From the NCBI GenBank assembly GCA_018653315.1, contig JABIAL010000035.1:1-50510 (forward strand): a DNA stretch of 50,510 bases. The letters are read 5' to 3'. The DNA comes from a bacterium (GTDB lineage: Bacteria > Patescibacteriota > Patescibacteriia > UBA1558 > GWA2-36-10). Position 1 is the stretch's first letter; every line of letters starts with the position of its first letter. This document shows positions 1 through 50,510 of the stretch, in pieces. A model generated the notes under the pieces. It did not search any database. It had not been told where the DNA came from and was given only the letters and a program-made list of their open reading frames with translations. A program made the position numbers and the translations under genes.

Positions 1-31
1 ATTTTCTTATACAATTCTACTTATACTTATC

Positions 32-214
32 CGGTCGGCCGCAATTTACAAGGTTTGAATGATTTAAACTTTGTTAATGTGCCAGCTGATCGTTTCTCTA
101 ATATCCACTCTTGGTACTTAAAAACTAAGAGACAATTATCTAAATAAACAAACTTTATTGATAGACTCTCTGTCTAACTAATAAAGTACACTTAACAATT
201 AAAATATTGTTAAG
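32..214 (+). promoter_or_regulatory. Structured 5' leader of rnj (several hairpins)
   Basis: Pairings seen: cggtcggc 32-39 with gctgatcg 85-92, enclosing acaaggtttgaat/atttaaactttgt; ctcttggt/actaagag 108-131; tagac/gtcta 162-176; cttaacaat/attgttaag 191-214. Confidence 0.5.
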
Positions 215-235
215 CTAATTAAATTTAAAATACAT

Positions 236-2164
236 ATGAACACAATGAAAGACACGACAGATAATCTTTTATCTGTTGAACCTAGACCTATAAAACGAAA
301 AAAAACAGGTCAAATGAACTCTGCTAATTCTAAGCGAGTAAACAAAGGTAAAAAATTTGCACCTAAAAACAAAGCAAATAAACCGAATAAAATAAATCGT
401 CCTATTAGCAAGGGTCCTAAGAATATCAAACAAGGTCCTATTGCCAATAAAAAACCAGCTCAAAGACCAGTAAACACTAAACCAGCTGTTATAGTTAAAG
501 GTAAATTAAAGATTATACCTTTAGGTGGCTGCGAAGAAGTTGGACGTAATATGACTATCTTTGAATATGAAAATGACATCGTCATTTTAGATATGGGAAT
601 GGGCTTCCCTGAAGAAGATATGCCAGGGATTGATTATGTTATCCCAAATATTTCTTATCTTAAGGGTAAGGAAAAAAATATTAGAGCCGTAATCTTTTCT
701 CATGGTCACTTAGATCATATTGGAGCAGCTCCTATTCTATTAGAGCAATTAGGCTATCCTCTGGTCATTGGTCGTCCTTTGACCATTTCTATGATTAAAC
801 ATAAAATGGACGACTACAAAAAAGGTAGCGCTAATAGATTAAAAAATATTTTAATAAAAGACTTAAATTCTTCATTTAAGCTTGGTAAAATTACTAGTAA
901 ATTTTTCCAAATGGAACACTCAATTATGGATGCCGTTGGTGTAATTTTAGAAACACCGGTCAATACCATTATTCATCCTGGTGATTGGACTCTAGAAAGA
1001 GATCAAAATAATAATCCAGTTCTAGACTATTCACATTTATCAAAACTAAAAGGACCAACTACTTTGATGCTAGAAAGTTTAGGCTCTATTGATGTACGAC
1101 CATCAGCATCTCATAGTAAAATGGAAGATAATATTACTAAGCTAATAACCAACGCGCCTGGTCGTGTCATTATTGGTACCTTCTCTTCACAAATAGAAAG
1201 AGTTGGTTGGATTGTCGAACAAGCTGAAAAACTTGGTAAAAAAGTAGCCCTAGATGGTTACAGCATGAAGATGAATGTTGAACTAGCCAAAGAACACGGC
1301 TACATTAAAGCTAAGCCACATACTTTCATAAAGGTAGATCAAATACATAATTATCCAGACAATAAATTAATAATTATTGCTACCGGATCTCAAGGTGAAG
1401 GCAATGCTGTGTTATCACGCTTGATCACTGGTACCCATCGTCATATTAAAATAAAGAAAAGTGACACTATAGTTTTGTCATCCTCTATTATTCCTGGTAA
1501 TGAAAATACCATCCAACGCTTAAAAGATGGTCTATATAGACAATGTGATAATGTTATTCATGGAGAATTAATGGACATCCATGTTTCTGGTCATGGCAAT
1601 CGAAGTGATATCGCCCACATGATTAAAACAATTAAGCCTGACTATTATATACCAGTCTATGCTTATCATTACATGTTAAAGGAATCAAAAAATATTGCTT
1701 TGAAATTAAACATGAAAGAAAAGAATATTTTTGTTCCTGATAATGGTTCAGTAATAGAAGCCGATAAAAAAGGCGTGCGCATGACCAAACAAAAAGTAAT
1801 AACCGATTATGTTTTTGTTGACGGACTAGGCATAGGCGATGTTTCTCACGTAGTATTACGTGACCGTAAAATGATGGCTGACGATGGCATGGTAGTGGTA
1901 ATCGCTACAATATCTCGTAAAAGCGGCAAACTGATGAGCTCACCTGATATTATTTCACGTGGATTTATCTATATGAAAGAAAACAAAGAGCTAGTAGAAA
2001 ACATGCGTAACAAAATCAAAAAGATTGTTAACGATGCTAATAAAACTCAAATTGCTGCTGATGATAGTTTCATCAAAAATAAATTAAGAAATGATTTAGG
2101 ACAATTTATTTTTCAAAAAACAGAACGACGTCCAATGGTTTTACCAGTTGTAATTGAGGTTTAA
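236..2164 (+). CDS. rnj: Ribonuclease J with a basic, low-complexity N-terminal extension
   Basis: IIPLGGCEEVGRNM, SHGHLDHIG metallo-beta-lactamase motif, TGSQGE, HVSGHG, C-terminal RRPMVLPVVIEV. Confidence 0.97.
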   Translation: MNTMKDTTDNLLSVEPRPIKRKKTGQMNSANSKRVNKGKKFAPKNKANKPNKINRPISKGPKNIKQGPIANKKPAQRPVNTKPAVIVKGKLKIIPLGGCEEVGRNMTIFEYENDIVILDMGMGFPEEDMPGIDYVIPNISYLKGKEKNIRAVIFSHGHLDHIGAAPILLEQLGYPLVIGRPLTISMIKHKMDDYKKGSANRLKNILIKDLNSSFKLGKITSKFFQMEHSIMDAVGVILETPVNTIIHPGDWTLERDQNNNPVLDYSHLSKLKGPTTLMLESLGSIDVRPSASHSKMEDNITKLITNAPGRVIIGTFSSQIERVGWIVEQAEKLGKKVALDGYSMKMNVELAKEHGYIKAKPHTFIKVDQIHNYPDNKLIIIATGSQGEGNAVLSRLITGTHRHIKIKKSDTIVLSSSIIPGNENTIQRLKDGLYRQCDNVIHGELMDIHVSGHGNRSDIAHMIKTIKPDYYIPVYAYHYMLKESKNIALKLNMKEKNIFVPDNGSVIEADKKGVRMTKQKVITDYVFVDGLGIGDVSHVVLRDRKMMADDGMVVVIATISRKSGKLMSSPDIISRGFIYMKENKELVENMRNKIKKIVNDANKTQIAADDSFIKNKLRNDLGQFIFQKTERRPMVLPVVIEV

Positions 2165-2181
2165 TCTATATCTATTTTAAT

Positions 2182-2213
2182 AAAAACTCAGGCTCACAAA
2201 AGTCTGGGTTTTT
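2182..2213 (+). terminator. Rho-independent terminator after rnj
   Basis: aaaaactcaggct-loop-agtctgggttttt hairpin with T tract. Confidence 0.75.
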
Positions 2214-2237
2214 ATATTTCTATAAAATGATGCTAGA

Positions 2238-2266
2238 TTGACCAAGAGGCTATCTTAGACTACAAT
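2238..2266 (+). promoter_or_regulatory. Sigma70-type promoter of trpS
   Basis: TTGACC-17nt-TACAAT. Confidence 0.65.
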
Positions 2267-2292
2267 TAAATCAATATTAATAATCAAAATAT

Positions 2293-3243
2293 ATGAAAAG
2301 ATTAGTATCTGGTATCAAACCAACTGGCAATATTCACTTAGGTAACTATTTAGGGGCAATCAAAAATTGGGTAGAACTACAAAAAGAATACGAGTGCTTC
2401 TTTTTTATTGCCGACTTACACGCTTTGACTATAGAGATAGACCCCAGAGATCTCAAACAACAAACTCATGAATTAATTATTGATTTATTAGCTTTGGGTA
2501 TTAATCCTAAAAAAACCACCTTCTTCCGTCAATCAGATATTATTGGCCACGCTGAATTAGGCTGGATCTTTAACTGTCTGATGCCAGTTGCTGAATTAAG
2601 CCGCATGACTCAATTTAAAGATGAGTCACAAAAAAATATTAATAATATTAATGCTGGGCTATTAACTTACCCTAGCTTGCAAGCAGCGGATATTTTAATC
2701 TATAAAGGTGATGTGGTTCCGGTTGGTAAAGATCAATTACAACATTTGGAATTGACCAGAATAGCCGCTAGGAAATTTAATAATCGTTACAAAAGATATT
2801 TCCCAGAAATAAAACCAATCCTCTCCCCTGCTCAACGTCTAATGTCGCTAAACAATTCTAAGAAAAAAATGAGTAAATCACTAGGGCCAGCTAGTTATAT
2901 CGCTATCCGAGATGATGAGGAAACTGTAACTCACAAAATTAAAAAAGCGGTTACTGATGAGGCGGGTGTAAAAAATCTACTAGAACTTTATTCTTACTTT
3001 GGTAAAAAAAGTAAACATCAAAAAATGGAAAAAGCACATGCTGCTGGCAAACTCATGAATAGTGAACTTAAAGAAGAATTGACCTTAGAAATATTAAAAT
3101 TTCTAAAACCCATTCAGATTAAAATCGCTAACTATGAAACGCAGCCACTGAAGATAGATAAGATAATAAAAAACGGAGCGAAAAAGGCTCAAAAAATCGC
3201 AGATAAAAATTTAGCTGAAATAAAAAAAATAATTGGTTTCTAA
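2293..3243 (+). CDS. trpS: Tryptophan--tRNA ligase
   Basis: SGIKPTGNIHLGNYLGA (HIGH-type), YPSLQAADIL, VPVGKDQLQHLEL, KMSKS. Confidence 0.97.
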   Translation: MKRLVSGIKPTGNIHLGNYLGAIKNWVELQKEYECFFFIADLHALTIEIDPRDLKQQTHELIIDLLALGINPKKTTFFRQSDIIGHAELGWIFNCLMPVAELSRMTQFKDESQKNINNINAGLLTYPSLQAADILIYKGDVVPVGKDQLQHLELTRIAARKFNNRYKRYFPEIKPILSPAQRLMSLNNSKKKMSKSLGPASYIAIRDDEETVTHKIKKAVTDEAGVKNLLELYSYFGKKSKHQKMEKAHAAGKLMNSELKEELTLEILKFLKPIQIKIANYETQPLKIDKIIKNGAKKAQKIADKNLAEIKKIIGF

Positions 3244-3274
3244 TACCAATTATTTTTTTATTTAAAATAGTAAA

Positions 3275-4336
3275 CTATTTTTTTATGATAACTTGATTAT
3301 TTAATTTCTTTTTAGTATACCACTTAGTAATATTTTCTATTGTTGTGTCAAGAATCCTCTGTAGAGCCTCTTTACTATTAAAAGCATTATGAGGGGTAAC
3401 TACTACCTGACTAGAATTAATCAACACATGTTGCTCAACGATGGTCTTAAGCCATTCCTTATCTTCTTTTGGTTTGCCAGTAAATTTTGGTGATACTAAT
3501 TCTCTTTCTTCTTTAAAAACATATTTTTCTGCTTCTAAAACATCTGTTCCTAAGCCAGCTAAACGACCATCATGTAATGCTTCCACTAAAGCTGTAGTAT
3601 CAATCAAACCACCACGTGCAGTATTAACCAAAATAGTGCCCGGTTGAATTAATTTAATATTTTTACAATTAATTAAATGATGAGTGTGTTTATTATAAGG
3701 CGCATGCAAAGTAATCACCTGAGATTTTTTTAATAAATTCTCTAAAGAGGTATATTTAAAGCCAAAACGTTTAGCCAATTTTGGATCACGATTTGGATCT
3801 GACACCAAAATATTCATCTCAAAACCACGGGCAATTCTAGCAACATGTTGTCCAATATGTCCCCCGCCAATAATACCAATAGTTTTATCTTTTAAATCAA
3901 AACCTTGTAAACCATCTAAACGGAAGTCTCCTTTCATGGTTCGCTCATGAGACAGGTGAATATTACGAGACAAAGATAAAATCAAAGCAAAAGCATGTTC
4001 GGCTACAGTATTCTCTCCGTAAAAAGGCACGTTACAAACTTTTACTTTTTTCTTATCGGCCCCTGCAACATCAATATGATCAAAGCCAGTTGAACGAGTA
4101 GCTACTAATTTAAGGGCCGGTAAACTTTCCAAAATATTCTTATCAACTTTGGAATAAATAAAAGGAGATAGTACAGAAATATTTTTTAAATTCTTTAGAT
4201 CTTTTTTTCCAATAATGTTTTCAAAAAAACGTAACTTAAATCCCTTAAGACCTTTTTTAATATACTCTTGCTCCCAAGGTTCAATTTCAAAAAAGGCTAC
4301 CTCTGGTTTTGTGTTGTTTAATTTTTTCTTTGTCAT
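3275..4336 (-). CDS. D-2-hydroxyacid dehydrogenase (D-lactate dehydrogenase-like)
   Basis: RSTGFDHID, VAEHAFAL, GGGHIG Rossmann motif, NTARGGLID, TPHNAF. Confidence 0.9.
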   Translation of the reverse strand: MTKKKLNNTKPEVAFFEIEPWEQEYIKKGLKGFKLRFFENIIGKKDLKNLKNISVLSPFIYSKVDKNILESLPALKLVATRSTGFDHIDVAGADKKKVKVCNVPFYGENTVAEHAFALILSLSRNIHLSHERTMKGDFRLDGLQGFDLKDKTIGIIGGGHIGQHVARIARGFEMNILVSDPNRDPKLAKRFGFKYTSLENLLKKSQVITLHAPYNKHTHHLINCKNIKLIQPGTILVNTARGGLIDTTALVEALHDGRLAGLGTDVLEAEKYVFKEERELVSPKFTGKPKEDKEWLKTIVEQHVLINSSQVVVTPHNAFNSKEALQRILDTTIENITKWYTKKKLNNQVIIKK

Positions 4337-4340
4337 TTTT

Positions 4341-5225
4341 TTATAATTTAATTTTTTGTGATATTATTGTTTGGCCTAAAAATTTTTTGGCTGCTTGATC
4401 AAATTTCTTACTATCGCCTGTCGTTAAAAAAACTCTCTGCTTACTTTCTGCGTTTTCCTGCCTGCCGGTAGGCATGGTACTAAACTCTCCTCGAGCCTGA
4501 GCGACCTCGCCACTCGGCCGTAAGCTCGAGGCCGAACGGGAGCCGAAGGCCGGATGACGTTTAATATAGTCAGTCAACTTTTTTGCTATACTTTGACCAT
4601 TCTCAATTATTTTAACACGTTTCTTAAAAAAATTCTCTATCTGATCATGAAAAAATGAATAATGTGTACAGCCTAAAATTAAAGTATCAAAATTTTCGCC
4701 AACTAATGGTGCCAAATAATTATGTAACACGGATTGTGATGACTCTGTCTTTTCTTGTGAATCTTCAACTAGAGAAACCAATAACGGACAAGCTTGCTGG
4801 ATGACTTGAATGTTTTTATCTTGCTCTTGTAACTCAACTTGATAAGCATTTGAATTAATCGTGCTCTGTGTTCCTAGAACTGCAATATTTTTATTCTTAC
4901 TTGTACTAGCTGCTATTTCTGATAAAGGCCTAATAATACCTAAAACATTTTTGCCAGGATATTTAAAAGGCAGATATTCTTGTTGCAATTTACGCAAAGC
5001 TTCAGCTGAAACTGTATTACAAGCTAAAATAATTAAATTACAATCATGAGTAAATAAATAATCAACAGCTTGCTGAGTATATTGATAAATAACATCCTGA
5101 CTCAAATCTCCATAAGGAGCACGAGCATTGTCTCCCAAATAAATATAATCATACTTTGGCAAAGCTCTTACTATTTCTCGAAAAACTGCCAAGCCACCAA
5201 AACCTGAATCGAATATTCCGATCAT
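4341..5225 (-). CDS. murI: Glutamate racemase carrying an in-frame insertion of about 30 aa near the C-terminus
   Basis: IGIFDSGFGGL, PYG, ACNT and LGCTHY catalytic Cys motifs. Confidence 0.96.
   Translation of the reverse strand: MIGIFDSGFGGLAVFREIVRALPKYDYIYLGDNARAPYGDLSQDVIYQYTQQAVDYLFTHDCNLIILACNTVSAEALRKLQQEYLPFKYPGKNVLGIIRPLSEIAASTSKNKNIAVLGTQSTINSNAYQVELQEQDKNIQVIQQACPLLVSLVEDSQEKTESSQSVLHNYLAPLVGENFDTLILGCTHYSFFHDQIENFFKKRVKIIENGQSIAKKLTDYIKRHPAFGSRSASSLRPSGEVAQARGEFSTMPTGRQENAESKQRVFLTTGDSKKFDQAAKKFLGQTIISQKIKL
4457..4549. repeat. Cluster of GC-rich short palindromic (REP-like) elements inside murI
   Basis: cctgcctgccggtaggcatgg 4457-4477 is a near palindrome; cctgagcga...agccgaagg encloses tcggcc/ggccga 4514-4535; sharp local rise in GC. 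Confidence 0.75.
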
Positions 5226-5230
5226 GAAAA

Positions 5231-5977
5231 CTATTTTTCTTTACTCTTGCCCATACCCTCAAAAGCTCGCAAAATTTCTAGAGGTAAAGCAAGTACTACC
5301 GTATTTGATTGATCAGATGATAAGTCATTTATTGACTGTAAAGTCCTTAGATGTAAAGCACCAGTAGCTCCTGATAGTGTGTTTGCTGCTTTAGCCATGT
5401 TTTCAGCAGCTATTACCTCACCTTGGGCCTTAATAATTACCGCTCGTTTTTCTCTCTCTGCTTCGGCTTGCTTAGCAATTGTACGTTGCATGTCTTTTGG
5501 TAACTCAATGTGTTTTAGATCAACAGAGACAACTTTGATTCCCCATGGATCAGTCGCTTTATCTACAATTTGTTGGATACGACTAGAAATTTCATCGCGT
5601 TGAGTTAATAAGCCATCTAAATATACTTCACCAACTACATCTCGCATTGTAGTCTGAGCTAATTGCGAAACAGCATAAGAAAAATTCTCTACTTCCAAAA
5701 TTGCTCTTTCTGATGACTGAATTTTGTAATACAAAACTGCATTAACATTTACAGAAACATTGTCTCTAGTAATAGCATCTTGATCTGGCACATCCACGGC
5801 CTTGACCCTAATGTCTACTTTTTGCATTTGTTGGATAATAGGAAAGATCAAACGCCAACCTGGTTCTTTTACCTTGGTATATTTACCAAATAAAAATGTT
5901 ACTCCTCGTTCATATTGATTAATCTGACGAATGGAGATAATAATAATGAATAAAATAACTCCAATTACATACCACAT
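5231..5977 (-). CDS. SPFH/band 7 (stomatin-like) membrane protein
   Basis: N-terminal TM segment, QYERGV, ITRDNVSV, AQTTMRDVVG, WGIKV, QAEAEREKRA. Confidence 0.93.
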   Translation of the reverse strand: MWYVIGVILFIIIISIRQINQYERGVTFLFGKYTKVKEPGWRLIFPIIQQMQKVDIRVKAVDVPDQDAITRDNVSVNVNAVLYYKIQSSERAILEVENFSYAVSQLAQTTMRDVVGEVYLDGLLTQRDEISSRIQQIVDKATDPWGIKVVSVDLKHIELPKDMQRTIAKQAEAEREKRAVIIKAQGEVIAAENMAKAANTLSGATGALHLRTLQSINDLSSDQSNTVVLALPLEILRAFEGMGKSKEK

Positions 5978-5988
5978 AAATTTAAAGT

Positions 5989-7359
5989 TTAATTATTAAT
6001 TAAATCTATAATTTCTTTAGTTTTTTCTTGTAGCATTGGCTGGTTAGCAGCTTCTACGGTTACTCGCAATAAGGGCTCGGTATTAGATGGTCGAACATTA
6101 AACCACCAATCTTCAAACTCAGCCGTAATGCCATCAATCTCATCTTTAATATTATCTTGGAACATGTTACGAATCTTATCTAAGGCAGCTGGTATATCTT
6201 CAACTGGCAAATTAATCTCATCGCCTTTGGCATAAAGCTGAAACTCTTTGATGATCTCTGATAACTTACGATCACCTTCAGATATAGTCTGCAAAACAAG
6301 GAGTAAGGCAATAAATCCGTTATCAGCATAAAAATTATCTCTAAAAGCAAAATGGGCAGATAACTCACCGCTCATAATTCCATCTTCTTGATTCATGTGA
6401 CGAGAAAGGTTTACATAGCCCACTTCACTACGAATTGGACGCCCGCCCCATTTAGTCACTAAATCTGGCACAGCATGAGAGCAGATAAGATTATAGACAA
6501 TACCACCCTGAGGATATTTCTTCAGCATGGTTTGAGCAAGTAATAATAAAACCATATCACCCCTAACAAACCCACCTTTTTCATCTACTAAAAACATACG
6601 ATCACCATCTACGTCATAAATAACTCCAAGATCTGCATTTTCTGCTTGTACTCTAGCTGCTAATTGATCAGCTGCACCTTCAGCTAATGGATTTGGTGGA
6701 CGATTAGAAAAATCTGAATTCAAATCTGGAAATAAATGTATAAGTTCACATGGGATTTTATCGAAAATTTTAGGAATCATTAAACCGTTCATGCCATTCC
6801 CCGTGTCTACTACAACTTTCAGTGGTCTAATTTTACTAATATCCACAAAAGATAAAACATGCTCCAAGTGATCGACAAAAGCTTCTTTTTCATTTAATTG
6901 CCCTGGTAGTTGCTCGGCTGATAAAGGAAATTCCATTTGAATTAATTCTTGGTACAATTCTTTTCCACTGACAAAATTCAAAACATCATCTTGCTCCAAA
7001 GAAAGAAAGGCCATTTTTACACCGCCATACTCTGGAGGATTATGAGAAGCAGTAGCCATGAAACCCGCATCGTATTTGTAATAACCAATAGAAAAATAAA
7101 AATCATTAATAGAAAATAAACCAAAAGTATCTACTGTCACACCATAGGATAAAAATACTTCAATAGCTGTATCAAGTAACTCTTCTGATGAAGCGCGAAT
7201 ATCCCTACCAACAGCCAAATGCAATTCCTTGATCGGCTTATTTAGCTTTTGAGAAATAGTATATAAATAAGCTTGTGCTATTTTTTTTACATCCTCTTTA
7301 TTAAATTCTTTGCCGTATATTCCACGAATATCATAAGCTTTAAAAATTCTTTCTTCCAT
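5989..7359 (-). CDS. Phosphomannomutase/phosphoglucomutase
   Basis: FKAYDIRG, TASHNP phosphoserine motif, DVDGDR metal loop, GELSAH, RPSNTEPLLR. Confidence 0.95.
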   Translation of the reverse strand: MEERIFKAYDIRGIYGKEFNKEDVKKIAQAYLYTISQKLNKPIKELHLAVGRDIRASSEELLDTAIEVFLSYGVTVDTFGLFSINDFYFSIGYYKYDAGFMATASHNPPEYGGVKMAFLSLEQDDVLNFVSGKELYQELIQMEFPLSAEQLPGQLNEKEAFVDHLEHVLSFVDISKIRPLKVVVDTGNGMNGLMIPKIFDKIPCELIHLFPDLNSDFSNRPPNPLAEGAADQLAARVQAENADLGVIYDVDGDRMFLVDEKGGFVRGDMVLLLLAQTMLKKYPQGGIVYNLICSHAVPDLVTKWGGRPIRSEVGYVNLSRHMNQEDGIMSGELSAHFAFRDNFYADNGFIALLLVLQTISEGDRKLSEIIKEFQLYAKGDEINLPVEDIPAALDKIRNMFQDNIKDEIDGITAEFEDWWFNVRPSNTEPLLRVTVEAANQPMLQEKTKEIIDLINN

Positions 7360-7379
7360 AGCGCTATAAGCTTAATAAT

Positions 7380-8519
7380 TTATTTAAGTCCTTTTCTATG
7401 TATAATGCTAGTTATTACGCCCCATGCCCATAGATATAAAATAAATACTGCAATCCAACCAACGATTGGGATTTTACAGATAAGCACATATACCAAAATA
7501 CCTAAAGCTAAGACAGAAACTTTTGACCATTTATAATTAGCTAAAAATTTATTTTTTAACCAACTACCCACTAGCCAAGCAGCTAAAACTTTTGCTACAT
7601 ACAATGCAATTACCCAAGCGCCTAAAATAATAAAAGCTAACGGTAGGCCAATAATAGTGATCATCAAAAGAATGCTAATAATTGGTGTCAAAATCAAAGT
7701 AGCTAAACCAATAAATAAAGTTCTAGCTGGGTGTTTCTTAACTCTAGAAGTAACATAGGGAAGTAATTTTGGTAGAAGATAAATCAATAACATACCAACC
7801 ACTAACATACCAAAAAATTTCAAAACCATACTCCACAATACAGGTATTCCAAAGTCTGATTTTACATGTTTAGTCATTTTATTAAAAACAACTTCACCAC
7901 CAATTTGTGCTTGCTCAGAAATATTTAATTCTTGCCAAGCATGATATCTTACCGAGCCATCAACAATAGCCTCATCTGTTAATTGTAAAGCATCTACATT
8001 GTCTCCTGATAAATATAAATCAATATCCTGTCCTACTTGCCCACTAACTGTTAGTATATCCATTCCACCTTCTAGATCACCTGTTACTTGTCCCCGTAGG
8101 CTAACTTGCTGTCCCCAAGCTGTCATATGTCCGCCAACTACGGATTCACTTCCGATCATCGCTATTTGTCCAGCAAAAAAAACATTTTTACTAACTTGTC
8201 CATCAATATTAAGTCTTTCACCGGCAAAACGTACGGATCCATTAATCTGACCTTTTATAGTCAAGCTACTGCCAGCTGCAAAAATATCACCATTAATATT
8301 TTCGGAGTCAATGATTATATTTTGACCTACTAAAAATAAATCACCGTTTATTTCACCATAAATTTCTACACTTTGGCCAGCAGCATAATAATTTTTATCT
8401 ATTTTTTGATCAGCCGCTACAAAAACTACATCACCCCTGTGTAACTCCATGGCCAACAAAGACATTGGCAATAGAAATAGACTCAAAAATATCGCTAAAA
8501 ACCCTACTTTTTTAAACAT
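7380..8519 (-). CDS. Exported beta-helix (bactofilin/polymer-forming-like repeats) protein with multi-TM C-terminus
   Basis: Signal peptide; repeated I.G.I.GD.F.AG units; about 5 hydrophobic helices at the C-terminus. Confidence 0.65.
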   Translation of the reverse strand: MFKKVGFLAIFLSLFLLPMSLLAMELHRGDVVFVAADQKIDKNYYAAGQSVEIYGEINGDLFLVGQNIIIDSENINGDIFAAGSSLTIKGQINGSVRFAGERLNIDGQVSKNVFFAGQIAMIGSESVVGGHMTAWGQQVSLRGQVTGDLEGGMDILTVSGQVGQDIDLYLSGDNVDALQLTDEAIVDGSVRYHAWQELNISEQAQIGGEVVFNKMTKHVKSDFGIPVLWSMVLKFFGMLVVGMLLIYLLPKLLPYVTSRVKKHPARTLFIGLATLILTPIISILLMITIIGLPLAFIILGAWVIALYVAKVLAAWLVGSWLKNKFLANYKWSKVSVLALGILVYVLICKIPIVGWIAVFILYLWAWGVITSIIHRKGLK

Positions 8520-8691
8520 AATGTTAATTTATTAATAATAATTGCTTATATTTTAGCATATTTTTGATTAAAACAATAGCTAGATAAAATTGCTCATTTA
8601 AACACAAAATGATAGAATAACAACAGCTTACCAATGAACTCTTGCTATCATAAAAAAATAAAATTAAAATAAATATTATCCAATTACTATT

Positions 8692-9420
8692 ATGAAAAAT
8701 TACATCAACATGAATACCATTATTTTTCTATTCTTTCTACTCTTATATTATTTTATTTATGTATACTTTGGCGAACATCCACAGATGCTGTTAACAATCT
8801 CTACCTTTTTATTCGCAATATTTACTGGGTTTTTTATCTCTAGACAAGGAGCCCGCTATAGCGCTATTAGAGATCAAATTAATATTTTTGATGGCGAGAT
8901 GTCCGCTTTGTACAGGAAATTTGGACATTTAAGCAAAGAAGCACAAAAGCATGCATCTATTATTATCAAAAAATATTATCAAAAAATTCTCAAAAATAAA
9001 GCTTGGGATTATAATTTTATAAACAAATCATCTACTTTGACTGAAATGCACGCACTATTAGAGAAAACAACAAAAAATAAAATGTTGGATTCTTTAAAAA
9101 CTGGCACTACTACAAGAATTTTGGATTCTTTAGGAAAAATGCAGGTAGCAAGGAAAAAAATGATTGCCTTACATAACGAAAGAATACCAAAATTTCAATG
9201 GATCTTAATTTATTCTTTAGCTGCCATTCTTCTGGCCAGCGTTTCTGGCATACCTTCTCAATATGCTTTATTTAGTTCAATTTTAAAAGCAATCTTCAGT
9301 AGTACAATCATATTTGTAATCATACTTTTGTCTGAATTTGATCGTTTACGCTTTTTCGAAGGCATCATGGGAGAAAAATCAGCTCAAGATGTTTTAGATA
9401 TTTTAGTAAATAAAAAATAA
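8692..9420 (+). CDS. Membrane protein (DUF4239/bestrophin-like topology)
   Basis: Two N-terminal TMs, soluble helical region, two C-terminal TMs ending in LLSEFDRLRF; family call tentative. Confidence 0.5.
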   Translation: MKNYINMNTIIFLFFLLLYYFIYVYFGEHPQMLLTISTFLFAIFTGFFISRQGARYSAIRDQINIFDGEMSALYRKFGHLSKEAQKHASIIIKKYYQKILKNKAWDYNFINKSSTLTEMHALLEKTTKNKMLDSLKTGTTTRILDSLGKMQVARKKMIALHNERIPKFQWILIYSLAAILLASVSGIPSQYALFSSILKAIFSSTIIFVIILLSEFDRLRFFEGIMGEKSAQDVLDILVNKK

Positions 9421-9422
9421 TT

Positions 9423-9977
9423 ATGGGTAGATTATCAAAAAAAGAAATTGGCAAACTAGTGGGTGGTAGTATGGAAAAACGATTTCGTGCTACTGGTGGC
9501 ACTGGCATTCAGTCACATAGTTTTGAAAAAAGATTATACAAGGCGACTAAATTTGGTGAACTCAAAAATCTCAGAGATAATACTGAGGCCATAATGAAAG
9601 TCGTAAAAAAAAGACAAAAATTAATTAGAAGAGGAAGATATGACAGACGAGCAAAACGTGAAGATTTTCAAGAGATATTAAAAAGCGGTAATGTCACAAG
9701 AGAAGATAAGAGAGAAATTAGAAAATTGCTGGCATCTCTATCAGAAGGTACGAAAGCGCCTACGATAGGACCTTTATCTAAAAACGCATCTACTCGAAAA
9801 GAATTACCAGAATTTTTGAAAAATCGATATGCACAAAAATTATCAGATTCTAAAAATATGCCCTACAAGCCTAACGCTAATACTGGTGGAATTTCTGGTA
9901 ACCGTAACTCTAACTTACCCATTTCTAGTAATCCTAAACCATCATCTAATATTAGTCGGCCAAAATTGGTTAAATAA
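9423..9977 (+). CDS. Hypothetical basic protein
   Basis: 184-aa ORF with tight spacing to both neighbours; K/R-rich with N/P/S-rich tail. Confidence 0.6.
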   Translation: MGRLSKKEIGKLVGGSMEKRFRATGGTGIQSHSFEKRLYKATKFGELKNLRDNTEAIMKVVKKRQKLIRRGRYDRRAKREDFQEILKSGNVTREDKREIRKLLASLSEGTKAPTIGPLSKNASTRKELPEFLKNRYAQKLSDSKNMPYKPNANTGGISGNRNSNLPISSNPKPSSNISRPKLVK

Positions 9978-9991
9978 TTTAACACAAAAAT

Positions 9992-10930
9992 ATGGAAATC
10001 CAAAAACCTAACAATGCAAAAATAACTTTTTTGTATTTACTATCTTTGGTAGCTCTAGTTTTTGTAGCTATTTCTTCTGGCATCGCTATCTTTCAAATGA
10101 TCAACAAATACATAGTTGATTTTGCAGCTACCTGGGGAGGTCGCTATTTAGATGAGGCCATGAAATTTGCTATCTCATCTTTGATTATTGCTACCCCTGT
10201 TTACTATGTGATAATAAAATTTATCAACAAAGAAATCGCCCACAAAAGACTAGATAATCACTCAGCAATTCGTCGCTGGCTTACTTACCTTATTTTATTA
10301 ATAACTGCTGTTATCATTTTGGTCTGGCTGATAATCACTTTAAATAGATTTTTTGAAGGTGAGTTGACAACTAAAAGTATTTTGAAAACTTTGACTATTC
10401 TGGTAATCTGCGGTGGCATATTTTCTTTTTACCTTTATGACATTAAAAGAAATCTTGAGATCAAAACTGCTGGTGTAAAAGTTTTCTTCTATAGCTCACT
10501 GATAGCTATCATCGTTGTATTAATTGGAGCATTTTTCACTATTGATTCTCCAAATACAGCAAGAAATCAAAGAATAGATAGCCAAACTGTTAATAAATTA
10601 AACAGCATTTATCAAGCTGTGAATGCCTATCATACCAATAAAGGCTCGCTACCATCTGACATGGATGAGTTATTAGAGCAAAATCTATACCCTATATCTG
10701 AAGATACAATTACAAACGAATATAATAATAAAAAAATAAAATACTTAATAATCAATGATACGAAATATGAATTATGCACTGACTTTTTAACTGCATCATC
10801 CAAGGAAGATATGGATTATCGATACGGCGCATTTGATGAAAGATGGAATCATGACAAGGGCTATCAGTGTCTTGAACTAGAAGTAAATAATAGAGGTAAA
10901 ACTATAAACGAAGTAGAGCTTATGCATTAA
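9992..10930 (+). CDS. Membrane protein, DUF5671-like, with C-terminal extracellular pilin-like segment
   Basis: FLYLLSLVAL, ISSLIIATPVY, IRRWLTYLIL, GELTT, SP..AR..RID, YELC..F motifs typical of a CPR membrane family. Confidence 0.65.
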   Translation: MEIQKPNNAKITFLYLLSLVALVFVAISSGIAIFQMINKYIVDFAATWGGRYLDEAMKFAISSLIIATPVYYVIIKFINKEIAHKRLDNHSAIRRWLTYLILLITAVIILVWLIITLNRFFEGELTTKSILKTLTILVICGGIFSFYLYDIKRNLEIKTAGVKVFFYSSLIAIIVVLIGAFFTIDSPNTARNQRIDSQTVNKLNSIYQAVNAYHTNKGSLPSDMDELLEQNLYPISEDTITNEYNNKKIKYLIINDTKYELCTDFLTASSKEDMDYRYGAFDERWNHDKGYQCLELEVNNRGKTINEVELMH

Positions 10931-10933
10931 ATA

Positions 10934-10976
10934 AAACAAAAAACACCCTGACTATAGTCGAGGGTGTTTTTTGTTT
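10934..10976. terminator. Bidirectional terminator between convergent genes
   Basis: aaacaaaaaacaccct / agggtgttttttgttt perfect inverted repeat. Confidence 0.88.
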
Positions 10977-10984
10977 AGAAAATT

Positions 10985-11221
10985 TTATTCAGACTCAACT
11001 TTAATAACATTAACTGGACAAGAAGCTTCAGCATTTAGATTATCTTCTAGGTCACTTTCGTGAATTTCTCCAACGTGCAAATCACCTTTTTTATCAGCTC
11101 CCTCTAGACTTGCCAAGCCATCTTCCTCACTTATCTTCCATGACTGAGGACAAAGCTGAGCACACATTGCGCAGCCGATACAATTTTGTCTATCATGAAC
11201 TACTTTATATTTTTTTGACAT
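10985..11221 (-). CDS. Ferredoxin (single-cluster 4Fe-4S type)
   Basis: CIGCAMCAQLCP plus distal SCPVNVI. Confidence 0.9.
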   Translation of the reverse strand: MSKKYKVVHDRQNCIGCAMCAQLCPQSWKISEEDGLASLEGADKKGDLHVGEIHESDLEDNLNAEASCPVNVIKVESE

Positions 11222-11229
11222 ATATATAT

Positions 11230-12495
11230 TTAATTTGAGCCTTCTCGTTTTTTTATTAGATAAAACTTATCTCCTTTACGCACTTTTTTATCTAAAGCTA
11301 TGGTTATTAATTCTTTTTTATCTGCTTTTTTAATTTCCTCTTCTTTTTCATTGCGAAGAGATTTTATTTTATCAAAAACAACTCCGGTTGTCACTCCGGT
11401 TATAGAAAAATTATCACCAAGCTTTGTATCTTGAGCTTGCAACTGAATTTCTACAATTTTATTTTTAGAAAAATAATTAGTCACTACACCAGCGAAAAAT
11501 TTTTCTTCACTAGACTGATTGCCAGCGCTTGCTGCCCACTCTTGCTCTGACCTACCAAGGTAATATCCATCACTAAATCCTCTATTAAATACTGTTTTTA
11601 GCTCTGCTTCTAGGGCTACTTTTTTATCTAAATTATATTCATTATTTTCTATGGCGATTAATGCTTCGCGATAAGCTTTTACTACTTTTGCTACATATTC
11701 TGGAGATCTACCTCGTCCTTCTAGTTTCAAAACTTGGACTCCAGCATCAATAAAGTCATCCAAAAAACCAATAGTGCAGATATCTTTTGGACTCATAATA
11801 TAATTATTATCTACTACTAGCTCTTGATTTGTTTCTTCATCTGTCACTTTAAATTTACGTCTGCAAGTCTGCTGACAAGCCCCTCTATTTGCAGAAGCGT
11901 TGTATTGGAACAAGCTCATGCTACAGCGTCCAGAAACTGCAATACATAAAGCTCCGTGAGCAAACATTTCTATTTTGACAAGCTCTCCACTCGGTCCAGT
12001 TATCTTTTCTTTTTTTATTTGTTTAGTAATTTTTTCTATCATCGGCAATGTCAATTCTCTAGCTAAGACAACTGTATCTGCATACTGTGCAAAAAATTTC
12101 ACTGCCTCTGTATTTGAAATAGAAACTTGGGTAGAAATATGCATTGGTATCTTTATGCTCTGGGCATATAAAACAGCTGCCATATCAGCTACAATCACTG
12201 CATCAATTTTTTCTGATTTAGCTGCGTCTATAATCTTTCGCATTAAAATTAAATCATGATCATACAAAATCGTGTTAACTGTTAAATAAGTTTTAACTTT
12301 ATGCTTACGACAAATTTGACCTATTTTTTTAAGATCATCAAAATCAAAATTAGCAGCTGCTACTTTACGCATATTAATTTGGCCAATACCAAAATATACC
12401 GAGTCAGCTCCGTTATCTATGGCCGCTTGCAAAGCCTCATAAGAACCGGCTGGTGCTAATAATTCTATATCTAATTTTTTCTTTACTTTTTTCAT
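11230..12495 (-). CDS. U32-family Fe-S protein (TrhP/RlhA-like RNA hydroxylation family)
   Basis: ELLAPAGS, GADSVYFG, HISTQ, LAREL, EMFAHGALCIAVSGRC, NRGACQQTCR, MSPKDIC, LKLEGR. Confidence 0.93.
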   Translation of the reverse strand: MKKVKKKLDIELLAPAGSYEALQAAIDNGADSVYFGIGQINMRKVAAANFDFDDLKKIGQICRKHKVKTYLTVNTILYDHDLILMRKIIDAAKSEKIDAVIVADMAAVLYAQSIKIPMHISTQVSISNTEAVKFFAQYADTVVLARELTLPMIEKITKQIKKEKITGPSGELVKIEMFAHGALCIAVSGRCSMSLFQYNASANRGACQQTCRRKFKVTDEETNQELVVDNNYIMSPKDICTIGFLDDFIDAGVQVLKLEGRGRSPEYVAKVVKAYREALIAIENNEYNLDKKVALEAELKTVFNRGFSDGYYLGRSEQEWAASAGNQSSEEKFFAGVVTNYFSKNKIVEIQLQAQDTKLGDNFSITGVTTGVVFDKIKSLRNEKEEEIKKADKKELITIALDKKVRKGDKFYLIKKREGSN

Positions 12496-12498
12496 ATC

Positions 12499-13167
12499 TT
12501 ATTTTTTAACAAAACAATTTATATTCCATTTGGTATGATAAACACCTTTTGGCTCTAAATTAAATTTAGATTTTTTTAATAAATTTTCTAATTCAGTCTT
12601 AGTAAAGCTATGATAGTATCGCCATAATTGTTTATTGTCTCCTGAATACTGTTGCCAAGAAACAAAAAAATCATTCCAAGCTTTTTTACGCCACCAAAAT
12701 TTAAAATAATTTTTCAAATACTTTTTTTGTAATAAATTCCAATTAGTCATAAATAAATAACCACCCGGTTTAAGCCAATGATTCATTTTCTTTAATAACT
12801 CAGCTCGATCTTTTCTGCTATCTAAATGATGAAAAGCAGCAATAGAAAAAATCATATCAAAACTTTCTTTTGGAAAATCTATCTTCCGTATATCGGCTAC
12901 TGTAAATTTATGATCAGGAAATTGTTGTTTGGCCTGACTAATTAAGCCCTCACTAAAATCAATGCCCGTGTAATCAATTTGTTTATTGCCCTCTGCTAAA
13001 GATTTCAATAAACGACCATTGCCACAACCCAAATCTAGTATCTTGAAATTATCCTTTATATATGGTATAAAAACTTGTAATTCTTCCCACGGAAAAACAC
13101 GTGAAGCTGAAAACTCCTGGGAAATCTGATTATACACTTCTTTTAATTGTTTAGTTGTTTTATTCAT
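12499..13167 (-). CDS. Class I SAM methyltransferase, Trm9/ALKBH8-MTase-like
   Basis: VYNQISQEFSASR..PW, LDLGCGNGR, SIAAFHHL, LKPGG..TNW, DFFVSW and RYYH.F...EL follow the Trm9 motif order. Confidence 0.8.
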   Translation of the reverse strand: MNKTTKQLKEVYNQISQEFSASRVFPWEELQVFIPYIKDNFKILDLGCGNGRLLKSLAEGNKQIDYTGIDFSEGLISQAKQQFPDHKFTVADIRKIDFPKESFDMIFSIAAFHHLDSRKDRAELLKKMNHWLKPGGYLFMTNWNLLQKKYLKNYFKFWWRKKAWNDFFVSWQQYSGDNKQLWRYYHSFTKTELENLLKKSKFNLEPKGVYHTKWNINCFVKK

Positions 13168-14776
13168 GGTAGATCAAAATATAATAGATAATATCGTCAA
13201 AGAATTAGCAGAATTAAATTTTGCTGATGATTTAGATTTTTCTACTACTTTGAGAAAAATATTCAATAAATACAAGATAGCTCCTCTGCCTAAGGCTACA
13301 TTGATTTCATCTTATCGTCAATTACTTAAAGATGGTGTTTTAGTTGAAGATAAAAAATTAACTCGTCTATTAATCAAGCGAGCAATTCGTACTTTATCTG
13401 GTGTTTCTGTAATAACGGTGTTGAGTAAACCTTTTGCTTGTCCTGGAAAATGCATCTATTGCCCAAGTGAACCAGATATGCCAAAAAGCTATCTATCTAA
13501 TGAGCCAGCGGCGATGCGAGCTAAGTTAAACTTATTTGACCCTATTCGTCAGATGACTATGCGGATTAAAGCTCTAGAAAATAACGGCCATCAAGTAGAC
13601 AAATTGGAAGTATTGGTTTTAGGCGGCACTTGGTCTGCTTATCCGGATGATTATCAACAAGAATTTATTCGAGATCTTTTCTATGCAGCTAATACCATGG
13701 AACAAAAAAAAGAACGTAAAAAATTATCCCTAATAGAAGAACAAAAAATTAATGAAGATACTAAATACAAAATTATTGGCCTAACTTTAGAAACTCGACC
13801 TGATTTTATTAATGAGGCAGAGATTAAACGAATGCGTAATTTAGCTTGCACCCGTGTCCAGCTTGGCGTCCAACATACTGATAATAAAATTTTGGATCTC
13901 ATCCAACGTGGTCACACTATTGAACAATCCATTAAAGCTACTCGTCTGTTAAAAGAAGTGGGCATCAAAATAGACCATCACTATATGCCTGACTTACCGG
14001 GCTCTACCCCTGCTAAGGATTTAGAAATGTTTAAATATGTTTTTAATTCTCCAGATTTACAACCAGATCAAATAAAAATATATCCTTGCATCGTCAATGA
14101 ATTTGCTGAATTAAATAAATGGCTAGAAGAAGGTAAATATAAACCTTATTCTAAAACTGAATTATTAAACTTATTATTAGAGGTCAAAAAAATAACACCT
14201 CCTTATGTCAGAATCAACAGATTGATTCGTGATATCCCTGAAGAAAGCATCTTGGCTGGAAACAAAATCACTAATTTACGACAAAAACTGCAGCAAGAGC
14301 TAAAAGAAGCAGGAGGATCCTGTAAATGTATTCGTTGTCGTGAAGTACGAAATGAAGAAGTTGATATAAATCAAATTGAATTGGTAACAAGAGAATATAA
14401 AGCCTCCCAAGGAACTGAATGGTTCTTGAGCTTTGAAAATGATGACCAGACAAAAATTTATGGCTTCTTACGCTTACGTATAAATGATGAGGTGGCTAAA
14501 AATATTTTCCCTGAGCTAGAAAATGCTTCTCTTGTACGCGAACTTCATGTTTATGGTAAGATGATCCCCGTCACTGACAGTAAAGATAAAGATAAAACTA
14601 TATTTAAAACTCAACATTTAGGTTTAGGTAAACGCTTGATGGCAGAAGCTGAAAAATTAACTTTAAAACAAGGATTAAATAAAATAGCTGTTATCTCAGG
14701 AATCGGCGTAAGAAATTATTATAAAAAACTTGGCTACAAATCAGAAGGTACTTATGTAACCAAAACATTAAAATAA
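13166..14776 (+). CDS. elp3: Elp3 tRNA uridine(34) carboxymethylase (radical SAM plus KAT domains)
   Basis: RTLSGV, CPGKCIYCP, PKSYLSNEPA, GGTW, ETRPD, QLGVQ, HYMPDLP, KIYP, RLIRDIP, CKCIRCRE, VRELHVYG, QHLGLGKRL, SGIGVRNYY. Confidence 0.95.
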   Translation: MVDQNIIDNIVKELAELNFADDLDFSTTLRKIFNKYKIAPLPKATLISSYRQLLKDGVLVEDKKLTRLLIKRAIRTLSGVSVITVLSKPFACPGKCIYCPSEPDMPKSYLSNEPAAMRAKLNLFDPIRQMTMRIKALENNGHQVDKLEVLVLGGTWSAYPDDYQQEFIRDLFYAANTMEQKKERKKLSLIEEQKINEDTKYKIIGLTLETRPDFINEAEIKRMRNLACTRVQLGVQHTDNKILDLIQRGHTIEQSIKATRLLKEVGIKIDHHYMPDLPGSTPAKDLEMFKYVFNSPDLQPDQIKIYPCIVNEFAELNKWLEEGKYKPYSKTELLNLLLEVKKITPPYVRINRLIRDIPEESILAGNKITNLRQKLQQELKEAGGSCKCIRCREVRNEEVDINQIELVTREYKASQGTEWFLSFENDDQTKIYGFLRLRINDEVAKNIFPELENASLVRELHVYGKMIPVTDSKDKDKTIFKTQHLGLGKRLMAEAEKLTLKQGLNKIAVISGIGVRNYYKKLGYKSEGTYVTKTLK

Positions 14777-14790
14777 TGTTATAATTAATT

Positions 14791-14833
14791 TATGAAAAAT
14801 TAATCTTACACTATGAAAAAAATTAATCTTACA
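14791..14833 (+). repeat. Tandem duplication of a gene start
   Basis: tatgaaaaattaatcttaca (14791-14810) and tatgaaaaaaattaatcttaca (14812-14833). Confidence 0.85.
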
Positions 14834-15025
14834 TTACTAATAATCCTGAGCATCTTTCTTGTTACTGGTTGCACTCAAAATACAAATAATACACCACGAA
14901 TGACTCAGGAAGAATGCGAAAAAAATGGACAGAAATGGACAGAAATTTGTCCAATTTGTGAAAATTGTGAATGTCTATATCTTTGCCTTGAACTTGAAGA
15001 GGAAGGATTAGGAGAGTTAAAATAA
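14813..15025 (+). CDS. Small Cys-rich lipoprotein
   Basis: MKK, hydrophobic stretch, LVTGC lipobox; EECEKNGQKW..ICPICENCECLYLC. Confidence 0.7.
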   Translation: MKKINLTLLIILSIFLVTGCTQNTNNTPRMTQEECEKNGQKWTEICPICENCECLYLCLELEEEGLGELK

Positions 15026-15031
15026 TATCTT

Positions 15032-16294
15032 ATGAAAAACCTACAAAATACAGATCCGCAAATAGCGGAGATTATAAAAAAAGAGCTCAATCGCCAACGC
15101 AATGGCGCTGAAATGATTGCCAGTGAAAACTTTGTTTCTCAGGCTGTCTTGGAAGCGGCCGGCTCGGTACTGACCAATAAATACGCTGAAGGTTATCCGA
15201 ACAAACGTTACTATGGCGGTAACGAATTTGTTGATCAATCCGAAATCTTAGCTATTGAACGAGCTAAGAAACTTTTCGGCGCTGAACATGCTAATGTCCA
15301 GCCACATTCTGGCTCTACAGCCAATGCCGAAGCTTATTTTGCTTTATGTGATTTGCACGATACTATTTTGGGATTCTCTTTAGCTCATGGCGGACATTTG
15401 ACTCATGGTCATCCGGTAAACTTTTCTGGTAAGTCATACAACTTTGTTAGCTATGGAGTAGATAAAAAAACAGAGCTAATAGATTTTGATGAAGTAGAGG
15501 CACAAGCCAAAAAACATAAACCAAAGGTAATTCTAGCTGGCGCCTCTGCTTATTCTCGACAAATTGATTTTGCCAGATTCAAAGAAATAGCTGACAGTGT
15601 TGGTGCTTACTTAATGGTAGACATGGCTCACATTGCCGGTCTAGTTGCCACCAAGCTTCATCCTGATCCAGTCCTCTATGCTGATGTAATTACAACTACT
15701 ACTCACAAAACTTTACGTGGTCCACGTGGTGCTTTGATTTTGTCTAAAATAAAAGACCATATAAATCCAGATGACAAAAAGAATCTAGCTCGCAAAATAG
15801 ACTCAGCTGTTTTTCCGGGATTACAAGGTGGCCCACTAGAGCATATCATTGCTGCTAAGGCCGTAGCTTTTGAAGAAGCTTTACAGCCAGAATTTGCAGT
15901 TTACCAAAAACAAGTATTGGCTAATGCTAAAACTTTAGAAAATAAATTTAGAGCCGCTGATATTAGAATGATTTCTGGTGGTACTGATAATCATTTATTA
16001 ATGATCGATGTCACTCCACTTGGATTGTCTGGCCAAGAAGCTGAAACTTTACTAGATCAAATTCATATTTTCACTAACAAAAATCTAATCCCGTTTGATA
16101 CACGCAAACCAATGGATCCATCTGGCATTCGTTTGGGAACTGCTGCTTTGACTAGTCGTGGCCTGAAAGAGACTGACATGGAGATTATCTCTGATGTTAT
16201 TATAGATGTCTTGAAAACTAAACAAGCAAGTGAAGAAAATAAACAAAAAGTTTTAGACTTGATGAATAATTTTCCTCTTTATCCTGAATTATAA
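15032..16294 (+). CDS. glyA: Serine hydroxymethyltransferase
   Basis: [38 protein letters not shown]. Confidence 0.98.
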
Positions 16295-16298
16295 AACT

Positions 16299-17129
16299 AT
16301 GGCAAAAATGATTGATGGCAAAGCTATCGCCAAAGAAATAAGACAAGAAGTAAAAAATGAAATTGTAGAAAAAAAACTAAATCCTAATTTAGCTGTAGTT
16401 TTGGTTGGCGAAGATCCAGCAAGTAGACTATATGTAAACTTAAAAAAGAGAGCTTGTGAAGAAGTTGGGGTTGAATTTCATGAATACTTACTAGATACCG
16501 ATACATCACAAGACAAAGTTTTGGAAGTTGTAAATTTTTTGAATAATGATGAAAATGTTGACGCTATTTTAATTCAACTTCCTCTACCTAAACATTTGGA
16601 CACTGATAAAATTATCCAAGCCATGGATCCCGCTAAAGATGTTGATGGTTTTCATCCACAAAATATAGATAAATTTATTAATCAAAGTGGAAACTTTGTT
16701 CCTGGATTACCATTAGGTATTATTAAACTAATAGAAAGCACCGAAGAAGACTTGGTCGGAAAACAAGCTTTAATTATTGCTAAAAATGAAATCCTCTACC
16801 AGCCATTAGCTAAATTGCTTAATGATCGTAAAATAAACACTACTATTTTATCACCGGATGATACTGAATTAAAAAATAAATGCCAACAAGTAGATATCCT
16901 AATTACCGCTATTGGCAAACCATTCTTTATTACAGCTGACATGATCAAGCAAGATTCTATCATCATCGATATTGGCACTAACAAAATAGACAATAATTAT
17001 ACTGTCGGCGATGTTGATTATAGTAGTGCTTTTACAAAAGCTAGTCATATTACTCCAGTCCCCGGTGGCGTCGGTCCGGTAACCGTAGCAATGCTTTTAT
17101 ACAATACTGTTAAACTTGCTGAAAAATAA
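16299..17129 (+). CDS. folD: Methylenetetrahydrofolate dehydrogenase/cyclohydrolase
   Basis: IDGKAIA, LVGEDPAS..YV..K, QLPLP, KDVDGFHP, TPVPGGVGPVT. Confidence 0.96.
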   Translation: MAKMIDGKAIAKEIRQEVKNEIVEKKLNPNLAVVLVGEDPASRLYVNLKKRACEEVGVEFHEYLLDTDTSQDKVLEVVNFLNNDENVDAILIQLPLPKHLDTDKIIQAMDPAKDVDGFHPQNIDKFINQSGNFVPGLPLGIIKLIESTEEDLVGKQALIIAKNEILYQPLAKLLNDRKINTTILSPDDTELKNKCQQVDILITAIGKPFFITADMIKQDSIIIDIGTNKIDNNYTVGDVDYSSAFTKASHITPVPGGVGPVTVAMLLYNTVKLAEK

Positions 17130-17137
17130 ACAAAAGA

Positions 17138-17167
17138 AAAAGCCTTTCGTGAAAACGAAAGGCTTTT
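17138..17167. terminator. Bidirectional terminator
   Basis: aaaagcctttcgt-gaaa-acgaaaggctttt. Confidence 0.88.
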
Positions 17168-17188
17168 ATGTTTATACTCTTATTCTGT

Positions 17189-18013
17189 TTACTTACAGAG
17201 CTCAAAGACAGATGGTGAGCTGATGCATTGACACTTGAATTCAGGAGCTGCATTTGCAAGGATGTGGATCAATGGATTAATGATCTTTATCAAACGATCC
17301 TGCGCTTGCTTAATTGCTTTTTTCACATCAGCACCATCAGCCGGTGGACCCTCTAAAGGCATGTTAGTCACGGTGCCAAATAAAAAATAATGCATGCTTG
17401 CTTCACGAGCTAAAACCACCTCTGGAACAGCCGTAGTCATGCCCAAAAAATTGGCATGATATTGATCACGAAGTACACGTACCTCAGCTGGCGTCTCATA
17501 ACGAGGACCTTTTACGCAAGATAAAATTCCTCTAGGACAATCAACATGATGCTCAACCAAGCTACGTAATTTGGAGCAAAGCATGTCTACAGGCGAGCGA
17601 TGAAAGGCTTCTTCATGAACAAGACCTCCTTCTCTGGCAAAAGTGTAAGGCCCACCCGACAGATCAACAAAGTCCTCTGGCATGACAATTGACCCAACTC
17701 TAAGGCCGTTAATATCGTTGGGTCCATTAATCCCTCCAACGGCCGAAGCGGCAATCACAAACTCTACGCCAGCATTATGCAAAGCATACATGTAGGCTTT
17801 GTGATTTAGTTGATGAGGTAAACGAAAAATTACAGAATCCCCTTCATGTTTTGGCTCCAAATGATGACGATCAACAAATAAGATCTCCTTGCCATCGACT
17901 GACATTTCATGAATGCTAGCTGGTCCATATGGTGTATTAACACACTTGATCTTACCACTGCCTAACAACTGACCCATTCCAGTGCCACCGATAATCGCGA
18001 TTTTTGTATACAT
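17189..18013 (-). CDS. MTAP-family purine nucleoside phosphorylase (methylthioadenosine/methylthioinosine type)
   Basis: IAIIGGTG, TPYG, RH..PH..N, SAVG, GPRYETPAE, GMT..PE..LARE, VTN. Confidence 0.88.
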   Translation of the reverse strand: MYTKIAIIGGTGMGQLLGSGKIKCVNTPYGPASIHEMSVDGKEILFVDRHHLEPKHEGDSVIFRLPHQLNHKAYMYALHNAGVEFVIAASAVGGINGPNDINGLRVGSIVMPEDFVDLSGGPYTFAREGGLVHEEAFHRSPVDMLCSKLRSLVEHHVDCPRGILSCVKGPRYETPAEVRVLRDQYHANFLGMTTAVPEVVLAREASMHYFLFGTVTNMPLEGPPADGADVKKAIKQAQDRLIKIINPLIHILANAAPEFKCQCISSPSVFELCK

Positions 18014-18033
18014 TTGTCTTTTCCTTATTTTGA

Positions 18034-18089
18034 TTGTTTAATGAACGAAATGATTATAATATTTAAGCATAACAATATAAAATGGTCAA
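18034..18089 (-). promoter_or_regulatory. Promoter region plus boxA-like motif upstream of the phosphorylase gene
   Basis: TTGACC at 18089-18084; -10 ambiguous (TTAAAT or a downstream TATAAT); GTTCATTAAACAA at 18046-18034; SD TAAGGA. Confidence 0.5.
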
Positions 18090-18092
18090 ACT

Positions 18093-18118
18093 AAAAAACC
18101 GCCTCAAGGGCGATTTTA
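18093..18118 (-). terminator. Terminator after the exonuclease-WYL gene
   Basis: Minus strand aatcgccc-ttga-ggcggtttttt (imperfect hairpin plus T tract). Confidence 0.55.
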
Positions 18119-18119
18119 A

Positions 18120-18902
18120 TTATATTAAAGTTTTTTGAAAGCTTTGCATCTTACCAGCTACTTTAACTGATTTAACCCGATCCAGATCAAACATTCGCAA
18201 AGCATCCCGTAAATGACAAAAGGCTTTAATTTTGTTACCACGTATATTCTGAATATCTATTTTACGAGAAGTGACATCCCCTTTTTCATCCATATAGCTA
18301 ATTTCTATCTGTTGCCCGTCTTTCCAAGCCTCTTGAACTTGTTGATTGATTGTTTTTTCACCAGACTTAAACCAACTAGCATTTATATCTGTTTTTACTC
18401 CACCATTATGGTACCAAATATTACCATGCTGTAAACCATAGTCATAAATCTCTTTGGTTACTTTTACATCATCTAGACAATATTTGATAAGCTTATCCCA
18501 TTCATCATTACGATAATAAACAATAGCATCTAAACCAGAGCCTGACTTACCATATCCCAAAGTGCTATGAGCCACTGAATCAAGTTTAAGACGATGTCCT
18601 AAAATTTTAGTAACTTCTTCCAAAATATCTAAATGGGGAATGCTTGCTAAATCAAAATCTTTGTAATACGGTTGTAAAACTGGAAAATCAAAAGCTTTAC
18701 TATTAAAACCAATTACCAAACCAGCCTCTTTTAAAAGATCTAACAGTTCGTCAAATTCTTCTTCTTTAAAACCTCTGTATTTATCTAAATTATAAGAATA
18801 AACACCTACTAAAGATACCCCTAGTAGATGATTGTTTTGATGCCCACCTACTTCATCAAATGTCTTCTTAGTTTCTAAGTCTAAAACTATTATATCTTTC
18901 AT
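18120..18902 (-). CDS. RNase H-like (DEDD) exonuclease domain fused to a C-terminal WYL-like domain
   Basis: VLDLET, IGFN..FD, HLDIL, LKLDSVA, YCLDDV; C-terminal IEISY.D..G..T.R.I....AFCHLRDALRMFDLDRV. Confidence 0.8.
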   Translation of the reverse strand: MKDIIVLDLETKKTFDEVGGHQNNHLLGVSLVGVYSYNLDKYRGFKEEEFDELLDLLKEAGLVIGFNSKAFDFPVLQPYYKDFDLASIPHLDILEEVTKILGHRLKLDSVAHSTLGYGKSGSGLDAIVYYRNDEWDKLIKYCLDDVKVTKEIYDYGLQHGNIWYHNGGVKTDINASWFKSGEKTINQQVQEAWKDGQQIEISYMDEKGDVTSRKIDIQNIRGNKIKAFCHLRDALRMFDLDRVKSVKVAGKMQSFQKTLI

Positions 18903-18922
18903 GACTTATATTTTAGCATACT

Positions 18923-21898
18923 CTACCAATCTTTCAACCTAAATGTTAAATCATCTAATACTCTATCATACCAATATCTGACTGGTATGGTAACAATGTT
19001 TTGCCATTGAAAACCCAAAGATAAAAACGTATCTGCGTTTGGAATCCAGTATTCTATATTATCTTTAATATAGAATATTTGAGGATACTCTCCGTGTTTC
19101 AATATTTGACCTGTTGGATGAATATCTGAGGAGCTCAAATCATCACCTAAATCATAATATTGAAAATCTTCTTGGGGAAGATGTATTATTTTATTAAAAT
19201 CATAACCAAAGTCTTTGAAGATATTACCACTCTTTATCCATCTTAATGTTTTTGAGGGTTCTATTGCATAAACTTTATTGTTGTTAGCAAATTTGACTAG
19301 CCTACCTGGCTTGACTGTCAATCTACCTTCATAAGGATAATCGTTATTTAAAATTATTGAATCCACTACTTGTAATGAAGAGAAATCATTAAACCATGAT
19401 TTAAATGTTTTAAAGTTAGGGATATAATATCTTTGATTATTTTCATTTATATAATATACTCTAGGATCATTTAGTGCTTTTATGAGAGAATTTTGTATTC
19501 TAGTTATATCTACAATACTATTAGGCGTTGATGTAGCCTGATTTTCTTCTGTTTGACAAAGATAAGAACATCCATCACCACTGACAGTATTGCCATCATC
19601 ACATTGTTCACCTGATTCTATGATCGAGTTACCACAGACTGGGCCTGTTGGTGGTGGGCTTACTGGTTCTTCTTCCTCAGTCTGACAAGTGGATGAACAT
19701 CCATCACCACTGACAGTATTGCCATCATCACATTGTTCACCTGATTCTATGATGGAGTTACCACAGATAGGATCTTCTGGTGGTGGAGGGTTTACTGGAT
19801 CATCTTCTTCTGTTTGACAAAGATAAGAACAACCATCGCCACTGAAAGTATTACCATCATCGCATTGTTCACCTGATTCTATGATCGAGTTACCACATAC
19901 TGGATCTGTAGGAAACGGGTCTCCTTCATTAACAGTGCCATACAAATATTGTATTAATCTTTTTGAGTTTGCAGCATTTTCACGAGTTACAATGGACTCC
20001 TCATCAAGATCCTTGAATTCAGAAACAGTCCACGCCCCGTCTTCGTTTTGTTCATTGATTAGCTCAGCTATTGAATCAGATCTTGGAGACATTATTTGAG
20101 TTCCTAAATTATATATTCCATCAAATATATCCTGTTCTAGATATGTGCCATGTAATAATTCATACTCATATTCGTTTCCTGTGCGATGTTCATACATCTT
20201 TATTGCGTTTGTGCCCCACCAGGAAGCTGTTCCTGCTATTGAATTTGCATCATCTGGATTTTCAACTTCTGTTCCATCTGATGCTACAAACCAAGGAGAA
20301 TTATCTTCATGGTAAAAAAGTGCCCATGTATCTTCTCCGTATTCTCCAATGTCTAATTGAAAATCTACAATCCATTCATATCCTAGCGTTGCTGGTGCGA
20401 GATAACTTTCATCACCTGTGATTTTGTATGCTTTTGTTAAAATATCAATCGCGCGATGTGTAGCTATAAGACTTTTTGCAGGAACCTCAAAAGATCTGGC
20501 TTGTACAGGCTCCAAAGTTTCAGGATCATAGTTATTAAACCATGCTTCGCTATTATATATAGAACCTTTAGTGAACTTTGCAATTCTCATTGCTGCACGA
20601 TAATATGGATATCCTAAGTTATCATCAAAAGGATCCATATTTGGATCAAAATCTCCAGTAATAGTTTCGAAAACTTTATGCGCTTTTAATAGCGCATCAA
20701 AACTATACGTCATAATGCCATGATGATACGTGATTGTGTGCCTATAATAATCATCACTACGATATTCAAGAGATAAATAAGGATATTTTACTGGTACTCC
20801 ACCATTATCATACATTGATCTTAACAAATGGTTAAGCATTTTTTCATACCCTTCTAAATATCTTTCATCTCCAGTCATATAATACAGATTCAAAAGAATT
20901 TCTCCTGCAGTAGCTGACCTCCCTTTAGCAAAAGATGGCGATGTTATTAAGAATGGATCTATGTTTGCTTCTAAATATGGGTCATTATGAGAATTTCCTG
21001 AAGTACTTAAAGGATAAAACTGAGGATAAATACTTCCATCATTTAACCAATAACCTTTTGCAAATCCTCCTCTTCCTTCAGACCACCAATCACTATTATA
21101 AATTGTTTCATCCAATAAATCATTTGGATCTAAATCACTCCCATCAGCTTGGCCTGCTAGTAATAATTCACCATAACGAATTGCAGGAATTAATATTGAT
21201 CTATCCCCTGATAACAAATATGAAAACACAAAAACATTGCTAATGTGATTTGAATCAATGATCCCGATAAATCCTGGTTGTACAATATCAATCCAAAAAA
21301 AGTTATTTCCACTTTCAAGCCCATATGCAGTTGGCCAGCCAACATGAATATCATTTGCATCTCCTGAATCTGCAAGTTCTGCCATTTTTTGCATTGATTT
21401 TTTTAGTGCTATAAGTGATGCTTGTTTTAGTTCTACATTATCTCCTGATTTTAGTATATATCCTGTTGGCTCAATTAATCTTTCAAGTACAGCAAAGAAA
21501 AAATGAGATTCAAAATAATAACTTCCTATATCAATTCGTACCTTAATTTTTTCAATTCCGCGAAATTCAGCGTCTGCGAGAGAAAAACTTAATACGCCTG
21601 AATTTTCGCTAACAGCAATGTTTTCATTTCCTGAAATGATAATTAGTGCTTCAGAAATATCATATTCTTCACTAATATATTCTGCGAGATTAAGCGTTGA
21701 AAATTGTTCGCCATAAACATAAACAAAATCTGGAAATTTTTCATGTAGTACACTGTCTGGATCAATACTTGTAAGAGCTACTCCATACATAGGACCATAG
21801 CTAAACCAAATATTAAAAATAGACAAAACAAAAATGGCGAATATACTGACAATCATTCTATTCTTAAGTCTGTCTTCAATGAAATTAAAGTGTTTCAT
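18923..21898 (-). CDS. Large surface protein: Ig-like segment, divergent PL10 pectate-lyase-like domain, three Cys-rich repeats, C-terminal CPR surface repeats
   Basis: N-terminal TM; NGGVP..YP, YYRHTITY, W...YD..TLEP..ARSFE.P and WALFY resemble PL10 motifs; CGNSIIESGEQCDDGN x3; VYYI..RY.I....F repeats. Confidence 0.7.
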   Translation of the reverse strand: MKHFNFIEDRLKNRMIVSIFAIFVLSIFNIWFSYGPMYGVALTSIDPDSVLHEKFPDFVYVYGEQFSTLNLAEYISEEYDISEALIIISGNENIAVSENSGVLSFSLADAEFRGIEKIKVRIDIGSYYFESHFFFAVLERLIEPTGYILKSGDNVELKQASLIALKKSMQKMAELADSGDANDIHVGWPTAYGLESGNNFFWIDIVQPGFIGIIDSNHISNVFVFSYLLSGDRSILIPAIRYGELLLAGQADGSDLDPNDLLDETIYNSDWWSEGRGGFAKGYWLNDGSIYPQFYPLSTSGNSHNDPYLEANIDPFLITSPSFAKGRSATAGEILLNLYYMTGDERYLEGYEKMLNHLLRSMYDNGGVPVKYPYLSLEYRSDDYYRHTITYHHGIMTYSFDALLKAHKVFETITGDFDPNMDPFDDNLGYPYYRAAMRIAKFTKGSIYNSEAWFNNYDPETLEPVQARSFEVPAKSLIATHRAIDILTKAYKITGDESYLAPATLGYEWIVDFQLDIGEYGEDTWALFYHEDNSPWFVASDGTEVENPDDANSIAGTASWWGTNAIKMYEHRTGNEYEYELLHGTYLEQDIFDGIYNLGTQIMSPRSDSIAELINEQNEDGAWTVSEFKDLDEESIVTRENAANSKRLIQYLYGTVNEGDPFPTDPVCGNSIIESGEQCDDGNTFSGDGCSYLCQTEEDDPVNPPPPEDPICGNSIIESGEQCDDGNTVSGDGCSSTCQTEEEEPVSPPPTGPVCGNSIIESGEQCDDGNTVSGDGCSYLCQTEENQATSTPNSIVDITRIQNSLIKALNDPRVYYINENNQRYYIPNFKTFKSWFNDFSSLQVVDSIILNNDYPYEGRLTVKPGRLVKFANNNKVYAIEPSKTLRWIKSGNIFKDFGYDFNKIIHLPQEDFQYYDLGDDLSSSDIHPTGQILKHGEYPQIFYIKDNIEYWIPNADTFLSLGFQWQNIVTIPVRYWYDRVLDDLTFRLKDW
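19545..19897 (-). repeat. Three near-identical repeats of about 92 nt encoding Myxococcus-type Cys-rich (DUF4215-like) units with Pro-rich linkers
   Basis: Copies at about 19545-19636, 19674-19765 and 19805-19897. Confidence 0.92.
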
Positions 21899-21932
21899 AA
21901 TTACCTGTTTATTTTACCACTTTGTCTCTATT

Positions 21933-21958
21933 AAAAAAAGAGCCCTGTTGGGCTCTTT
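21933..21958 (-). terminator. Terminator after uvrD
   Basis: aaagagccc/gggctcttt hairpin overlapping the stop codon; A run on + gives the U tract on -. Confidence 0.8.
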
Positions 21959-24020
21959 ACCAATCTTCAACATCTGGTAAAAATGATCCTGACTTGGTAC
22001 TTCTTCTAGTTTGCGGTTTATCTTCATCCCAAAAATCACCAGTTGAATCATCCAAAGAATAACCAATATCTTCATCTTGATAAGTAGCAGATTTTGCTAA
22101 ATGATTAAAATTTAAAAACTTACTATCTAAGACCGACAAAAACTGACTAGGCTTCAAGCTCTGGTAACCATTATACTTAAACTCTGACAAAGGATAACTA
22201 AGATACAAATGACGTTTAGCTCGAGTAATAGCCACATAGAATAAACGCCTTTCCTCTTCCTGTTCTGCCTCAGATACAGCTAATGGATGTGGTAAAGATT
22301 TATCGGTTAAATTCATCACAAAAACACCAGTCCACTCCAAACCTTTGGCTTGATGAATAGTGCTTAGTATTACCCCTAACTTCTCTTGTTCAGTATTAGC
22401 ATCAGTTTGGACTTGAAAATTTTCCTGCAGACTAACCTCATTTAAAAATTCCGTCAGATCATGGTAACGAGAAGCAAAAATAGCGAACTGCTCTAAATCA
22501 TCTTGTCGTTGACGATAATCGGCATACTGTCGTGTTAAATGATCTTTATAATCCTCCAATAAAATTCTAATCAAATCTGCTGGACCAGCTTTTATCTCTG
22601 GGATAATCTTAGCAATAGTTTTAGAGGTTTGTTGCCAACCTTCCAAGGCTGCTCTGGATATTCTTAATTCTAATTTATCAAAATTTTTCAAGTCTTCTAA
22701 GCCAGCAATTTCTCTGTATATTTTTTGAACCGTAGCTGGGCCAATACCTGGATATAGTTTAAGAATTCTAGACCAAGAAACCTCATCTTTGTGATTAGCT
22801 ACAATTCTAAGCCAAGCAATAATATCTTTAATGTGAGCTCGTTCAAAAAACTTCAAACCACCGCGCATCTGATAAACAATTCCTCGTTTATTAAGTTCCA
22901 TTTCTAAATTTTGAGAATTATGTGCCGCCCTAAATAAAACTACGATCTCAGTTGGTTCCACGCCATCAGCTAACATTCCTTCTATCCGATCGGTAATCCA
23001 ATGAGCCTCATCTACACTACTATGATGAGCTACTAGTTCTGGTTTTATAAATTGTGGATTAATTGACTCTAAATTTTTCTCAAACTGATTAACATTATCG
23101 GCAATAACTATATTAGCTAAAGCAATGATTTCAGGCGTAGAACGATAATTAGTTTCCAGCTTATAAGTTTTAGTTTTAGTAAACACTTTTGGAAAATCCA
23201 AAATATTTTTGATGTCTGCTGCTCGAAAAGAATAAATACTTTGAGCATCATCTCCGACTACCAAGATATTTTCATGCTCCTTAGCTAGATTATATACAAA
23301 CTGAGCTTGCAAGGTATTTGTATCTTGATACTCATCTACTAAAATATATTCCCACTTCTTAGACAACATTTTACCAGCCTCTGGATGCTCAGATAATATT
23401 TTTCCGTATAGCAATAAATCATCAAAATCTAAATTATTACTAGCTTGTTTTCTTTTTTTGTACTCCGCAGCAATTTTTTCAAAAATTTCTAACAATGGCA
23501 ACCATTCAGGAAATTTTCTTTCTAAACTTTTTGCTAAAACAACATTAGAGTTAATAGCAAAGCTAATGGTCTCTCGTAAAATATTAACTGATGGTCGACG
23601 ACCTTGAGGTAATACAGATAAAAAACTTTTAGCGATGTCTTTCAGTAAACTCTTACTATCTTCAGCATCCAAAATAGTAAAATTTTTCTGTACTCCAAGG
23701 TAATGACCATAAATACGCAGCAGGCGATTATTTATACTATGAAAAGTACCACCCCAAACCGGCAATTTTTGATCCGGCTGCAAAGCTAAAATATTCCGCA
23801 CCCTTTCCTTCATTTCATTAGCAGCTTTATTAGTAAAAGTTAACAATAAAATTTTATCAGGCGACACACCTTGATCAATTAGCCAGGCCACCCGATAAAC
23901 TAAGGTGCGAGTTTTACCAGATCCGGCCCCTGCTAAAATCAAATGCGGCCCCTGCCCGGCAGTGACCACTTTGTGTTGCTCTTTATTTAATTCTTTTTCA
24001 AAATCAATCTTTCTCATCAT
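21957..24020 (-). CDS. UvrD/PcrA SF1 DNA helicase
   Basis: LAGAGSGKT, TFTNKAA, LVDEYQD, VGDDAQSIY.FR, NYRS, TIHQAKGLE, EERRLFYVAITRA. Confidence 0.95.
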   Translation of the reverse strand: MMRKIDFEKELNKEQHKVVTAGQGPHLILAGAGSGKTRTLVYRVAWLIDQGVSPDKILLLTFTNKAANEMKERVRNILALQPDQKLPVWGGTFHSINNRLLRIYGHYLGVQKNFTILDAEDSKSLLKDIAKSFLSVLPQGRRPSVNILRETISFAINSNVVLAKSLERKFPEWLPLLEIFEKIAAEYKKRKQASNNLDFDDLLLYGKILSEHPEAGKMLSKKWEYILVDEYQDTNTLQAQFVYNLAKEHENILVVGDDAQSIYSFRAADIKNILDFPKVFTKTKTYKLETNYRSTPEIIALANIVIADNVNQFEKNLESINPQFIKPELVAHHSSVDEAHWITDRIEGMLADGVEPTEIVVLFRAAHNSQNLEMELNKRGIVYQMRGGLKFFERAHIKDIIAWLRIVANHKDEVSWSRILKLYPGIGPATVQKIYREIAGLEDLKNFDKLELRISRAALEGWQQTSKTIAKIIPEIKAGPADLIRILLEDYKDHLTRQYADYRQRQDDLEQFAIFASRYHDLTEFLNEVSLQENFQVQTDANTEQEKLGVILSTIHQAKGLEWTGVFVMNLTDKSLPHPLAVSEAEQEEERRLFYVAITRAKRHLYLSYPLSEFKYNGYQSLKPSQFLSVLDSKFLNFNHLAKSATYQDEDIGYSLDDSTGDFWDEDKPQTRRSTKSGSFLPDVEDW

Positions 24021-24065
24021 TGTGCTATATCAATAGTACACGTATTATAGCGTAAACTTCTGGGC

Positions 24066-24122
24066 TTGGCTAATTTTGTAAAATTAAGCTAGAATAAAAG
24101 AAAGTTCATTGAATTCTGGAGG
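24066..24122 (+). promoter_or_regulatory. Promoter, boxA-like motif and SD of orphan gene
   Basis: TTGGCT-18-TAGAAT (24066-24095); GTTCATTGAA 24104-24113; GGAGG 24118-24122. Confidence 0.55.
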
Positions 24123-24127
24123 GAAAC

Positions 24128-24355
24128 ATGAAAAATCTCACTTGGTTATTCTACTGGCGCATGCTGCCTGGAAAAAAACTACTAATAGCAACCATCTTAA
24201 TAAATATTATAACCAAGCTTTTACCAGCGGATTCCTTTGACTGGATAATATTACAGTGCTTTCTTTTCTTGCCCCTCTGTTGGCTGATGATGATTATTAC
24301 AATTATCCATATTACTTGGAAATTATACCGCCGACGCAAGATCCCTCGTCTTTGA
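24128..24355 (+). CDS. Small orphan membrane protein (2 TM, basic tail)
   Basis: Own promoter, GGAGG SD and terminator; two hydrophobic segments. Confidence 0.65.
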   Translation: MKNLTWLFYWRMLPGKKLLIATILINIITKLLPADSFDWIILQCFLFLPLCWLMMIITIIHITWKLYRRRKIPRL

Positions 24356-24371
24356 CAAGGGATCTATTTTT
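24339..24371 (+). terminator. Terminator overlapping the orphan stop codon
   Basis: agatccctcgtc-ttt-gacaagggatct followed by attttt. Confidence 0.7.
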
Positions 24372-24401
24372 ATGCTTTAATTTGATAGTATTAAATAAAT
24401 T

Positions 24402-25463
24402 ATGTCATTTTCTTTAGGAATTGTCGGCTTGCCAAATGTTGGTAAATCAACCTTATTTCAAGCTTTGACTAAAAACAAAGTAGAGGCAGCAAATTATCCA
24501 TTTTGTACTATTGATCCAAATGTTGGCATAGTTGCTGTACCGGATGCTAGATTAGATAAACTAGCTAAGCTTTCTAATTCTCAAAAAATAATCCCTACTG
24601 TCATAGAATTCGTCGATATCGCTGGTCTAGTCAAAGGCGCATCTGAAGGCGAAGGCCTAGGTAATAAATTTTTATCCCACATTAGAGAAGTCGATGCTAT
24701 CGTCCAGGTTATTCGTTATTTTAAAAATGATGATGTTATCCATGTTAATGGTAAAATAGATCCTGAAGATGACAAACAAGTGATTGATCTAGAATTAATC
24801 TTAGCCGACCTAGAAACAGTCACCAAGCACCTGACTAAAACCATAAGTAAAATGAAAGGTGCTTATGAAAAAGAATTAAACAAAGAAAAAGCAGTGGCAG
24901 AAAAAGCAAAAAAATTATTAGAAGATAATAAATTGTTAAATATTGAAACTTGGACAGACGAAGAATTCAAAATTTTGAAAATGCTAAACCTGTTAACAAT
25001 AAAACCAATTATCTATCTTTATAATATTTCAGAAGATGACTTGGGCAAAGATTTAAAACTACCTGACAATATCATTGCTATTTGCGCTAAACTAGAATCA
25101 GAAATAGCCGAATTAAGTGAACAAGAAGCAAAGGATTACCTCAAAGAATTAGGCGTAGCTAAAAGTGGGTTAGATAATCTAATTACTGCTAGTTATAAAT
25201 TATTAAATTTGATCACTTTTTTAACTACTGGGCCAGAAGAAACTAAAGCTTGGACCATTACACGTGACACTAAGGCTCCTCAGGCTGCTGGCGTTATTCA
25301 TACCGATTTTGAACAAGGTTTTATCAGAGCCGAGGTTATTAATTGGCAAATCTTATTAGATGATGGCGGCTGGAATAAAGGAAAAGATCATGGTCATATG
25401 CGCATGGAAGGAAAAGAATACCTAATGCAAGATGGAGACACTGTGCATTTTCATTTCAATTAA
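24402..25463 (+). CDS. ychF: Ribosome-binding ATPase YchF
   Basis: [44 protein letters not shown] domain with IHTDFE.GFIRAEV. Confidence 0.98.
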
Positions 25464-25490
25464 AAAATAAGCTAAAAAGCTTAATCTAAC

Positions 25491-25518
25491 TTGACAAATC
25501 ACTCAGATGTGCTATAAT
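25491..25518 (+). promoter_or_regulatory. Near-consensus sigma70 promoter with no downstream ORF
   Basis: TTGACA-16-TATAAT with TGn extension. Confidence 0.75.
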
Positions 25519-25524
25519 ACAGAT

Positions 25525-25708
25525 AGTAATGGTTCATTTAACTATTTTCTATAGCTAATAAGCACAACTAACAAGCACTACATTGTAAAAAAGTGCAAAA
25601 AATCATAATAAGTTGGCTATTAACAAAATAGAAAATAAAAGTACAATTAAAACTCCGAAACATGGAAGTTCGGACCTTGCTTAGGGCTTATGCGAGGTCC
25701 TTTTTTTA
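25525..25708 (+). ncRNA. Candidate small RNA of about 180 nt
   Basis: Bounded by promoter and terminator; tattttctat 25543-25552 pairs with atagaaaata 25628-25637; inner agctaat/gttggct and gcact/agtgc; only tiny ORFs. Confidence 0.5.
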
Positions 25709-25710
25709 TT
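25672..25710 (+). terminator. Rho-independent terminator
   Basis: ggaccttgc...gcgaggtcc followed by ttttttt. Confidence 0.8.
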
Positions 25711-25726
25711 CAATTTTTTTATAAAC

Positions 25727-26752
25727 TTACCTAATAAACATCGCATCACCAAAAGAAAAGAAGCGATATCTTTTTTCAACTGCCTGACTATAAGCTGTCA
25801 TGATATTTTCTCGGCCGGCTAAAGCTGAAACCATAAATAATAATGAACTTTTTGGTAAATGAAAATTAGTAATCAATTGATCAATAAATTTATATTTATA
25901 GCCAGGATAAATATAAATATTCACCCATTTATCTCCATGCTCTAAAATATTTTTTTCTGTCGCAAAAGATTCTAATGTTCTTGCAGCTGTTGTACCAACA
26001 GCAATAATGTTTTTTCTTTGCTGTTTTAATTTATTTAATTTTTCGGCTGTAGTTTTTGAGATACTAGCCCACTCACTATGAATCTGATGCTCTTCGATGT
26101 CATCTACCTCTACTGGAGCAAAAGTTCCTAGACCAACATGTAAAGTAACGGTCAAGATTTCTACACCTTTAGCTTTTATTTTCTCTAAAAGCTCTGGTGT
26201 AAAATGAAGACCAGCTGTAGGAGCAGCTACTGAACCTTTATTTTTTGCAAAGACTGTTTGATAGTCTTTTTTTATTTGCTCGCTGTCCTCTGTTTTGATA
26301 TATGGGGGCAGAGGAGTGCTACCAATTTCTTCTACGCATATCGAAAACTCTTCGTCAGCCAAATTAAATTTTACTTTTTTTGTTTTGCCGTTTATATTTT
26401 CTATAATCTGTCCTGACAAATCTTGTTCAAAATAAATTTTGTCATTTATTTTTAAACCCCGTCCACCAATCATACACTCCCAAGTGTGTTTATTAATTTT
26501 CTGAGTTAAAAAAACTTCGACTTGGCCACCAGTCTTTTTCTTGCCCTGTAATCTAGCTGGGAAAACTTTCGTTTCATTTAAAACTAAAACATCGTCTTTG
26601 TTTAAAAGCTCCGGTAAATTATAAAAATACTTATCTTCATTTTCTCCCGTATTTTTATCCAAAACTAAAAGCCGTGAGTGATCACGGGGTGAAGCTGGCT
26701 TCTGAGCAATAAGCTCTTTTGGTAAATTGTAATCAAACAAGTCTATTTTCAT
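25727..26752 (-). CDS. queA: S-adenosylmethionine:tRNA ribosyltransferase-isomerase
   Basis: FDYNLPKELIAQ, PLPPYI, YQTVFA, AAPTAGLHF, LHVGLGTF, VGTT, TNFHLPKS, YRFFSFGDAM. Confidence 0.98.
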   Translation of the reverse strand: MKIDLFDYNLPKELIAQKPASPRDHSRLLVLDKNTGENEDKYFYNLPELLNKDDVLVLNETKVFPARLQGKKKTGGQVEVFLTQKINKHTWECMIGGRGLKINDKIYFEQDLSGQIIENINGKTKKVKFNLADEEFSICVEEIGSTPLPPYIKTEDSEQIKKDYQTVFAKNKGSVAAPTAGLHFTPELLEKIKAKGVEILTVTLHVGLGTFAPVEVDDIEEHQIHSEWASISKTTAEKLNKLKQQRKNIIAVGTTAARTLESFATEKNILEHGDKWVNIYIYPGYKYKFIDQLITNFHLPKSSLLFMVSALAGRENIMTAYSQAVEKRYRFFSFGDAMFIR

Positions 26753-27306
26753 AATTTAGCTTTTAAATCTCTGTTTCTTTTAGAAAATAAACAACCACAA
26801 TAATCTTGACGATAAAATCCTTCTTCTTCGCTAAGTTTACAAGCTATTTTAAAACCTTCGTTTTTCTTCCAGTCTCGATCTAGAAAATCTATTTTAAATT
26901 TATCAGCTATTCTCTGACCAATTAAACTAATCTGCTTAGCGTTTTTGTGAGGACTGATAGTCAAAACCGTAGCAAAAGCATCATAACTCTCATCTTTAGC
27001 TTTACGGGCAGTTTCTCCTAAACGAATATCAAAACAAACATCACAACGCTTTCCTTTTTCTGGTTCTTTTTCTAAACCTCTAGTTTTTTGAATCCAATTA
27101 AAAGTATCATAAGGTCCTTCGATAAATTCCAGCTTTAATTTTTCAGCATAACCCTTCATCTCATCGCGTCTCTGAATGTATTCTGCTCGAGGATGAATAT
27201 TGGGATCATAAAAATAAACAGTTACTTGCCACTCGGACATTAACTGCTGTAAAACATATATTGAACATGGTGCACAACAAGAGTGCAATAACAATTTCTT
27301 TTTCAT
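26749..27306 (-). CDS. queH: Epoxyqueuosine reductase QueH
   Basis: LLLHSCCAPCS, FYDPNIHP, RC..C...RL, SPHK, YRQDYCGC. Confidence 0.93.
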   Translation of the reverse strand: MKKKLLLHSCCAPCSIYVLQQLMSEWQVTVYFYDPNIHPRAEYIQRRDEMKGYAEKLKLEFIEGPYDTFNWIQKTRGLEKEPEKGKRCDVCFDIRLGETARKAKDESYDAFATVLTISPHKNAKQISLIGQRIADKFKIDFLDRDWKKNEGFKIACKLSEEEGFYRQDYCGCLFSKRNRDLKAKL

Positions 27307-28610
27307 AAATCAGATAAAACCTTTATTGGCGCTAGATAAATATCAGTATAAGAAGTAGGAGCATTTAAAGGTATGATTCCTCTAGCATAAGCTATCATAA
27401 GTAAACCATTTAAAACAAGCCCTGTAAATACCAGTCCAATAATAACTATTTTTATATATTTCTTTTGATTTAGGTATTTAAATAAAAATGCAAACCCTAA
27501 AATAAAGACAAATAAAGAACCGGCCATGCGTCTAGCACCAAAAGATCCACCACCATACCAATCAGATAGGCCAGAATTTATATAAGTCTGCAAACACAAA
27601 GCTAGGATTAGTAAAATAACTAGATATTTGTATTTTTTCAATGCATAAAACAATCCAATAATGGCCAAAATCAACAATGGATGAATGATAAACATGCCAT
27701 GATAACTAGAAAAAAGAAACTGCCAGATATGCGGGTGAGTAAGATCAAAAAAAGATGCTCCTTGCGGTACAGCGATCCATGCTCCATAAAGGTGCTTCCA
27801 CATCAACAGCTGTGGCAAGGCAATAAGAAAAAAGAAACTGATAAAAATACTTGCTGATAATAAATATTTATGCCAATTTTTCAATAGCCATAATTTATAA
27901 ACTACAATGCCTATTGGTATCACGCCAAATAAAACATCTTGCCAACGAACTAAAAATACTAAACCCAGAGCTAAGGCTGAAAAAGTTAAATATTTATAAT
28001 TAATCTTTGGACTTTTGTATAACTTAATTGAATAATAAAAAAGTAATGCTAGTGAAAAAACTGTTAGCCCGTGCGACATGCTTGGCTCATAGATCAAATA
28101 AAAAGGAATCGGTGATATAGCAGTAGCAATCAAAGCGCCCCACCAAACATACTTTTTATCAACTAATTTTTTTAGAGTTTTAAATATTAAGGCAATGCCA
28201 AATAAAAAATAAAACCAGGTGCCTAAGGCAATTGCTATTTGAAATGGTAAATTATATCCTGAAATGGCATAAGGATCCTCAAAGTGCCAAATAGTACTAA
28301 TAAATTTTGCCAATAAAATAAACGGACTCCATAAAATAGCAGACCCAATGGCAAAAGGATTACCAGTTTTACCAGTATCTGTCTGCCAGCCTACTGTGGT
28401 GTTATGATTATATAATTCATCAAATAAAGAAAACTCATTGTGCAAATCAAAATTGCCATCAAAGATCAAAGACCTGGCATAACTATAATAACCAAAACCA
28501 TCTCCACCAATCTGCCATGACGGTCTTAAAATAGCCACTGATATAATCAGGGCTAAAATCAAAACTATTAATAAAGTGAATATGTTATATTGTGTCTTTA
28601 TCTTAAACAT
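27303..28610 (-). CDS. Multi-TM GT-C fold glycosyltransferase-like membrane protein
   Basis: GDG..YYSYARSL..DG.FD first external loop, about 11 TMs, W.GG.SFGARR. Confidence 0.7.
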   Translation of the reverse strand: MFKIKTQYNIFTLLIVLILALIISVAILRPSWQIGGDGFGYYSYARSLIFDGNFDLHNEFSLFDELYNHNTTVGWQTDTGKTGNPFAIGSAILWSPFILLAKFISTIWHFEDPYAISGYNLPFQIAIALGTWFYFLFGIALIFKTLKKLVDKKYVWWGALIATAISPIPFYLIYEPSMSHGLTVFSLALLFYYSIKLYKSPKINYKYLTFSALALGLVFLVRWQDVLFGVIPIGIVVYKLWLLKNWHKYLLSASIFISFFFLIALPQLLMWKHLYGAWIAVPQGASFFDLTHPHIWQFLFSSYHGMFIIHPLLILAIIGLFYALKKYKYLVILLILALCLQTYINSGLSDWYGGGSFGARRMAGSLFVFILGFAFLFKYLNQKKYIKIVIIGLVFTGLVLNGLLMIAYARGIIPLNAPTSYTDIYLAPIKVLSDL

Positions 28611-28615
28611 TCATC

Positions 28616-29668
28616 TTAAAATAATTTGCTATCTTCTGGAATTTCTAAACCTAAATACTGATAAGCCTTATCGGTTACCACTCGCCCTTTCGATGTTCTA
28701 GCTAATAATCCCAACTGCATTAAATATGGCTCAACTATTTCCTCAATAGTGCCAACCTCTTCTTGTAAAGCAGCTGCAATTGTATTAGCTCCCACTGGAC
28801 CACCTTTATAATGCTCGATAATTACTTTTAATAATTTTCTATCCAGGTCATCAAGTCCGTGCTTGTCTATCGACATTAAATCCAAAGCATCATGAGCAGT
28901 CGAAATAGAAACATCTCCGTCTGCTTTTACTTGAGCATAGTCACGCACTCGTTTCAAAATACGATTAGCAATACGCGGCGTGCCTCGACTACGACCAGCT
29001 ACTTCAGTCACAGCATCTTCAGCGATATTAGTGGTCAAAATATCTGCTGATCGTTTTACAATTGTATTTAATTCATTTTGATTATAAAAATCTAAACGGA
29101 AAGTAACCCCAAAACGATCTCGCAAAGGCGAAGAAATAAGATTATATCTAGTGGTAGCGCCAATGATAGTAAACTTTGGTAAATCTAAACGTAAAATTTG
29201 AGCTGATGGACCTTTTCCTAAAATAATATCCAAAGCAAAGTCTTCCATAGCTGGATATAGTATTTCTTCTATTATTTTTGGTAGACGATGAATCTCATCA
29301 ATAAACAAAATATCACCTTCTTGAAGGTTTGTAATTAAAGCTGCTAAGTCTCCAGCTTTTGAAATAGCTGGACCAGCTGTAATTTTGATCCCCACTCCCA
29401 TTTCTTTGGCGATAATATGAGCCAAAGTTGTTTTACCTAATCCTGGAGGACCAAATAATAAAACATGGTCCATGGGTTCACCACGACCTTTGGCTGCTTG
29501 TAAAACAATATCTAGATTAGCTTTTACTTGCTCCTGTCCAATATAATCAGCTAAAGCTTGGGGACGCAAAGTCAGGTCCCAAGTTTTATCTTGTTTTTGT
29601 TCGCTGGCAGAGATCACCCTGTCTTCTTTAGATGGTGATTGTGAATTTTCTAGTGGTTTTTCTGACAT
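28616..29668 (-). CDS. ruvB: Holliday junction branch migration helicase RuvB
   Basis: [51 protein letters not shown]. Confidence 0.98.
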
Positions 29669-29757
29669 AAAATTATAAGTATCTGTAAGAAAAGATTATC
29701 ATGAGCGAGGGCTTTTTACAAGTTTGAACTAATTCACTTGCAATACTATTTTTTAAT

Positions 29758-29795
29758 TAAAAAACCGCCAGAGGTCCGAAGACATGGCGGTTAAA
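29758..29795 (-). terminator. Terminator of orphan gene
   Basis: aaccgcca/tggcggtt inverted repeat with U tract on the minus strand. Confidence 0.75.
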
Positions 29796-29798
29796 CTT

Positions 29799-30158
29799 TT
29801 ACTCTAAAGCCCGGTCAATAGTAGACCTAAAGGCATCAAGGTACTCCTTGAGAGTAGCTGCCTCCCGATCCTTGCCAGGATGACGGAAGGGGGGATCCTT
29901 ATCCACACAATGAATATCGAATCCATAAGGGTCAATCCCAGCAAAGGGACTGACTAACACTGCATTTGGCACCCGAAGAGATGCGTTATCGCAACAGCAC
30001 GGGCAGAGCAGAACTACAACCAAGGTGCGGTTATCGTTCTTCATCTTCTCCTCGTACTCTCTTGCGATCTCTCTGACTCCGGGAAGAGCTCCAAGAAGGG
30101 CTCTACCAAGCTCCTCACAAGCATAGCGCACGCTTATTAGCGTAAATTGAACTTTCAT
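29799..30158 (-). CDS. Orphan GC-rich hypothetical protein with CPCCC motif (start revised to MKVQF)
   Basis: GGAGG SD 5 nt before ATG at 30158; line 29821-29880 counted at 32/60 GC against 18/60 in a ruvB line. Confidence 0.65.
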   Translation of the reverse strand: MKVQFTLISVRYACEELGRALLGALPGVREIAREYEEKMKNDNRTLVVVLLCPCCCDNASLRVPNAVLVSPFAGIDPYGFDIHCVDKDPPFRHPGKDREAATLKEYLDAFRSTIDRALE

Positions 30159-30202
30159 TTTTTCCTCCTGCTGTTTTAATGTTCTGAGATTGTCCCAAAA
30201 CA

Positions 30203-30258
30203 TGTTAAATGAACCTTCTTAATATATATAGTATAACATATAATAGCCGTTCTGTCAA
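30203..30258 (-). promoter_or_regulatory. Promoter plus boxA-like motif
   Basis: TTGACA-17-TATACT with TGn; GGTTCATTTAACA at 30215-30203 followed by hairpin atgttttggga/tctcagaacat. Confidence 0.75.
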
Positions 30259-30306
30259 GTATTTAACCTGAGAAACACTCTATTTTGGCTAGTATTAGAT
30301 AAAATA

Positions 30307-30340
30307 AAAAATCGTAGATTAATTTAACCTACGACTTTTT
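30307..30340 (-). terminator. Terminator after gyrA
   Basis: tcgtag/ctacga stem flanked by A and T runs. Confidence 0.65.
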
Positions 30341-30363
30341 TGAGACTTAATATAGAAAATCTA

Positions 30364-32868
30364 TTATATAAATGTTACTGAAGAAACATGGTCCTCTGGA
30401 TCTTTAAAGCGCATTAAGCGCACACCTTGAGTAGCTCGGCCCAAAATATTTACAGATTTAATAGGTAAACGAATTACCTGACCTTGTTTAGAGATGATGA
30501 TAAGATCTTCATCTTCAATTCTACTACTTACTATACGAGCCGAAGAAATACTTCCAGTTTTAGCGGTAACCTGCGCTGTCTTAATGCCTGAGCCACCACG
30601 ACCTTGTACTTTATATTCCTTTAGACTTGTCCTCTTGCCATAACCATTAGCCATTACTACTAAAAGTTGTTCTTCTTTTCCAATTTTACCATCCGGAATC
30701 AAATCCATGCCAATAATCTCATCGTCAGTCTTCAAACGAATGCCATGAACACCAGAAGCTGAACGACCCATCGCTCTTACTTTTGATTCTTTGAAACGAA
30801 TGGACTGTCCGCGTAAGGTTATTAAAACAATATCATCTTTTCCGCTAGACGGTCGGACCCATTGTAAGGCATAGTCATCTTTTAATTTTATAGCTAATAA
30901 TCCAGAACGACGGACATTGCTAAATTGTGACATTTCCACTCGTTTGATAATACCTCGTTTAGTAATCATCACAAAATATTTAAAGACATTGAAATCTTGA
31001 CTCTGTAAAATAGAAGATATCTTTTCTTCTGGAGCAAGTTGTAAAAAGTTTACAATATTCTGTCCTTTTGAAGTACGGCTTTGTGAAGGCACCTCATAAG
31101 CCTTAAGCTGGAAAACACGACCACGAGTAGTAAAGAACATTAAGTCTGCATGAGTATTAGTTGCAAAGAAAAACTTTACTTCGTCTTGTTCTTTGGTAGT
31201 CAGACCCATAACGCCCTTACCACCCCTTCCTTGAGTTTTAAAAGTTTCTGGATCTACACGCTTAATATAACCATCATGCGTCATAGTGATAATGGCTGAC
31301 TCATTTGGAATCAAATCTTCAGTAGTCATCTTGTCAATTGCAGATTTGACTACTTTAGTACGACGATTATCAGCAAATTTATCACGTAAAGCTGCCAACT
31401 CATCTTTTATTATCTTCAAAATCTTAGTTTTACTCTTTAAAATGGCTTCTAATTCTTTGATTAACTTTAATTTTTCTTTTAATTCATCTTCAATCTTCAT
31501 TCGCTCTAAGTTGGCTAGACTTTGCAATCGCATTTCTAAAATAGCCACTGCTTGACGCTCGGACAATTTAAACTTCTTTATCAAATTAGCCTTGGCTACC
31601 TCTTTATCTTTAGAAGCTCTAATAGTTTTAATGACTGCATCAATCTTATCCAAAGCCTTCTTCAGTCCCTCTAAAATATGAGCTCGTTCTTTTGCTTTAT
31701 CTAATTCAAATTTTGTTCGTCTAGCAACTACTTCCTGTCGATGCTTAATATACTCTTCTAAAATATCTTTCAAAGTCAAAACTCTTGGCTGTAATCCGTC
31801 GATCAAGGCCAACATATTAACATGAAATTTTTCTTGCAATTGAGTATGCTTGTAAAGATTATTCAAAATCTTTTTTGGATAAGCATCTTTCTTAAGATCT
31901 ACTACAATACGCACGCCATCCTTATCTGACTCATCACGTAAATCTTTAATGCCGTCAATCTTTTTTTCTTTAACTAAATAGGCAATTTTTTCTATCAGAT
32001 TAGACTTATTCACCTGATAAGGAATAGAGCTAACAATGATCTGAAATTGACCAACTTTATTTTCTGTAATTTCAGCCTCACCACGCATCACAATACCGCC
32101 ACGCCCAGTAGCGTAAGCTGTCTTAATAGCCTCTTGATCATAAATCACTCCGCCAGTAGGAAAGTCTGGTCCTGTCACGTGTTTTAATAAATCATCAATG
32201 GTTGAGTTTGGCTGATCAATTAATAAATTAACAGCATCGATTAATTCACCCAAATTATGTGGCGGAATATTAGTAGCCATACCAACTGCAATGCCAGTAG
32301 TGCCATTTAATAAAAGATTTGGTAATTTAGCTGGTAATACCTTTGGCTCTTTATGTGAACCATCATAGTTTGGTATAAAATCAACGGTATTTTTATCAAT
32401 ATCAAACATCATCTCTTCAGCCATGGCTTGTAACTTGGCTTCTGTATAACGCATGGCAGCAGCAGAGTCACCGTCCATAGAGCCAAAGTTACCCTGTCCA
32501 TTAACTAATGGATAACGCATGGCAAAATCTTGAGCCATACGAACCATAGACTCATAAACAGCTGCATCACCATGAGGATGATACTTACCTAAAACCTCAC
32601 CAACTACGGTAGCTGATTTTCTAAATTTAGCACTGTGTTTTAAACCAATGTTCCACATAGCGTATAAAATACGACGATGAACTGGCTTAAAACCATCTCT
32701 AACATCAGGTAGAGCACGGGCCACAATAACACTCATGGCATAATCCAAATAAGACGTCTCCATTTCAGTAACAATGGACAGATCGTCAACTTTACCTCGG
32801 TTTAAATTTTGATCTTCTGTGGTTTTGTTAGACTTTGGTGATTTCTTACTAGTAGTTTTCTTTGGCAT
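30364..32868 (-). CDS. gyrA: DNA gyrase subunit A
   Basis: [33 protein letters not shown] catalytic Tyr, QGRGGKG GyrA box. Confidence 0.98.
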
Positions 32869-32879
32869 AATCTATATCT

Positions 32880-33194
32880 TTATTCTTCAATAGTCTTATT
32901 ATCGGAAACGTATTTTTTAGTTGCTTCCAAAAGCTGTGTTCGTTTTTGATCTTTGTCCATTTCAATTTGTAAATTATCTAAATGATACCTGGCCAAACCA
33001 AAAGAGTTTCTTATTTCTTGAAAAGCATCTTCGGTATTTTCTACTGTCTGATCCCAAGCTTCATTCTTAACCAAGGGCTCTATTTTTTGCCAAGTAGAAA
33101 AATTTGTCCATTGCCATAATATTAACCCCGTCGTGATAGTGACTAAAACGATTAGGCTAATAAATTTTGACTTGTCTTCTGAATGTAAAATCAT
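32880..33194 (-). CDS. Hypothetical single-TM protein
   Basis: N-terminal TM; ATGA overlap with the upstream gene. Confidence 0.6.
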   Translation of the reverse strand: MILHSEDKSKFISLIVLVTITTGLILWQWTNFSTWQKIEPLVKNEAWDQTVENTEDAFQEIRNSFGLARYHLDNLQIEMDKDQKRTQLLEATKKYVSDNKTIEE

Positions 33195-33796
33195 TTTTGT
33201 GGTTTTAAAATAACTAATTGTACATCTTCTTGTGGTAAATCTCTTTTACTAATTTTTAATTTATCTAACTCCTCTGCTTTAACGCCAAATTCTTTGACGA
33301 ACATCTGTACATCATCAGCTTTTATTTTCCCCATACCAACTTTATGACAACTAGGAATAACTATTCGCGGCTCTACCTGTCCAATAATTTTAACAGCTTC
33401 TTTAGCGGTACTTAGATCTCCTCCACCAACTGGTAAAATTAAAATATCCGCTCCTTCGATCAGTTCCAAATCTTTATCGGTCAAAGTCTGATGACCATAC
33501 TCGCCTAAAAAAGCCAGTTTCATATCATCAAAAGTGACCAAATAAATATTAGTGCCATTAATTTGTCGACCATAAATAAACACATCACTAACTTCATATT
33601 CACCGGGACTATCAATCACAAAAGTTTGCTCATTAATTTTATTGGCAACGTATTTTTTAGGATCAGTAAATAATGCTATATCTGCTTTGACCTTGCTAAA
33701 TTTAATATTTTTATCCAAGCTATAAGGATTTAGTAAAAGTGTTTGTTGGCTATTTATCAGTTTAAAATAATTGAAGCCCTGCCATAAAATCTGCAT
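33191..33796 (-). CDS. MBL-fold protein (Lactamase_B_3-like), apparently lacking metal ligands
   Basis: I.W.G...F, PGEYEV, DILILPVGG, QVEPRIVIP; HxHxDH motif absent. Confidence 0.75.
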   Translation of the reverse strand: MQILWQGFNYFKLINSQQTLLLNPYSLDKNIKFSKVKADIALFTDPKKYVANKINEQTFVIDSPGEYEVSDVFIYGRQINGTNIYLVTFDDMKLAFLGEYGHQTLTDKDLELIEGADILILPVGGGDLSTAKEAVKIIGQVEPRIVIPSCHKVGMGKIKADDVQMFVKEFGVKAEELDKLKISKRDLPQEDVQLVILKPQK

Positions 33797-34073
33797 AAAA
33801 TAAAGAAATTATTATTGATTAATTTGACTTAATTTTAGCATAAAAAAGCCTTGTCGTAAAGATAAAAAAACACTAAAAATGACCATATTCTAAGCCTAAA
33901 ATAGCCCCTTTACTCACTAGGTCAAGGCTATTGATTTATTTTCTTATTTATGGTAATGTAAGGCAGCTAAATAATATTTAATTCAACCTCAAAGGCAATA
34001 AAAATACTCGCTGTCTGAGGACTCATCCACATGTTTAGCATATAAATAGGGTGGGTTAAAATTTAACAATTAA

Positions 34074-35462
34074 ATGAGTGATGAAAAAAACGTACAGACA
34101 ACCACTGTTTCTACAATGGAAGAGCTGTTAAAAGACAAAAACGCCGTTACAATGCCAAAAGTCGGCGACTTAACCGAAGGAAAGGTTATTAGTCTTTCCA
34201 AAAATGAAGTCTACTTAGACTTAGATGGCTTAACCACTGGTATTATCCGTGGTCGTGAAATTTATGATGAATCAGAAGATTCTTCTAGCTTAAAAATTGG
34301 TGATACTACTTCAGCCACTGTTATTGATCTAGAAAATGAAAATGGTTACATGGAGTTATCTTTCCGTGAAGCTGGCCATAAAAAAGCCTGGACTCGTTTG
34401 GAAAATTTACATAAAGAAGGCACAATAGTACCTAGTAAAGTTATTGACGCCAATAAAGGTGGTTTAATGATTAAGCTAGGCAATGTTATTGGCTTCTTAC
34501 CAGTATCACAATTAACTACTGAACATTATCCTCGTATTGAAGGTGGTGATAAATCTAAAATTTTAGTTCACCTAAAATCTTTCATTGGTCAAGATCTACG
34601 TACCAAGATTATTGATGTACTTGAAAAAGATGAAAAATTAATTGTCTCTGAAAAAGCTGCTTGGAATGAAAAACAAAAAGTAGCCGTTTCTAAATTTAAA
34701 GTTGGTGATAAAGTAACTGGTAAAATTACCGGTGTAGTAGACTTTGGTGCTTTCGTTGAATTTGATGATAATTTAGAAGGCTTAGTTCATATTTCTGAGT
34801 TGGCTTGGCAGAGAATCGATAACCCACGCAATATCGTTAAAGTAGGCGATGAAGTAACTGCTCAAATTATTGAAATTGATAATACAAAAATTTCTTTATC
34901 TATTAAAAAATTACAAACTGACCCTTGGGCCGACGTTAGTAAAAAATATAAAATCGGCCAGAAAATTAAAGCCAAAGTATTAAAAATAAATCCTTTTGGT
35001 GTTTTTGTAGAATTGGATAGAGATATCCATGGTTTAGTTCATATTTCTGAATTAAGTGACAAAAAAGTACGTAATCCAGAAGACTTAGTTACTATTGGTG
35101 AAGAATACAAATTTACTATTTTGACTATTGAACCAAAAGAACATCGTCTCGGCTTATCTTTAAAAGCATCCAATGCTCCTTCAGCTAACGCTTCCTCTTC
35201 CGCTGAAGCTCCAAAAGACAAGCAGGATGATAAAAAAACCAGCAAAAAAGAAGTTAAAAAATCTAAAGATGCTCAGGAAGAAAAAGACGAAAAAAAACTA
35301 ATTAAAAAGGATTCTACTGCTAAAGCTTCAAAGAACAAAAAAGACGAAAAGACTGATGAAAAAGAAGACAAGAAAACCAAAGCTTCAGCTAAAAAAGAAG
35401 TTAAAAAAACTTCAGAAGACAAAGAAATAAAAGGTGAAGATAAAAAGGGAGACAAGAAATAA
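34074..35462 (+). CDS. rpsA: 30S ribosomal protein S1 (4 S1 domains) with Lys/Glu-rich tail
   Basis: NKGGL, GFLPVSQL, DFGAFVE, EGLVHISEL repeats. Confidence 0.93.
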   Translation: MSDEKNVQTTTVSTMEELLKDKNAVTMPKVGDLTEGKVISLSKNEVYLDLDGLTTGIIRGREIYDESEDSSSLKIGDTTSATVIDLENENGYMELSFREAGHKKAWTRLENLHKEGTIVPSKVIDANKGGLMIKLGNVIGFLPVSQLTTEHYPRIEGGDKSKILVHLKSFIGQDLRTKIIDVLEKDEKLIVSEKAAWNEKQKVAVSKFKVGDKVTGKITGVVDFGAFVEFDDNLEGLVHISELAWQRIDNPRNIVKVGDEVTAQIIEIDNTKISLSIKKLQTDPWADVSKKYKIGQKIKAKVLKINPFGVFVELDRDIHGLVHISELSDKKVRNPEDLVTIGEEYKFTILTIEPKEHRLGLSLKASNAPSANASSSAEAPKDKQDDKKTSKKEVKKSKDAQEEKDEKKLIKKDSTAKASKNKKDEKTDEKEDKKTKASAKKEVKKTSEDKEIKGEDKKGDKK

Positions 35463-35499
35463 ATTTTCTTAACTATCTTATCATCAATATATAATTTTT

Positions 35500-37308
35500 A
35501 TGAAAAATATATTTAAAAACTTCGCTGTCTTCTTCTTGGTGTTTATCATCATTGCTGGTATTTTTAGTTTATACAACAATAAACTTAATCAAGTTGAAGA
35601 AATAAGTCTTGGTCAATTAGTAAATGAAATTAATAATGACCAGATAACTAAAATCAAAGTAGCTGGTGACGAATTAGAAATAACCTTCCAAGATCAAACT
35701 ACAAAAGCTAGCCAAAAAGAATCCAGCGAATCAATTGTCACTCTATTAAATAATTATGGCGTCACTACTGAAAAATTAGCTGCCTTAGACATTGAAGTAG
35801 GCGATGATCCTGGAAAAGGCATTATGATGTCCACCATTCTACCATTTATTATCCCTGTTTTATTTATTCTGGGTATTATTTGGTTTATGATGCGTCAAGT
35901 CAGTGGCGTGAATAATCGTGCTATGACTTTTGGACAATCTGGCGCAAAACTTGCTGACGAACAAAAAATAAAAACTACCTTCAAAAATGTTGCTGGCGCT
36001 ACTGAAGCTAAAGAAGGATTAAAAGAAATTGTAGATTTTCTAAAAAATCCTCAAAAATTTATTAGCTTAGGTGCAAAAATACCAAAAGGCGTACTATTAT
36101 TAGGTAGCCCGGGAACTGGCAAAACCTTACTGTCTCGTGCTGTAGCCGGTGAAGCAAGTGTCCCCTTCTTCCATATTTCTGGTTCTGAATTTGTAGAAAT
36201 GTTTGTTGGTGTTGGTGCTTCTCGAGTTAGAGATTTATTTAAAAAAGCTAAAAAAGCGGCACCTTGTATTATTTTTATTGATGAAATTGATGCAGTTGGT
36301 CGCCAACGTGGATCTGGCTTAGGAGGCTCTCATGATGAACGTGAACAAACACTAAACCAAATACTAACCGAAATGGATGGTTTTGATAACCAAACTAATG
36401 TTATTGTACTAGCCGCTACTAATCGTCCAGACGTTTTAGACCCAGCTTTATTACGACCAGGTCGTTTTGATAGACAGGTAGTAATCGACTTACCTGACAT
36501 CAAAGATAGAGAGGCTATTTTAAATATCCACGCCAAAGGAAAACCCTTAGCCGAAGATGCTAATCTAAAAAAAGTAGCTCAACGTACTCCTGGATTTTCT
36601 GGAGCAGATTTGGCTAACGTTTTGAATGAAGCAGCAATTACGACTGCTCGTCAAAATAAAAAAATCATTGGTAATGACATTGTCTTAGATTCTATTGAAA
36701 AAGTCATGTTAGGACCAGAGAGAAAAAGTCACGTGCTTTCTGATAAAGAAAAAAAGGTCACTGCCTACCATGAAGCTGGTCATGCTATTGTTGCTAATTA
36801 TCTAAAACATGCTGACCCGGTCCATAAAATTTCTATTATCTCTCGTGGTCGTGCTGCTGGATATACAATCAACCTACCTATAGAAGATAAAAAAATGCAA
36901 AGTCAAGGTGACTTCATTGATGAGATGGCTGTCTTATTAGGTGGCCGAGTAGCTGAAAAAATCTTTTTTCAAGAAGTAACAACCGGAGCTAGCAATGACC
37001 TAGAAAGAGCGACTAAAATTGCTAAACGTTTAATCACTAGATTTGGCATGAACGAAAACCTTGGTCCTCGTACTCTTGGCAAACAAGAAGAGATGATTTT
37101 TTTAGGAAAAGATTTACATGAACAAAAAGATTATAGTGAAAAAACAGCTGAGCTAATAGATCAAGAAATAAATAAATACATAGCACAGGCTGTAACGACC
37201 GCTAAAAAAGTAATTACTGAACATAAAGAACAGGTAGAAAAAATTGTCGCTACTTTACTAGAAAAAGAAACTATCGAAAAAGAAGAATTTGAAAATTTAG
37301 TAAAATAA
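35500..37308 (+). CDS. ftsH: ATP-dependent zinc metalloprotease FtsH
   Basis: Two TMs, [32 protein letters not shown] zinc motif. Confidence 0.98.
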
Positions 37309-37316
37309 ACTCAAAT

Positions 37317-37342
37317 AAAACCCCTCACTTGTGAGGGGTTTT
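37317..37342 (+). terminator. Terminator after ftsH
   Basis: aaaacccctcac-tt-gtgaggggtttt. Confidence 0.85.
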
Positions 37343-37411
37343 ATAAATCATGAAAATGTTGTATAATATAAATGAATTAAAAGAAAAATAAAATAAATTT
37401 AAAATAAAAAT

Positions 37412-38389
37412 ATGGAATCATTTTATCGTAAAGTCTATTTGCGTTCTTGGCGAATAGTGAAAAACAATTGGTACTTATTATTCTTTGGTTTATTTGTATC
37501 TACCTTAGGGCTAACCGGAGATTTTAAAGCTCTCTCAAACTTAGAGGCCAATGATATAATTTCTACTACCCTGGTAGATTGGATTAATATCTTCCACACT
37601 TTTGCAGTTGCTGATATCACTTTGGATAAGTTACCTACCCTACTAATGCTAATAGGTACATTTTTATTCCTAGCAGTTATTCTAGTCATGGCAATCTCTT
37701 CGCAAGGTGCTATTATCCAAGCTACTGCTAATGACCATAAAAAAACTAACAAAAATACCCTTATTAATAATTTACAAACCGGTGTAGAAAATTTTTGGCC
37801 ATTATTTGGTATCAATATTTTAAATAAATTAATCAGCTTTGTCTTTGTAGTCGGCGCTATCATACCTATTATTTATTTATTGTCACTTAGCCAAAATGCC
37901 AGCTTCATGAACTTCTTAATGACGATTATCGTTTTCTTTGTGCTGGTCCCAATCGCTGTTATTATTTCTTTTGTTACTCGTTATGGTGCTTCATATATAA
38001 TAATAAAGAAACAAAGCTTAACCCAAGCATTCTTTAATGCTTGGAGATTATTTAGGGTAAATTGGATCATTAGTCTAGAAAATGCCTTAGCCTTATTAGC
38101 TTTAACCATACTATATGGCCTAATAATAATTAGCCTTCTAGCATTCGTGGTTACTCCATTCCTAATTTTGGGCTACCTTGTAGCGCAAATTAGCATCTTT
38201 GGTTTCTGGATATTAATCATTGCTGGTAGCTTAGCTGCTATTATATTATTCTTAACTGCTGTTTCTTTATTTGGCACTTACTATACTGTTGTTTGGACTG
38301 AATTATTTATCGAATTAACTAATCCTGGTAAAAATGCTAGCAAAGCTCATCGTTTTGCTAAAAAACATCTACCTCGTTTAGCAAAATAA
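37412..38389 (+). CDS. Multi-pass membrane protein
   Basis: Six or more hydrophobic helices; AWRLFRVNW-type motif. Confidence 0.7.
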   Translation: MESFYRKVYLRSWRIVKNNWYLLFFGLFVSTLGLTGDFKALSNLEANDIISTTLVDWINIFHTFAVADITLDKLPTLLMLIGTFLFLAVILVMAISSQGAIIQATANDHKKTNKNTLINNLQTGVENFWPLFGINILNKLISFVFVVGAIIPIIYLLSLSQNASFMNFLMTIIVFFVLVPIAVIISFVTRYGASYIIIKKQSLTQAFFNAWRLFRVNWIISLENALALLALTILYGLIIISLLAFVVTPFLILGYLVAQISIFGFWILIIAGSLAAIILFLTAVSLFGTYYTVVWTELFIELTNPGKNASKAHRFAKKHLPRLAK

Positions 38390-38421
38390 ACACTTTGCGT
38401 TACAAATAAAATAATATACTA

Positions 38422-38456
38422 CAAAAAGCAGGCATGAAAAATTGTCTGCTTTTTTA
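38422..38456 (+). terminator. Terminator
   Basis: aaaaagcaggca...tgtctgctttttt. Confidence 0.75.
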
Positions 38457-38491
38457 ATTGGTCTAATATACTACGATTACAAATCATCAGA

Positions 38492-38521
38492 TTGACTTTG
38501 CACTAAAACAAGGGGTATAAT
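38492..38521 (+). promoter_or_regulatory. Sigma70 promoter of pilB
   Basis: TTGACT-18-TATAAT. Confidence 0.6.
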
Positions 38522-38542
38522 ACTAATGTTAATCAAAAAAAT

Positions 38543-40279
38543 ATGGATCAAACATCAACAAAACAGACTTTAACTATCGGTGGTGAAGATACTCAAAAAA
38601 AACTACAAACTAAATTAACTTCACTAGAAAATAAAAAAATTGAAGCCGAGACAGAAGCTCGAGCCAAACAAATCGGAGTAATATATATTGACTTGGGTGA
38701 TTTTCCTATTTCTCAATCAGCTATTAAAATACTACCTCAAGAAAGAGCCGAAGCATTACAAATTATTTGTTTTGTTTATACTGGTGAAGAAATGAGGTTA
38801 GCTTCTACTAACCCAGACAATCCTCAAATACGAACAATGGTAACCGAACTAGCTGATAAATATCATGCTAGTGTAAAACTTTATCTTGTTTCTCAATTAA
38901 GTCTGGACAAAGCTTTAGCAATTTATGACAAAATACCTAAAATCGAACATATAGAAGGTGTACAAATTACCGAAGCTGATCTAGAAAAATTTAGTGCCAA
39001 ATTAAAAGGGCTTAATTCTCTAAATGAACTAATAAAAGAAGTGAATCTGACTGAAATGCTAAATTTAATTATTGCTGCTGGACTAAACTTTAAAGCCTCG
39101 GATATTCACTTAGAAGCTGAAGAAAAATCTATCAAAGCTCGTTTGCGTATTGATGGTGTCTTACAAGAAGCTGCCGAAATGCCAGTTAATACTTGGCATA
39201 AAATAGCTTCTCGTATCAAATTACTCTCTGGCCTAAAATTAAATGTTGTCGATAAACCACAAGATGGACGCTTTACGATTAGTCTTGAAAAAGATAAGGT
39301 GGATGTTAGGGTTTCCACTATTCCTTCTGCCTATGGAGAAAGTATTGTTATGCGTTTACTGAAATCAACTAGCATTGGTTTAAAATTTGAACAACTTGGG
39401 TTAAGAGGTAAATCATTTAATGACTTAAATAGTGAAATCGAAAAACCAAATGGCATGATCATTACCACTGGTCCAACTGGATCTGGTAAAACTACTACTT
39501 TATATGCCATCTTAAATAAACTAAACTCACCTGACACAAAAATTATTACCTTGGAAGACCCGATAGAATATAAGCTAAAAGGCATTGTCCAAAGTCAAAT
39601 AGAAAACAAACAAGATAGCGAAATCGCTGATGCACAAGGAATGGTTAAACAAACGAATCGTTATACTTTTGCTAAAGGCTTAAGGGCAATTCTACGTCAA
39701 GATCCTGACATAGTAATGGTTGGAGAAATTAGAGATCTAGAAACAGCCGATACTGCCATTAATGCCGCTCTAACTGGCCATTTAATGCTCTCTACCCTGC
39801 ATACAAACTCTGCCGCTGGCGCTATTCCACGTTTCTTAGCTATGGGCGTTAAACCATTTTTACTTGCTCCATCATTGAATAGCATTATTGGACAAAGACT
39901 AGTAAGAAAACTATGCCCTGACTGTCGAGTAGAAGCTAAAGTGGACAACCAAAGAATGACCGAAGTAATGAATGCTTTAAATTCTATTAGTCCAAAATCC
40001 GGTACCAAATTAGACGATTTATCTAATCTTAAATTCTTTACCGCTAAAGGTTGTGATAAGTGTAACAATCTAGGCTATAGAGGCCGTGTGGGTGTTTATG
40101 AAGTTTTGGTGATGAGTCCAGAAATTGAAAAAATGATTTTATCAGGAGCTGTTTCTGAATATGATATTCAACAAAAAGCGATTGAAGATGGCATGGTTAC
40201 CATGTTGCAAGATGGCTTACTCAAAGCCAAAGACGGGGCTACTTCACTGGATGAAATATTTGAGAAAACTAATAGTTAA
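38543..40279 (+). CDS. pilB: Type IV pilus assembly ATPase (PilB/GspE family)
   Basis: ASDIHLE, PQDGRF, TGPTGSGKTTTLY, LEDPIEY, LRQDPD..MVGEIRD, TGH..STLHTN, CPDC...CDKC. Confidence 0.9.
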   Translation: MDQTSTKQTLTIGGEDTQKKLQTKLTSLENKKIEAETEARAKQIGVIYIDLGDFPISQSAIKILPQERAEALQIICFVYTGEEMRLASTNPDNPQIRTMVTELADKYHASVKLYLVSQLSLDKALAIYDKIPKIEHIEGVQITEADLEKFSAKLKGLNSLNELIKEVNLTEMLNLIIAAGLNFKASDIHLEAEEKSIKARLRIDGVLQEAAEMPVNTWHKIASRIKLLSGLKLNVVDKPQDGRFTISLEKDKVDVRVSTIPSAYGESIVMRLLKSTSIGLKFEQLGLRGKSFNDLNSEIEKPNGMIITTGPTGSGKTTTLYAILNKLNSPDTKIITLEDPIEYKLKGIVQSQIENKQDSEIADAQGMVKQTNRYTFAKGLRAILRQDPDIVMVGEIRDLETADTAINAALTGHLMLSTLHTNSAAGAIPRFLAMGVKPFLLAPSLNSIIGQRLVRKLCPDCRVEAKVDNQRMTEVMNALNSISPKSGTKLDDLSNLKFFTAKGCDKCNNLGYRGRVGVYEVLVMSPEIEKMILSGAVSEYDIQQKAIEDGMVTMLQDGLLKAKDGATSLDEIFEKTNS

Positions 40280-40285
40280 ACAATC

Positions 40286-40318
40286 AAAAAACTACCTCCT
40301 AAGTGGAGGTAGTTTTTT
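40286..40318. terminator. Bidirectional terminator between pilB and valS
   Basis: aaaaaactacctcc/ggaggtagtttttt. Confidence 0.9.
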
Positions 40319-40331
40319 AATACTATGAAAT

Positions 40332-42905
40332 TTATTGATTAGCTAATTTATTTTTTGCCTCGGCTAATCTTTTTTTATTATCTTTAATTACTTCTTTTGG
40401 TGCATTGCTAACAAAAGATTTATTTTTTACTTTTGCTTCCATCGATTTAATATATTTTTCTAAAACCTGTTTTTCTTTATCTGTCATAGCCTTGGTGGCA
40501 TTAATTTCACCTTGACTATGCGCTGTAGCAAATTTTGTACCATTAATAGCCTCCGCTTGTAGGGTTACTCGACCTAATTGAGCGACAACTTGTAAATCAT
40601 CCCGAGACAAAACCTGGCTAGTTAAATAACAATCAACGAAATCAGTAGGCGCAATCTTATTCTCCGCTTTAATATTTCTAATTTGAGTAACTAGATCTTG
40701 TAAATCAGCAAAATTGTCTAAAACTTTATTATCTACTTTTTTAGCTTGTGGCCAATCAGCTACCATTAGAAAACCACCTGTTTTAAATTCTTTCCAAATT
40801 ACTTCAGTCACAAATGGAGTAAATGGATGCCATAAAACTAATAATCTTTCTAAAATATAAAGTAAAATTTGATCCTTGCTACCCTGAGCATGTCGAGGGG
40901 TTTCAAGCTTTGCAATTTCTAAATACCAGTCAGCTAATTTTGCCCAAGTAAACTCATATAATTTCTCCCCTGCTGATGAAAATTTATATTTCTCTAAATC
41001 ACTAGTCACCTCTACTGCCAGTTTATTAAACTCAGCTAATATCCATTTATCAGTCAGAGTAATTGGTTTCGGCTCTGTCTTGATTTGTTTAATCTCATTC
41101 ACTTGTCCAAAAATAAAACGAGAAATATTCCAAAGTTTATTGACGAAATTACGATAACCAGCAATTTTATCTTCATACAAACGCATATCAGCTCCGGGAG
41201 CTGCGCCAATAACTAATGATAAACGCAAAGCGTCCGTACCAAATTTATCTATCATATCCAAAGGATCAATACCGTTGCCCTTTGACTTGGACATTTTCTT
41301 GCCGTCCTGATCACGAATCATGCCATGTAGATAAACAGTTTTAAATGGTCTAGAATCTTTTTCTTTGGCTAATAAATATTCTGACATCAAAATCATCCGT
41401 GCTACCCAAAAAAATAAAATATCATATCCAGTTTCCATCACCTGATTTGGGTGGAAGTTTTTAAAATCTTTTGTTTTGTCTGGCCAGCCTAAAGTAGAAA
41501 AGGTCCACAAAGAGGATGAAAACCAAGTATCTAAAGTATCCAGATCTTGAGTTATTTTTTTACCCTTAGCTAGTTTTTGTGCCTCTACCTCTGTACGAGC
41601 TACTATTACTTCATTATTTTCTGTATACCAAACCGGAATTCGATGTCCCCACCAAATCTGACGAGAAATACACCAGTCGTGTAAATTTTCCATCCAATGA
41701 TAGTAAGTTTTTTCAAATCTTTTTGGTACAATTTCTATATCGCCAGATCTGACAACTTCTAGTGACAACTCTTTCAAGGTTTTTTTACGACCTGGAAGCT
41801 TTTTGTCTACTGCCACAAACCATTGCTCAGAAGTAAGAGGTTCAATCGGAGTATCGCAACGATAACATATTGATAAGTTATTTTGATAATCCTCTATCTT
41901 TTCTATTTGCTTAGATTTCTGCAAATCTGCTACAAATTTTTCTCGGGCAACTAAAACATTTAGTCCGGCATATTTGCCACCGGATTCTAATAATTTACCA
42001 TCTTCATTGATGAGCTTGATAACTTCTAACTTATGTTTTTGAGCAAACTCAAAATCTACCACACTATGCGCTGGCGTTCCCCCAACTACACCAGAACCAA
42101 ATTCTGGATCAACTTCTTTGTCTGTAAAAACTTTTACTTTTATTTTATGTCCAGCTAAATCTATTTCTAAATCTTTTCCTACATATTTTTGATAACGCTG
42201 ATCGTCTGGATGCACAGCAACTCCTGTATCAGCTAATTTTGTCTCTGGACGAGTTGTAGCTACAGTGAATGGACCATATTTAATATAATATAACCTTGCT
42301 TGTTGCTCTTTATATTCAACTTCATCATCGGCCAAGGTAGAACCACAACGAGGACACCAATTTACAATCCGATTACCACGGTAAATCAAACCATCGTTAT
42401 ACATTTTAATAAAAGCCTCGTTTACAGCTACTGATAATTCATTAGAAAGAGTATAGGCCTCTCTGGACCAATCACAACTAGCTCCCATTTTTCTAGTTTG
42501 CTTACGAATGGTGTCTTGTGAGCCAGCTACAAACTCTTGTACTTTATCCAAAAATTTATCTCGGCCCAAAGCACGTCTATCTGTGCCTTCTTCCGCTAAT
42601 ATTTTTTCTACTTTAGTTTGCGTAGCAATAGCGGCATGATCTGTACCGGGTAACCATAAAGTTTTTTTGCCTTGTAGACGCTGATAACGAATTATTAAAT
42701 CTTCATAAGCTAAGGCTGCCGCATGACCCAAATGTAAAACACCAGTAGCATTTGGCGGTGGCATAGAAATAGTGAATTCTGGTCCAGTGCTCTTTAAATT
42801 ATCTGGATTAAATAAACCAGACTGTTCCCAGTCTTGATAAATTTGATCTTCATAATTACCAGCCTCATAAGCTTTTGGCATGTCTATTTTATTTTCTTTT
42901 TTCAT
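40332..42905 (-). CDS. valS: Valine--tRNA ligase (start revised to MKKENK)
   Basis: PPPNATGVLHLGH, GTDHAAIATQ, DWCISRQIWWGH, DTWFSS, KMSKS; the longer ORF start falls inside the T-box. Confidence 0.97.
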   Translation of the reverse strand: MKKENKIDMPKAYEAGNYEDQIYQDWEQSGLFNPDNLKSTGPEFTISMPPPNATGVLHLGHAAALAYEDLIIRYQRLQGKKTLWLPGTDHAAIATQTKVEKILAEEGTDRRALGRDKFLDKVQEFVAGSQDTIRKQTRKMGASCDWSREAYTLSNELSVAVNEAFIKMYNDGLIYRGNRIVNWCPRCGSTLADDEVEYKEQQARLYYIKYGPFTVATTRPETKLADTGVAVHPDDQRYQKYVGKDLEIDLAGHKIKVKVFTDKEVDPEFGSGVVGGTPAHSVVDFEFAQKHKLEVIKLINEDGKLLESGGKYAGLNVLVAREKFVADLQKSKQIEKIEDYQNNLSICYRCDTPIEPLTSEQWFVAVDKKLPGRKKTLKELSLEVVRSGDIEIVPKRFEKTYYHWMENLHDWCISRQIWWGHRIPVWYTENNEVIVARTEVEAQKLAKGKKITQDLDTLDTWFSSSLWTFSTLGWPDKTKDFKNFHPNQVMETGYDILFFWVARMILMSEYLLAKEKDSRPFKTVYLHGMIRDQDGKKMSKSKGNGIDPLDMIDKFGTDALRLSLVIGAAPGADMRLYEDKIAGYRNFVNKLWNISRFIFGQVNEIKQIKTEPKPITLTDKWILAEFNKLAVEVTSDLEKYKFSSAGEKLYEFTWAKLADWYLEIAKLETPRHAQGSKDQILLYILERLLVLWHPFTPFVTEVIWKEFKTGGFLMVADWPQAKKVDNKVLDNFADLQDLVTQIRNIKAENKIAPTDFVDCYLTSQVLSRDDLQVVAQLGRVTLQAEAINGTKFATAHSQGEINATKAMTDKEKQVLEKYIKSMEAKVKNKSFVSNAPKEVIKDNKKRLAEAKNKLANQ
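40882..40899. repeat. Short REP-like element in frame in valS
   Basis: ccctgagcatgtcgaggg (18 nt, within TPRHAQG), sharing CCTGAGC...CGAnGG ends with the murI element. Confidence 0.6.
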
Positions 42906-42919
42906 AAAAAAGTTTTTTA

Positions 42920-43105
42920 AAAATAAAAACGCAAAAATAATTGCGCTTAAGGGCCAAGTATAACTTGACGGTACCACCTTAATTTCTCTTAAATAAGAGA
43001 TACTTAATTTTAACGCTATAACGGGCGCACCCCGACTGAATCTACTTTCATTGATTGATTTCTTTCAGCAACTTTCCAAGTGACATTAATCTTGGATCGA
43101 ATGTT
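42920..43105 (-). ncRNA. T-box riboswitch (Val) upstream of valS
   Basis: Minus strand AATTAAGGTGGTACCG T-box with GCCCTT partner; GCCCGTTA stem IIA/B motif; CTGAA-AGAA...AGTA-GA-TTCAG stem II; short hairpin with GTC in the loop; downstream cgcaa/ttgcg plus U tract. Confidence 0.85.
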
Positions 43106-43162
43106 TTTATATTTACTTATTCATACTATAAAAGTAATCTATTTTAACAATTTAGTCAATAT

Positions 43163-43197
43163 AAAAACCACCGTTCGTTGCCTACTAGGTGGTCAAG
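43163..43197 (-). terminator. Terminator of orphan gene
   Basis: Minus strand accacc...ggtggttttt. Confidence 0.65.
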
Positions 43198-43200
43198 TGA

Positions 43201-43587
43201 TCAATCCTTGTCATCAAAACTTAGTTGCCAGTCAATATTTGGCCGAGAAAATACTCGCCGTAATTGCTGTTGAGAAACAGTGCTCATGCACCAACTAGTT
43301 GGCTGTTTTTTATCTCGACGACTAACTATAGCAGCTCCATTACCATCATATTCCAATGATAACTTACCAGTACAAGTAATACGTGGAAAATTATTACTAC
43401 CATCCAATTCTCGTGTCTGAAAACAAGAGCCACTTGCTGGACACGTAGTGTTTCGACATAGTGACTTGATCTGCTGTTTGTTCAATGAGCTTTTTGTCTT
43501 AATCGAGCTAACAACTACCTTTCGATTCGTTGGTTTTCTTGTGACTACCTTCTTCTTTACTACTTTCTTTCCCTGTCCTGCTGCCAT
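43201..43587 (-). CDS. Orphan basic protein with Cys cluster
   Basis: AGGAG SD; K-rich N-terminus; CRNTTCPASGSC...C; own promoter and terminator. Confidence 0.65.
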   Translation of the reverse strand: MAAGQGKKVVKKKVVTRKPTNRKVVVSSIKTKSSLNKQQIKSLCRNTTCPASGSCFQTRELDGSNNFPRITCTGKLSLEYDGNGAAIVSRRDKKQPTSWCMSTVSQQQLRRVFSRPNIDWQLSFDDKD

Positions 43588-43614
43588 GACTTTCTCCTGG
43601 TTGCTGTGATTAAA

Positions 43615-43684
43615 AAACTGATCCCCATGATCAGTTAAACGAACTATAATAATAGATAATACACAAAAATAACACTTTTGTCAA
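43615..43684 (-). promoter_or_regulatory. Promoter, boxA-like motif and hairpin
   Basis: TTGACA-17-TATTAT (43684-43656); GTTCGTTTAAC 43644-43634 running into the aactgatc/gatcagtt hairpin. Confidence 0.72.
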
Positions 43685-43693
43685 CCTTGTAGC

Positions 43694-44134
43694 TTAACCC
43701 ACGAGCTTACTAGAAATAACAATCTTTCTCTTATCTTGACCTAAGAACTCCATTTTAACATTAATAAGATTATTTTTTGGTAAATTATCTAATTTATCAG
43801 CCCATTCTATTACTACTAGAGTCTGCGGATCATCTAAAAAATCTTGCAAACCAATGTCTGCTAAATCTTCTGAAGCATCTAAACGATAACAATCAACATG
43901 AATTAATTGTTTAATCTGTTTATAATTAACCGGGTAGCTTTTCATCAAAACAAAAGTGGGACTAGTAATTGTTTCTGAAATCCCTAATCCTACAGCCAAA
44001 GCTTTGACGAAAACTGTCTTACCAGCCCCTAAGTTTCCAGACAAAGCAATCAATTGACCAGACTCTAAACTTGTAGCTAAATCATTGGCTACTTTATTGG
44101 TTTCTTTTATATTGTTAGTTACAAATTCTTGCAT
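43694..44134 (-). CDS. tsaE: t6A biosynthesis ATPase TsaE
   Basis: LSGNLGAGKT, SPTF, HVDCYRL, IEWA. Confidence 0.96.
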   Translation of the reverse strand: MQEFVTNNIKETNKVANDLATSLESGQLIALSGNLGAGKTVFVKALAVGLGISETITSPTFVLMKSYPVNYKQIKQLIHVDCYRLDASEDLADIGLQDFLDDPQTLVVIEWADKLDNLPKNNLINVKMEFLGQDKRKIVISSKLVG

Positions 44135-44137
44135 ATT

Positions 44138-45175
44138 TTATTTTTTAAATAACTGCCAATTAGACTGTGGTGCTACTGATAATAAATCTTTGCCGGATAT
44201 AATATTTTTTTTGTTCAAAATATTATAGTAAGCAGCGACAGAAATCATCGCTGCATTGTCTCCGCTATATTTTAGCTCAGGAAAGAAAAATGGTAAATCT
44301 TTTATTCTGGCTTCTTGTTGCAATGATTCTTTAAGTTGATTATTTGCTGCTACTCCGCCGGCTAGCATTATAGATTTTACACCAAACTCCTGAGCGGCCT
44401 TCATAGTTTTGTTTACCAAAATATCTACTACGGCATTTTGGAAGCTAGCGCAAACATTATCTACATCTTCAGTATTTATTTTTTTCTTTCTCTCTAACGT
44501 ATAAAGCACAGCGGTTTTTAATCCAGAGAAAGAAAAATTATAATCACCAGAATTAATCATTGGTCGTGGTAAATCATAAATACTACAGTCACCATCATTG
44601 GCTCGTTGACTGACAATTGGTCCACCAGGATAACCAAGGTCTAAAAGTTTTGCTACTTTATCAAAAGCTTCACCAACTGCATCATCGACTGTTGATCCTA
44701 ATAATTGATAATCTCCGTGACCTTTCATTAAAACCAATTCCGTGTGACCACCAGAAACTATCAAAACTAAAGATGGAAAATATTTATTTGCATTTTTTAC
44801 TAGCTCATCATTAGATAACCAATTTGAATAAATATGCCCTTCCATGTGATTGACTGTAACTAGTGGAGTATTTTTAGCATAAGCTAAAGTTTTTGCAGCG
44901 GTCACTCCCAATAATAAAGAAGTGATAAGTCCCGGACCAGTTGTAACTGCTAAATAATCTACTTTCTCTTCTGATTTAATATTAGCACTCAATAATGGAA
45001 TAATAGTTTCAGCGTGTTGACGAGCGGCTACTTCTGGAACCACACCGCCAAATTGCTGGTGAATATCTACTTGAGAATAAACTTGATCTTTTTCTAAAAC
45101 CAAAGAATCTGCCTGAGCATTTAAAATAGTCAAAGCAGTTTCGTCACATGATGATTCTAAAGCTAGAATTCGCAT
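44138..45175 (-). CDS. tsaD: tRNA N6-adenosine threonylcarbamoyltransferase (start revised to MRILALESS)
   Basis: LESSCDET, GGVVPEVAAR.H, GPGL, VNHMEGH, VSGGHT, DDAVGEAFDK, SFSGLKT, GGVAAN, DNAAMI. Confidence 0.97.
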   Translation of the reverse strand: MRILALESSCDETALTILNAQADSLVLEKDQVYSQVDIHQQFGGVVPEVAARQHAETIIPLLSANIKSEEKVDYLAVTTGPGLITSLLLGVTAAKTLAYAKNTPLVTVNHMEGHIYSNWLSNDELVKNANKYFPSLVLIVSGGHTELVLMKGHGDYQLLGSTVDDAVGEAFDKVAKLLDLGYPGGPIVSQRANDGDCSIYDLPRPMINSGDYNFSFSGLKTAVLYTLERKKKINTEDVDNVCASFQNAVVDILVNKTMKAAQEFGVKSIMLAGGVAANNQLKESLQQEARIKDLPFFFPELKYSGDNAAMISVAAYYNILNKKNIISGKDLLSVAPQSNWQLFKK

Positions 45176-45263
45176 AAAGATATTATAGCATAATATATAA
45201 TAAGATAATGTAATATAGAGAAAAATAGTAACTAAGTCAATGAACAGAGTAAAAAGAGTGCTA

Positions 45264-45325
45264 TTGACAAAATATACTAAATGTGCTATTATTATATATT
45301 CGCACATAAACAATAAAAAGAGGAA
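45264..45325 (+). promoter_or_regulatory. Promoter and SD of a two-gene orphan unit
   Basis: TTGACA-17-TATTAT with TGn (45264-45292); weak motif variant GCACATAAACAA; SD AGAGGA. Confidence 0.7.
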
Positions 45326-45331
45326 AAAATC

Positions 45332-45652
45332 ATGGTGACAACAATGAACAATGAATCTCAAGTGTCAGAAATTACTCGTTTCGTATTGATAGCTATTGGC
45401 CTGTTCCTCTTGGGAACTGCACCCTTACCTATACTATGCCATTTCATGCCCTACCATAACGTGACGATTGGTATAGCGGCTATCAGTATACTCGGCGCCA
45501 TAGTGGCAACCACCACTATAACGCACAACTACAACGAGCATGGTCATCGCATCATCACTGGCAAGGAGATTGATTGGAAAACACAAGTCTTTGGCTGGGG
45601 ATCAGTTCTTGGCTTAGCACTTTCTGTAATAATTTTCTGGATTATTTTGTAG
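45332..45652 (+). CDS. Orphan small membrane protein (about 3 TM)
   Basis: Three hydrophobic segments, SD present, GC higher than flanking genes. Confidence 0.65.
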   Translation: MVTTMNNESQVSEITRFVLIAIGLFLLGTAPLPILCHFMPYHNVTIGIAAISILGAIVATTTITHNYNEHGHRIITGKEIDWKTQVFGWGSVLGLALSVIIFWIIL

Positions 45653-45677
45653 ATAACACACAACAATGGAGGAAATC

Positions 45678-46250
45678 GTGAAGAACTTGAAACAACTTTT
45701 TCTGCTACTCATCACTCTGCTGATCATCAGTAACATTGCCAATGCACAATATGCCGGTATCGAAATGTACCCCAAGGGAGACATCTTCCTCTATGCTGGT
45801 AAAGATATAGTACCTGACCGCATCAAGGTGGATCTCTGGGCTACACCGAATTCCGAAATTGCCTTCTCAGTCGGTCCGAAAGTCGGCCCCTTTGCATTCG
45901 GCCTTGGTCTTAGTATGGGTGTGCCGAAAGATAAAGTCGATTTGACCTACATCAATGCTGATCTGGGATTCGGATTTGACTTGGGAGCCGTCCACTGGCA
46001 GAGCTACAACCTCTACCAAGCCGGACAAAACGTCGATGACTTCATTTTGGCCAGACAGTGGCTGAGCTACAACGACTCTCCGCTAGGCATCGTCGGACAT
46101 AACATCAAATGTGGTGCTGATGACTGGCAACTTAATTGGGGCATCTACTACGATTTTGGGGAAATCAGTCTGCTGAGCGAAAGCAAATTCGGAATCACTG
46201 CTGACCTCAACGGAGGCACTCCTTGGGCGGTTCTCGTTCTCGGACTCTAA
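45678..46250 (+). CDS. Secreted beta-strand-rich protein, outer-membrane beta-barrel-like (start revised to GTG)
   Basis: GGAGG SD before GTG 45678; signal peptide ending ANA-Q; alternating hydrophobic/Gly strands; terminal strand WAVLVLGL; line 45961-46020 counted at 32/60 GC. Confidence 0.6.
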   Translation: MKNLKQLFLLLITLLIISNIANAQYAGIEMYPKGDIFLYAGKDIVPDRIKVDLWATPNSEIAFSVGPKVGPFAFGLGLSMGVPKDKVDLTYINADLGFGFDLGAVHWQSYNLYQAGQNVDDFILARQWLSYNDSPLGIVGHNIKCGADDWQLNWGIYYDFGEISLLSESKFGITADLNGGTPWAVLVLGL

Positions 46251-46271
46251 CACCTCGCAACAATCATAATG

Positions 46272-46307
46272 GCCCGTACTCTTGAGGAAAGTACGGGTTT
46301 TTCTTTT
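46272..46307 (+). terminator. Terminator of the orphan unit
   Basis: gcccgtact/agtacgggt followed by ttttctttt. Confidence 0.8.
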
Positions 46308-46324
46308 GCTTAATTTCACAAACA

Positions 46325-46353
46325 AAAATCCTGAGACTAGCTCAGGATTTTTT
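46325..46353 (-). terminator. Terminator overlapping the CYTH stop codon
   Basis: aaaatcctgag-actag-ctcaggatttt. Confidence 0.78.
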
Positions 46354-46926
46354 AATAAAAGGATTTTTCATTTCAAATGTCAGCAATGGCGTCTGATCAT
46401 TAAAGACTTCAATGCTTATATTATATTTATCGGCATAGAAAAAATCTACTGAACCAAATTTCGCCTGAGTATAATCAAAATTTAATTTTTTTGTTACTCT
46501 TTTAATAATCTCTTCTGAAACAGCTTCTACTTCGACAAATGGTTCTAAAAATGGCCATTCATCAATAGTAATTTCAGCATCATCTAAATGCCAAAGCTCC
46601 CGCTTAGTTTCTTGATAAGCTCTTTCTTGGCAACCAAGTAAATTTAAAATTTCTCGAGCCCTATCAAAATTATCTACTTCAATCATTACTTCTTTTTGAT
46701 CCTCTAGCTTACGCCCATCGACAATTTTGATGCTCATGGTAATTTTATCACCCTCATCTCTAACGCGTATCCAAGAGCCGTAAATCTCGTAACCCTTAGG
46801 AAAGTGCCAGACCCAACGACGTTGCAAAAACTCTGGCTTCACTAATTTAGCGCCAGCTGATTTTAATCGTTGACGAACTTCATCTTTATCTATATTAAGA
46901 TAGCTAGCTTCATATTCTATATCCAT
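46342..46926 (-). CDS. CYTH-domain protein (class IV adenylate cyclase/triphosphatase-like; start revised to MDIEYE)
   Basis: IEYEA (ExE), WIRVR, ETKRELW, ITIDEWP, FVEVE. Confidence 0.85.
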   Translation of the reverse strand: MDIEYEASYLNIDKDEVRQRLKSAGAKLVKPEFLQRRWVWHFPKGYEIYGSWIRVRDEGDKITMSIKIVDGRKLEDQKEVMIEVDNFDRAREILNLLGCQERAYQETKRELWHLDDAEITIDEWPFLEPFVEVEAVSEEIIKRVTKKLNFDYTQAKFGSVDFFYADKYNISIEVFNDQTPLLTFEMKNPFIKKS

Positions 46927-46961
46927 AAAAATATTATAACACATCAATAATACATAGCAAC

Positions 46962-46995
46962 AAAAAACTACCCCGAATAAACGAGGTAGTTTTTA
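46962..46995 (-). terminator. Terminator after csp
   Basis: aaaaaactacc...ggtagttttt. Confidence 0.75.
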
Positions 46996-47015
46996 TTTGA
47001 TTTCAAAAAAATCGA

Positions 47016-47213
47016 TTAAGCTTTGTTAACTTTAACAGCAGCTTGACCTTTAGGAGTGTCTTCTACTTCGAAAGTAACATTGTCACCTTCACGAAGCTCT
47101 TCGAAGTCACAACCTTCTAGGCTAGAAGCGTGGAAAAATAAATCATTTTCAACGCCATCTTGACTAATAAAACCAAAGTTTTTGTCAGTCAATTTTTTAA
47201 TCATTCCTTGCAT
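47016..47213 (-). CDS. Cold-shock domain protein
   Basis: KNFGFI (RNP1), DLFFHAS (RNP2), L.EG..V.FEV....KG..A..V. Confidence 0.95.
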   Translation of the reverse strand: MQGMIKKLTDKNFGFISQDGVENDLFFHASSLEGCDFEELREGDNVTFEVEDTPKGQAAVKVNKA

Positions 47214-47288
47214 AAATGTAGAAATAAAATCTAATTAATATATATAGTACTTTCGAAATTCGACTTTATTTCTATACTTACTATACTA

Positions 47289-47363
47289 TGGTGATCCCAC
47301 GGGGAATCGAACCCCGGTTTCTAGGATGAAAACCTAGTGTCCTAACCACTAGACGATGGGACC
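47289..47363 (-). tRNA. tRNA-Glu(UUC), CCA encoded
   Basis: GGTCCCA acceptor stem, D loop AGTGGTTA, anticodon arm CTAGG-TTTTCAT-CCTAG, GGTTCGATTCC T arm, ends ACCA. Confidence 0.97.
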
Positions 47364-47467
47364 GTGTTTTAATGTGTGTTGTCCAAGATACCACCACCTA
47401 AAGGCGAGTTATAAGCCTGTTCCATTATATAATGGAGACGGGACCATAAGCTAATATAACACTCAAC

Positions 47468-47496
47468 ATCATACCTTAAAATTATATAATTGTCAA
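47468..47496 (-). promoter_or_regulatory. Promoter of the tRNA-Glu/csp unit
   Basis: TTGACA-17-TATGAT. Confidence 0.75.
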
Positions 47497-47547
47497 CCCA
47501 GTCATATGTTTATTGTCTCACTGGGTCAATATCAGAATAAAAACAAT

Positions 47548-47955
47548 CTAATTCTTATATTTTTTCTCATAATCATTCTTACTACCAAATTTTGCAAAAT
47601 CTTTATGATGGGTTGGGCTAATAAAATTTTCATCAGCTGCGTGTTGAATACCACACCAATATTTCTCTGTTGTTGCCCCTATCATCACCCAATAACTAAA
47701 AAGACCATTAGTATAACCACAATATACACAAGCAAATCTTTGCCTAAAATTTAAATATGATAATTTTTGTCTATCAATTTTTATATAGCTAGAACGATCA
47801 ACGCACTCTAGTCCATAAAGAGGAAAACAAATATGCTGATAAATCTCTATAACCAAATCCATCATAATTAAAAACGGTAACACACCCCAAATAACGGGGA
47901 TAGATATGAGCTGTTGCGCATCTTTAGCTAAACGATCATCTTTAAAATGTTCCAT
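47548..47955 (-). CDS. Conserved-looking hypothetical membrane protein with Cys/His motifs
   Basis: TM segment, YQHICFPLYG, IDRQKLSYL, CVYCGYTNG, EKYWCGIQH. Confidence 0.7.
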   Translation of the reverse strand: MEHFKDDRLAKDAQQLISIPVIWGVLPFLIMMDLVIEIYQHICFPLYGLECVDRSSYIKIDRQKLSYLNFRQRFACVYCGYTNGLFSYWVMIGATTEKYWCGIQHAADENFISPTHHKDFAKFGSKNDYEKKYKN

Positions 47956-48018
47956 GACTAAATTTTATTTTTCTTTATACTAACATTATATATAAAATAA
48001 CTGTTTCTATCAAAATTA

Positions 48019-49809
48019 TTAATTCAAATCTTCTTCTGTTATTAAAAAATTACCTTCTTTATCAAAACGACGATCAACTATCTCTTGATACTCTTTTTTG
48101 GGTACAATTTTGTTAGCTAACTCAATCGCTTGATCAGCAACATCTTGATCACCAGCACGAACCGCCTCTTCGGAAAAACCAAAAAGATTAAAGGCTAATT
48201 TCTTTAAACGATATTGATTAAAATCATCCGGCTTCTTCTGTAATTCACTTATCAAATTAGACATGCCCTGCATATAGTCTTCATTGGTTTCTAGTTTTCT
48301 GTCAAACCTCTCTCTACATAAAAACTCTGTGCCTCGATACATGCCATACTCTCGAATTGAATTAAGTCTTAATTCTTTGGTAAGCTTATTTTGGTAGACA
48401 AAATATTTTTCTTTACCAATAAGCACACTATAAATATCTTTTGTAGCATTAATAACACGAGCAACTACTTTGACTTCTTTACCATTGGCATAACCATGTT
48501 TTTGCACACGCTCTTCTAATTCTGTAAAGTCTTCTTCTGCTTCTGGCAAATTAACCCAATCAATTGCCTCATCAGTCATATAAAAATTACCACCCTCTGA
48601 ACGACTATCTATTAAATCAACTTCTGTAGATTTTATTTTAAAAGGTGAGTTCTTAAACAATGCTTCTTTTTTTTCTAATTTTTCCTCCTCACTTAAATTA
48701 AAATCATTGTCCAATAACTCAGCTATTTCTATCTTTTTACCTTTAGTCAGATAAGCTGAAAGCTTCCTTGGCGGCGCTTCACTCCTATCTTCTCTAGCTG
48801 GTACATAAACTGCTTCATAAATAACACCTCCCTCAATGACATACAAGGGCATATTCATTTCTTCGATTACTTCTATAATATTATCAGCTGAATCTAGATC
48901 ATAACGCATTATACCTGTATTTCGATCAATGCAAACATAATAACCAGCCACCTCTCCACTGTCCACTACAAATTCGTTATAATTATGTGATCCTCCTAAC
49001 GCCTCATTTATTTCCTGACTAATAGGCATAATTGGTGCATCATGAGATGCCCTACTCTTGGTACCTGTCGCTACTGTAGCTCCATCATGTGCATAAGCTC
49101 TTTGCACTAAACCGCCTTTTAAAAGTACACCCATTCCACCCCACATTTTTTCTCTAGTATCACCCTCTTTAATCGTAGAGGTAGAAAGCACTGGATCTAG
49201 ACTTAAGGTGATATCCAATTTTGAGCGCCAAGTCGCACCTTCTTGCAATAATGAATTATCATCTGGCACGAAGTCTGGCCTTATAGCATGAATGAACGCT
49301 ACATTGTTATCTCGCATAATATTAGACACATCTCTAATTTCTTTTTCTTTTTCATATTCCTGCCAAGCCTCTTCTTGTTTATTGTAAAAATCAGCTAACA
49401 TCTGTTTAGCATCATCTAGTGTGCTAGCATTTGATTTTTGTAATTCTAGTTCACTCAAGATCTCCTGAATATCACCATGCTCTTGTAATATTTGTTGATG
49501 ATCTAATTGTTTGACTGATAAATTTTGCTCTAATTCTTTAATAGCAAAAAAATTAAAAAGCTCTTTAAATGTACTTTCTTTTTTCAAAATAAGTTCTTCC
49601 TCTATTGCCTTGATTTCAGCTACAACTTCTTCTGCTTTTTTCTCTTTCTCTTTAGCGTCTTCTACAATTTGGCTAATTTTTTTAGCTAGTTCTTTTTGTT
49701 CTGCAAAATACTCGCTACGTTTTTCCCAGATAGCGCCACCTACCTCTTTTCGCTCTTCAGGAGAATGCTCTTGAGAAAAATCTTTTATGAATTTTGGTAC
49801 TTCTTTCAT
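48019..49809 (-). CDS. Large hypothetical protein with N-terminal coiled coil and central globular domain
   Basis: 596-aa ORF; E/K-rich helical N-terminus; FIH...LSTST...NYNEFVV pattern. Confidence 0.7.
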   Translation of the reverse strand: MKEVPKFIKDFSQEHSPEERKEVGGAIWEKRSEYFAEQKELAKKISQIVEDAKEKEKKAEEVVAEIKAIEEELILKKESTFKELFNFFAIKELEQNLSVKQLDHQQILQEHGDIQEILSELELQKSNASTLDDAKQMLADFYNKQEEAWQEYEKEKEIRDVSNIMRDNNVAFIHAIRPDFVPDDNSLLQEGATWRSKLDITLSLDPVLSTSTIKEGDTREKMWGGMGVLLKGGLVQRAYAHDGATVATGTKSRASHDAPIMPISQEINEALGGSHNYNEFVVDSGEVAGYYVCIDRNTGIMRYDLDSADNIIEVIEEMNMPLYVIEGGVIYEAVYVPAREDRSEAPPRKLSAYLTKGKKIEIAELLDNDFNLSEEEKLEKKEALFKNSPFKIKSTEVDLIDSRSEGGNFYMTDEAIDWVNLPEAEEDFTELEERVQKHGYANGKEVKVVARVINATKDIYSVLIGKEKYFVYQNKLTKELRLNSIREYGMYRGTEFLCRERFDRKLETNEDYMQGMSNLISELQKKPDDFNQYRLKKLAFNLFGFSEEAVRAGDQDVADQAIELANKIVPKKEYQEIVDRRFDKEGNFLITEEDLN

Positions 49810-49810
49810 A

Positions 49811-50386
49811 TTATTTATTTAATGTTTTATAACGATAGCAATCTATAGTATGATCATTAACTAGCCCGGCAGCTTGCATAAAAGCATAAATAGTCGTTGA
49901 GCCTACAAATTTAAATCCTCTTTTCTTTAAATCTTTACTTAAGGCATCTGATTCTAAACTTGTAGCTGGGATATCAGATAATTTTTTAAATTTATTTATT
50001 TTTGGTTTATTATTTACAAACTGCCAAATATACTCAGAAAAACTGCCAAATTCTTTTTGCACTTGTATAAACATCTGTGCGTTTATAATAGTGGCTGCTA
50101 TTTTTAAACGATTACGAATAATTCCTGCATCAGCTAATAATCTCTTTGTATCTTTATTTGTATATTTAGCAATCTTTTTGTAGTCAAAATTTGAAAATGC
50201 TTCTTTAAAATTAGCACGCTTATTTAAAACAATCTCCCAAGAAAGTCCAGCCTGAAAACAATCGAGTAATAAAAATTCAAACAACTTTTTATCATCATAC
50301 AAAGGCACGCCCCATTCATCATCATGATATTTGATCATCAAGGGATTTTGAGTAAGCCAAGCGCATCTTTTTTTATGATCTAGCAT
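49811..50386 (-). CDS. tag: DNA-3-methyladenine glycosylase I (start revised to MLDHKKRC)
   Basis: RCAW, YHDDEWG, FQAGLSW, IIRNRLKI, GFKFVG, MQAAGLVNDH..C. Confidence 0.96.
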   Translation of the reverse strand: MLDHKKRCAWLTQNPLMIKYHDDEWGVPLYDDKKLFEFLLLDCFQAGLSWEIVLNKRANFKEAFSNFDYKKIAKYTNKDTKRLLADAGIIRNRLKIAATIINAQMFIQVQKEFGSFSEYIWQFVNNKPKINKFKKLSDIPATSLESDALSKDLKKRGFKFVGSTTIYAFMQAAGLVNDHTIDCYRYKTLNK

Positions 50387-50510
50387 ATATCTATAATAAC
50401 AAAATAAACATGAATAAGCCATAGTGAAAAATATAAGTCTAGTGGCATAAAAAACATTTTTCTAGTATAATTTAAATACTCATAGCTTATATTAAAATAT
50501 AAAAATATGG

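Follow-up and report, generated by a model that had tools for sequence, protein, structure and literature searches.

This locus raises the question of whether four tightly packed genes of a patescibacterium constitute a single pathway for the modification of wobble uridines in tRNA or merely bring enzymes of separate function together. The window, i.e., the whole stretch of DNA that was analysed (50,510 nucleotides), carries on its minus strand the genes for a ferredoxin with a single [4Fe-4S] cluster (10985–11221, 78 aa), a U32-family Fe-S protein (11230–12495, 421 aa) and a candidate Trm9-like SAM-dependent carboxyl methyltransferase, so classed by structure-profile and residue matches (12499–13167, 222 aa). 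On the plus strand lies the gene for a predicted Elp3, a radical-SAM/GNAT tRNA U34 C5-carboxymethyl synthase (13166–14776, 536 aa). The list of open reading frames gives exactly these four genes, in agreement with the packing described in the original prediction: the ferredoxin and U32 genes are separated by 8 nt (11222–11229), the U32 and methyltransferase genes are separated by 3 nt (12496–12498), and the start ATG of the divergent Elp3 gene shares 2 nt with that of the methyltransferase gene. All four are single-copy genes in the 880,741-base assembly, which is 96.57% complete. A search of 41 genomes of the order recovered the packed block in two, namely the source genome and a congener (G001) with the same gene order.

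The original prediction united the four genes in one pathway. Its Elp3 and Trm9-like part held up, whereas the membership of U32 and the ferredoxin did not. We favor the view, with a probability of about 0.65, that the block consists of two independent modules that are neighbors in one genus: an Elp3–methyltransferase module for xm5U34 and a separate U32–ferredoxin unit.

When linkage was checked in other genomes, the pairing of Elp3 with the methyltransferase proved to be strongly conserved. Within the order, the methyltransferase gene is adjacent to and divergent from the Elp3 gene in all 30 Elp3 loci, which comprise the source genome and 29 relatives from seven families. Of 80 methyltransferase loci from across Patescibacteria, 68 have a linked Elp3, which is directly adjacent in 59; the two genes are divergent and adjacent in 58 loci, divergent at a distance of 466–2860 nt in nine, and co-directional and adjacent in one, while ten of the remaining loci are without Elp3 and two are without room for it. 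Among 301 genomes sampled from the phylum, 91 possess both genes, 28 Elp3 alone, six the methyltransferase alone and 176 neither. Elp3 is therefore present in 119 of the 301 genomes and is accompanied by the methyltransferase in 91 of these, usually back to back. The other 28 Elp3 genomes, including all 15 of one family (f34), indicate that Elp3 does not need the methyltransferase in some lineages.

The U32 gene is distributed differently from Elp3. It occurs in 14 of 41 relatives within the order, as opposed to 38 of 41 for Elp3, and adjoins Elp3 in two of the 14, both of which belong to the same genus. None of the 80 methyltransferase loci of the phylum has U32 within 4 kb. Moreover, close orthologues of U32 are found in two genomes that have no Elp3 (G059 and G085), and orthologues with 53–57% identity appear in records named Bacteroidota, Spirochaetia and DPANN archaea. 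These distributions argue against U32 and the ferredoxin being part of the Elp3/Trm9 route.

The ferredoxin matches Fer4_15 (44.4 bits) and Fer4_13 (36.9 bits), and its C14, C17, C20 and C68 are invariant in ten orthologues. Its gene directly follows U32 in 13 of the 22 loci of close orthologues. In one family (f1), all nine U32-bearing genomes carry it directly downstream of U32, and outside the genus Elp3 is not nearby. The ferredoxin is probably the redox partner of the U32 protein, with whose cluster it would exchange electrons. Such a partner is plausible given that TrhP carries a redox-active [4Fe-4S] cluster, as stated in a passage of PMC11138216. Alternatively, the ferredoxin may mainly reduce the radical-SAM cluster of Elp3 and of other radical-SAM enzymes, which would explain the place of the unit beside Elp3. 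Radical-SAM enzymes require a low-potential electron donor, and among the assembly's ORFs of less than 200 aa that contain CxxCxxC, this is the only ferredoxin-like one (one other encodes a 70-aa lipoprotein-like sequence); in addition, the ferredoxin is not confined to genomes with this U32, as strong orthologues are present in two genomes (G005 and G017) in which the present U32 query found nothing. This alternative is nevertheless unlikely, given the position of the gene directly 3' of U32 and away from Elp3 in the nine genomes mentioned above and the lack of such a ferredoxin near most Elp3 loci, with no match near the methyltransferase in 80 loci.

The formation of cm5U34 by Elp3 has been shown for archaeal and other Elp3s. 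The present Elp3 scored 543 bits against TIGR01211 (cut-off, 350) over the whole protein and matched PF04055 and PF16199 in Pfam, where GNAT matches were weak. Its best match among solved relatives is the archaeal enzyme of Methanocaldococcus infernus (393.7 bits), ahead of that of Dehalococcoides mccartyi (369.2 bits) and of eukaryotic Elp3 (334 bits). The present protein resembles the first two in being a stand-alone radical-SAM/GNAT protein; the radical-SAM Cys triad, the CxCxxC linker and the QHxGxG stretches align with M. infernus Elp3, and the triad and the linker Cys motif are common to all. The alignment starts at residue 71 with D. mccartyi Elp3 and at residue 7 with eukaryotic Elp3. 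Judged by its sequence, the protein is a full-length, archaeal-type Elp3 whose N-terminal region (about 70 residues) is absent from D. mccartyi Elp3 and has been tied to tRNA binding in the literature, including part of a 2020 review (PMC7663514). It is also partnered by a Trm9-like gene, an association found in the Elp3–Trm9 cluster of Sulfolobus solfataricus as well (described in part of PMC6144793). Our literature searches on the pairing of Elp3 with a Trm9-like gene in bacteria found no paper mentioning it, and a passage of the same review (PMC7663514) confines bacterial Elp3 to Dehalococcoides and gives no evidence there for the products.

In Pfam and NCBIfam, the methyltransferase matches generic class I models only (Methyltransf_25 and Methyltransf_11; 17 Pfam families matched). 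When a profile of its family (A1) was compared with solved structures, the top of the 164 distinct sequences with E values no higher than 1e-5 was Yarrowia lipolytica Trm9 (5cm2_Z), matched over the full length (101.7 bits, E 3.6e-28); next came a protein with two domains (82.4 bits) and proteins with one domain (77.7 bits). In a Foldseek search, Trm9 ranked second and had the highest target-normalised TM-score (0.83) among the matches listed. The best of the long relatives with a tRNA-related name is insect ALKBH8 (125–130 bits, 95% query coverage), above which rank 14 fusion proteins that are unnamed or named as glycosyltransferases. The fold and the full-length sequence relationship are common to Trm9–Trm112 of yeast, ALKBH8–TRMT112 of animals and HvoTrm9–Trm112 of Haloferax volcanii, all of which convert cm5U34 to mcm5U34. 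Motifs shared with Trm9 and ALKBH8 are the N-terminal VY..I...FS.(S/T)R..PW, an HH pair, W143, RYYH and the SAM-binding DLGCGNG; unlike ALKBH8, the present protein has no AlkB or RRM domain. Separately, a close homologue of the methyltransferase carries the source name 'alkylated DNA repair protein alkB f...'.

Residue conservation also points to Trm9. Mutations of R29, D72, H116, W145, W168, R241 and Y243 impair the activity of yeast Trm9, according to a passage of PMC4678810, and these residues align with R23, D45, H114, W143, W171, R183 and Y185 of the methyltransferase. All seven are invariant in 40 family members except for W171, which is mostly W and elsewhere Y or F. Overall, Y12, R23, D45, H113/H114, W143, R183 and Y185 show little or no variation and match residues of both Trm9 and ALKBH8, and eight of nine yeast Trm9 residues shown to matter are kept. 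N271 of Trm9 has been proposed to read O2 and N3 of U34; the invariant N215, just ahead of the last strand, is two positions off this Trm9/ALKBH8 Asn in both alignments. We propose that the methyltransferase belongs to the Trm9 family and would convert cm5U34 to mcm5U34.

In the source genome, MnmG was not found, MnmE remained below the cut-off (96.6 versus 252.6 bits), and MnmA scored 394.6 bits. MnmG is present in nine of the 301 sampled genomes, none of which has Elp3 or the methyltransferase. Elp3 and the methyltransferase would thus be the xm5U34 pathway of this organism, standing in for MnmE/MnmG. Elp3 would use SAM and acetyl-CoA to carboxymethylate wobble uridines at C5, and the methyltransferase would esterify the added group to give mcm5U, a step suggested by the conserved Trm9 substrate-binding residues and by the linkage. 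MnmA, encoded elsewhere, would supply the 2-thio group in the tRNAs for Glu, Gln and Lys, yielding a hybrid mcm5s2U with a bacterial thiolation enzyme, whereas Trm9–Trm112 systems have Ncs6/Ctu1.

No Trm112 was detectable in this genome, unlike in the Trm9–Trm112 systems: a search with PF03966 gave nothing over the cut-off, in line with the earlier remark that no Trm112 was visible, and the best match (15 versus 22 bits) belongs to a methyltransferase fusion of 303 aa that is encoded on a different contig. Likewise, no small zinc-ribbon ORF recurs near the methyltransferase across the 80 loci. Trm9 requires Trm112 in yeast and Haloferax, as reported in part of PMC6144793. Because no Trm112 was found, activity of the methyltransferase in its absence is an assumption, and the esterification step would have to proceed without this activator. 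The likely product of Elp3 and the methyltransferase is mcm5(s2)U34, made without Trm112. The MnmE/MnmG/Trm112 result, the conserved linkage and the retained Trm9 residues together favor what had been suggested for this locus, namely an Elp3 and Trm9-like route similar to that of archaea and eukaryotes in a CPR bacterium.

It is conceivable that the methyltransferase, although linked to Elp3, has another job at a different position or on a different substrate, and that the Elp3 product stays cm5U or becomes ncm5U. The purely generic models in Pfam and NCBIfam, the missing Trm112 match, the inexact counterpart of N271 and the 28 of 119 Elp3 genomes that do without the methyltransferase would all fit this explanation. 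We consider it rather improbable, because the seven substrate and catalytic residues of Trm9 are retained across the family, Trm9 ranks first among the solved relatives when the full length is compared, and ALKBH8 is the best long relative with a tRNA-related name.

The U32 protein matches PF01136 (227 bits) and, weakly and below the cut-off, the U32_C family PF16325 (16.9 bits); Pfam shows these two only, and DUF3656 is absent. Its scores against the curated models are 183.5 bits for TrhP (cut-off, 534), 178.4 bits for UbiU (440) and 53.3 bits for UbiV (275), and in BLASTP the protein shares 33% identity with the U32 domain of RlhA and 30% with UbiU. A quick tree puts it in a clade of 27 rows (SH-aLRT 99) that excludes TrhP, RlhA, UbiU and UbiV of E. 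coli; the TrhP of E. coli clusters there with another CPR U32. Identity with TrhP, RlhA or UbiU was rejected on the basis of the scores below the cut-offs, the absence of DUF3656 and the separate clade; in particular, the protein does not group with the rRNA-specific RlhA, a placement that the original prediction had named as one that would speak against it. E176, C184, C191, C207 and C211 align with E162, C170, C177, C193 and C197 of TrhP, and the Glu and four Cys are invariant in 32 orthologues. The protein thus keeps the essential U32 Glu and Cys of TrhP (E. coli YegQ) and of the B. subtilis trmR-trhP2-trhP1 system (ho5U34 to mo5U34), and it is similar to TrhP in length and in its U32/U32_C-like layout, but it is far below the equivalog cut-off and does not group with TrhP. 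The U32 Fe-S motif is also common to RlhA, which forms ho5C2501 in 23S rRNA, and to UbiU/UbiV of anaerobic ubiquinone hydroxylation. The source genome has one U32 gene and no second paralogue that might be a UbiV-like partner, and CmoB gave nothing over the cut-off. Neither chorismate synthase nor a CM_2-type chorismate mutase was found in this genome, and hence no prephenate route is evident.

We therefore regard this protein as an Fe-S U32 protein outside the characterised subfamilies and as a putative O2-independent hydroxylase. Its most likely reaction would be the O2-independent hydroxylation of a pyrimidine in RNA or of some other aromatic carbon, and the Elp3/Trm9 product would not be its substrate. 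Some records name such proteins 'collagenase' or 'putative protease', and close relatives are found in Bacteroidota, to which Porphyromonas gingivalis belongs; the PrtC of that species is classed as PepU32#4 in a passage of PMC5727448. A true PrtC-type peptidase or collagenase with no role in RNA modification is, however, improbable, since the Glu and Cys essential for hydroxylation by TrhP and RlhA are invariant here and a dedicated ferredoxin partner suggests redox chemistry.

The original prediction had U32 and the ferredoxin replace the AlkB domain of ALKBH8 and convert mcm5U to mchm5U without O2, so that all four genes would serve one pathway. The short intergenic gaps, the same order in the congener and the enrichment of Elp3 in genomes with any U32 (50 of 61, versus 119 of 301 overall) are in keeping with this idea, although such co-occurrence could reflect either shared ancestry or a real link. 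U32 adjoins Elp3 in two of the 14 relatives that carry it and lies near the methyltransferase in none of the 80 loci, and its orthologues extend to genomes without Elp3 and to the other phyla noted above. Furthermore, published U32 factors on RNA act at C5 of U or C, UbiU/UbiV act on quinone rings, and we know of no U32 factor that acts on a side-chain methylene. The mchm5U product is accordingly unsupported, and a single four-gene pathway is very improbable. We see equally scant prospects for the idea that the modules merged in this genus because they serve the same tRNAs, with the U32–ferredoxin unit needing neither O2 nor prephenate to turn the Elp3/Trm9 product into mchm5U or some new derivative; if true, this would amount to an anaerobic equivalent of the AlkB domain of ALKBH8 and to new U32 chemistry. 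In a weaker form of this idea, the ferredoxin would be a shared electron donor of Elp3 and U32. Finally, only 3 nt separate U32 from the methyltransferase gene on the same strand, which would suit a pathway like that of B. subtilis, in which TrhP1/TrhP2 produce ho5U34 and TrmR converts it to mo5U. Such a division of labor between U32 and the methyltransferase is scarcely credible here, however: the methyltransferase tracks with Elp3 rather than with U32 and adjoins Elp3 in U32-less genomes, its conserved residues are those of the Trm9-type carboxyl methyltransferases, and it is below the reporting threshold for Methyltransf_3 (PF01596, the TrmR type), of which none was found elsewhere in the genome.

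Two independent modules, adjacent in one genus, are thus the arrangement that we favor. In the textbook division of xm5U34 chemistry, bacteria use MnmE/MnmG, and archaea and eukaryotes use Elp3 or Elongator together with Trm9–Trm112. The presence of Elp3 in 119 and of MnmG in nine of the 301 Patescibacteria genomes contrasts with this division and with the statements in part of the 2020 review (PMC7663514). Given that neither chorismate synthase nor CM_2 chorismate mutase was found, the U32–ferredoxin unit is a test case for the prephenate need of U32 hydroxylation factors. If the proposed chemistry is true, Trm9 working without Trm112 would provide a simple single-subunit system for the study of Trm9 and Elp3, and a large bacterial radiation would make mcm5(s2)U through a hybrid of archaeal-type C5 enzymes and the bacterial MnmA.

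Four open reading frames were found where the original prediction had placed a wobble-uridine gene block, and the names given to them held in family scans: a ferredoxin of single-cluster type (10985–11221, minus strand), a U32 protein (11230–12495, minus strand; PF01136, 227 bits), a methyltransferase that matched generic class I models only (12499–13167, minus strand) and Elp3 (13166–14776, plus strand; TIGR01211, 543 bits, cut-off 350). The first three are separated by 8 and 3 nt, and Elp3 is divergent. The start codons of the methyltransferase and Elp3 genes overlap head to head by 2 nt (13166–13167), so that both promoters must sit within the coding sequence of the partner; the spacing in relatives is typically 2–60 nt. 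A consensus promoter scan of positions 10700–15100 gave nothing around the overlapping starts, and the 11 promoter-like sites in this region were fewer than in shuffled sequences (mean 20.1). Scanning the region for promoters and terminators left the transcription of the overlapping divergent starts unexplained.

The window is contig 16 of 39 in an assembly of 880,741 bases that is 96.57% complete, and related loci come from records titled as CPR groups, e.g., Komeilibacteria and Parcubacteria. Positions 8587 to about 11990 are 100% identical at the nucleotide level, over about 3.4 kb, to a stretch of contig 27 of a congener (G001). This tract comprises a bestrophin-like gene, a 184-aa ORF, a DUF5671 gene, the ferredoxin gene and the 3' two-thirds of the U32 gene; beyond it, identity is 72–92% over the remaining U32, methyltransferase and Elp3 genes and 75% on the other side. 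The tract reflects either a recent recombination ending inside the U32 gene or cross-assembly between the bins of these two genomes.

The four-gene block is not one unit. Counting the own genome, 38 of 41 genomes from the order had an Elp3 above the cut-off. Among the 30 top-scoring Elp3 loci, one in the own genome and the others in 29 relatives spread over seven families, the methyltransferase gene was divergent from and adjoined Elp3 without exception. The U32 gene lay beyond the methyltransferase at only two of these loci, those of the own genome and the congener. The 41 genomes included 14 with U32; apart from the own genome and the congener, these were 12 genomes in which it was on a separate contig or 16–133 kb from Elp3, often between ruvA-like and dnaN-like genes as judged by eye from translations. 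A methyltransferase profile search of species-representative genomes yielded 80 loci, all in CPR-type records, with a divergent Elp3 within 400 nt at 58, at a distance of 466–2860 nt at nine and a co-directional adjacent Elp3 at one; Elp3 was absent from the flanks at ten, and two had too little upstream sequence. None of the 80 loci contained a U32 or ferredoxin match.

The association extends beyond the order. We surveyed 301 evenly drawn genomes of the phylum, which are mutually related, so counts are given without a test. Elp3 over the cut-off was present in 119, the methyltransferase (E up to 1e-25) in 97 and MnmG in nine. Both Elp3 and the methyltransferase occurred in 91 genomes, Elp3 alone in 28, the methyltransferase alone in six and neither in 176; in one of the six (G309), a truncated Elp3 adjoins the methyltransferase gene. 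Among the 91 genomes with both, the genes were within 500 nt of each other in 65, within 5 kb in 12 and elsewhere or on another contig in 14. Neither gene was found in any of the nine MnmG genomes. The Elp3–Trm9 half of the original prediction is well supported and, as a trait of much of the phylum, is wider than had been supposed. Within family f34 (e.g., genomes G057, G084 and G109), Elp3 was present in all 15 sampled genomes and the Trm9-like methyltransferase in none; in these lineages the pathway presumably ends at cm5U or is completed by a different enzyme. About 173 of the 301 genomes had neither Elp3 over the cut-off nor MnmG, and many Patescibacteria may do without any known xm5U34 pathway.

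Ranking and residue conservation, as distinct from phylogeny, assign the methyltransferase to the Trm9 family. As a single sequence, its best full-length solved relative was Yarrowia lipolytica Trm9 (5cm2_Z, 63.3 bits), and a profile built from 40 members of its family matched the same structure at 101.7 bits (E 3.6e-28), followed by a two-domain plant enzyme (82.4 bits) and single-domain proteins (77.7 bits). In a Foldseek search with the AlphaFold model (mean pLDDT 93.8), Trm9 ranked second, behind an uncharacterised Methanosarcina methyltransferase, and its target-normalised TM-score of 0.83 was the highest among the matches listed. Among proteins of more than 439 residues, the first 14 matches were fusion proteins that were unnamed or named as glycosyltransferases, after which the best match with a tRNA-related name was insect ALKBH8 (125–130 bits, 95% query coverage); one close homologue bears the source label 'alkylated DNA repair protein alkB f...'. 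The ESM Atlas returned only generic methyltransferase clusters (CPR, Chloroflexota and archaea), a lead at most. The Trm9–Trm112 structure paper (PMC4678810) reports that yeast Trm9 is impaired by R29A, D72A, H116A, W145A, W168A, R241A, Y243A and N271A, and that Y18, H115 and N271 were modelled at the cm5U site. In our alignments to Trm9 and to ALKBH8, R23, D45, H114, W143, W171, R183 and Y185 correspond to Trm9 R29, D72, H116, W145, W168, R241 and Y243, respectively, and Y12 and H113 also match Trm9 and ALKBH8 positions. With the exception of W171, these equivalents show little or no variation across the family; an invariant N215 stands directly before the last strand, two positions off the Trm9 asparagine. 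In some genomes, a Trm9-like methyltransferase is seemingly joined to a glycosyltransferase domain of the WecB/TagA/CpsF type (PF03808) in proteins of 470–540 aa (P0241–P0254; one is named from Gracilibacteria), and such fusions could be real or merged gene calls.

A Trm112 partner did not emerge from the own genome, where the best match reached only 15 bits (cut-off 22). This PF03966 match, to which the genome offered no Trm112-like alternative, falls on the zinc ribbon at the N-terminus of a 303-aa class I methyltransferase fusion (contig 35, locus L046:751–1662, minus strand); in a glycosyltransferase neighbourhood, the fusion gene lies beside those of a 381-aa putative glycosyltransferase (identified by eye) and a 242-aa O-methyltransferase-like protein. 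We also considered a small zinc-ribbon ORF as a Trm112-like neighbour of the methyltransferase. Two CxxC motifs were present in 17 small ORFs across the 80 loci, none of which recurred beside the methyltransferase gene; one type was seen in three loci only, 2–3.6 kb off, and this candidate was rejected.

Elp3 itself is nearest to the Methanocaldococcus infernus enzyme (393.7 bits), followed by the Dehalococcoides mccartyi enzyme (369.2 bits). Unlike the latter, it retains about 70 N-terminal residues, a region tied to tRNA binding in published work. The own genome gave no MnmG match, and its best MnmE matches (96.6 and 94.9 bits) were below the cut-off of 252.6 and fall within a single frame of 453 residues, interpreted here as a Der-like double GTPase. 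MnmA was present (394.6 bits). On the most economical reading, drawn at every chemical step from gene content and residue conservation, Elp3 would form cm5U34, the Trm9-like enzyme would convert it to mcm5U34 without Trm112, and MnmA would then add s2.

The U32–ferredoxin half of the original prediction does not belong to this route. The linkage is genus-specific, and close U32 orthologues occur without Elp3 in G059, which has MnmG, in G085, and in records from other phyla. One remaining signal for a link is co-occurrence, as 50 of the 61 genomes of the phylum sample with any U32 also had Elp3, for which shared ancestry alone may be enough. The alternative that U32 and the methyltransferase together give mo5U fails, since the methyltransferase tracks Elp3 and differs in type from TrmR.

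We assign the U32 protein to an uncharacterised subfamily with a probable ferredoxin partner; it is probably an O2-independent hydroxylase, and its substrate, as a leading guess, is an RNA pyrimidine. It reached no equivalog cut-off (TrhP, 183.5 vs 534; UbiU, 178.4 vs 440), and phmmer gave no match to solved structures at E up to 0.001. By BLASTP, it was 33% identical to RlhA, 30% to UbiU and 27% to TrhP of E. coli. A maximum-likelihood tree made by quick search from 45 sequences, with the four E. coli paralogues as characterised references, placed it in a 27-row clade (SH-aLRT 99) with other CPR proteins and proteins named from Marinifilum, Spirochaetia, Hydrogenedentota, Woesearchaeota and Nanoarchaeota, whereas E. 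coli TrhP grouped elsewhere, RlhA and UbiU branched outside it on long branches, and UbiV was far off. A published scheme recognises 12 U32 subfamilies including PepU32#1–5. E176, C184 and C191 match the essential E162, C170 and C177 of TrhP, C207 and C211 are also kept, and none of the five varies among 32 orthologues. The same motif residues are essential in TrhP and RlhA according to PMC6599085, and PMC11138216 describes a redox-active [4Fe-4S] cluster in TrhP. Neither a TrmR-type methyltransferase nor CmoB over the cut-off turned up in the own genome, and chorismate synthase and CM_2 chorismate mutase were likewise not found. Should the U32 protein make ho5U, no known enzyme would convert it any further, and prephenate, which TrhP and RlhA require, would come from outside or not be needed. 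Alanine and proline are each read by one tRNA only, a U34 species, which would fit an xo5U-type role of U32.

Ferredoxin residues C14, C17, C20 and C68 are invariant. Its gene lies directly downstream of U32 in nine of 12 close-orthologue genomes of the order and, in the phylum sample, at four of 10 close-orthologue and none of 19 more distant U32 loci. Strong ferredoxin orthologues occurred in two relatives where the U32 query matched nothing. This is the only small ferredoxin found in the assembly; most relatives have a second, more distant one (about 30 bits to the profile). Complex prediction for U32 and ferredoxin scored 0.00, which counts neither way. In work by Lauhon (J Bacteriol 2019), full TrhP-dependent ho5U formation reportedly required the ferredoxin YfhL; our literature search found no paper pairing YfhL with YegQ.

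Previous work had already established bacterial Elp3, the chemistry of Trm9 and a cluster of Elp3 with Trm9 in archaea. We found no description of a bacterial or CPR Elp3–Trm9 pair, and the one preprint found to name both Elp3 and Patescibacteria refers to elp3 in Thorarchaeia. Nor did the literature covered (for the U32 papers, the article text) describe how widespread Elp3 is among Patescibacteria, that it and MnmG exclude each other, its conserved back-to-back arrangement with a Trm112-less Trm9 or the implied Elp3/Trm9 hybrid with MnmA.

Elsewhere in the window, queA (25727–26752) and queH (26749–27306) overlap by 4 nt on the minus strand, and a 435-aa ORF without a Pfam match (27303–28610, minus strand) precedes queH with another 4-nt overlap, with ruvB just upstream; the ORF may act in queuosine metabolism. 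ARAGORN identified 41 tRNA genes in the own genome, none with a CAU anticodon, so that the set lacks the initiator tRNA, the elongator tRNA-Met and any tRNA-Ile of lysidine type; CAU tRNA genes may be unassembled. The U34 tRNAs include the expected species Glu-UUC, Gln-UUG, Lys-UUU, Arg-UCU, Gly-UCC and Leu-UAA. In addition, there is a tRNA-Ile with a UAU anticodon, and this isoleucine tRNA would itself require wobble modification.

Follow-up and report, generated by a model that had tools for sequence, protein, structure and literature searches.

The stretch of DNA under study, here called the window, comprises 50,510 nucleotides (GCA_018653315.1 JABIAL010000035.1:1-50510) from a tiny marine bacterium. 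Six units are dispersed among housekeeping genes (uvrD, ychF, queA, ruvB, gyrA, valS, tsaE and tsaD). They comprise the following features.

17138..18089, minus strand: unit 1, a promoter-to-terminator unit
18089-18084, minus strand: unit 1 promoter, TTGACC, followed by N17, a degenerate box TTAAAT (18066-18061) and TATAAT (18058-18053)
18046-18036, minus strand: unit 1 motif GTTCATTAAAC, N6 after TATAAT
18013-17189, minus strand: unit 1 ORF behind the SD AAGGA; 274 aa, PNP_UDP_1 / MTAP-like, GC 0.44, GC3 0.36
17167-17138, minus strand: unit 1 terminator (scan)
24066..24372, plus strand: unit 2, a promoter-to-terminator unit
24066-24095, plus strand: unit 2 promoter, TTGGCT-N18-TAGAAT
24104-24114, plus strand: unit 2 motif GTTCATTGAAT, N8 after TAGAAT
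24128-24355, plus strand: unit 2 ORF behind the SD GGAGGG; 75 aa, hydrophobic, no Pfam, GC3 0.45
24339-24365, plus strand: unit 2 terminator stem, with T-run (folding)
25491..25708, plus strand: unit 3, no ORF
25491-25518, plus strand: unit 3 promoter, TTGACA-N16-TG-TATAAT
25532-25542, plus strand: unit 3 motif GTTCATTTAAC, N13 after TATAAT
25683-25701, plus strand: unit 3 terminator, with T7 (scan)
29757..30258, minus strand: unit 4, a promoter-to-terminator unit
30258-30230, minus strand: unit 4 promoter, TTGACA-N17-TATACT, with a second box TATATT (30226-30221)
30214-30204, minus strand: unit 4 motif GTTCATTTAAC, N6 after the second box
30203-30177, minus strand: unit 4 leader hairpin
30158-29799, minus strand: unit 4 ORF behind the SD GGAGG (30168-30164); 119 aa, no Pfam, GC3 0.47
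29792-29757, minus strand: unit 4 terminator (folding)
43162..43684, minus strand: unit 5, a promoter-to-terminator unit
43684-43656, minus strand: unit 5 promoter, TTGACA-N17-TATTAT, with a second TATTAT (43654-43649)
43644-43634, minus strand: unit 5 motif GTTCGTTTAAC, N4 after the second TATTAT
43636-43610, minus strand: unit 5 leader hairpin and T6, overlapped by the motif
43587-43201, minus strand: unit 5 ORF behind the SD AGGAG; 128 aa, no Pfam, GC3 0.29
43193-43162, minus strand: unit 5 terminator (weak)
45264..46303, plus strand: unit 6, two ORFs
45264-45292, plus strand: unit 6 promoter, TTGACA-N17-TG-TATTAT, with a second box TATATT (45295-45300)
45302-45313, plus strand: unit 6 motif, degenerate
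45332-45652, plus strand: unit 6 ORF a; 106 aa, membrane-like, GC3 0.47
45666/45678-46250, plus strand: unit 6 ORF b; secreted-like, GC3 0.56, likely true start GTG 45678 behind GGAGG
46271-46303, plus strand: unit 6 terminator (folding)

The preliminary description had reported a boxA-like motif at six sites, 6-15 nt behind a -10 box, four of them with a perfect TTGACA. Both observations are confirmed. Exact copies of GTTCRTTNAA occur at 18046(-), 24104(+), 25532(+), 30214(-) and 43644(-), while the sixth site, at 45302, carries the degenerate copy GCACATAAACAA. The distances from the -10 hexamer to the motif are 6, 8, 13, 15, 11 and 9 nt in units 1-6, and the four TTGACA hexamers show a spacing of 16-17 bp. 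Shuffled controls contain 1.69 copies of GTTCRTTNAA on average, and five or more in 4 of 100 shuffles, so that the count in the window is by itself only marginal. It is the position behind the -10 hexamer that marks the window sites as non-random. Genome-wide, the 25-nt stretches behind 218 intergenic promoter-like sites contain GTTCRTT 8 times, against 0.89 expected. The window copies have only the promoter hexamers and the motif in common.

A stem runs directly behind the motif in three units, as described: a long hairpin in unit 3, 11 bp (z -2.2) in unit 4 and 8 bp followed by T6 in unit 5. An SD and a start codon are likewise seen at five units (1, 2, 4, 5 and 6). The terminators ascribed to all six were recovered by scan in units 1 and 3 and by folding in units 2, 4 and 6 (z -2.6 to -3.2); that of unit 5 is weak (z -0.9). 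Unit 3 is a candidate for a structured small RNA of ~180 nt, as judged from its fold (z -2.85), and an Rfam search of it returned no family. The assembly is not artefactual: in contigs from 4 runs of 4 studies that match the window identically, units 2, 3 and 4 are linked to the same housekeeping flanks.

The motif accompanies a near-invariant, strong promoter, termed class A, of the form TTGACAAAAT-N-TGCTATwAT. Its layout comprises a -35 TTGACA(AAAT), a 17-bp spacer ending in TG(C), a -10 TATwAT and often a second box, TATATT, 2-3 nt later, with GTTCnTy 3-7 nt beyond that box. A search with nhmmer from 18 seed sequences gave 39 sites at E<1 and 22 at E<1e-3. The model of 22 promoters, built from sequence only, found matches in 41/41 genomes of the order (4-42 per genome). 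The TTGACA, TGn and -10 columns of the family alignment are invariant or nearly so, and units 3-6 score 11-12 of 12 against the extended -10 housekeeping-sigma consensus. Class-A promoters also precede the genes for S20, S16, L21, UvrA, deformylase and a DEAD-box helicase, and class A is therefore regarded as the strong general promoter of the lineage. The second box is present at 21/49 class-A sites of this genome (G000) and at 26/33 sites in other loci; GTT[CA] follows it by 3-7 nt at 10/21 and 9/26 of these sites, respectively. Three Sigma70_r2 genes are encoded. The 461-aa ORF is taken for the primary sigma and the two ORFs of ~190 aa for small alternative sigmas, by length only.

The ORFs of the units are richer in GC (0.37-0.49; GC3 0.29-0.56), as had been claimed, while whole-ORF values are milder than the sampled 53% lines. 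The 40 other ORFs in the window have a GC3 of 0.20-0.30 and no SD upstream of the start, which bears out the statement that housekeeping starts lack an SD; ~92% of the genes in the genome are without one. The association holds genome-wide, where crude longest-ORF calls served as genes. An SD precedes 17/34 class-A ORFs versus 52/866 of the rest, a GC3 >=0.35 occurs in 19/34 versus 74/866, and a tblastn match in another genus (G006) exists for 13/34 versus 658/866. Among class-A genes, 11/13 with GTT[CA] are orphans, versus 10/21 without it (p 0.034). Outside the window, 33/40 class ORFs have no Pfam match. The ORF of unit 4 was not found in 39/40 relatives, with a single match at E 0.007, and for ORF b of unit 6 a set of 5.8 billion proteins yielded only 5 relatives. 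The class association is strong across the genome and was repeated in another genus. It is well supported that the element is found by preference at single-gene promoter-to-terminator cassettes for small, fast-evolving, GC-richer, SD-led orphan proteins. The earlier proposal of a distinct class of genes with an expression grammar of its own stands, as expressed in consensus promoter, SD, terminator, GC3 and orphan status; the motif is enriched, positioned at promoters and rare before housekeeping genes, so that none of the refuting outcomes named in that proposal was observed.

What is conserved of the motif is short. At the 49 class-A sites of G000, GTTC is the 4-mer with the highest enrichment at 8-19 nt behind the -10 (13 versus 2 in a control window that was longer than the test window). 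In promoters of the pattern TTGACA-N14-TRYTANNNT from 41 genomes, GTTC occurs 99 times 10-16 nt after the -10 (91 without G000). The same slot holds CTTG 10, TCTG 9, CAAG 21 and the reverse complement, GAAC, 35 times, so the element is strand-specific. At 35 sites of other genomes GTTC is followed by T at position 6 (0.74) and, weakly, by a pyrimidine at position 7 (T 0.43, C 0.31). A conserved core of 6-7 nt (GTTCnTy), not 11, is well supported. Equally well supported from these comparisons is that the core belongs to class-A promoters order-wide, on the transcribed (RNA-like) strand at a predicted position of about +1 to +15. Two relatives carry GTTC 26-28 nt from the -10, yet close to the SD.

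The full 11-mer beyond the window, at <=1 mismatch, is not enriched (2 versus 1.0 expected), and in bulk intergenic DNA no preferred distance from -10-like hexamers of any kind emerges as a peak. Both observations speak against assigning the motif to a promoter or pause module, as do those from G006, where the enrichment of GTTC is weak (3 in the test window versus 3 in the control) and the second box occurs at 4/30 sites.

The GTT-N5-AAC operator put forward earlier is not supported. Its AAC arm is not conserved, and GTTC, T6 and a weak Y7 are all that the 35 sites retain. A broader form of the idea, in which a DNA-binding protein just downstream of the start site would shut very strong cassette promoters, is regarded as unlikely. 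Roadblock repressors typically bind just past the start site, where the element lies, and the element shows a bias towards one gene class. The GTTC core presumably resembles the half-sites of some HTH repressors. Five of the six promoter-proximal exact long-form copies fall in the window, 5.7% of the genome, a count that is post hoc because the window was picked for those copies. Opposed to an operator are the short conserved stretch with neither dyad nor repeat, the variable -10 spacing and the strand bias: the reverse complement barely exceeds its control (35 versus 21), compared with 99 versus 9-10 for GTTC. A PF01381 search for an Xre-type regulator matched only one ParB-like ORF.

Comparison with a genome of the same genus (G001) points to selection on the core. 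GTTCATT is kept in 5/5 retained units, against a background of diverged spacers, leaders and ORFs. Unit 1 lies at the same place with identical motif and leader. The ortholog of unit 2 is 36% identical, and unit 3 is conserved with compensatory stem changes. Unit 5 retains promoter, motif, T-run and a changed, still pairing hairpin stem in front of unalignable ORFs. The site of unit 4 holds an unrelated SD-led ORF in opposite orientation, and unit 6 is found at the opposite flank of the CYTH gene, with the motif GTTCATTAAAAAA and identities of 63% (a) and 39% (b). Between the two genomes, unit 4 has thus been replaced, unit 6 relocated and unit 5 extremely diverged. With a promoter and terminator of their own, a deviant composition and a presence that varies among close relatives, the units are moron-like in character; no prophage or mobile-element context and no phage genes were seen near them, the neighbours being housekeeping genes.

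Such cassette turnover would suit a word without function of its own that hitch-hikes on promoter-leader modules spread by descent, gene conversion or cassette exchange. The leaders do have further modules in common: of the 12 genomic copies of CAGCAGGAG, five form the SD context of class ORFs, and the leader of unit 4 has a paralog at C11:11908-11998, the ORFs behind the two being unrelated. This explanation is nevertheless distinctly unlikely. The window copies share only promoter hexamers and motif, GTTCATT persists in G001 where neighbouring bases have diverged, and hitch-hiking would hardly produce a roughly ten-fold enrichment over 34 genera of the order.

Nus-type antitermination had also been suggested, with the motif acting as a boxA RNA that recruits NusB-S10 and renders the transcription of orphan genes terminator-resistant. 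NusB is encoded, and the copies in the window look similar to the boxA consensus of the preliminary description; we take them to be even closer to Gram-positive rrn boxA variants. In unit 5, motif, hairpin and T-run form a nut-like layout kept in G001. This reading is very improbable, and the rrn leaders point elsewhere. The transcribed part of the genome's own leader (C11 ~925-1240, minus strand) contains no GTTCnT, the lone copy nearby lying upstream of the -35. In relatives, 16/22 rrn leaders share a different, invariant block, CTGTTTTTTCTT, behind a hairpin; it was sought at the units and found at none. The units comprise one or two ORFs or an RNA of ~180 nt with terminators of their own, not long operons, and order-wide conservation is limited to GTTCnTy. 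Of the factors named earlier, nusB is present, whereas no Rho RNA-binding domain (Rho_RNA_bind) was found in the 96.6% complete genome. A single NusG was found and no second NusG or RfaH/LoaP-like paralog.

An action at the RNA level is possible but rather unlikely. Here GUUCnU at or near the 5' end would bind a protein or set the stability or translation of SD-led mRNAs. The strand specificity agrees with this, as does the location of the element, which always falls within the predicted transcript, often 7-21 nt upstream of the SD in short leaders and near the SD in the two relatives with a long -10 distance. A hairpin often follows directly, and the element also heads the candidate small RNA of unit 3, which has no ORF. 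However, the distance to the start codon ranges from 18 to >55 nt, complementarity to 16S rRNA is <=7 nt, no candidate binding partner is known, and the tight tie to one promoter type is left unexplained.

With a probability of about 0.5, judged from sequence comparison, the 'boxA-like' word is a downstream module of a strong housekeeping-sigma promoter, acting in cis and strand-specifically and not as a NusB-S10 site, with pause/escape as the leading mechanism. The element would act on early transcription or on the RNA 5' end. A duplicated -10-like box together with a G/C-containing GTTC in an otherwise A/T-only stretch may form a sigma-dependent, promoter-proximal pause/escape module; at promoters with one box, GTTC may instead provide start-site context. 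Pause/escape is the leading guess, by analogy with lambdoid phages. Units 1-3 are without a clean second box, and the variable -10 distance (6-15 nt, and 26-28 nt in the two relatives) is loose for a contact with RNA polymerase.

At lambda and phage 82 pR', sigma70-dependent pauses are set by a second copy of the -10 within the initially transcribed region; behind it come a G/C-containing element and then A/T-rich DNA (PMC5001585). The promoters described here likewise are of consensus type and often have a near-repeat of the -10 immediately behind them, with a G/C-containing element in A/T-rich DNA, strand-specific and promoter-linked. In contrast to the repeat of lambda, which lies wholly downstream, the repeat here starts only 8-9 bp after the first -10 and so overlaps the expected start site. 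Neither a Q-like factor nor a Q-binding element is known in this genome, and the pause is a sequence-based proposal.

Extended -10 housekeeping promoters share TTGACA, the 17-bp spacer, TGn and a TATAAT-like -10 with the units. Additional here are AAAT after the -35, ATATGC before the -10, the second TATATT and GTTCnTy, and this extra class-A sequence is kept across an order. Like rrn and lambda boxA, the motif is a short word, rich in U, that lies on the RNA-like strand of a 5' leader, and unit 5 adds a hairpin behind it. The word differs in its predicted position at +1 to +15 of single-gene units instead of inside long operons, in its absence from the rrn leaders of the lineage, in a conservation confined to GTTCnTy and in a genome in which no Rho was found. 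With phage morons and ORFan cassettes the units share their own promoter and terminator, a deviant GC content, a place between conserved genes, and presence, absence, replacement or movement between close relatives. Unlike morons, they are chromosomal and dispersed, and their promoters are of the consensus type of the host lineage, shared with ribosomal protein genes.

The source genome (G000; 880,741 bp in 39 contigs, 34% GC, 96.6% complete) includes the window as contig C16, and several studies of marine or seawater metagenomes contain runs with near-identical DNA. Six stand-alone units, each extending from a promoter to a terminator, are located among housekeeping genes.

Window, housekeeping genes: RNase J, TrpRS, GlyA, UvrD, YchF, QueA, RuvB, GyrA, FtsH, ValRS and TsaD/E

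The motif GTTCRTTNAA has five exact copies in the window (1.69 expected; at least five in 4 of 100 shuffles). These and a degenerate sixth at 45302 lie 6-15 nt behind a -10 hexamer, as stated in the preliminary description, and have the orientation of the downstream gene. Its account of the unit architecture was confirmed as well: a perfect TTGACA at four of the six sites, a hairpin directly behind the motif in units 3, 4 and 5, ORFs led by a Shine-Dalgarno (SD) sequence in five units, unit 3 having no ORF, and a terminator at the end of all six, weak at unit 5. Unit 1 shows the geometry TTGACC-N17-TTAAAT-at-TATAAT-N6-GTTC, with a degenerate first box, and so does its counterpart in G001, a relative of the same genus. 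In four runs from as many studies, identical short contigs span the joins between units 2, 3 and 4 and the neighbouring genes, and these units are therefore not assembly chimeras. The four DNA runs inform on contiguity of units and flanks only; their skip joints, with short sides and very high depth, were taken for conserved genes of other organisms. An ORF with an RNase_H-like/PolB-exonuclease-like domain and a C-terminal WYL domain (window 18120-18902, minus strand) adjoins unit 1 upstream.

Throughout G000, 24 exact copies of GTTCRTTNAA were found. Read in context, six are promoter-proximal, five in the window and one at C26:65517, while the other 18 lie mostly within coding sequence. The share of the window (binomial p 3.5e-6) is a post hoc figure, the window having been chosen for the motif. 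Enrichment at promoters was established for the genome, with GTTCRTT present 8 times within 25 nt after 218 intergenic promoter-like sites (0.89 expected). A position-specific matrix over 215 such sites gave no signal downstream of the -10 box; the element is thus confined to a subset of promoters. A ZOOPS-EM search missed the motif, settling instead on tRNA 5' ends and on A-rich or SD-like words. Distances from GTTC to the nearest -10-like hexamer, taken over all intergenic DNA of G000 and of G006 (a genome from another genus), formed a flat histogram, because chance hexamers swamp the signal. Outside the window, the full 11-mer was not enriched with up to one mismatch (2 observed, 1.0 expected); with up to two mismatches it occurred 28 times (12 expected), 13 of these at 12-15 nt.

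Many SD-led ORFs of high GC3 are located behind a nearly identical promoter, here termed class A (TTGACA as -35, TGCTATwAT as -10, often a second TATATT box). An nhmmer profile from 18 promoters detected 39 sites at E<1, of which 22 reach E<1e-3. An alignment of 22 sites yields cTTGACAAAAT-N-AATATATGCTATwAT, followed in most by the second TATATT 2-3 nt on. A sequence-only covariance model has matches in all 41 genomes searched within the order, 4-42 in each. Class A is not restricted to orphan genes; it also precedes the genes for S20, S16, L21, UvrA, deformylase and a DEAD-box helicase, and these positions, together with its order-wide presence, argue for the optimal housekeeping-sigma promoter of the lineage. 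Three G000 genes encode a Sigma70_r2 domain; from length only, the 461-aa product was taken for the primary sigma and the other two, each about 190 aa long, for small alternative sigmas.

Behind these promoters, GTTC is the most enriched 4-mer. At 49 class-A-like sites of G000 it occurs 13 times 8-19 nt past the -10 box versus 2 times in the longer control window at +24 to +55, and the next-ranked words, CGTT, AGTT and GTTA, overlap with it. Placed 10-16 nt after TTGACA-N14-TRYTANNNT in the 41 genomes, GTTC was counted 99 times in 36 genomes (91 without G000), compared with 10 and 9 for the same-composition controls CTTG and TCTG; the reverse complement GAAC reached 35 versus 21 for its control CAAG. 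The word is therefore about ten-fold enriched, order-wide and strand-specific. At 35 sites outside G000, conservation is limited to GTTC, position 6 (T, 0.74) and, as a weak pyrimidine preference, position 7 (T 0.43, C 0.31); the "TAAC" half of the motif is at background level. GTT[CA] follows the second box by 3-7 nt at 10 of 21 sites in G000 and 9 of 26 in other genomes; the GTTC signal of G006 is weak. The promoter-proximal element is conserved, strand-specific and real.

G001 is syntenic with the window, its housekeeping genes being 77-89% identical at the DNA level. Unit 1 is kept with motif and leader identical. Unit 2 retains GTTCATT before an ORF of 36% identity to its counterpart, and unit 3 retains it along with compensatory changes in two stems. 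At the site of unit 4, G001 has an unrelated SD-led ORF of 100 aa in opposite orientation. Promoter, motif (GTTCATTCAAAC), T-run and hairpin of unit 5 are kept, the last with changed bases that still pair, and the ORFs no longer align. Unit 6 is found on the opposite side of CYTH with a proper GTTCATTAAAAAA, its ORFs being 63% and 39% identical. Retention of GTTCATT amid this rapid turnover of its surroundings indicates a core under constraint. A 435-aa ORF without Pfam match between queH and ruvB (window 27303-28610, minus strand) is absent from G001, where the flanking matches abut (C7:12110/12105); it is a whole-gene insertion or deletion between these close relatives.

Genes were called with a crude longest-ORF caller (935 ORFs at a minimum length of 50 aa, 900 at a minimum of 60 aa). 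The proposed separate gene class with its own expression grammar was borne out by associations of SD, GC3 and orphan status that hold genome-wide, that of SD with GC3 also in G006. Of 93 ORFs with GC3 of at least 0.35, 35 have a strong SD, versus 27 of 760 with GC3 below 0.30 (p 1e-20); in G006 (800 kb) the same comparison gives 29/106 versus 19/645. Among ORFs of at least 60 aa, the 34 with a class-A promoter within 160 nt upstream were set against the remaining 866: an SD is present at 17/34 versus 52/866, GC3 reaches at least 0.35 in 19/34 versus 74/866, and a tblastn match in G006 exists for 13/34 versus 658/866. Within the 34, orphans account for 11 of 13 ORFs with GTT[CA] and 10 of 21 without (p 0.034). 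The housekeeping genes of the window, described earlier as lacking an SD, indeed show none before the start codon, at GC3 of 0.20-0.30, despite a canonical anti-SD at the 3' end of the 16S rRNA (GGATCACCTCCTT). High GC3 through codon selection in highly expressed genes is unlikely, as S20 and L21 behind the same promoter have a GC3 of 0.19.

No Pfam match (E<=1e-3) was obtained for 33 of 40 class-A ORFs outside the window, the exceptions including a receiver domain, a PRPP-synthetase-like protein and an IS110-type transposase, nor for five of the six unit ORFs within it; the sixth is a PNP/MTAP-like phosphorylase. The unit 4 ORF was not found in 39 relatives, with one weak match (E 0.007), and for its protein the ESM Atlas returned leads below 0.9 only. 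For ORF b of unit 6, a search of 5.8 billion proteins gave only five relatives (41-99% identity) and no distant homologs, which speaks against a distant GC-rich donor for this ORF. Its listed ATG start at 45666 (window 45666-46250, plus strand) contains the SD GGAGG; the true start is likely the GTG at 45678, in agreement with the alignment start to the G001 ortholog (residue 8). Surface or host-interaction roles are natural candidate functions for the cassettes. Further arrangements were observed in G000:

C26:16861-24291: a run of six or more adjacent cassette-type ORFs, for the most part small and membrane-like; several have a class-A promoter to themselves; resembles an islet of the gene class
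C20:1471-2698, minus strand: three tandem small SD-led ORFs, each behind a different repeated element (…CTTCCTCTTTTCCAAGAYTATAAA…TTTTAGAAAAG), not class A
C30:6992-8302, minus strand: IS110/IS116-type transposase gene, SD-led, GC3 0.37; a class-A promoter carrying GTTCATC lies about 180 nt upstream

Leaders resembling that of the transposase gene also follow two other C30 promoters, near 4388 and 6371; long leaders of IS110 elements can encode a guide ('bridge') RNA. An extended SD context, CAGCAGGAG, occurs 12 times in G000 (window copy at 30173, minus strand), in five cases directly upstream of cassette start codons (unit 4, C11:11903, C11:3582, C20:2120 and C28:60418), which hints at shared or exchanged leader modules.

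Unit 3 differs from the other units in having no ORF.

Window 25491-25708, plus strand: unit 3, candidate small RNA of about 180 nt between ychF and queA

It combines a perfect promoter, a long hairpin, a single-stranded ACUCC stretch and a terminator (folding z -2.85). Rfam contains no family matching at gathering score, and only chance-level matches appear at E up to 10. Speculatively, base pairing between the ACUCC stretch and cassette SD sequences is conceivable.

Two identities had been suggested for the motif, a Nus-type boxA and a GTT-N5-AAC operator. For the former, the rrn leaders of the lineage were compared, and the sole GTTCnT in the rrn promoter and leader region of G000 lies upstream of the -35 box. 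Instead, an invariant CTGTTTTTTCTT(GA) immediately past a conserved hairpin (GACAGAAGTGTCT...GGACATTGCTGT) is common to 16 of 22 16S leaders of the order.

G000 C11:1118-1129, minus strand: rrn leader block CTGTTTTTTCTT, in locus L001 (C11:1-2417); leaders of relatives are loci L185-L206

G000 contains exactly two copies of this block, one of them in the rrn leader and neither at a unit. CTGTTTTTTCTT(GA) is probably the lineage's own rrn antitermination (boxA-like) element. NusB is encoded, the RNA-binding domain of Rho was not found in the 96.6%-complete genome, a single NusG has no paralog, and the units are single genes. Gram-positive rrn boxA variants presumably resemble the motif more than that of E. 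coli does, a lead which the direct comparison with the lineage's own leaders opposes. The boxA reading is not supported. Neither is a palindromic operator: conservation does not extend to the AAC arm, enrichment of the reverse complement is marginal and the spacing is loose. A non-symmetric operator is possible, because PF01381 was the only regulator family searched in G000 (yielding a ParB-like ORF only). An enhancer pairing with 16S rRNA was rejected, as complementarity to 16S pieces does not exceed 7 nt.

The GTTC element lies within the predicted transcript at roughly +1 to +15, is strand-specific and is tied to a consensus promoter with duplicated -10. In sigma70-dependent promoter-proximal pausing, a -10 repeat in the initially transcribed region re-binds sigma, and the pause is set by a downstream G/C-containing element followed by A/T-rich DNA (PMC5001585). 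By analogy, the favoured putative mechanism is of the pause or escape type, in which sigma would re-bind the duplicated -10 and GTTC with A/T-rich DNA would set the pause. The stretch ahead of GTTC is almost pure A/T, so that this word is the first to bring in G/C; at the usual gap of 5-6 nt its C is 15-16 nt from where the second box begins. A close rival is a 5'-leader RNA element, to which the position within the transcript would equally apply. Against pausing stand the overlap of the second box with the expected start site, the variable distance from the -10 and the weak signal in G006. In promoters with one box, for instance that of unit 1 and one of a tRNA (GTTATTT six nt past its -10), the G falls at the expected start site.

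In the widest reading, given a probability of roughly one in eight, the order, made up of tiny marine bacteria, would possess a dedicated channel for fast-evolving SD-led orphan cassettes. In it, a consensus promoter with duplicated -10 and a strand-specific GTTCnTy checkpoint (sigma-dependent pause or loading site) would serve a putative factor, and this factor would co-regulate surface or host-interaction genes apart from the SD-less housekeeping genome, with the conserved unit 3 RNA in the same circuit. To our knowledge, almost nothing is known about gene control in ultra-small uncultured bacteria; a limited search of the Patescibacteria literature on SD and promoters yielded nothing on this topic, from which no wider absence from print is claimed. 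A promoter architecture conserved in 41 of 41 genomes and an approximately ten-fold enriched, strand-specific downstream element are now in hand. The genome splits into an SD-less core and a minority of strongly promoted, SD-led, GC-richer orphans of fast turnover. Class-A promoters represent ready-made genetic-tool parts for such organisms. A tempting boxA annotation is removed, and the likely real rrn leader element of the lineage is indicated.

Compared with known systems, class A with the GTTC element is a variant of the consensus promoter architecture, and the cassettes are a variant of moron-like ORFan cassettes. The duplicated -10 with its strand-specific GTTC recalls the sigma70-dependent pause module.
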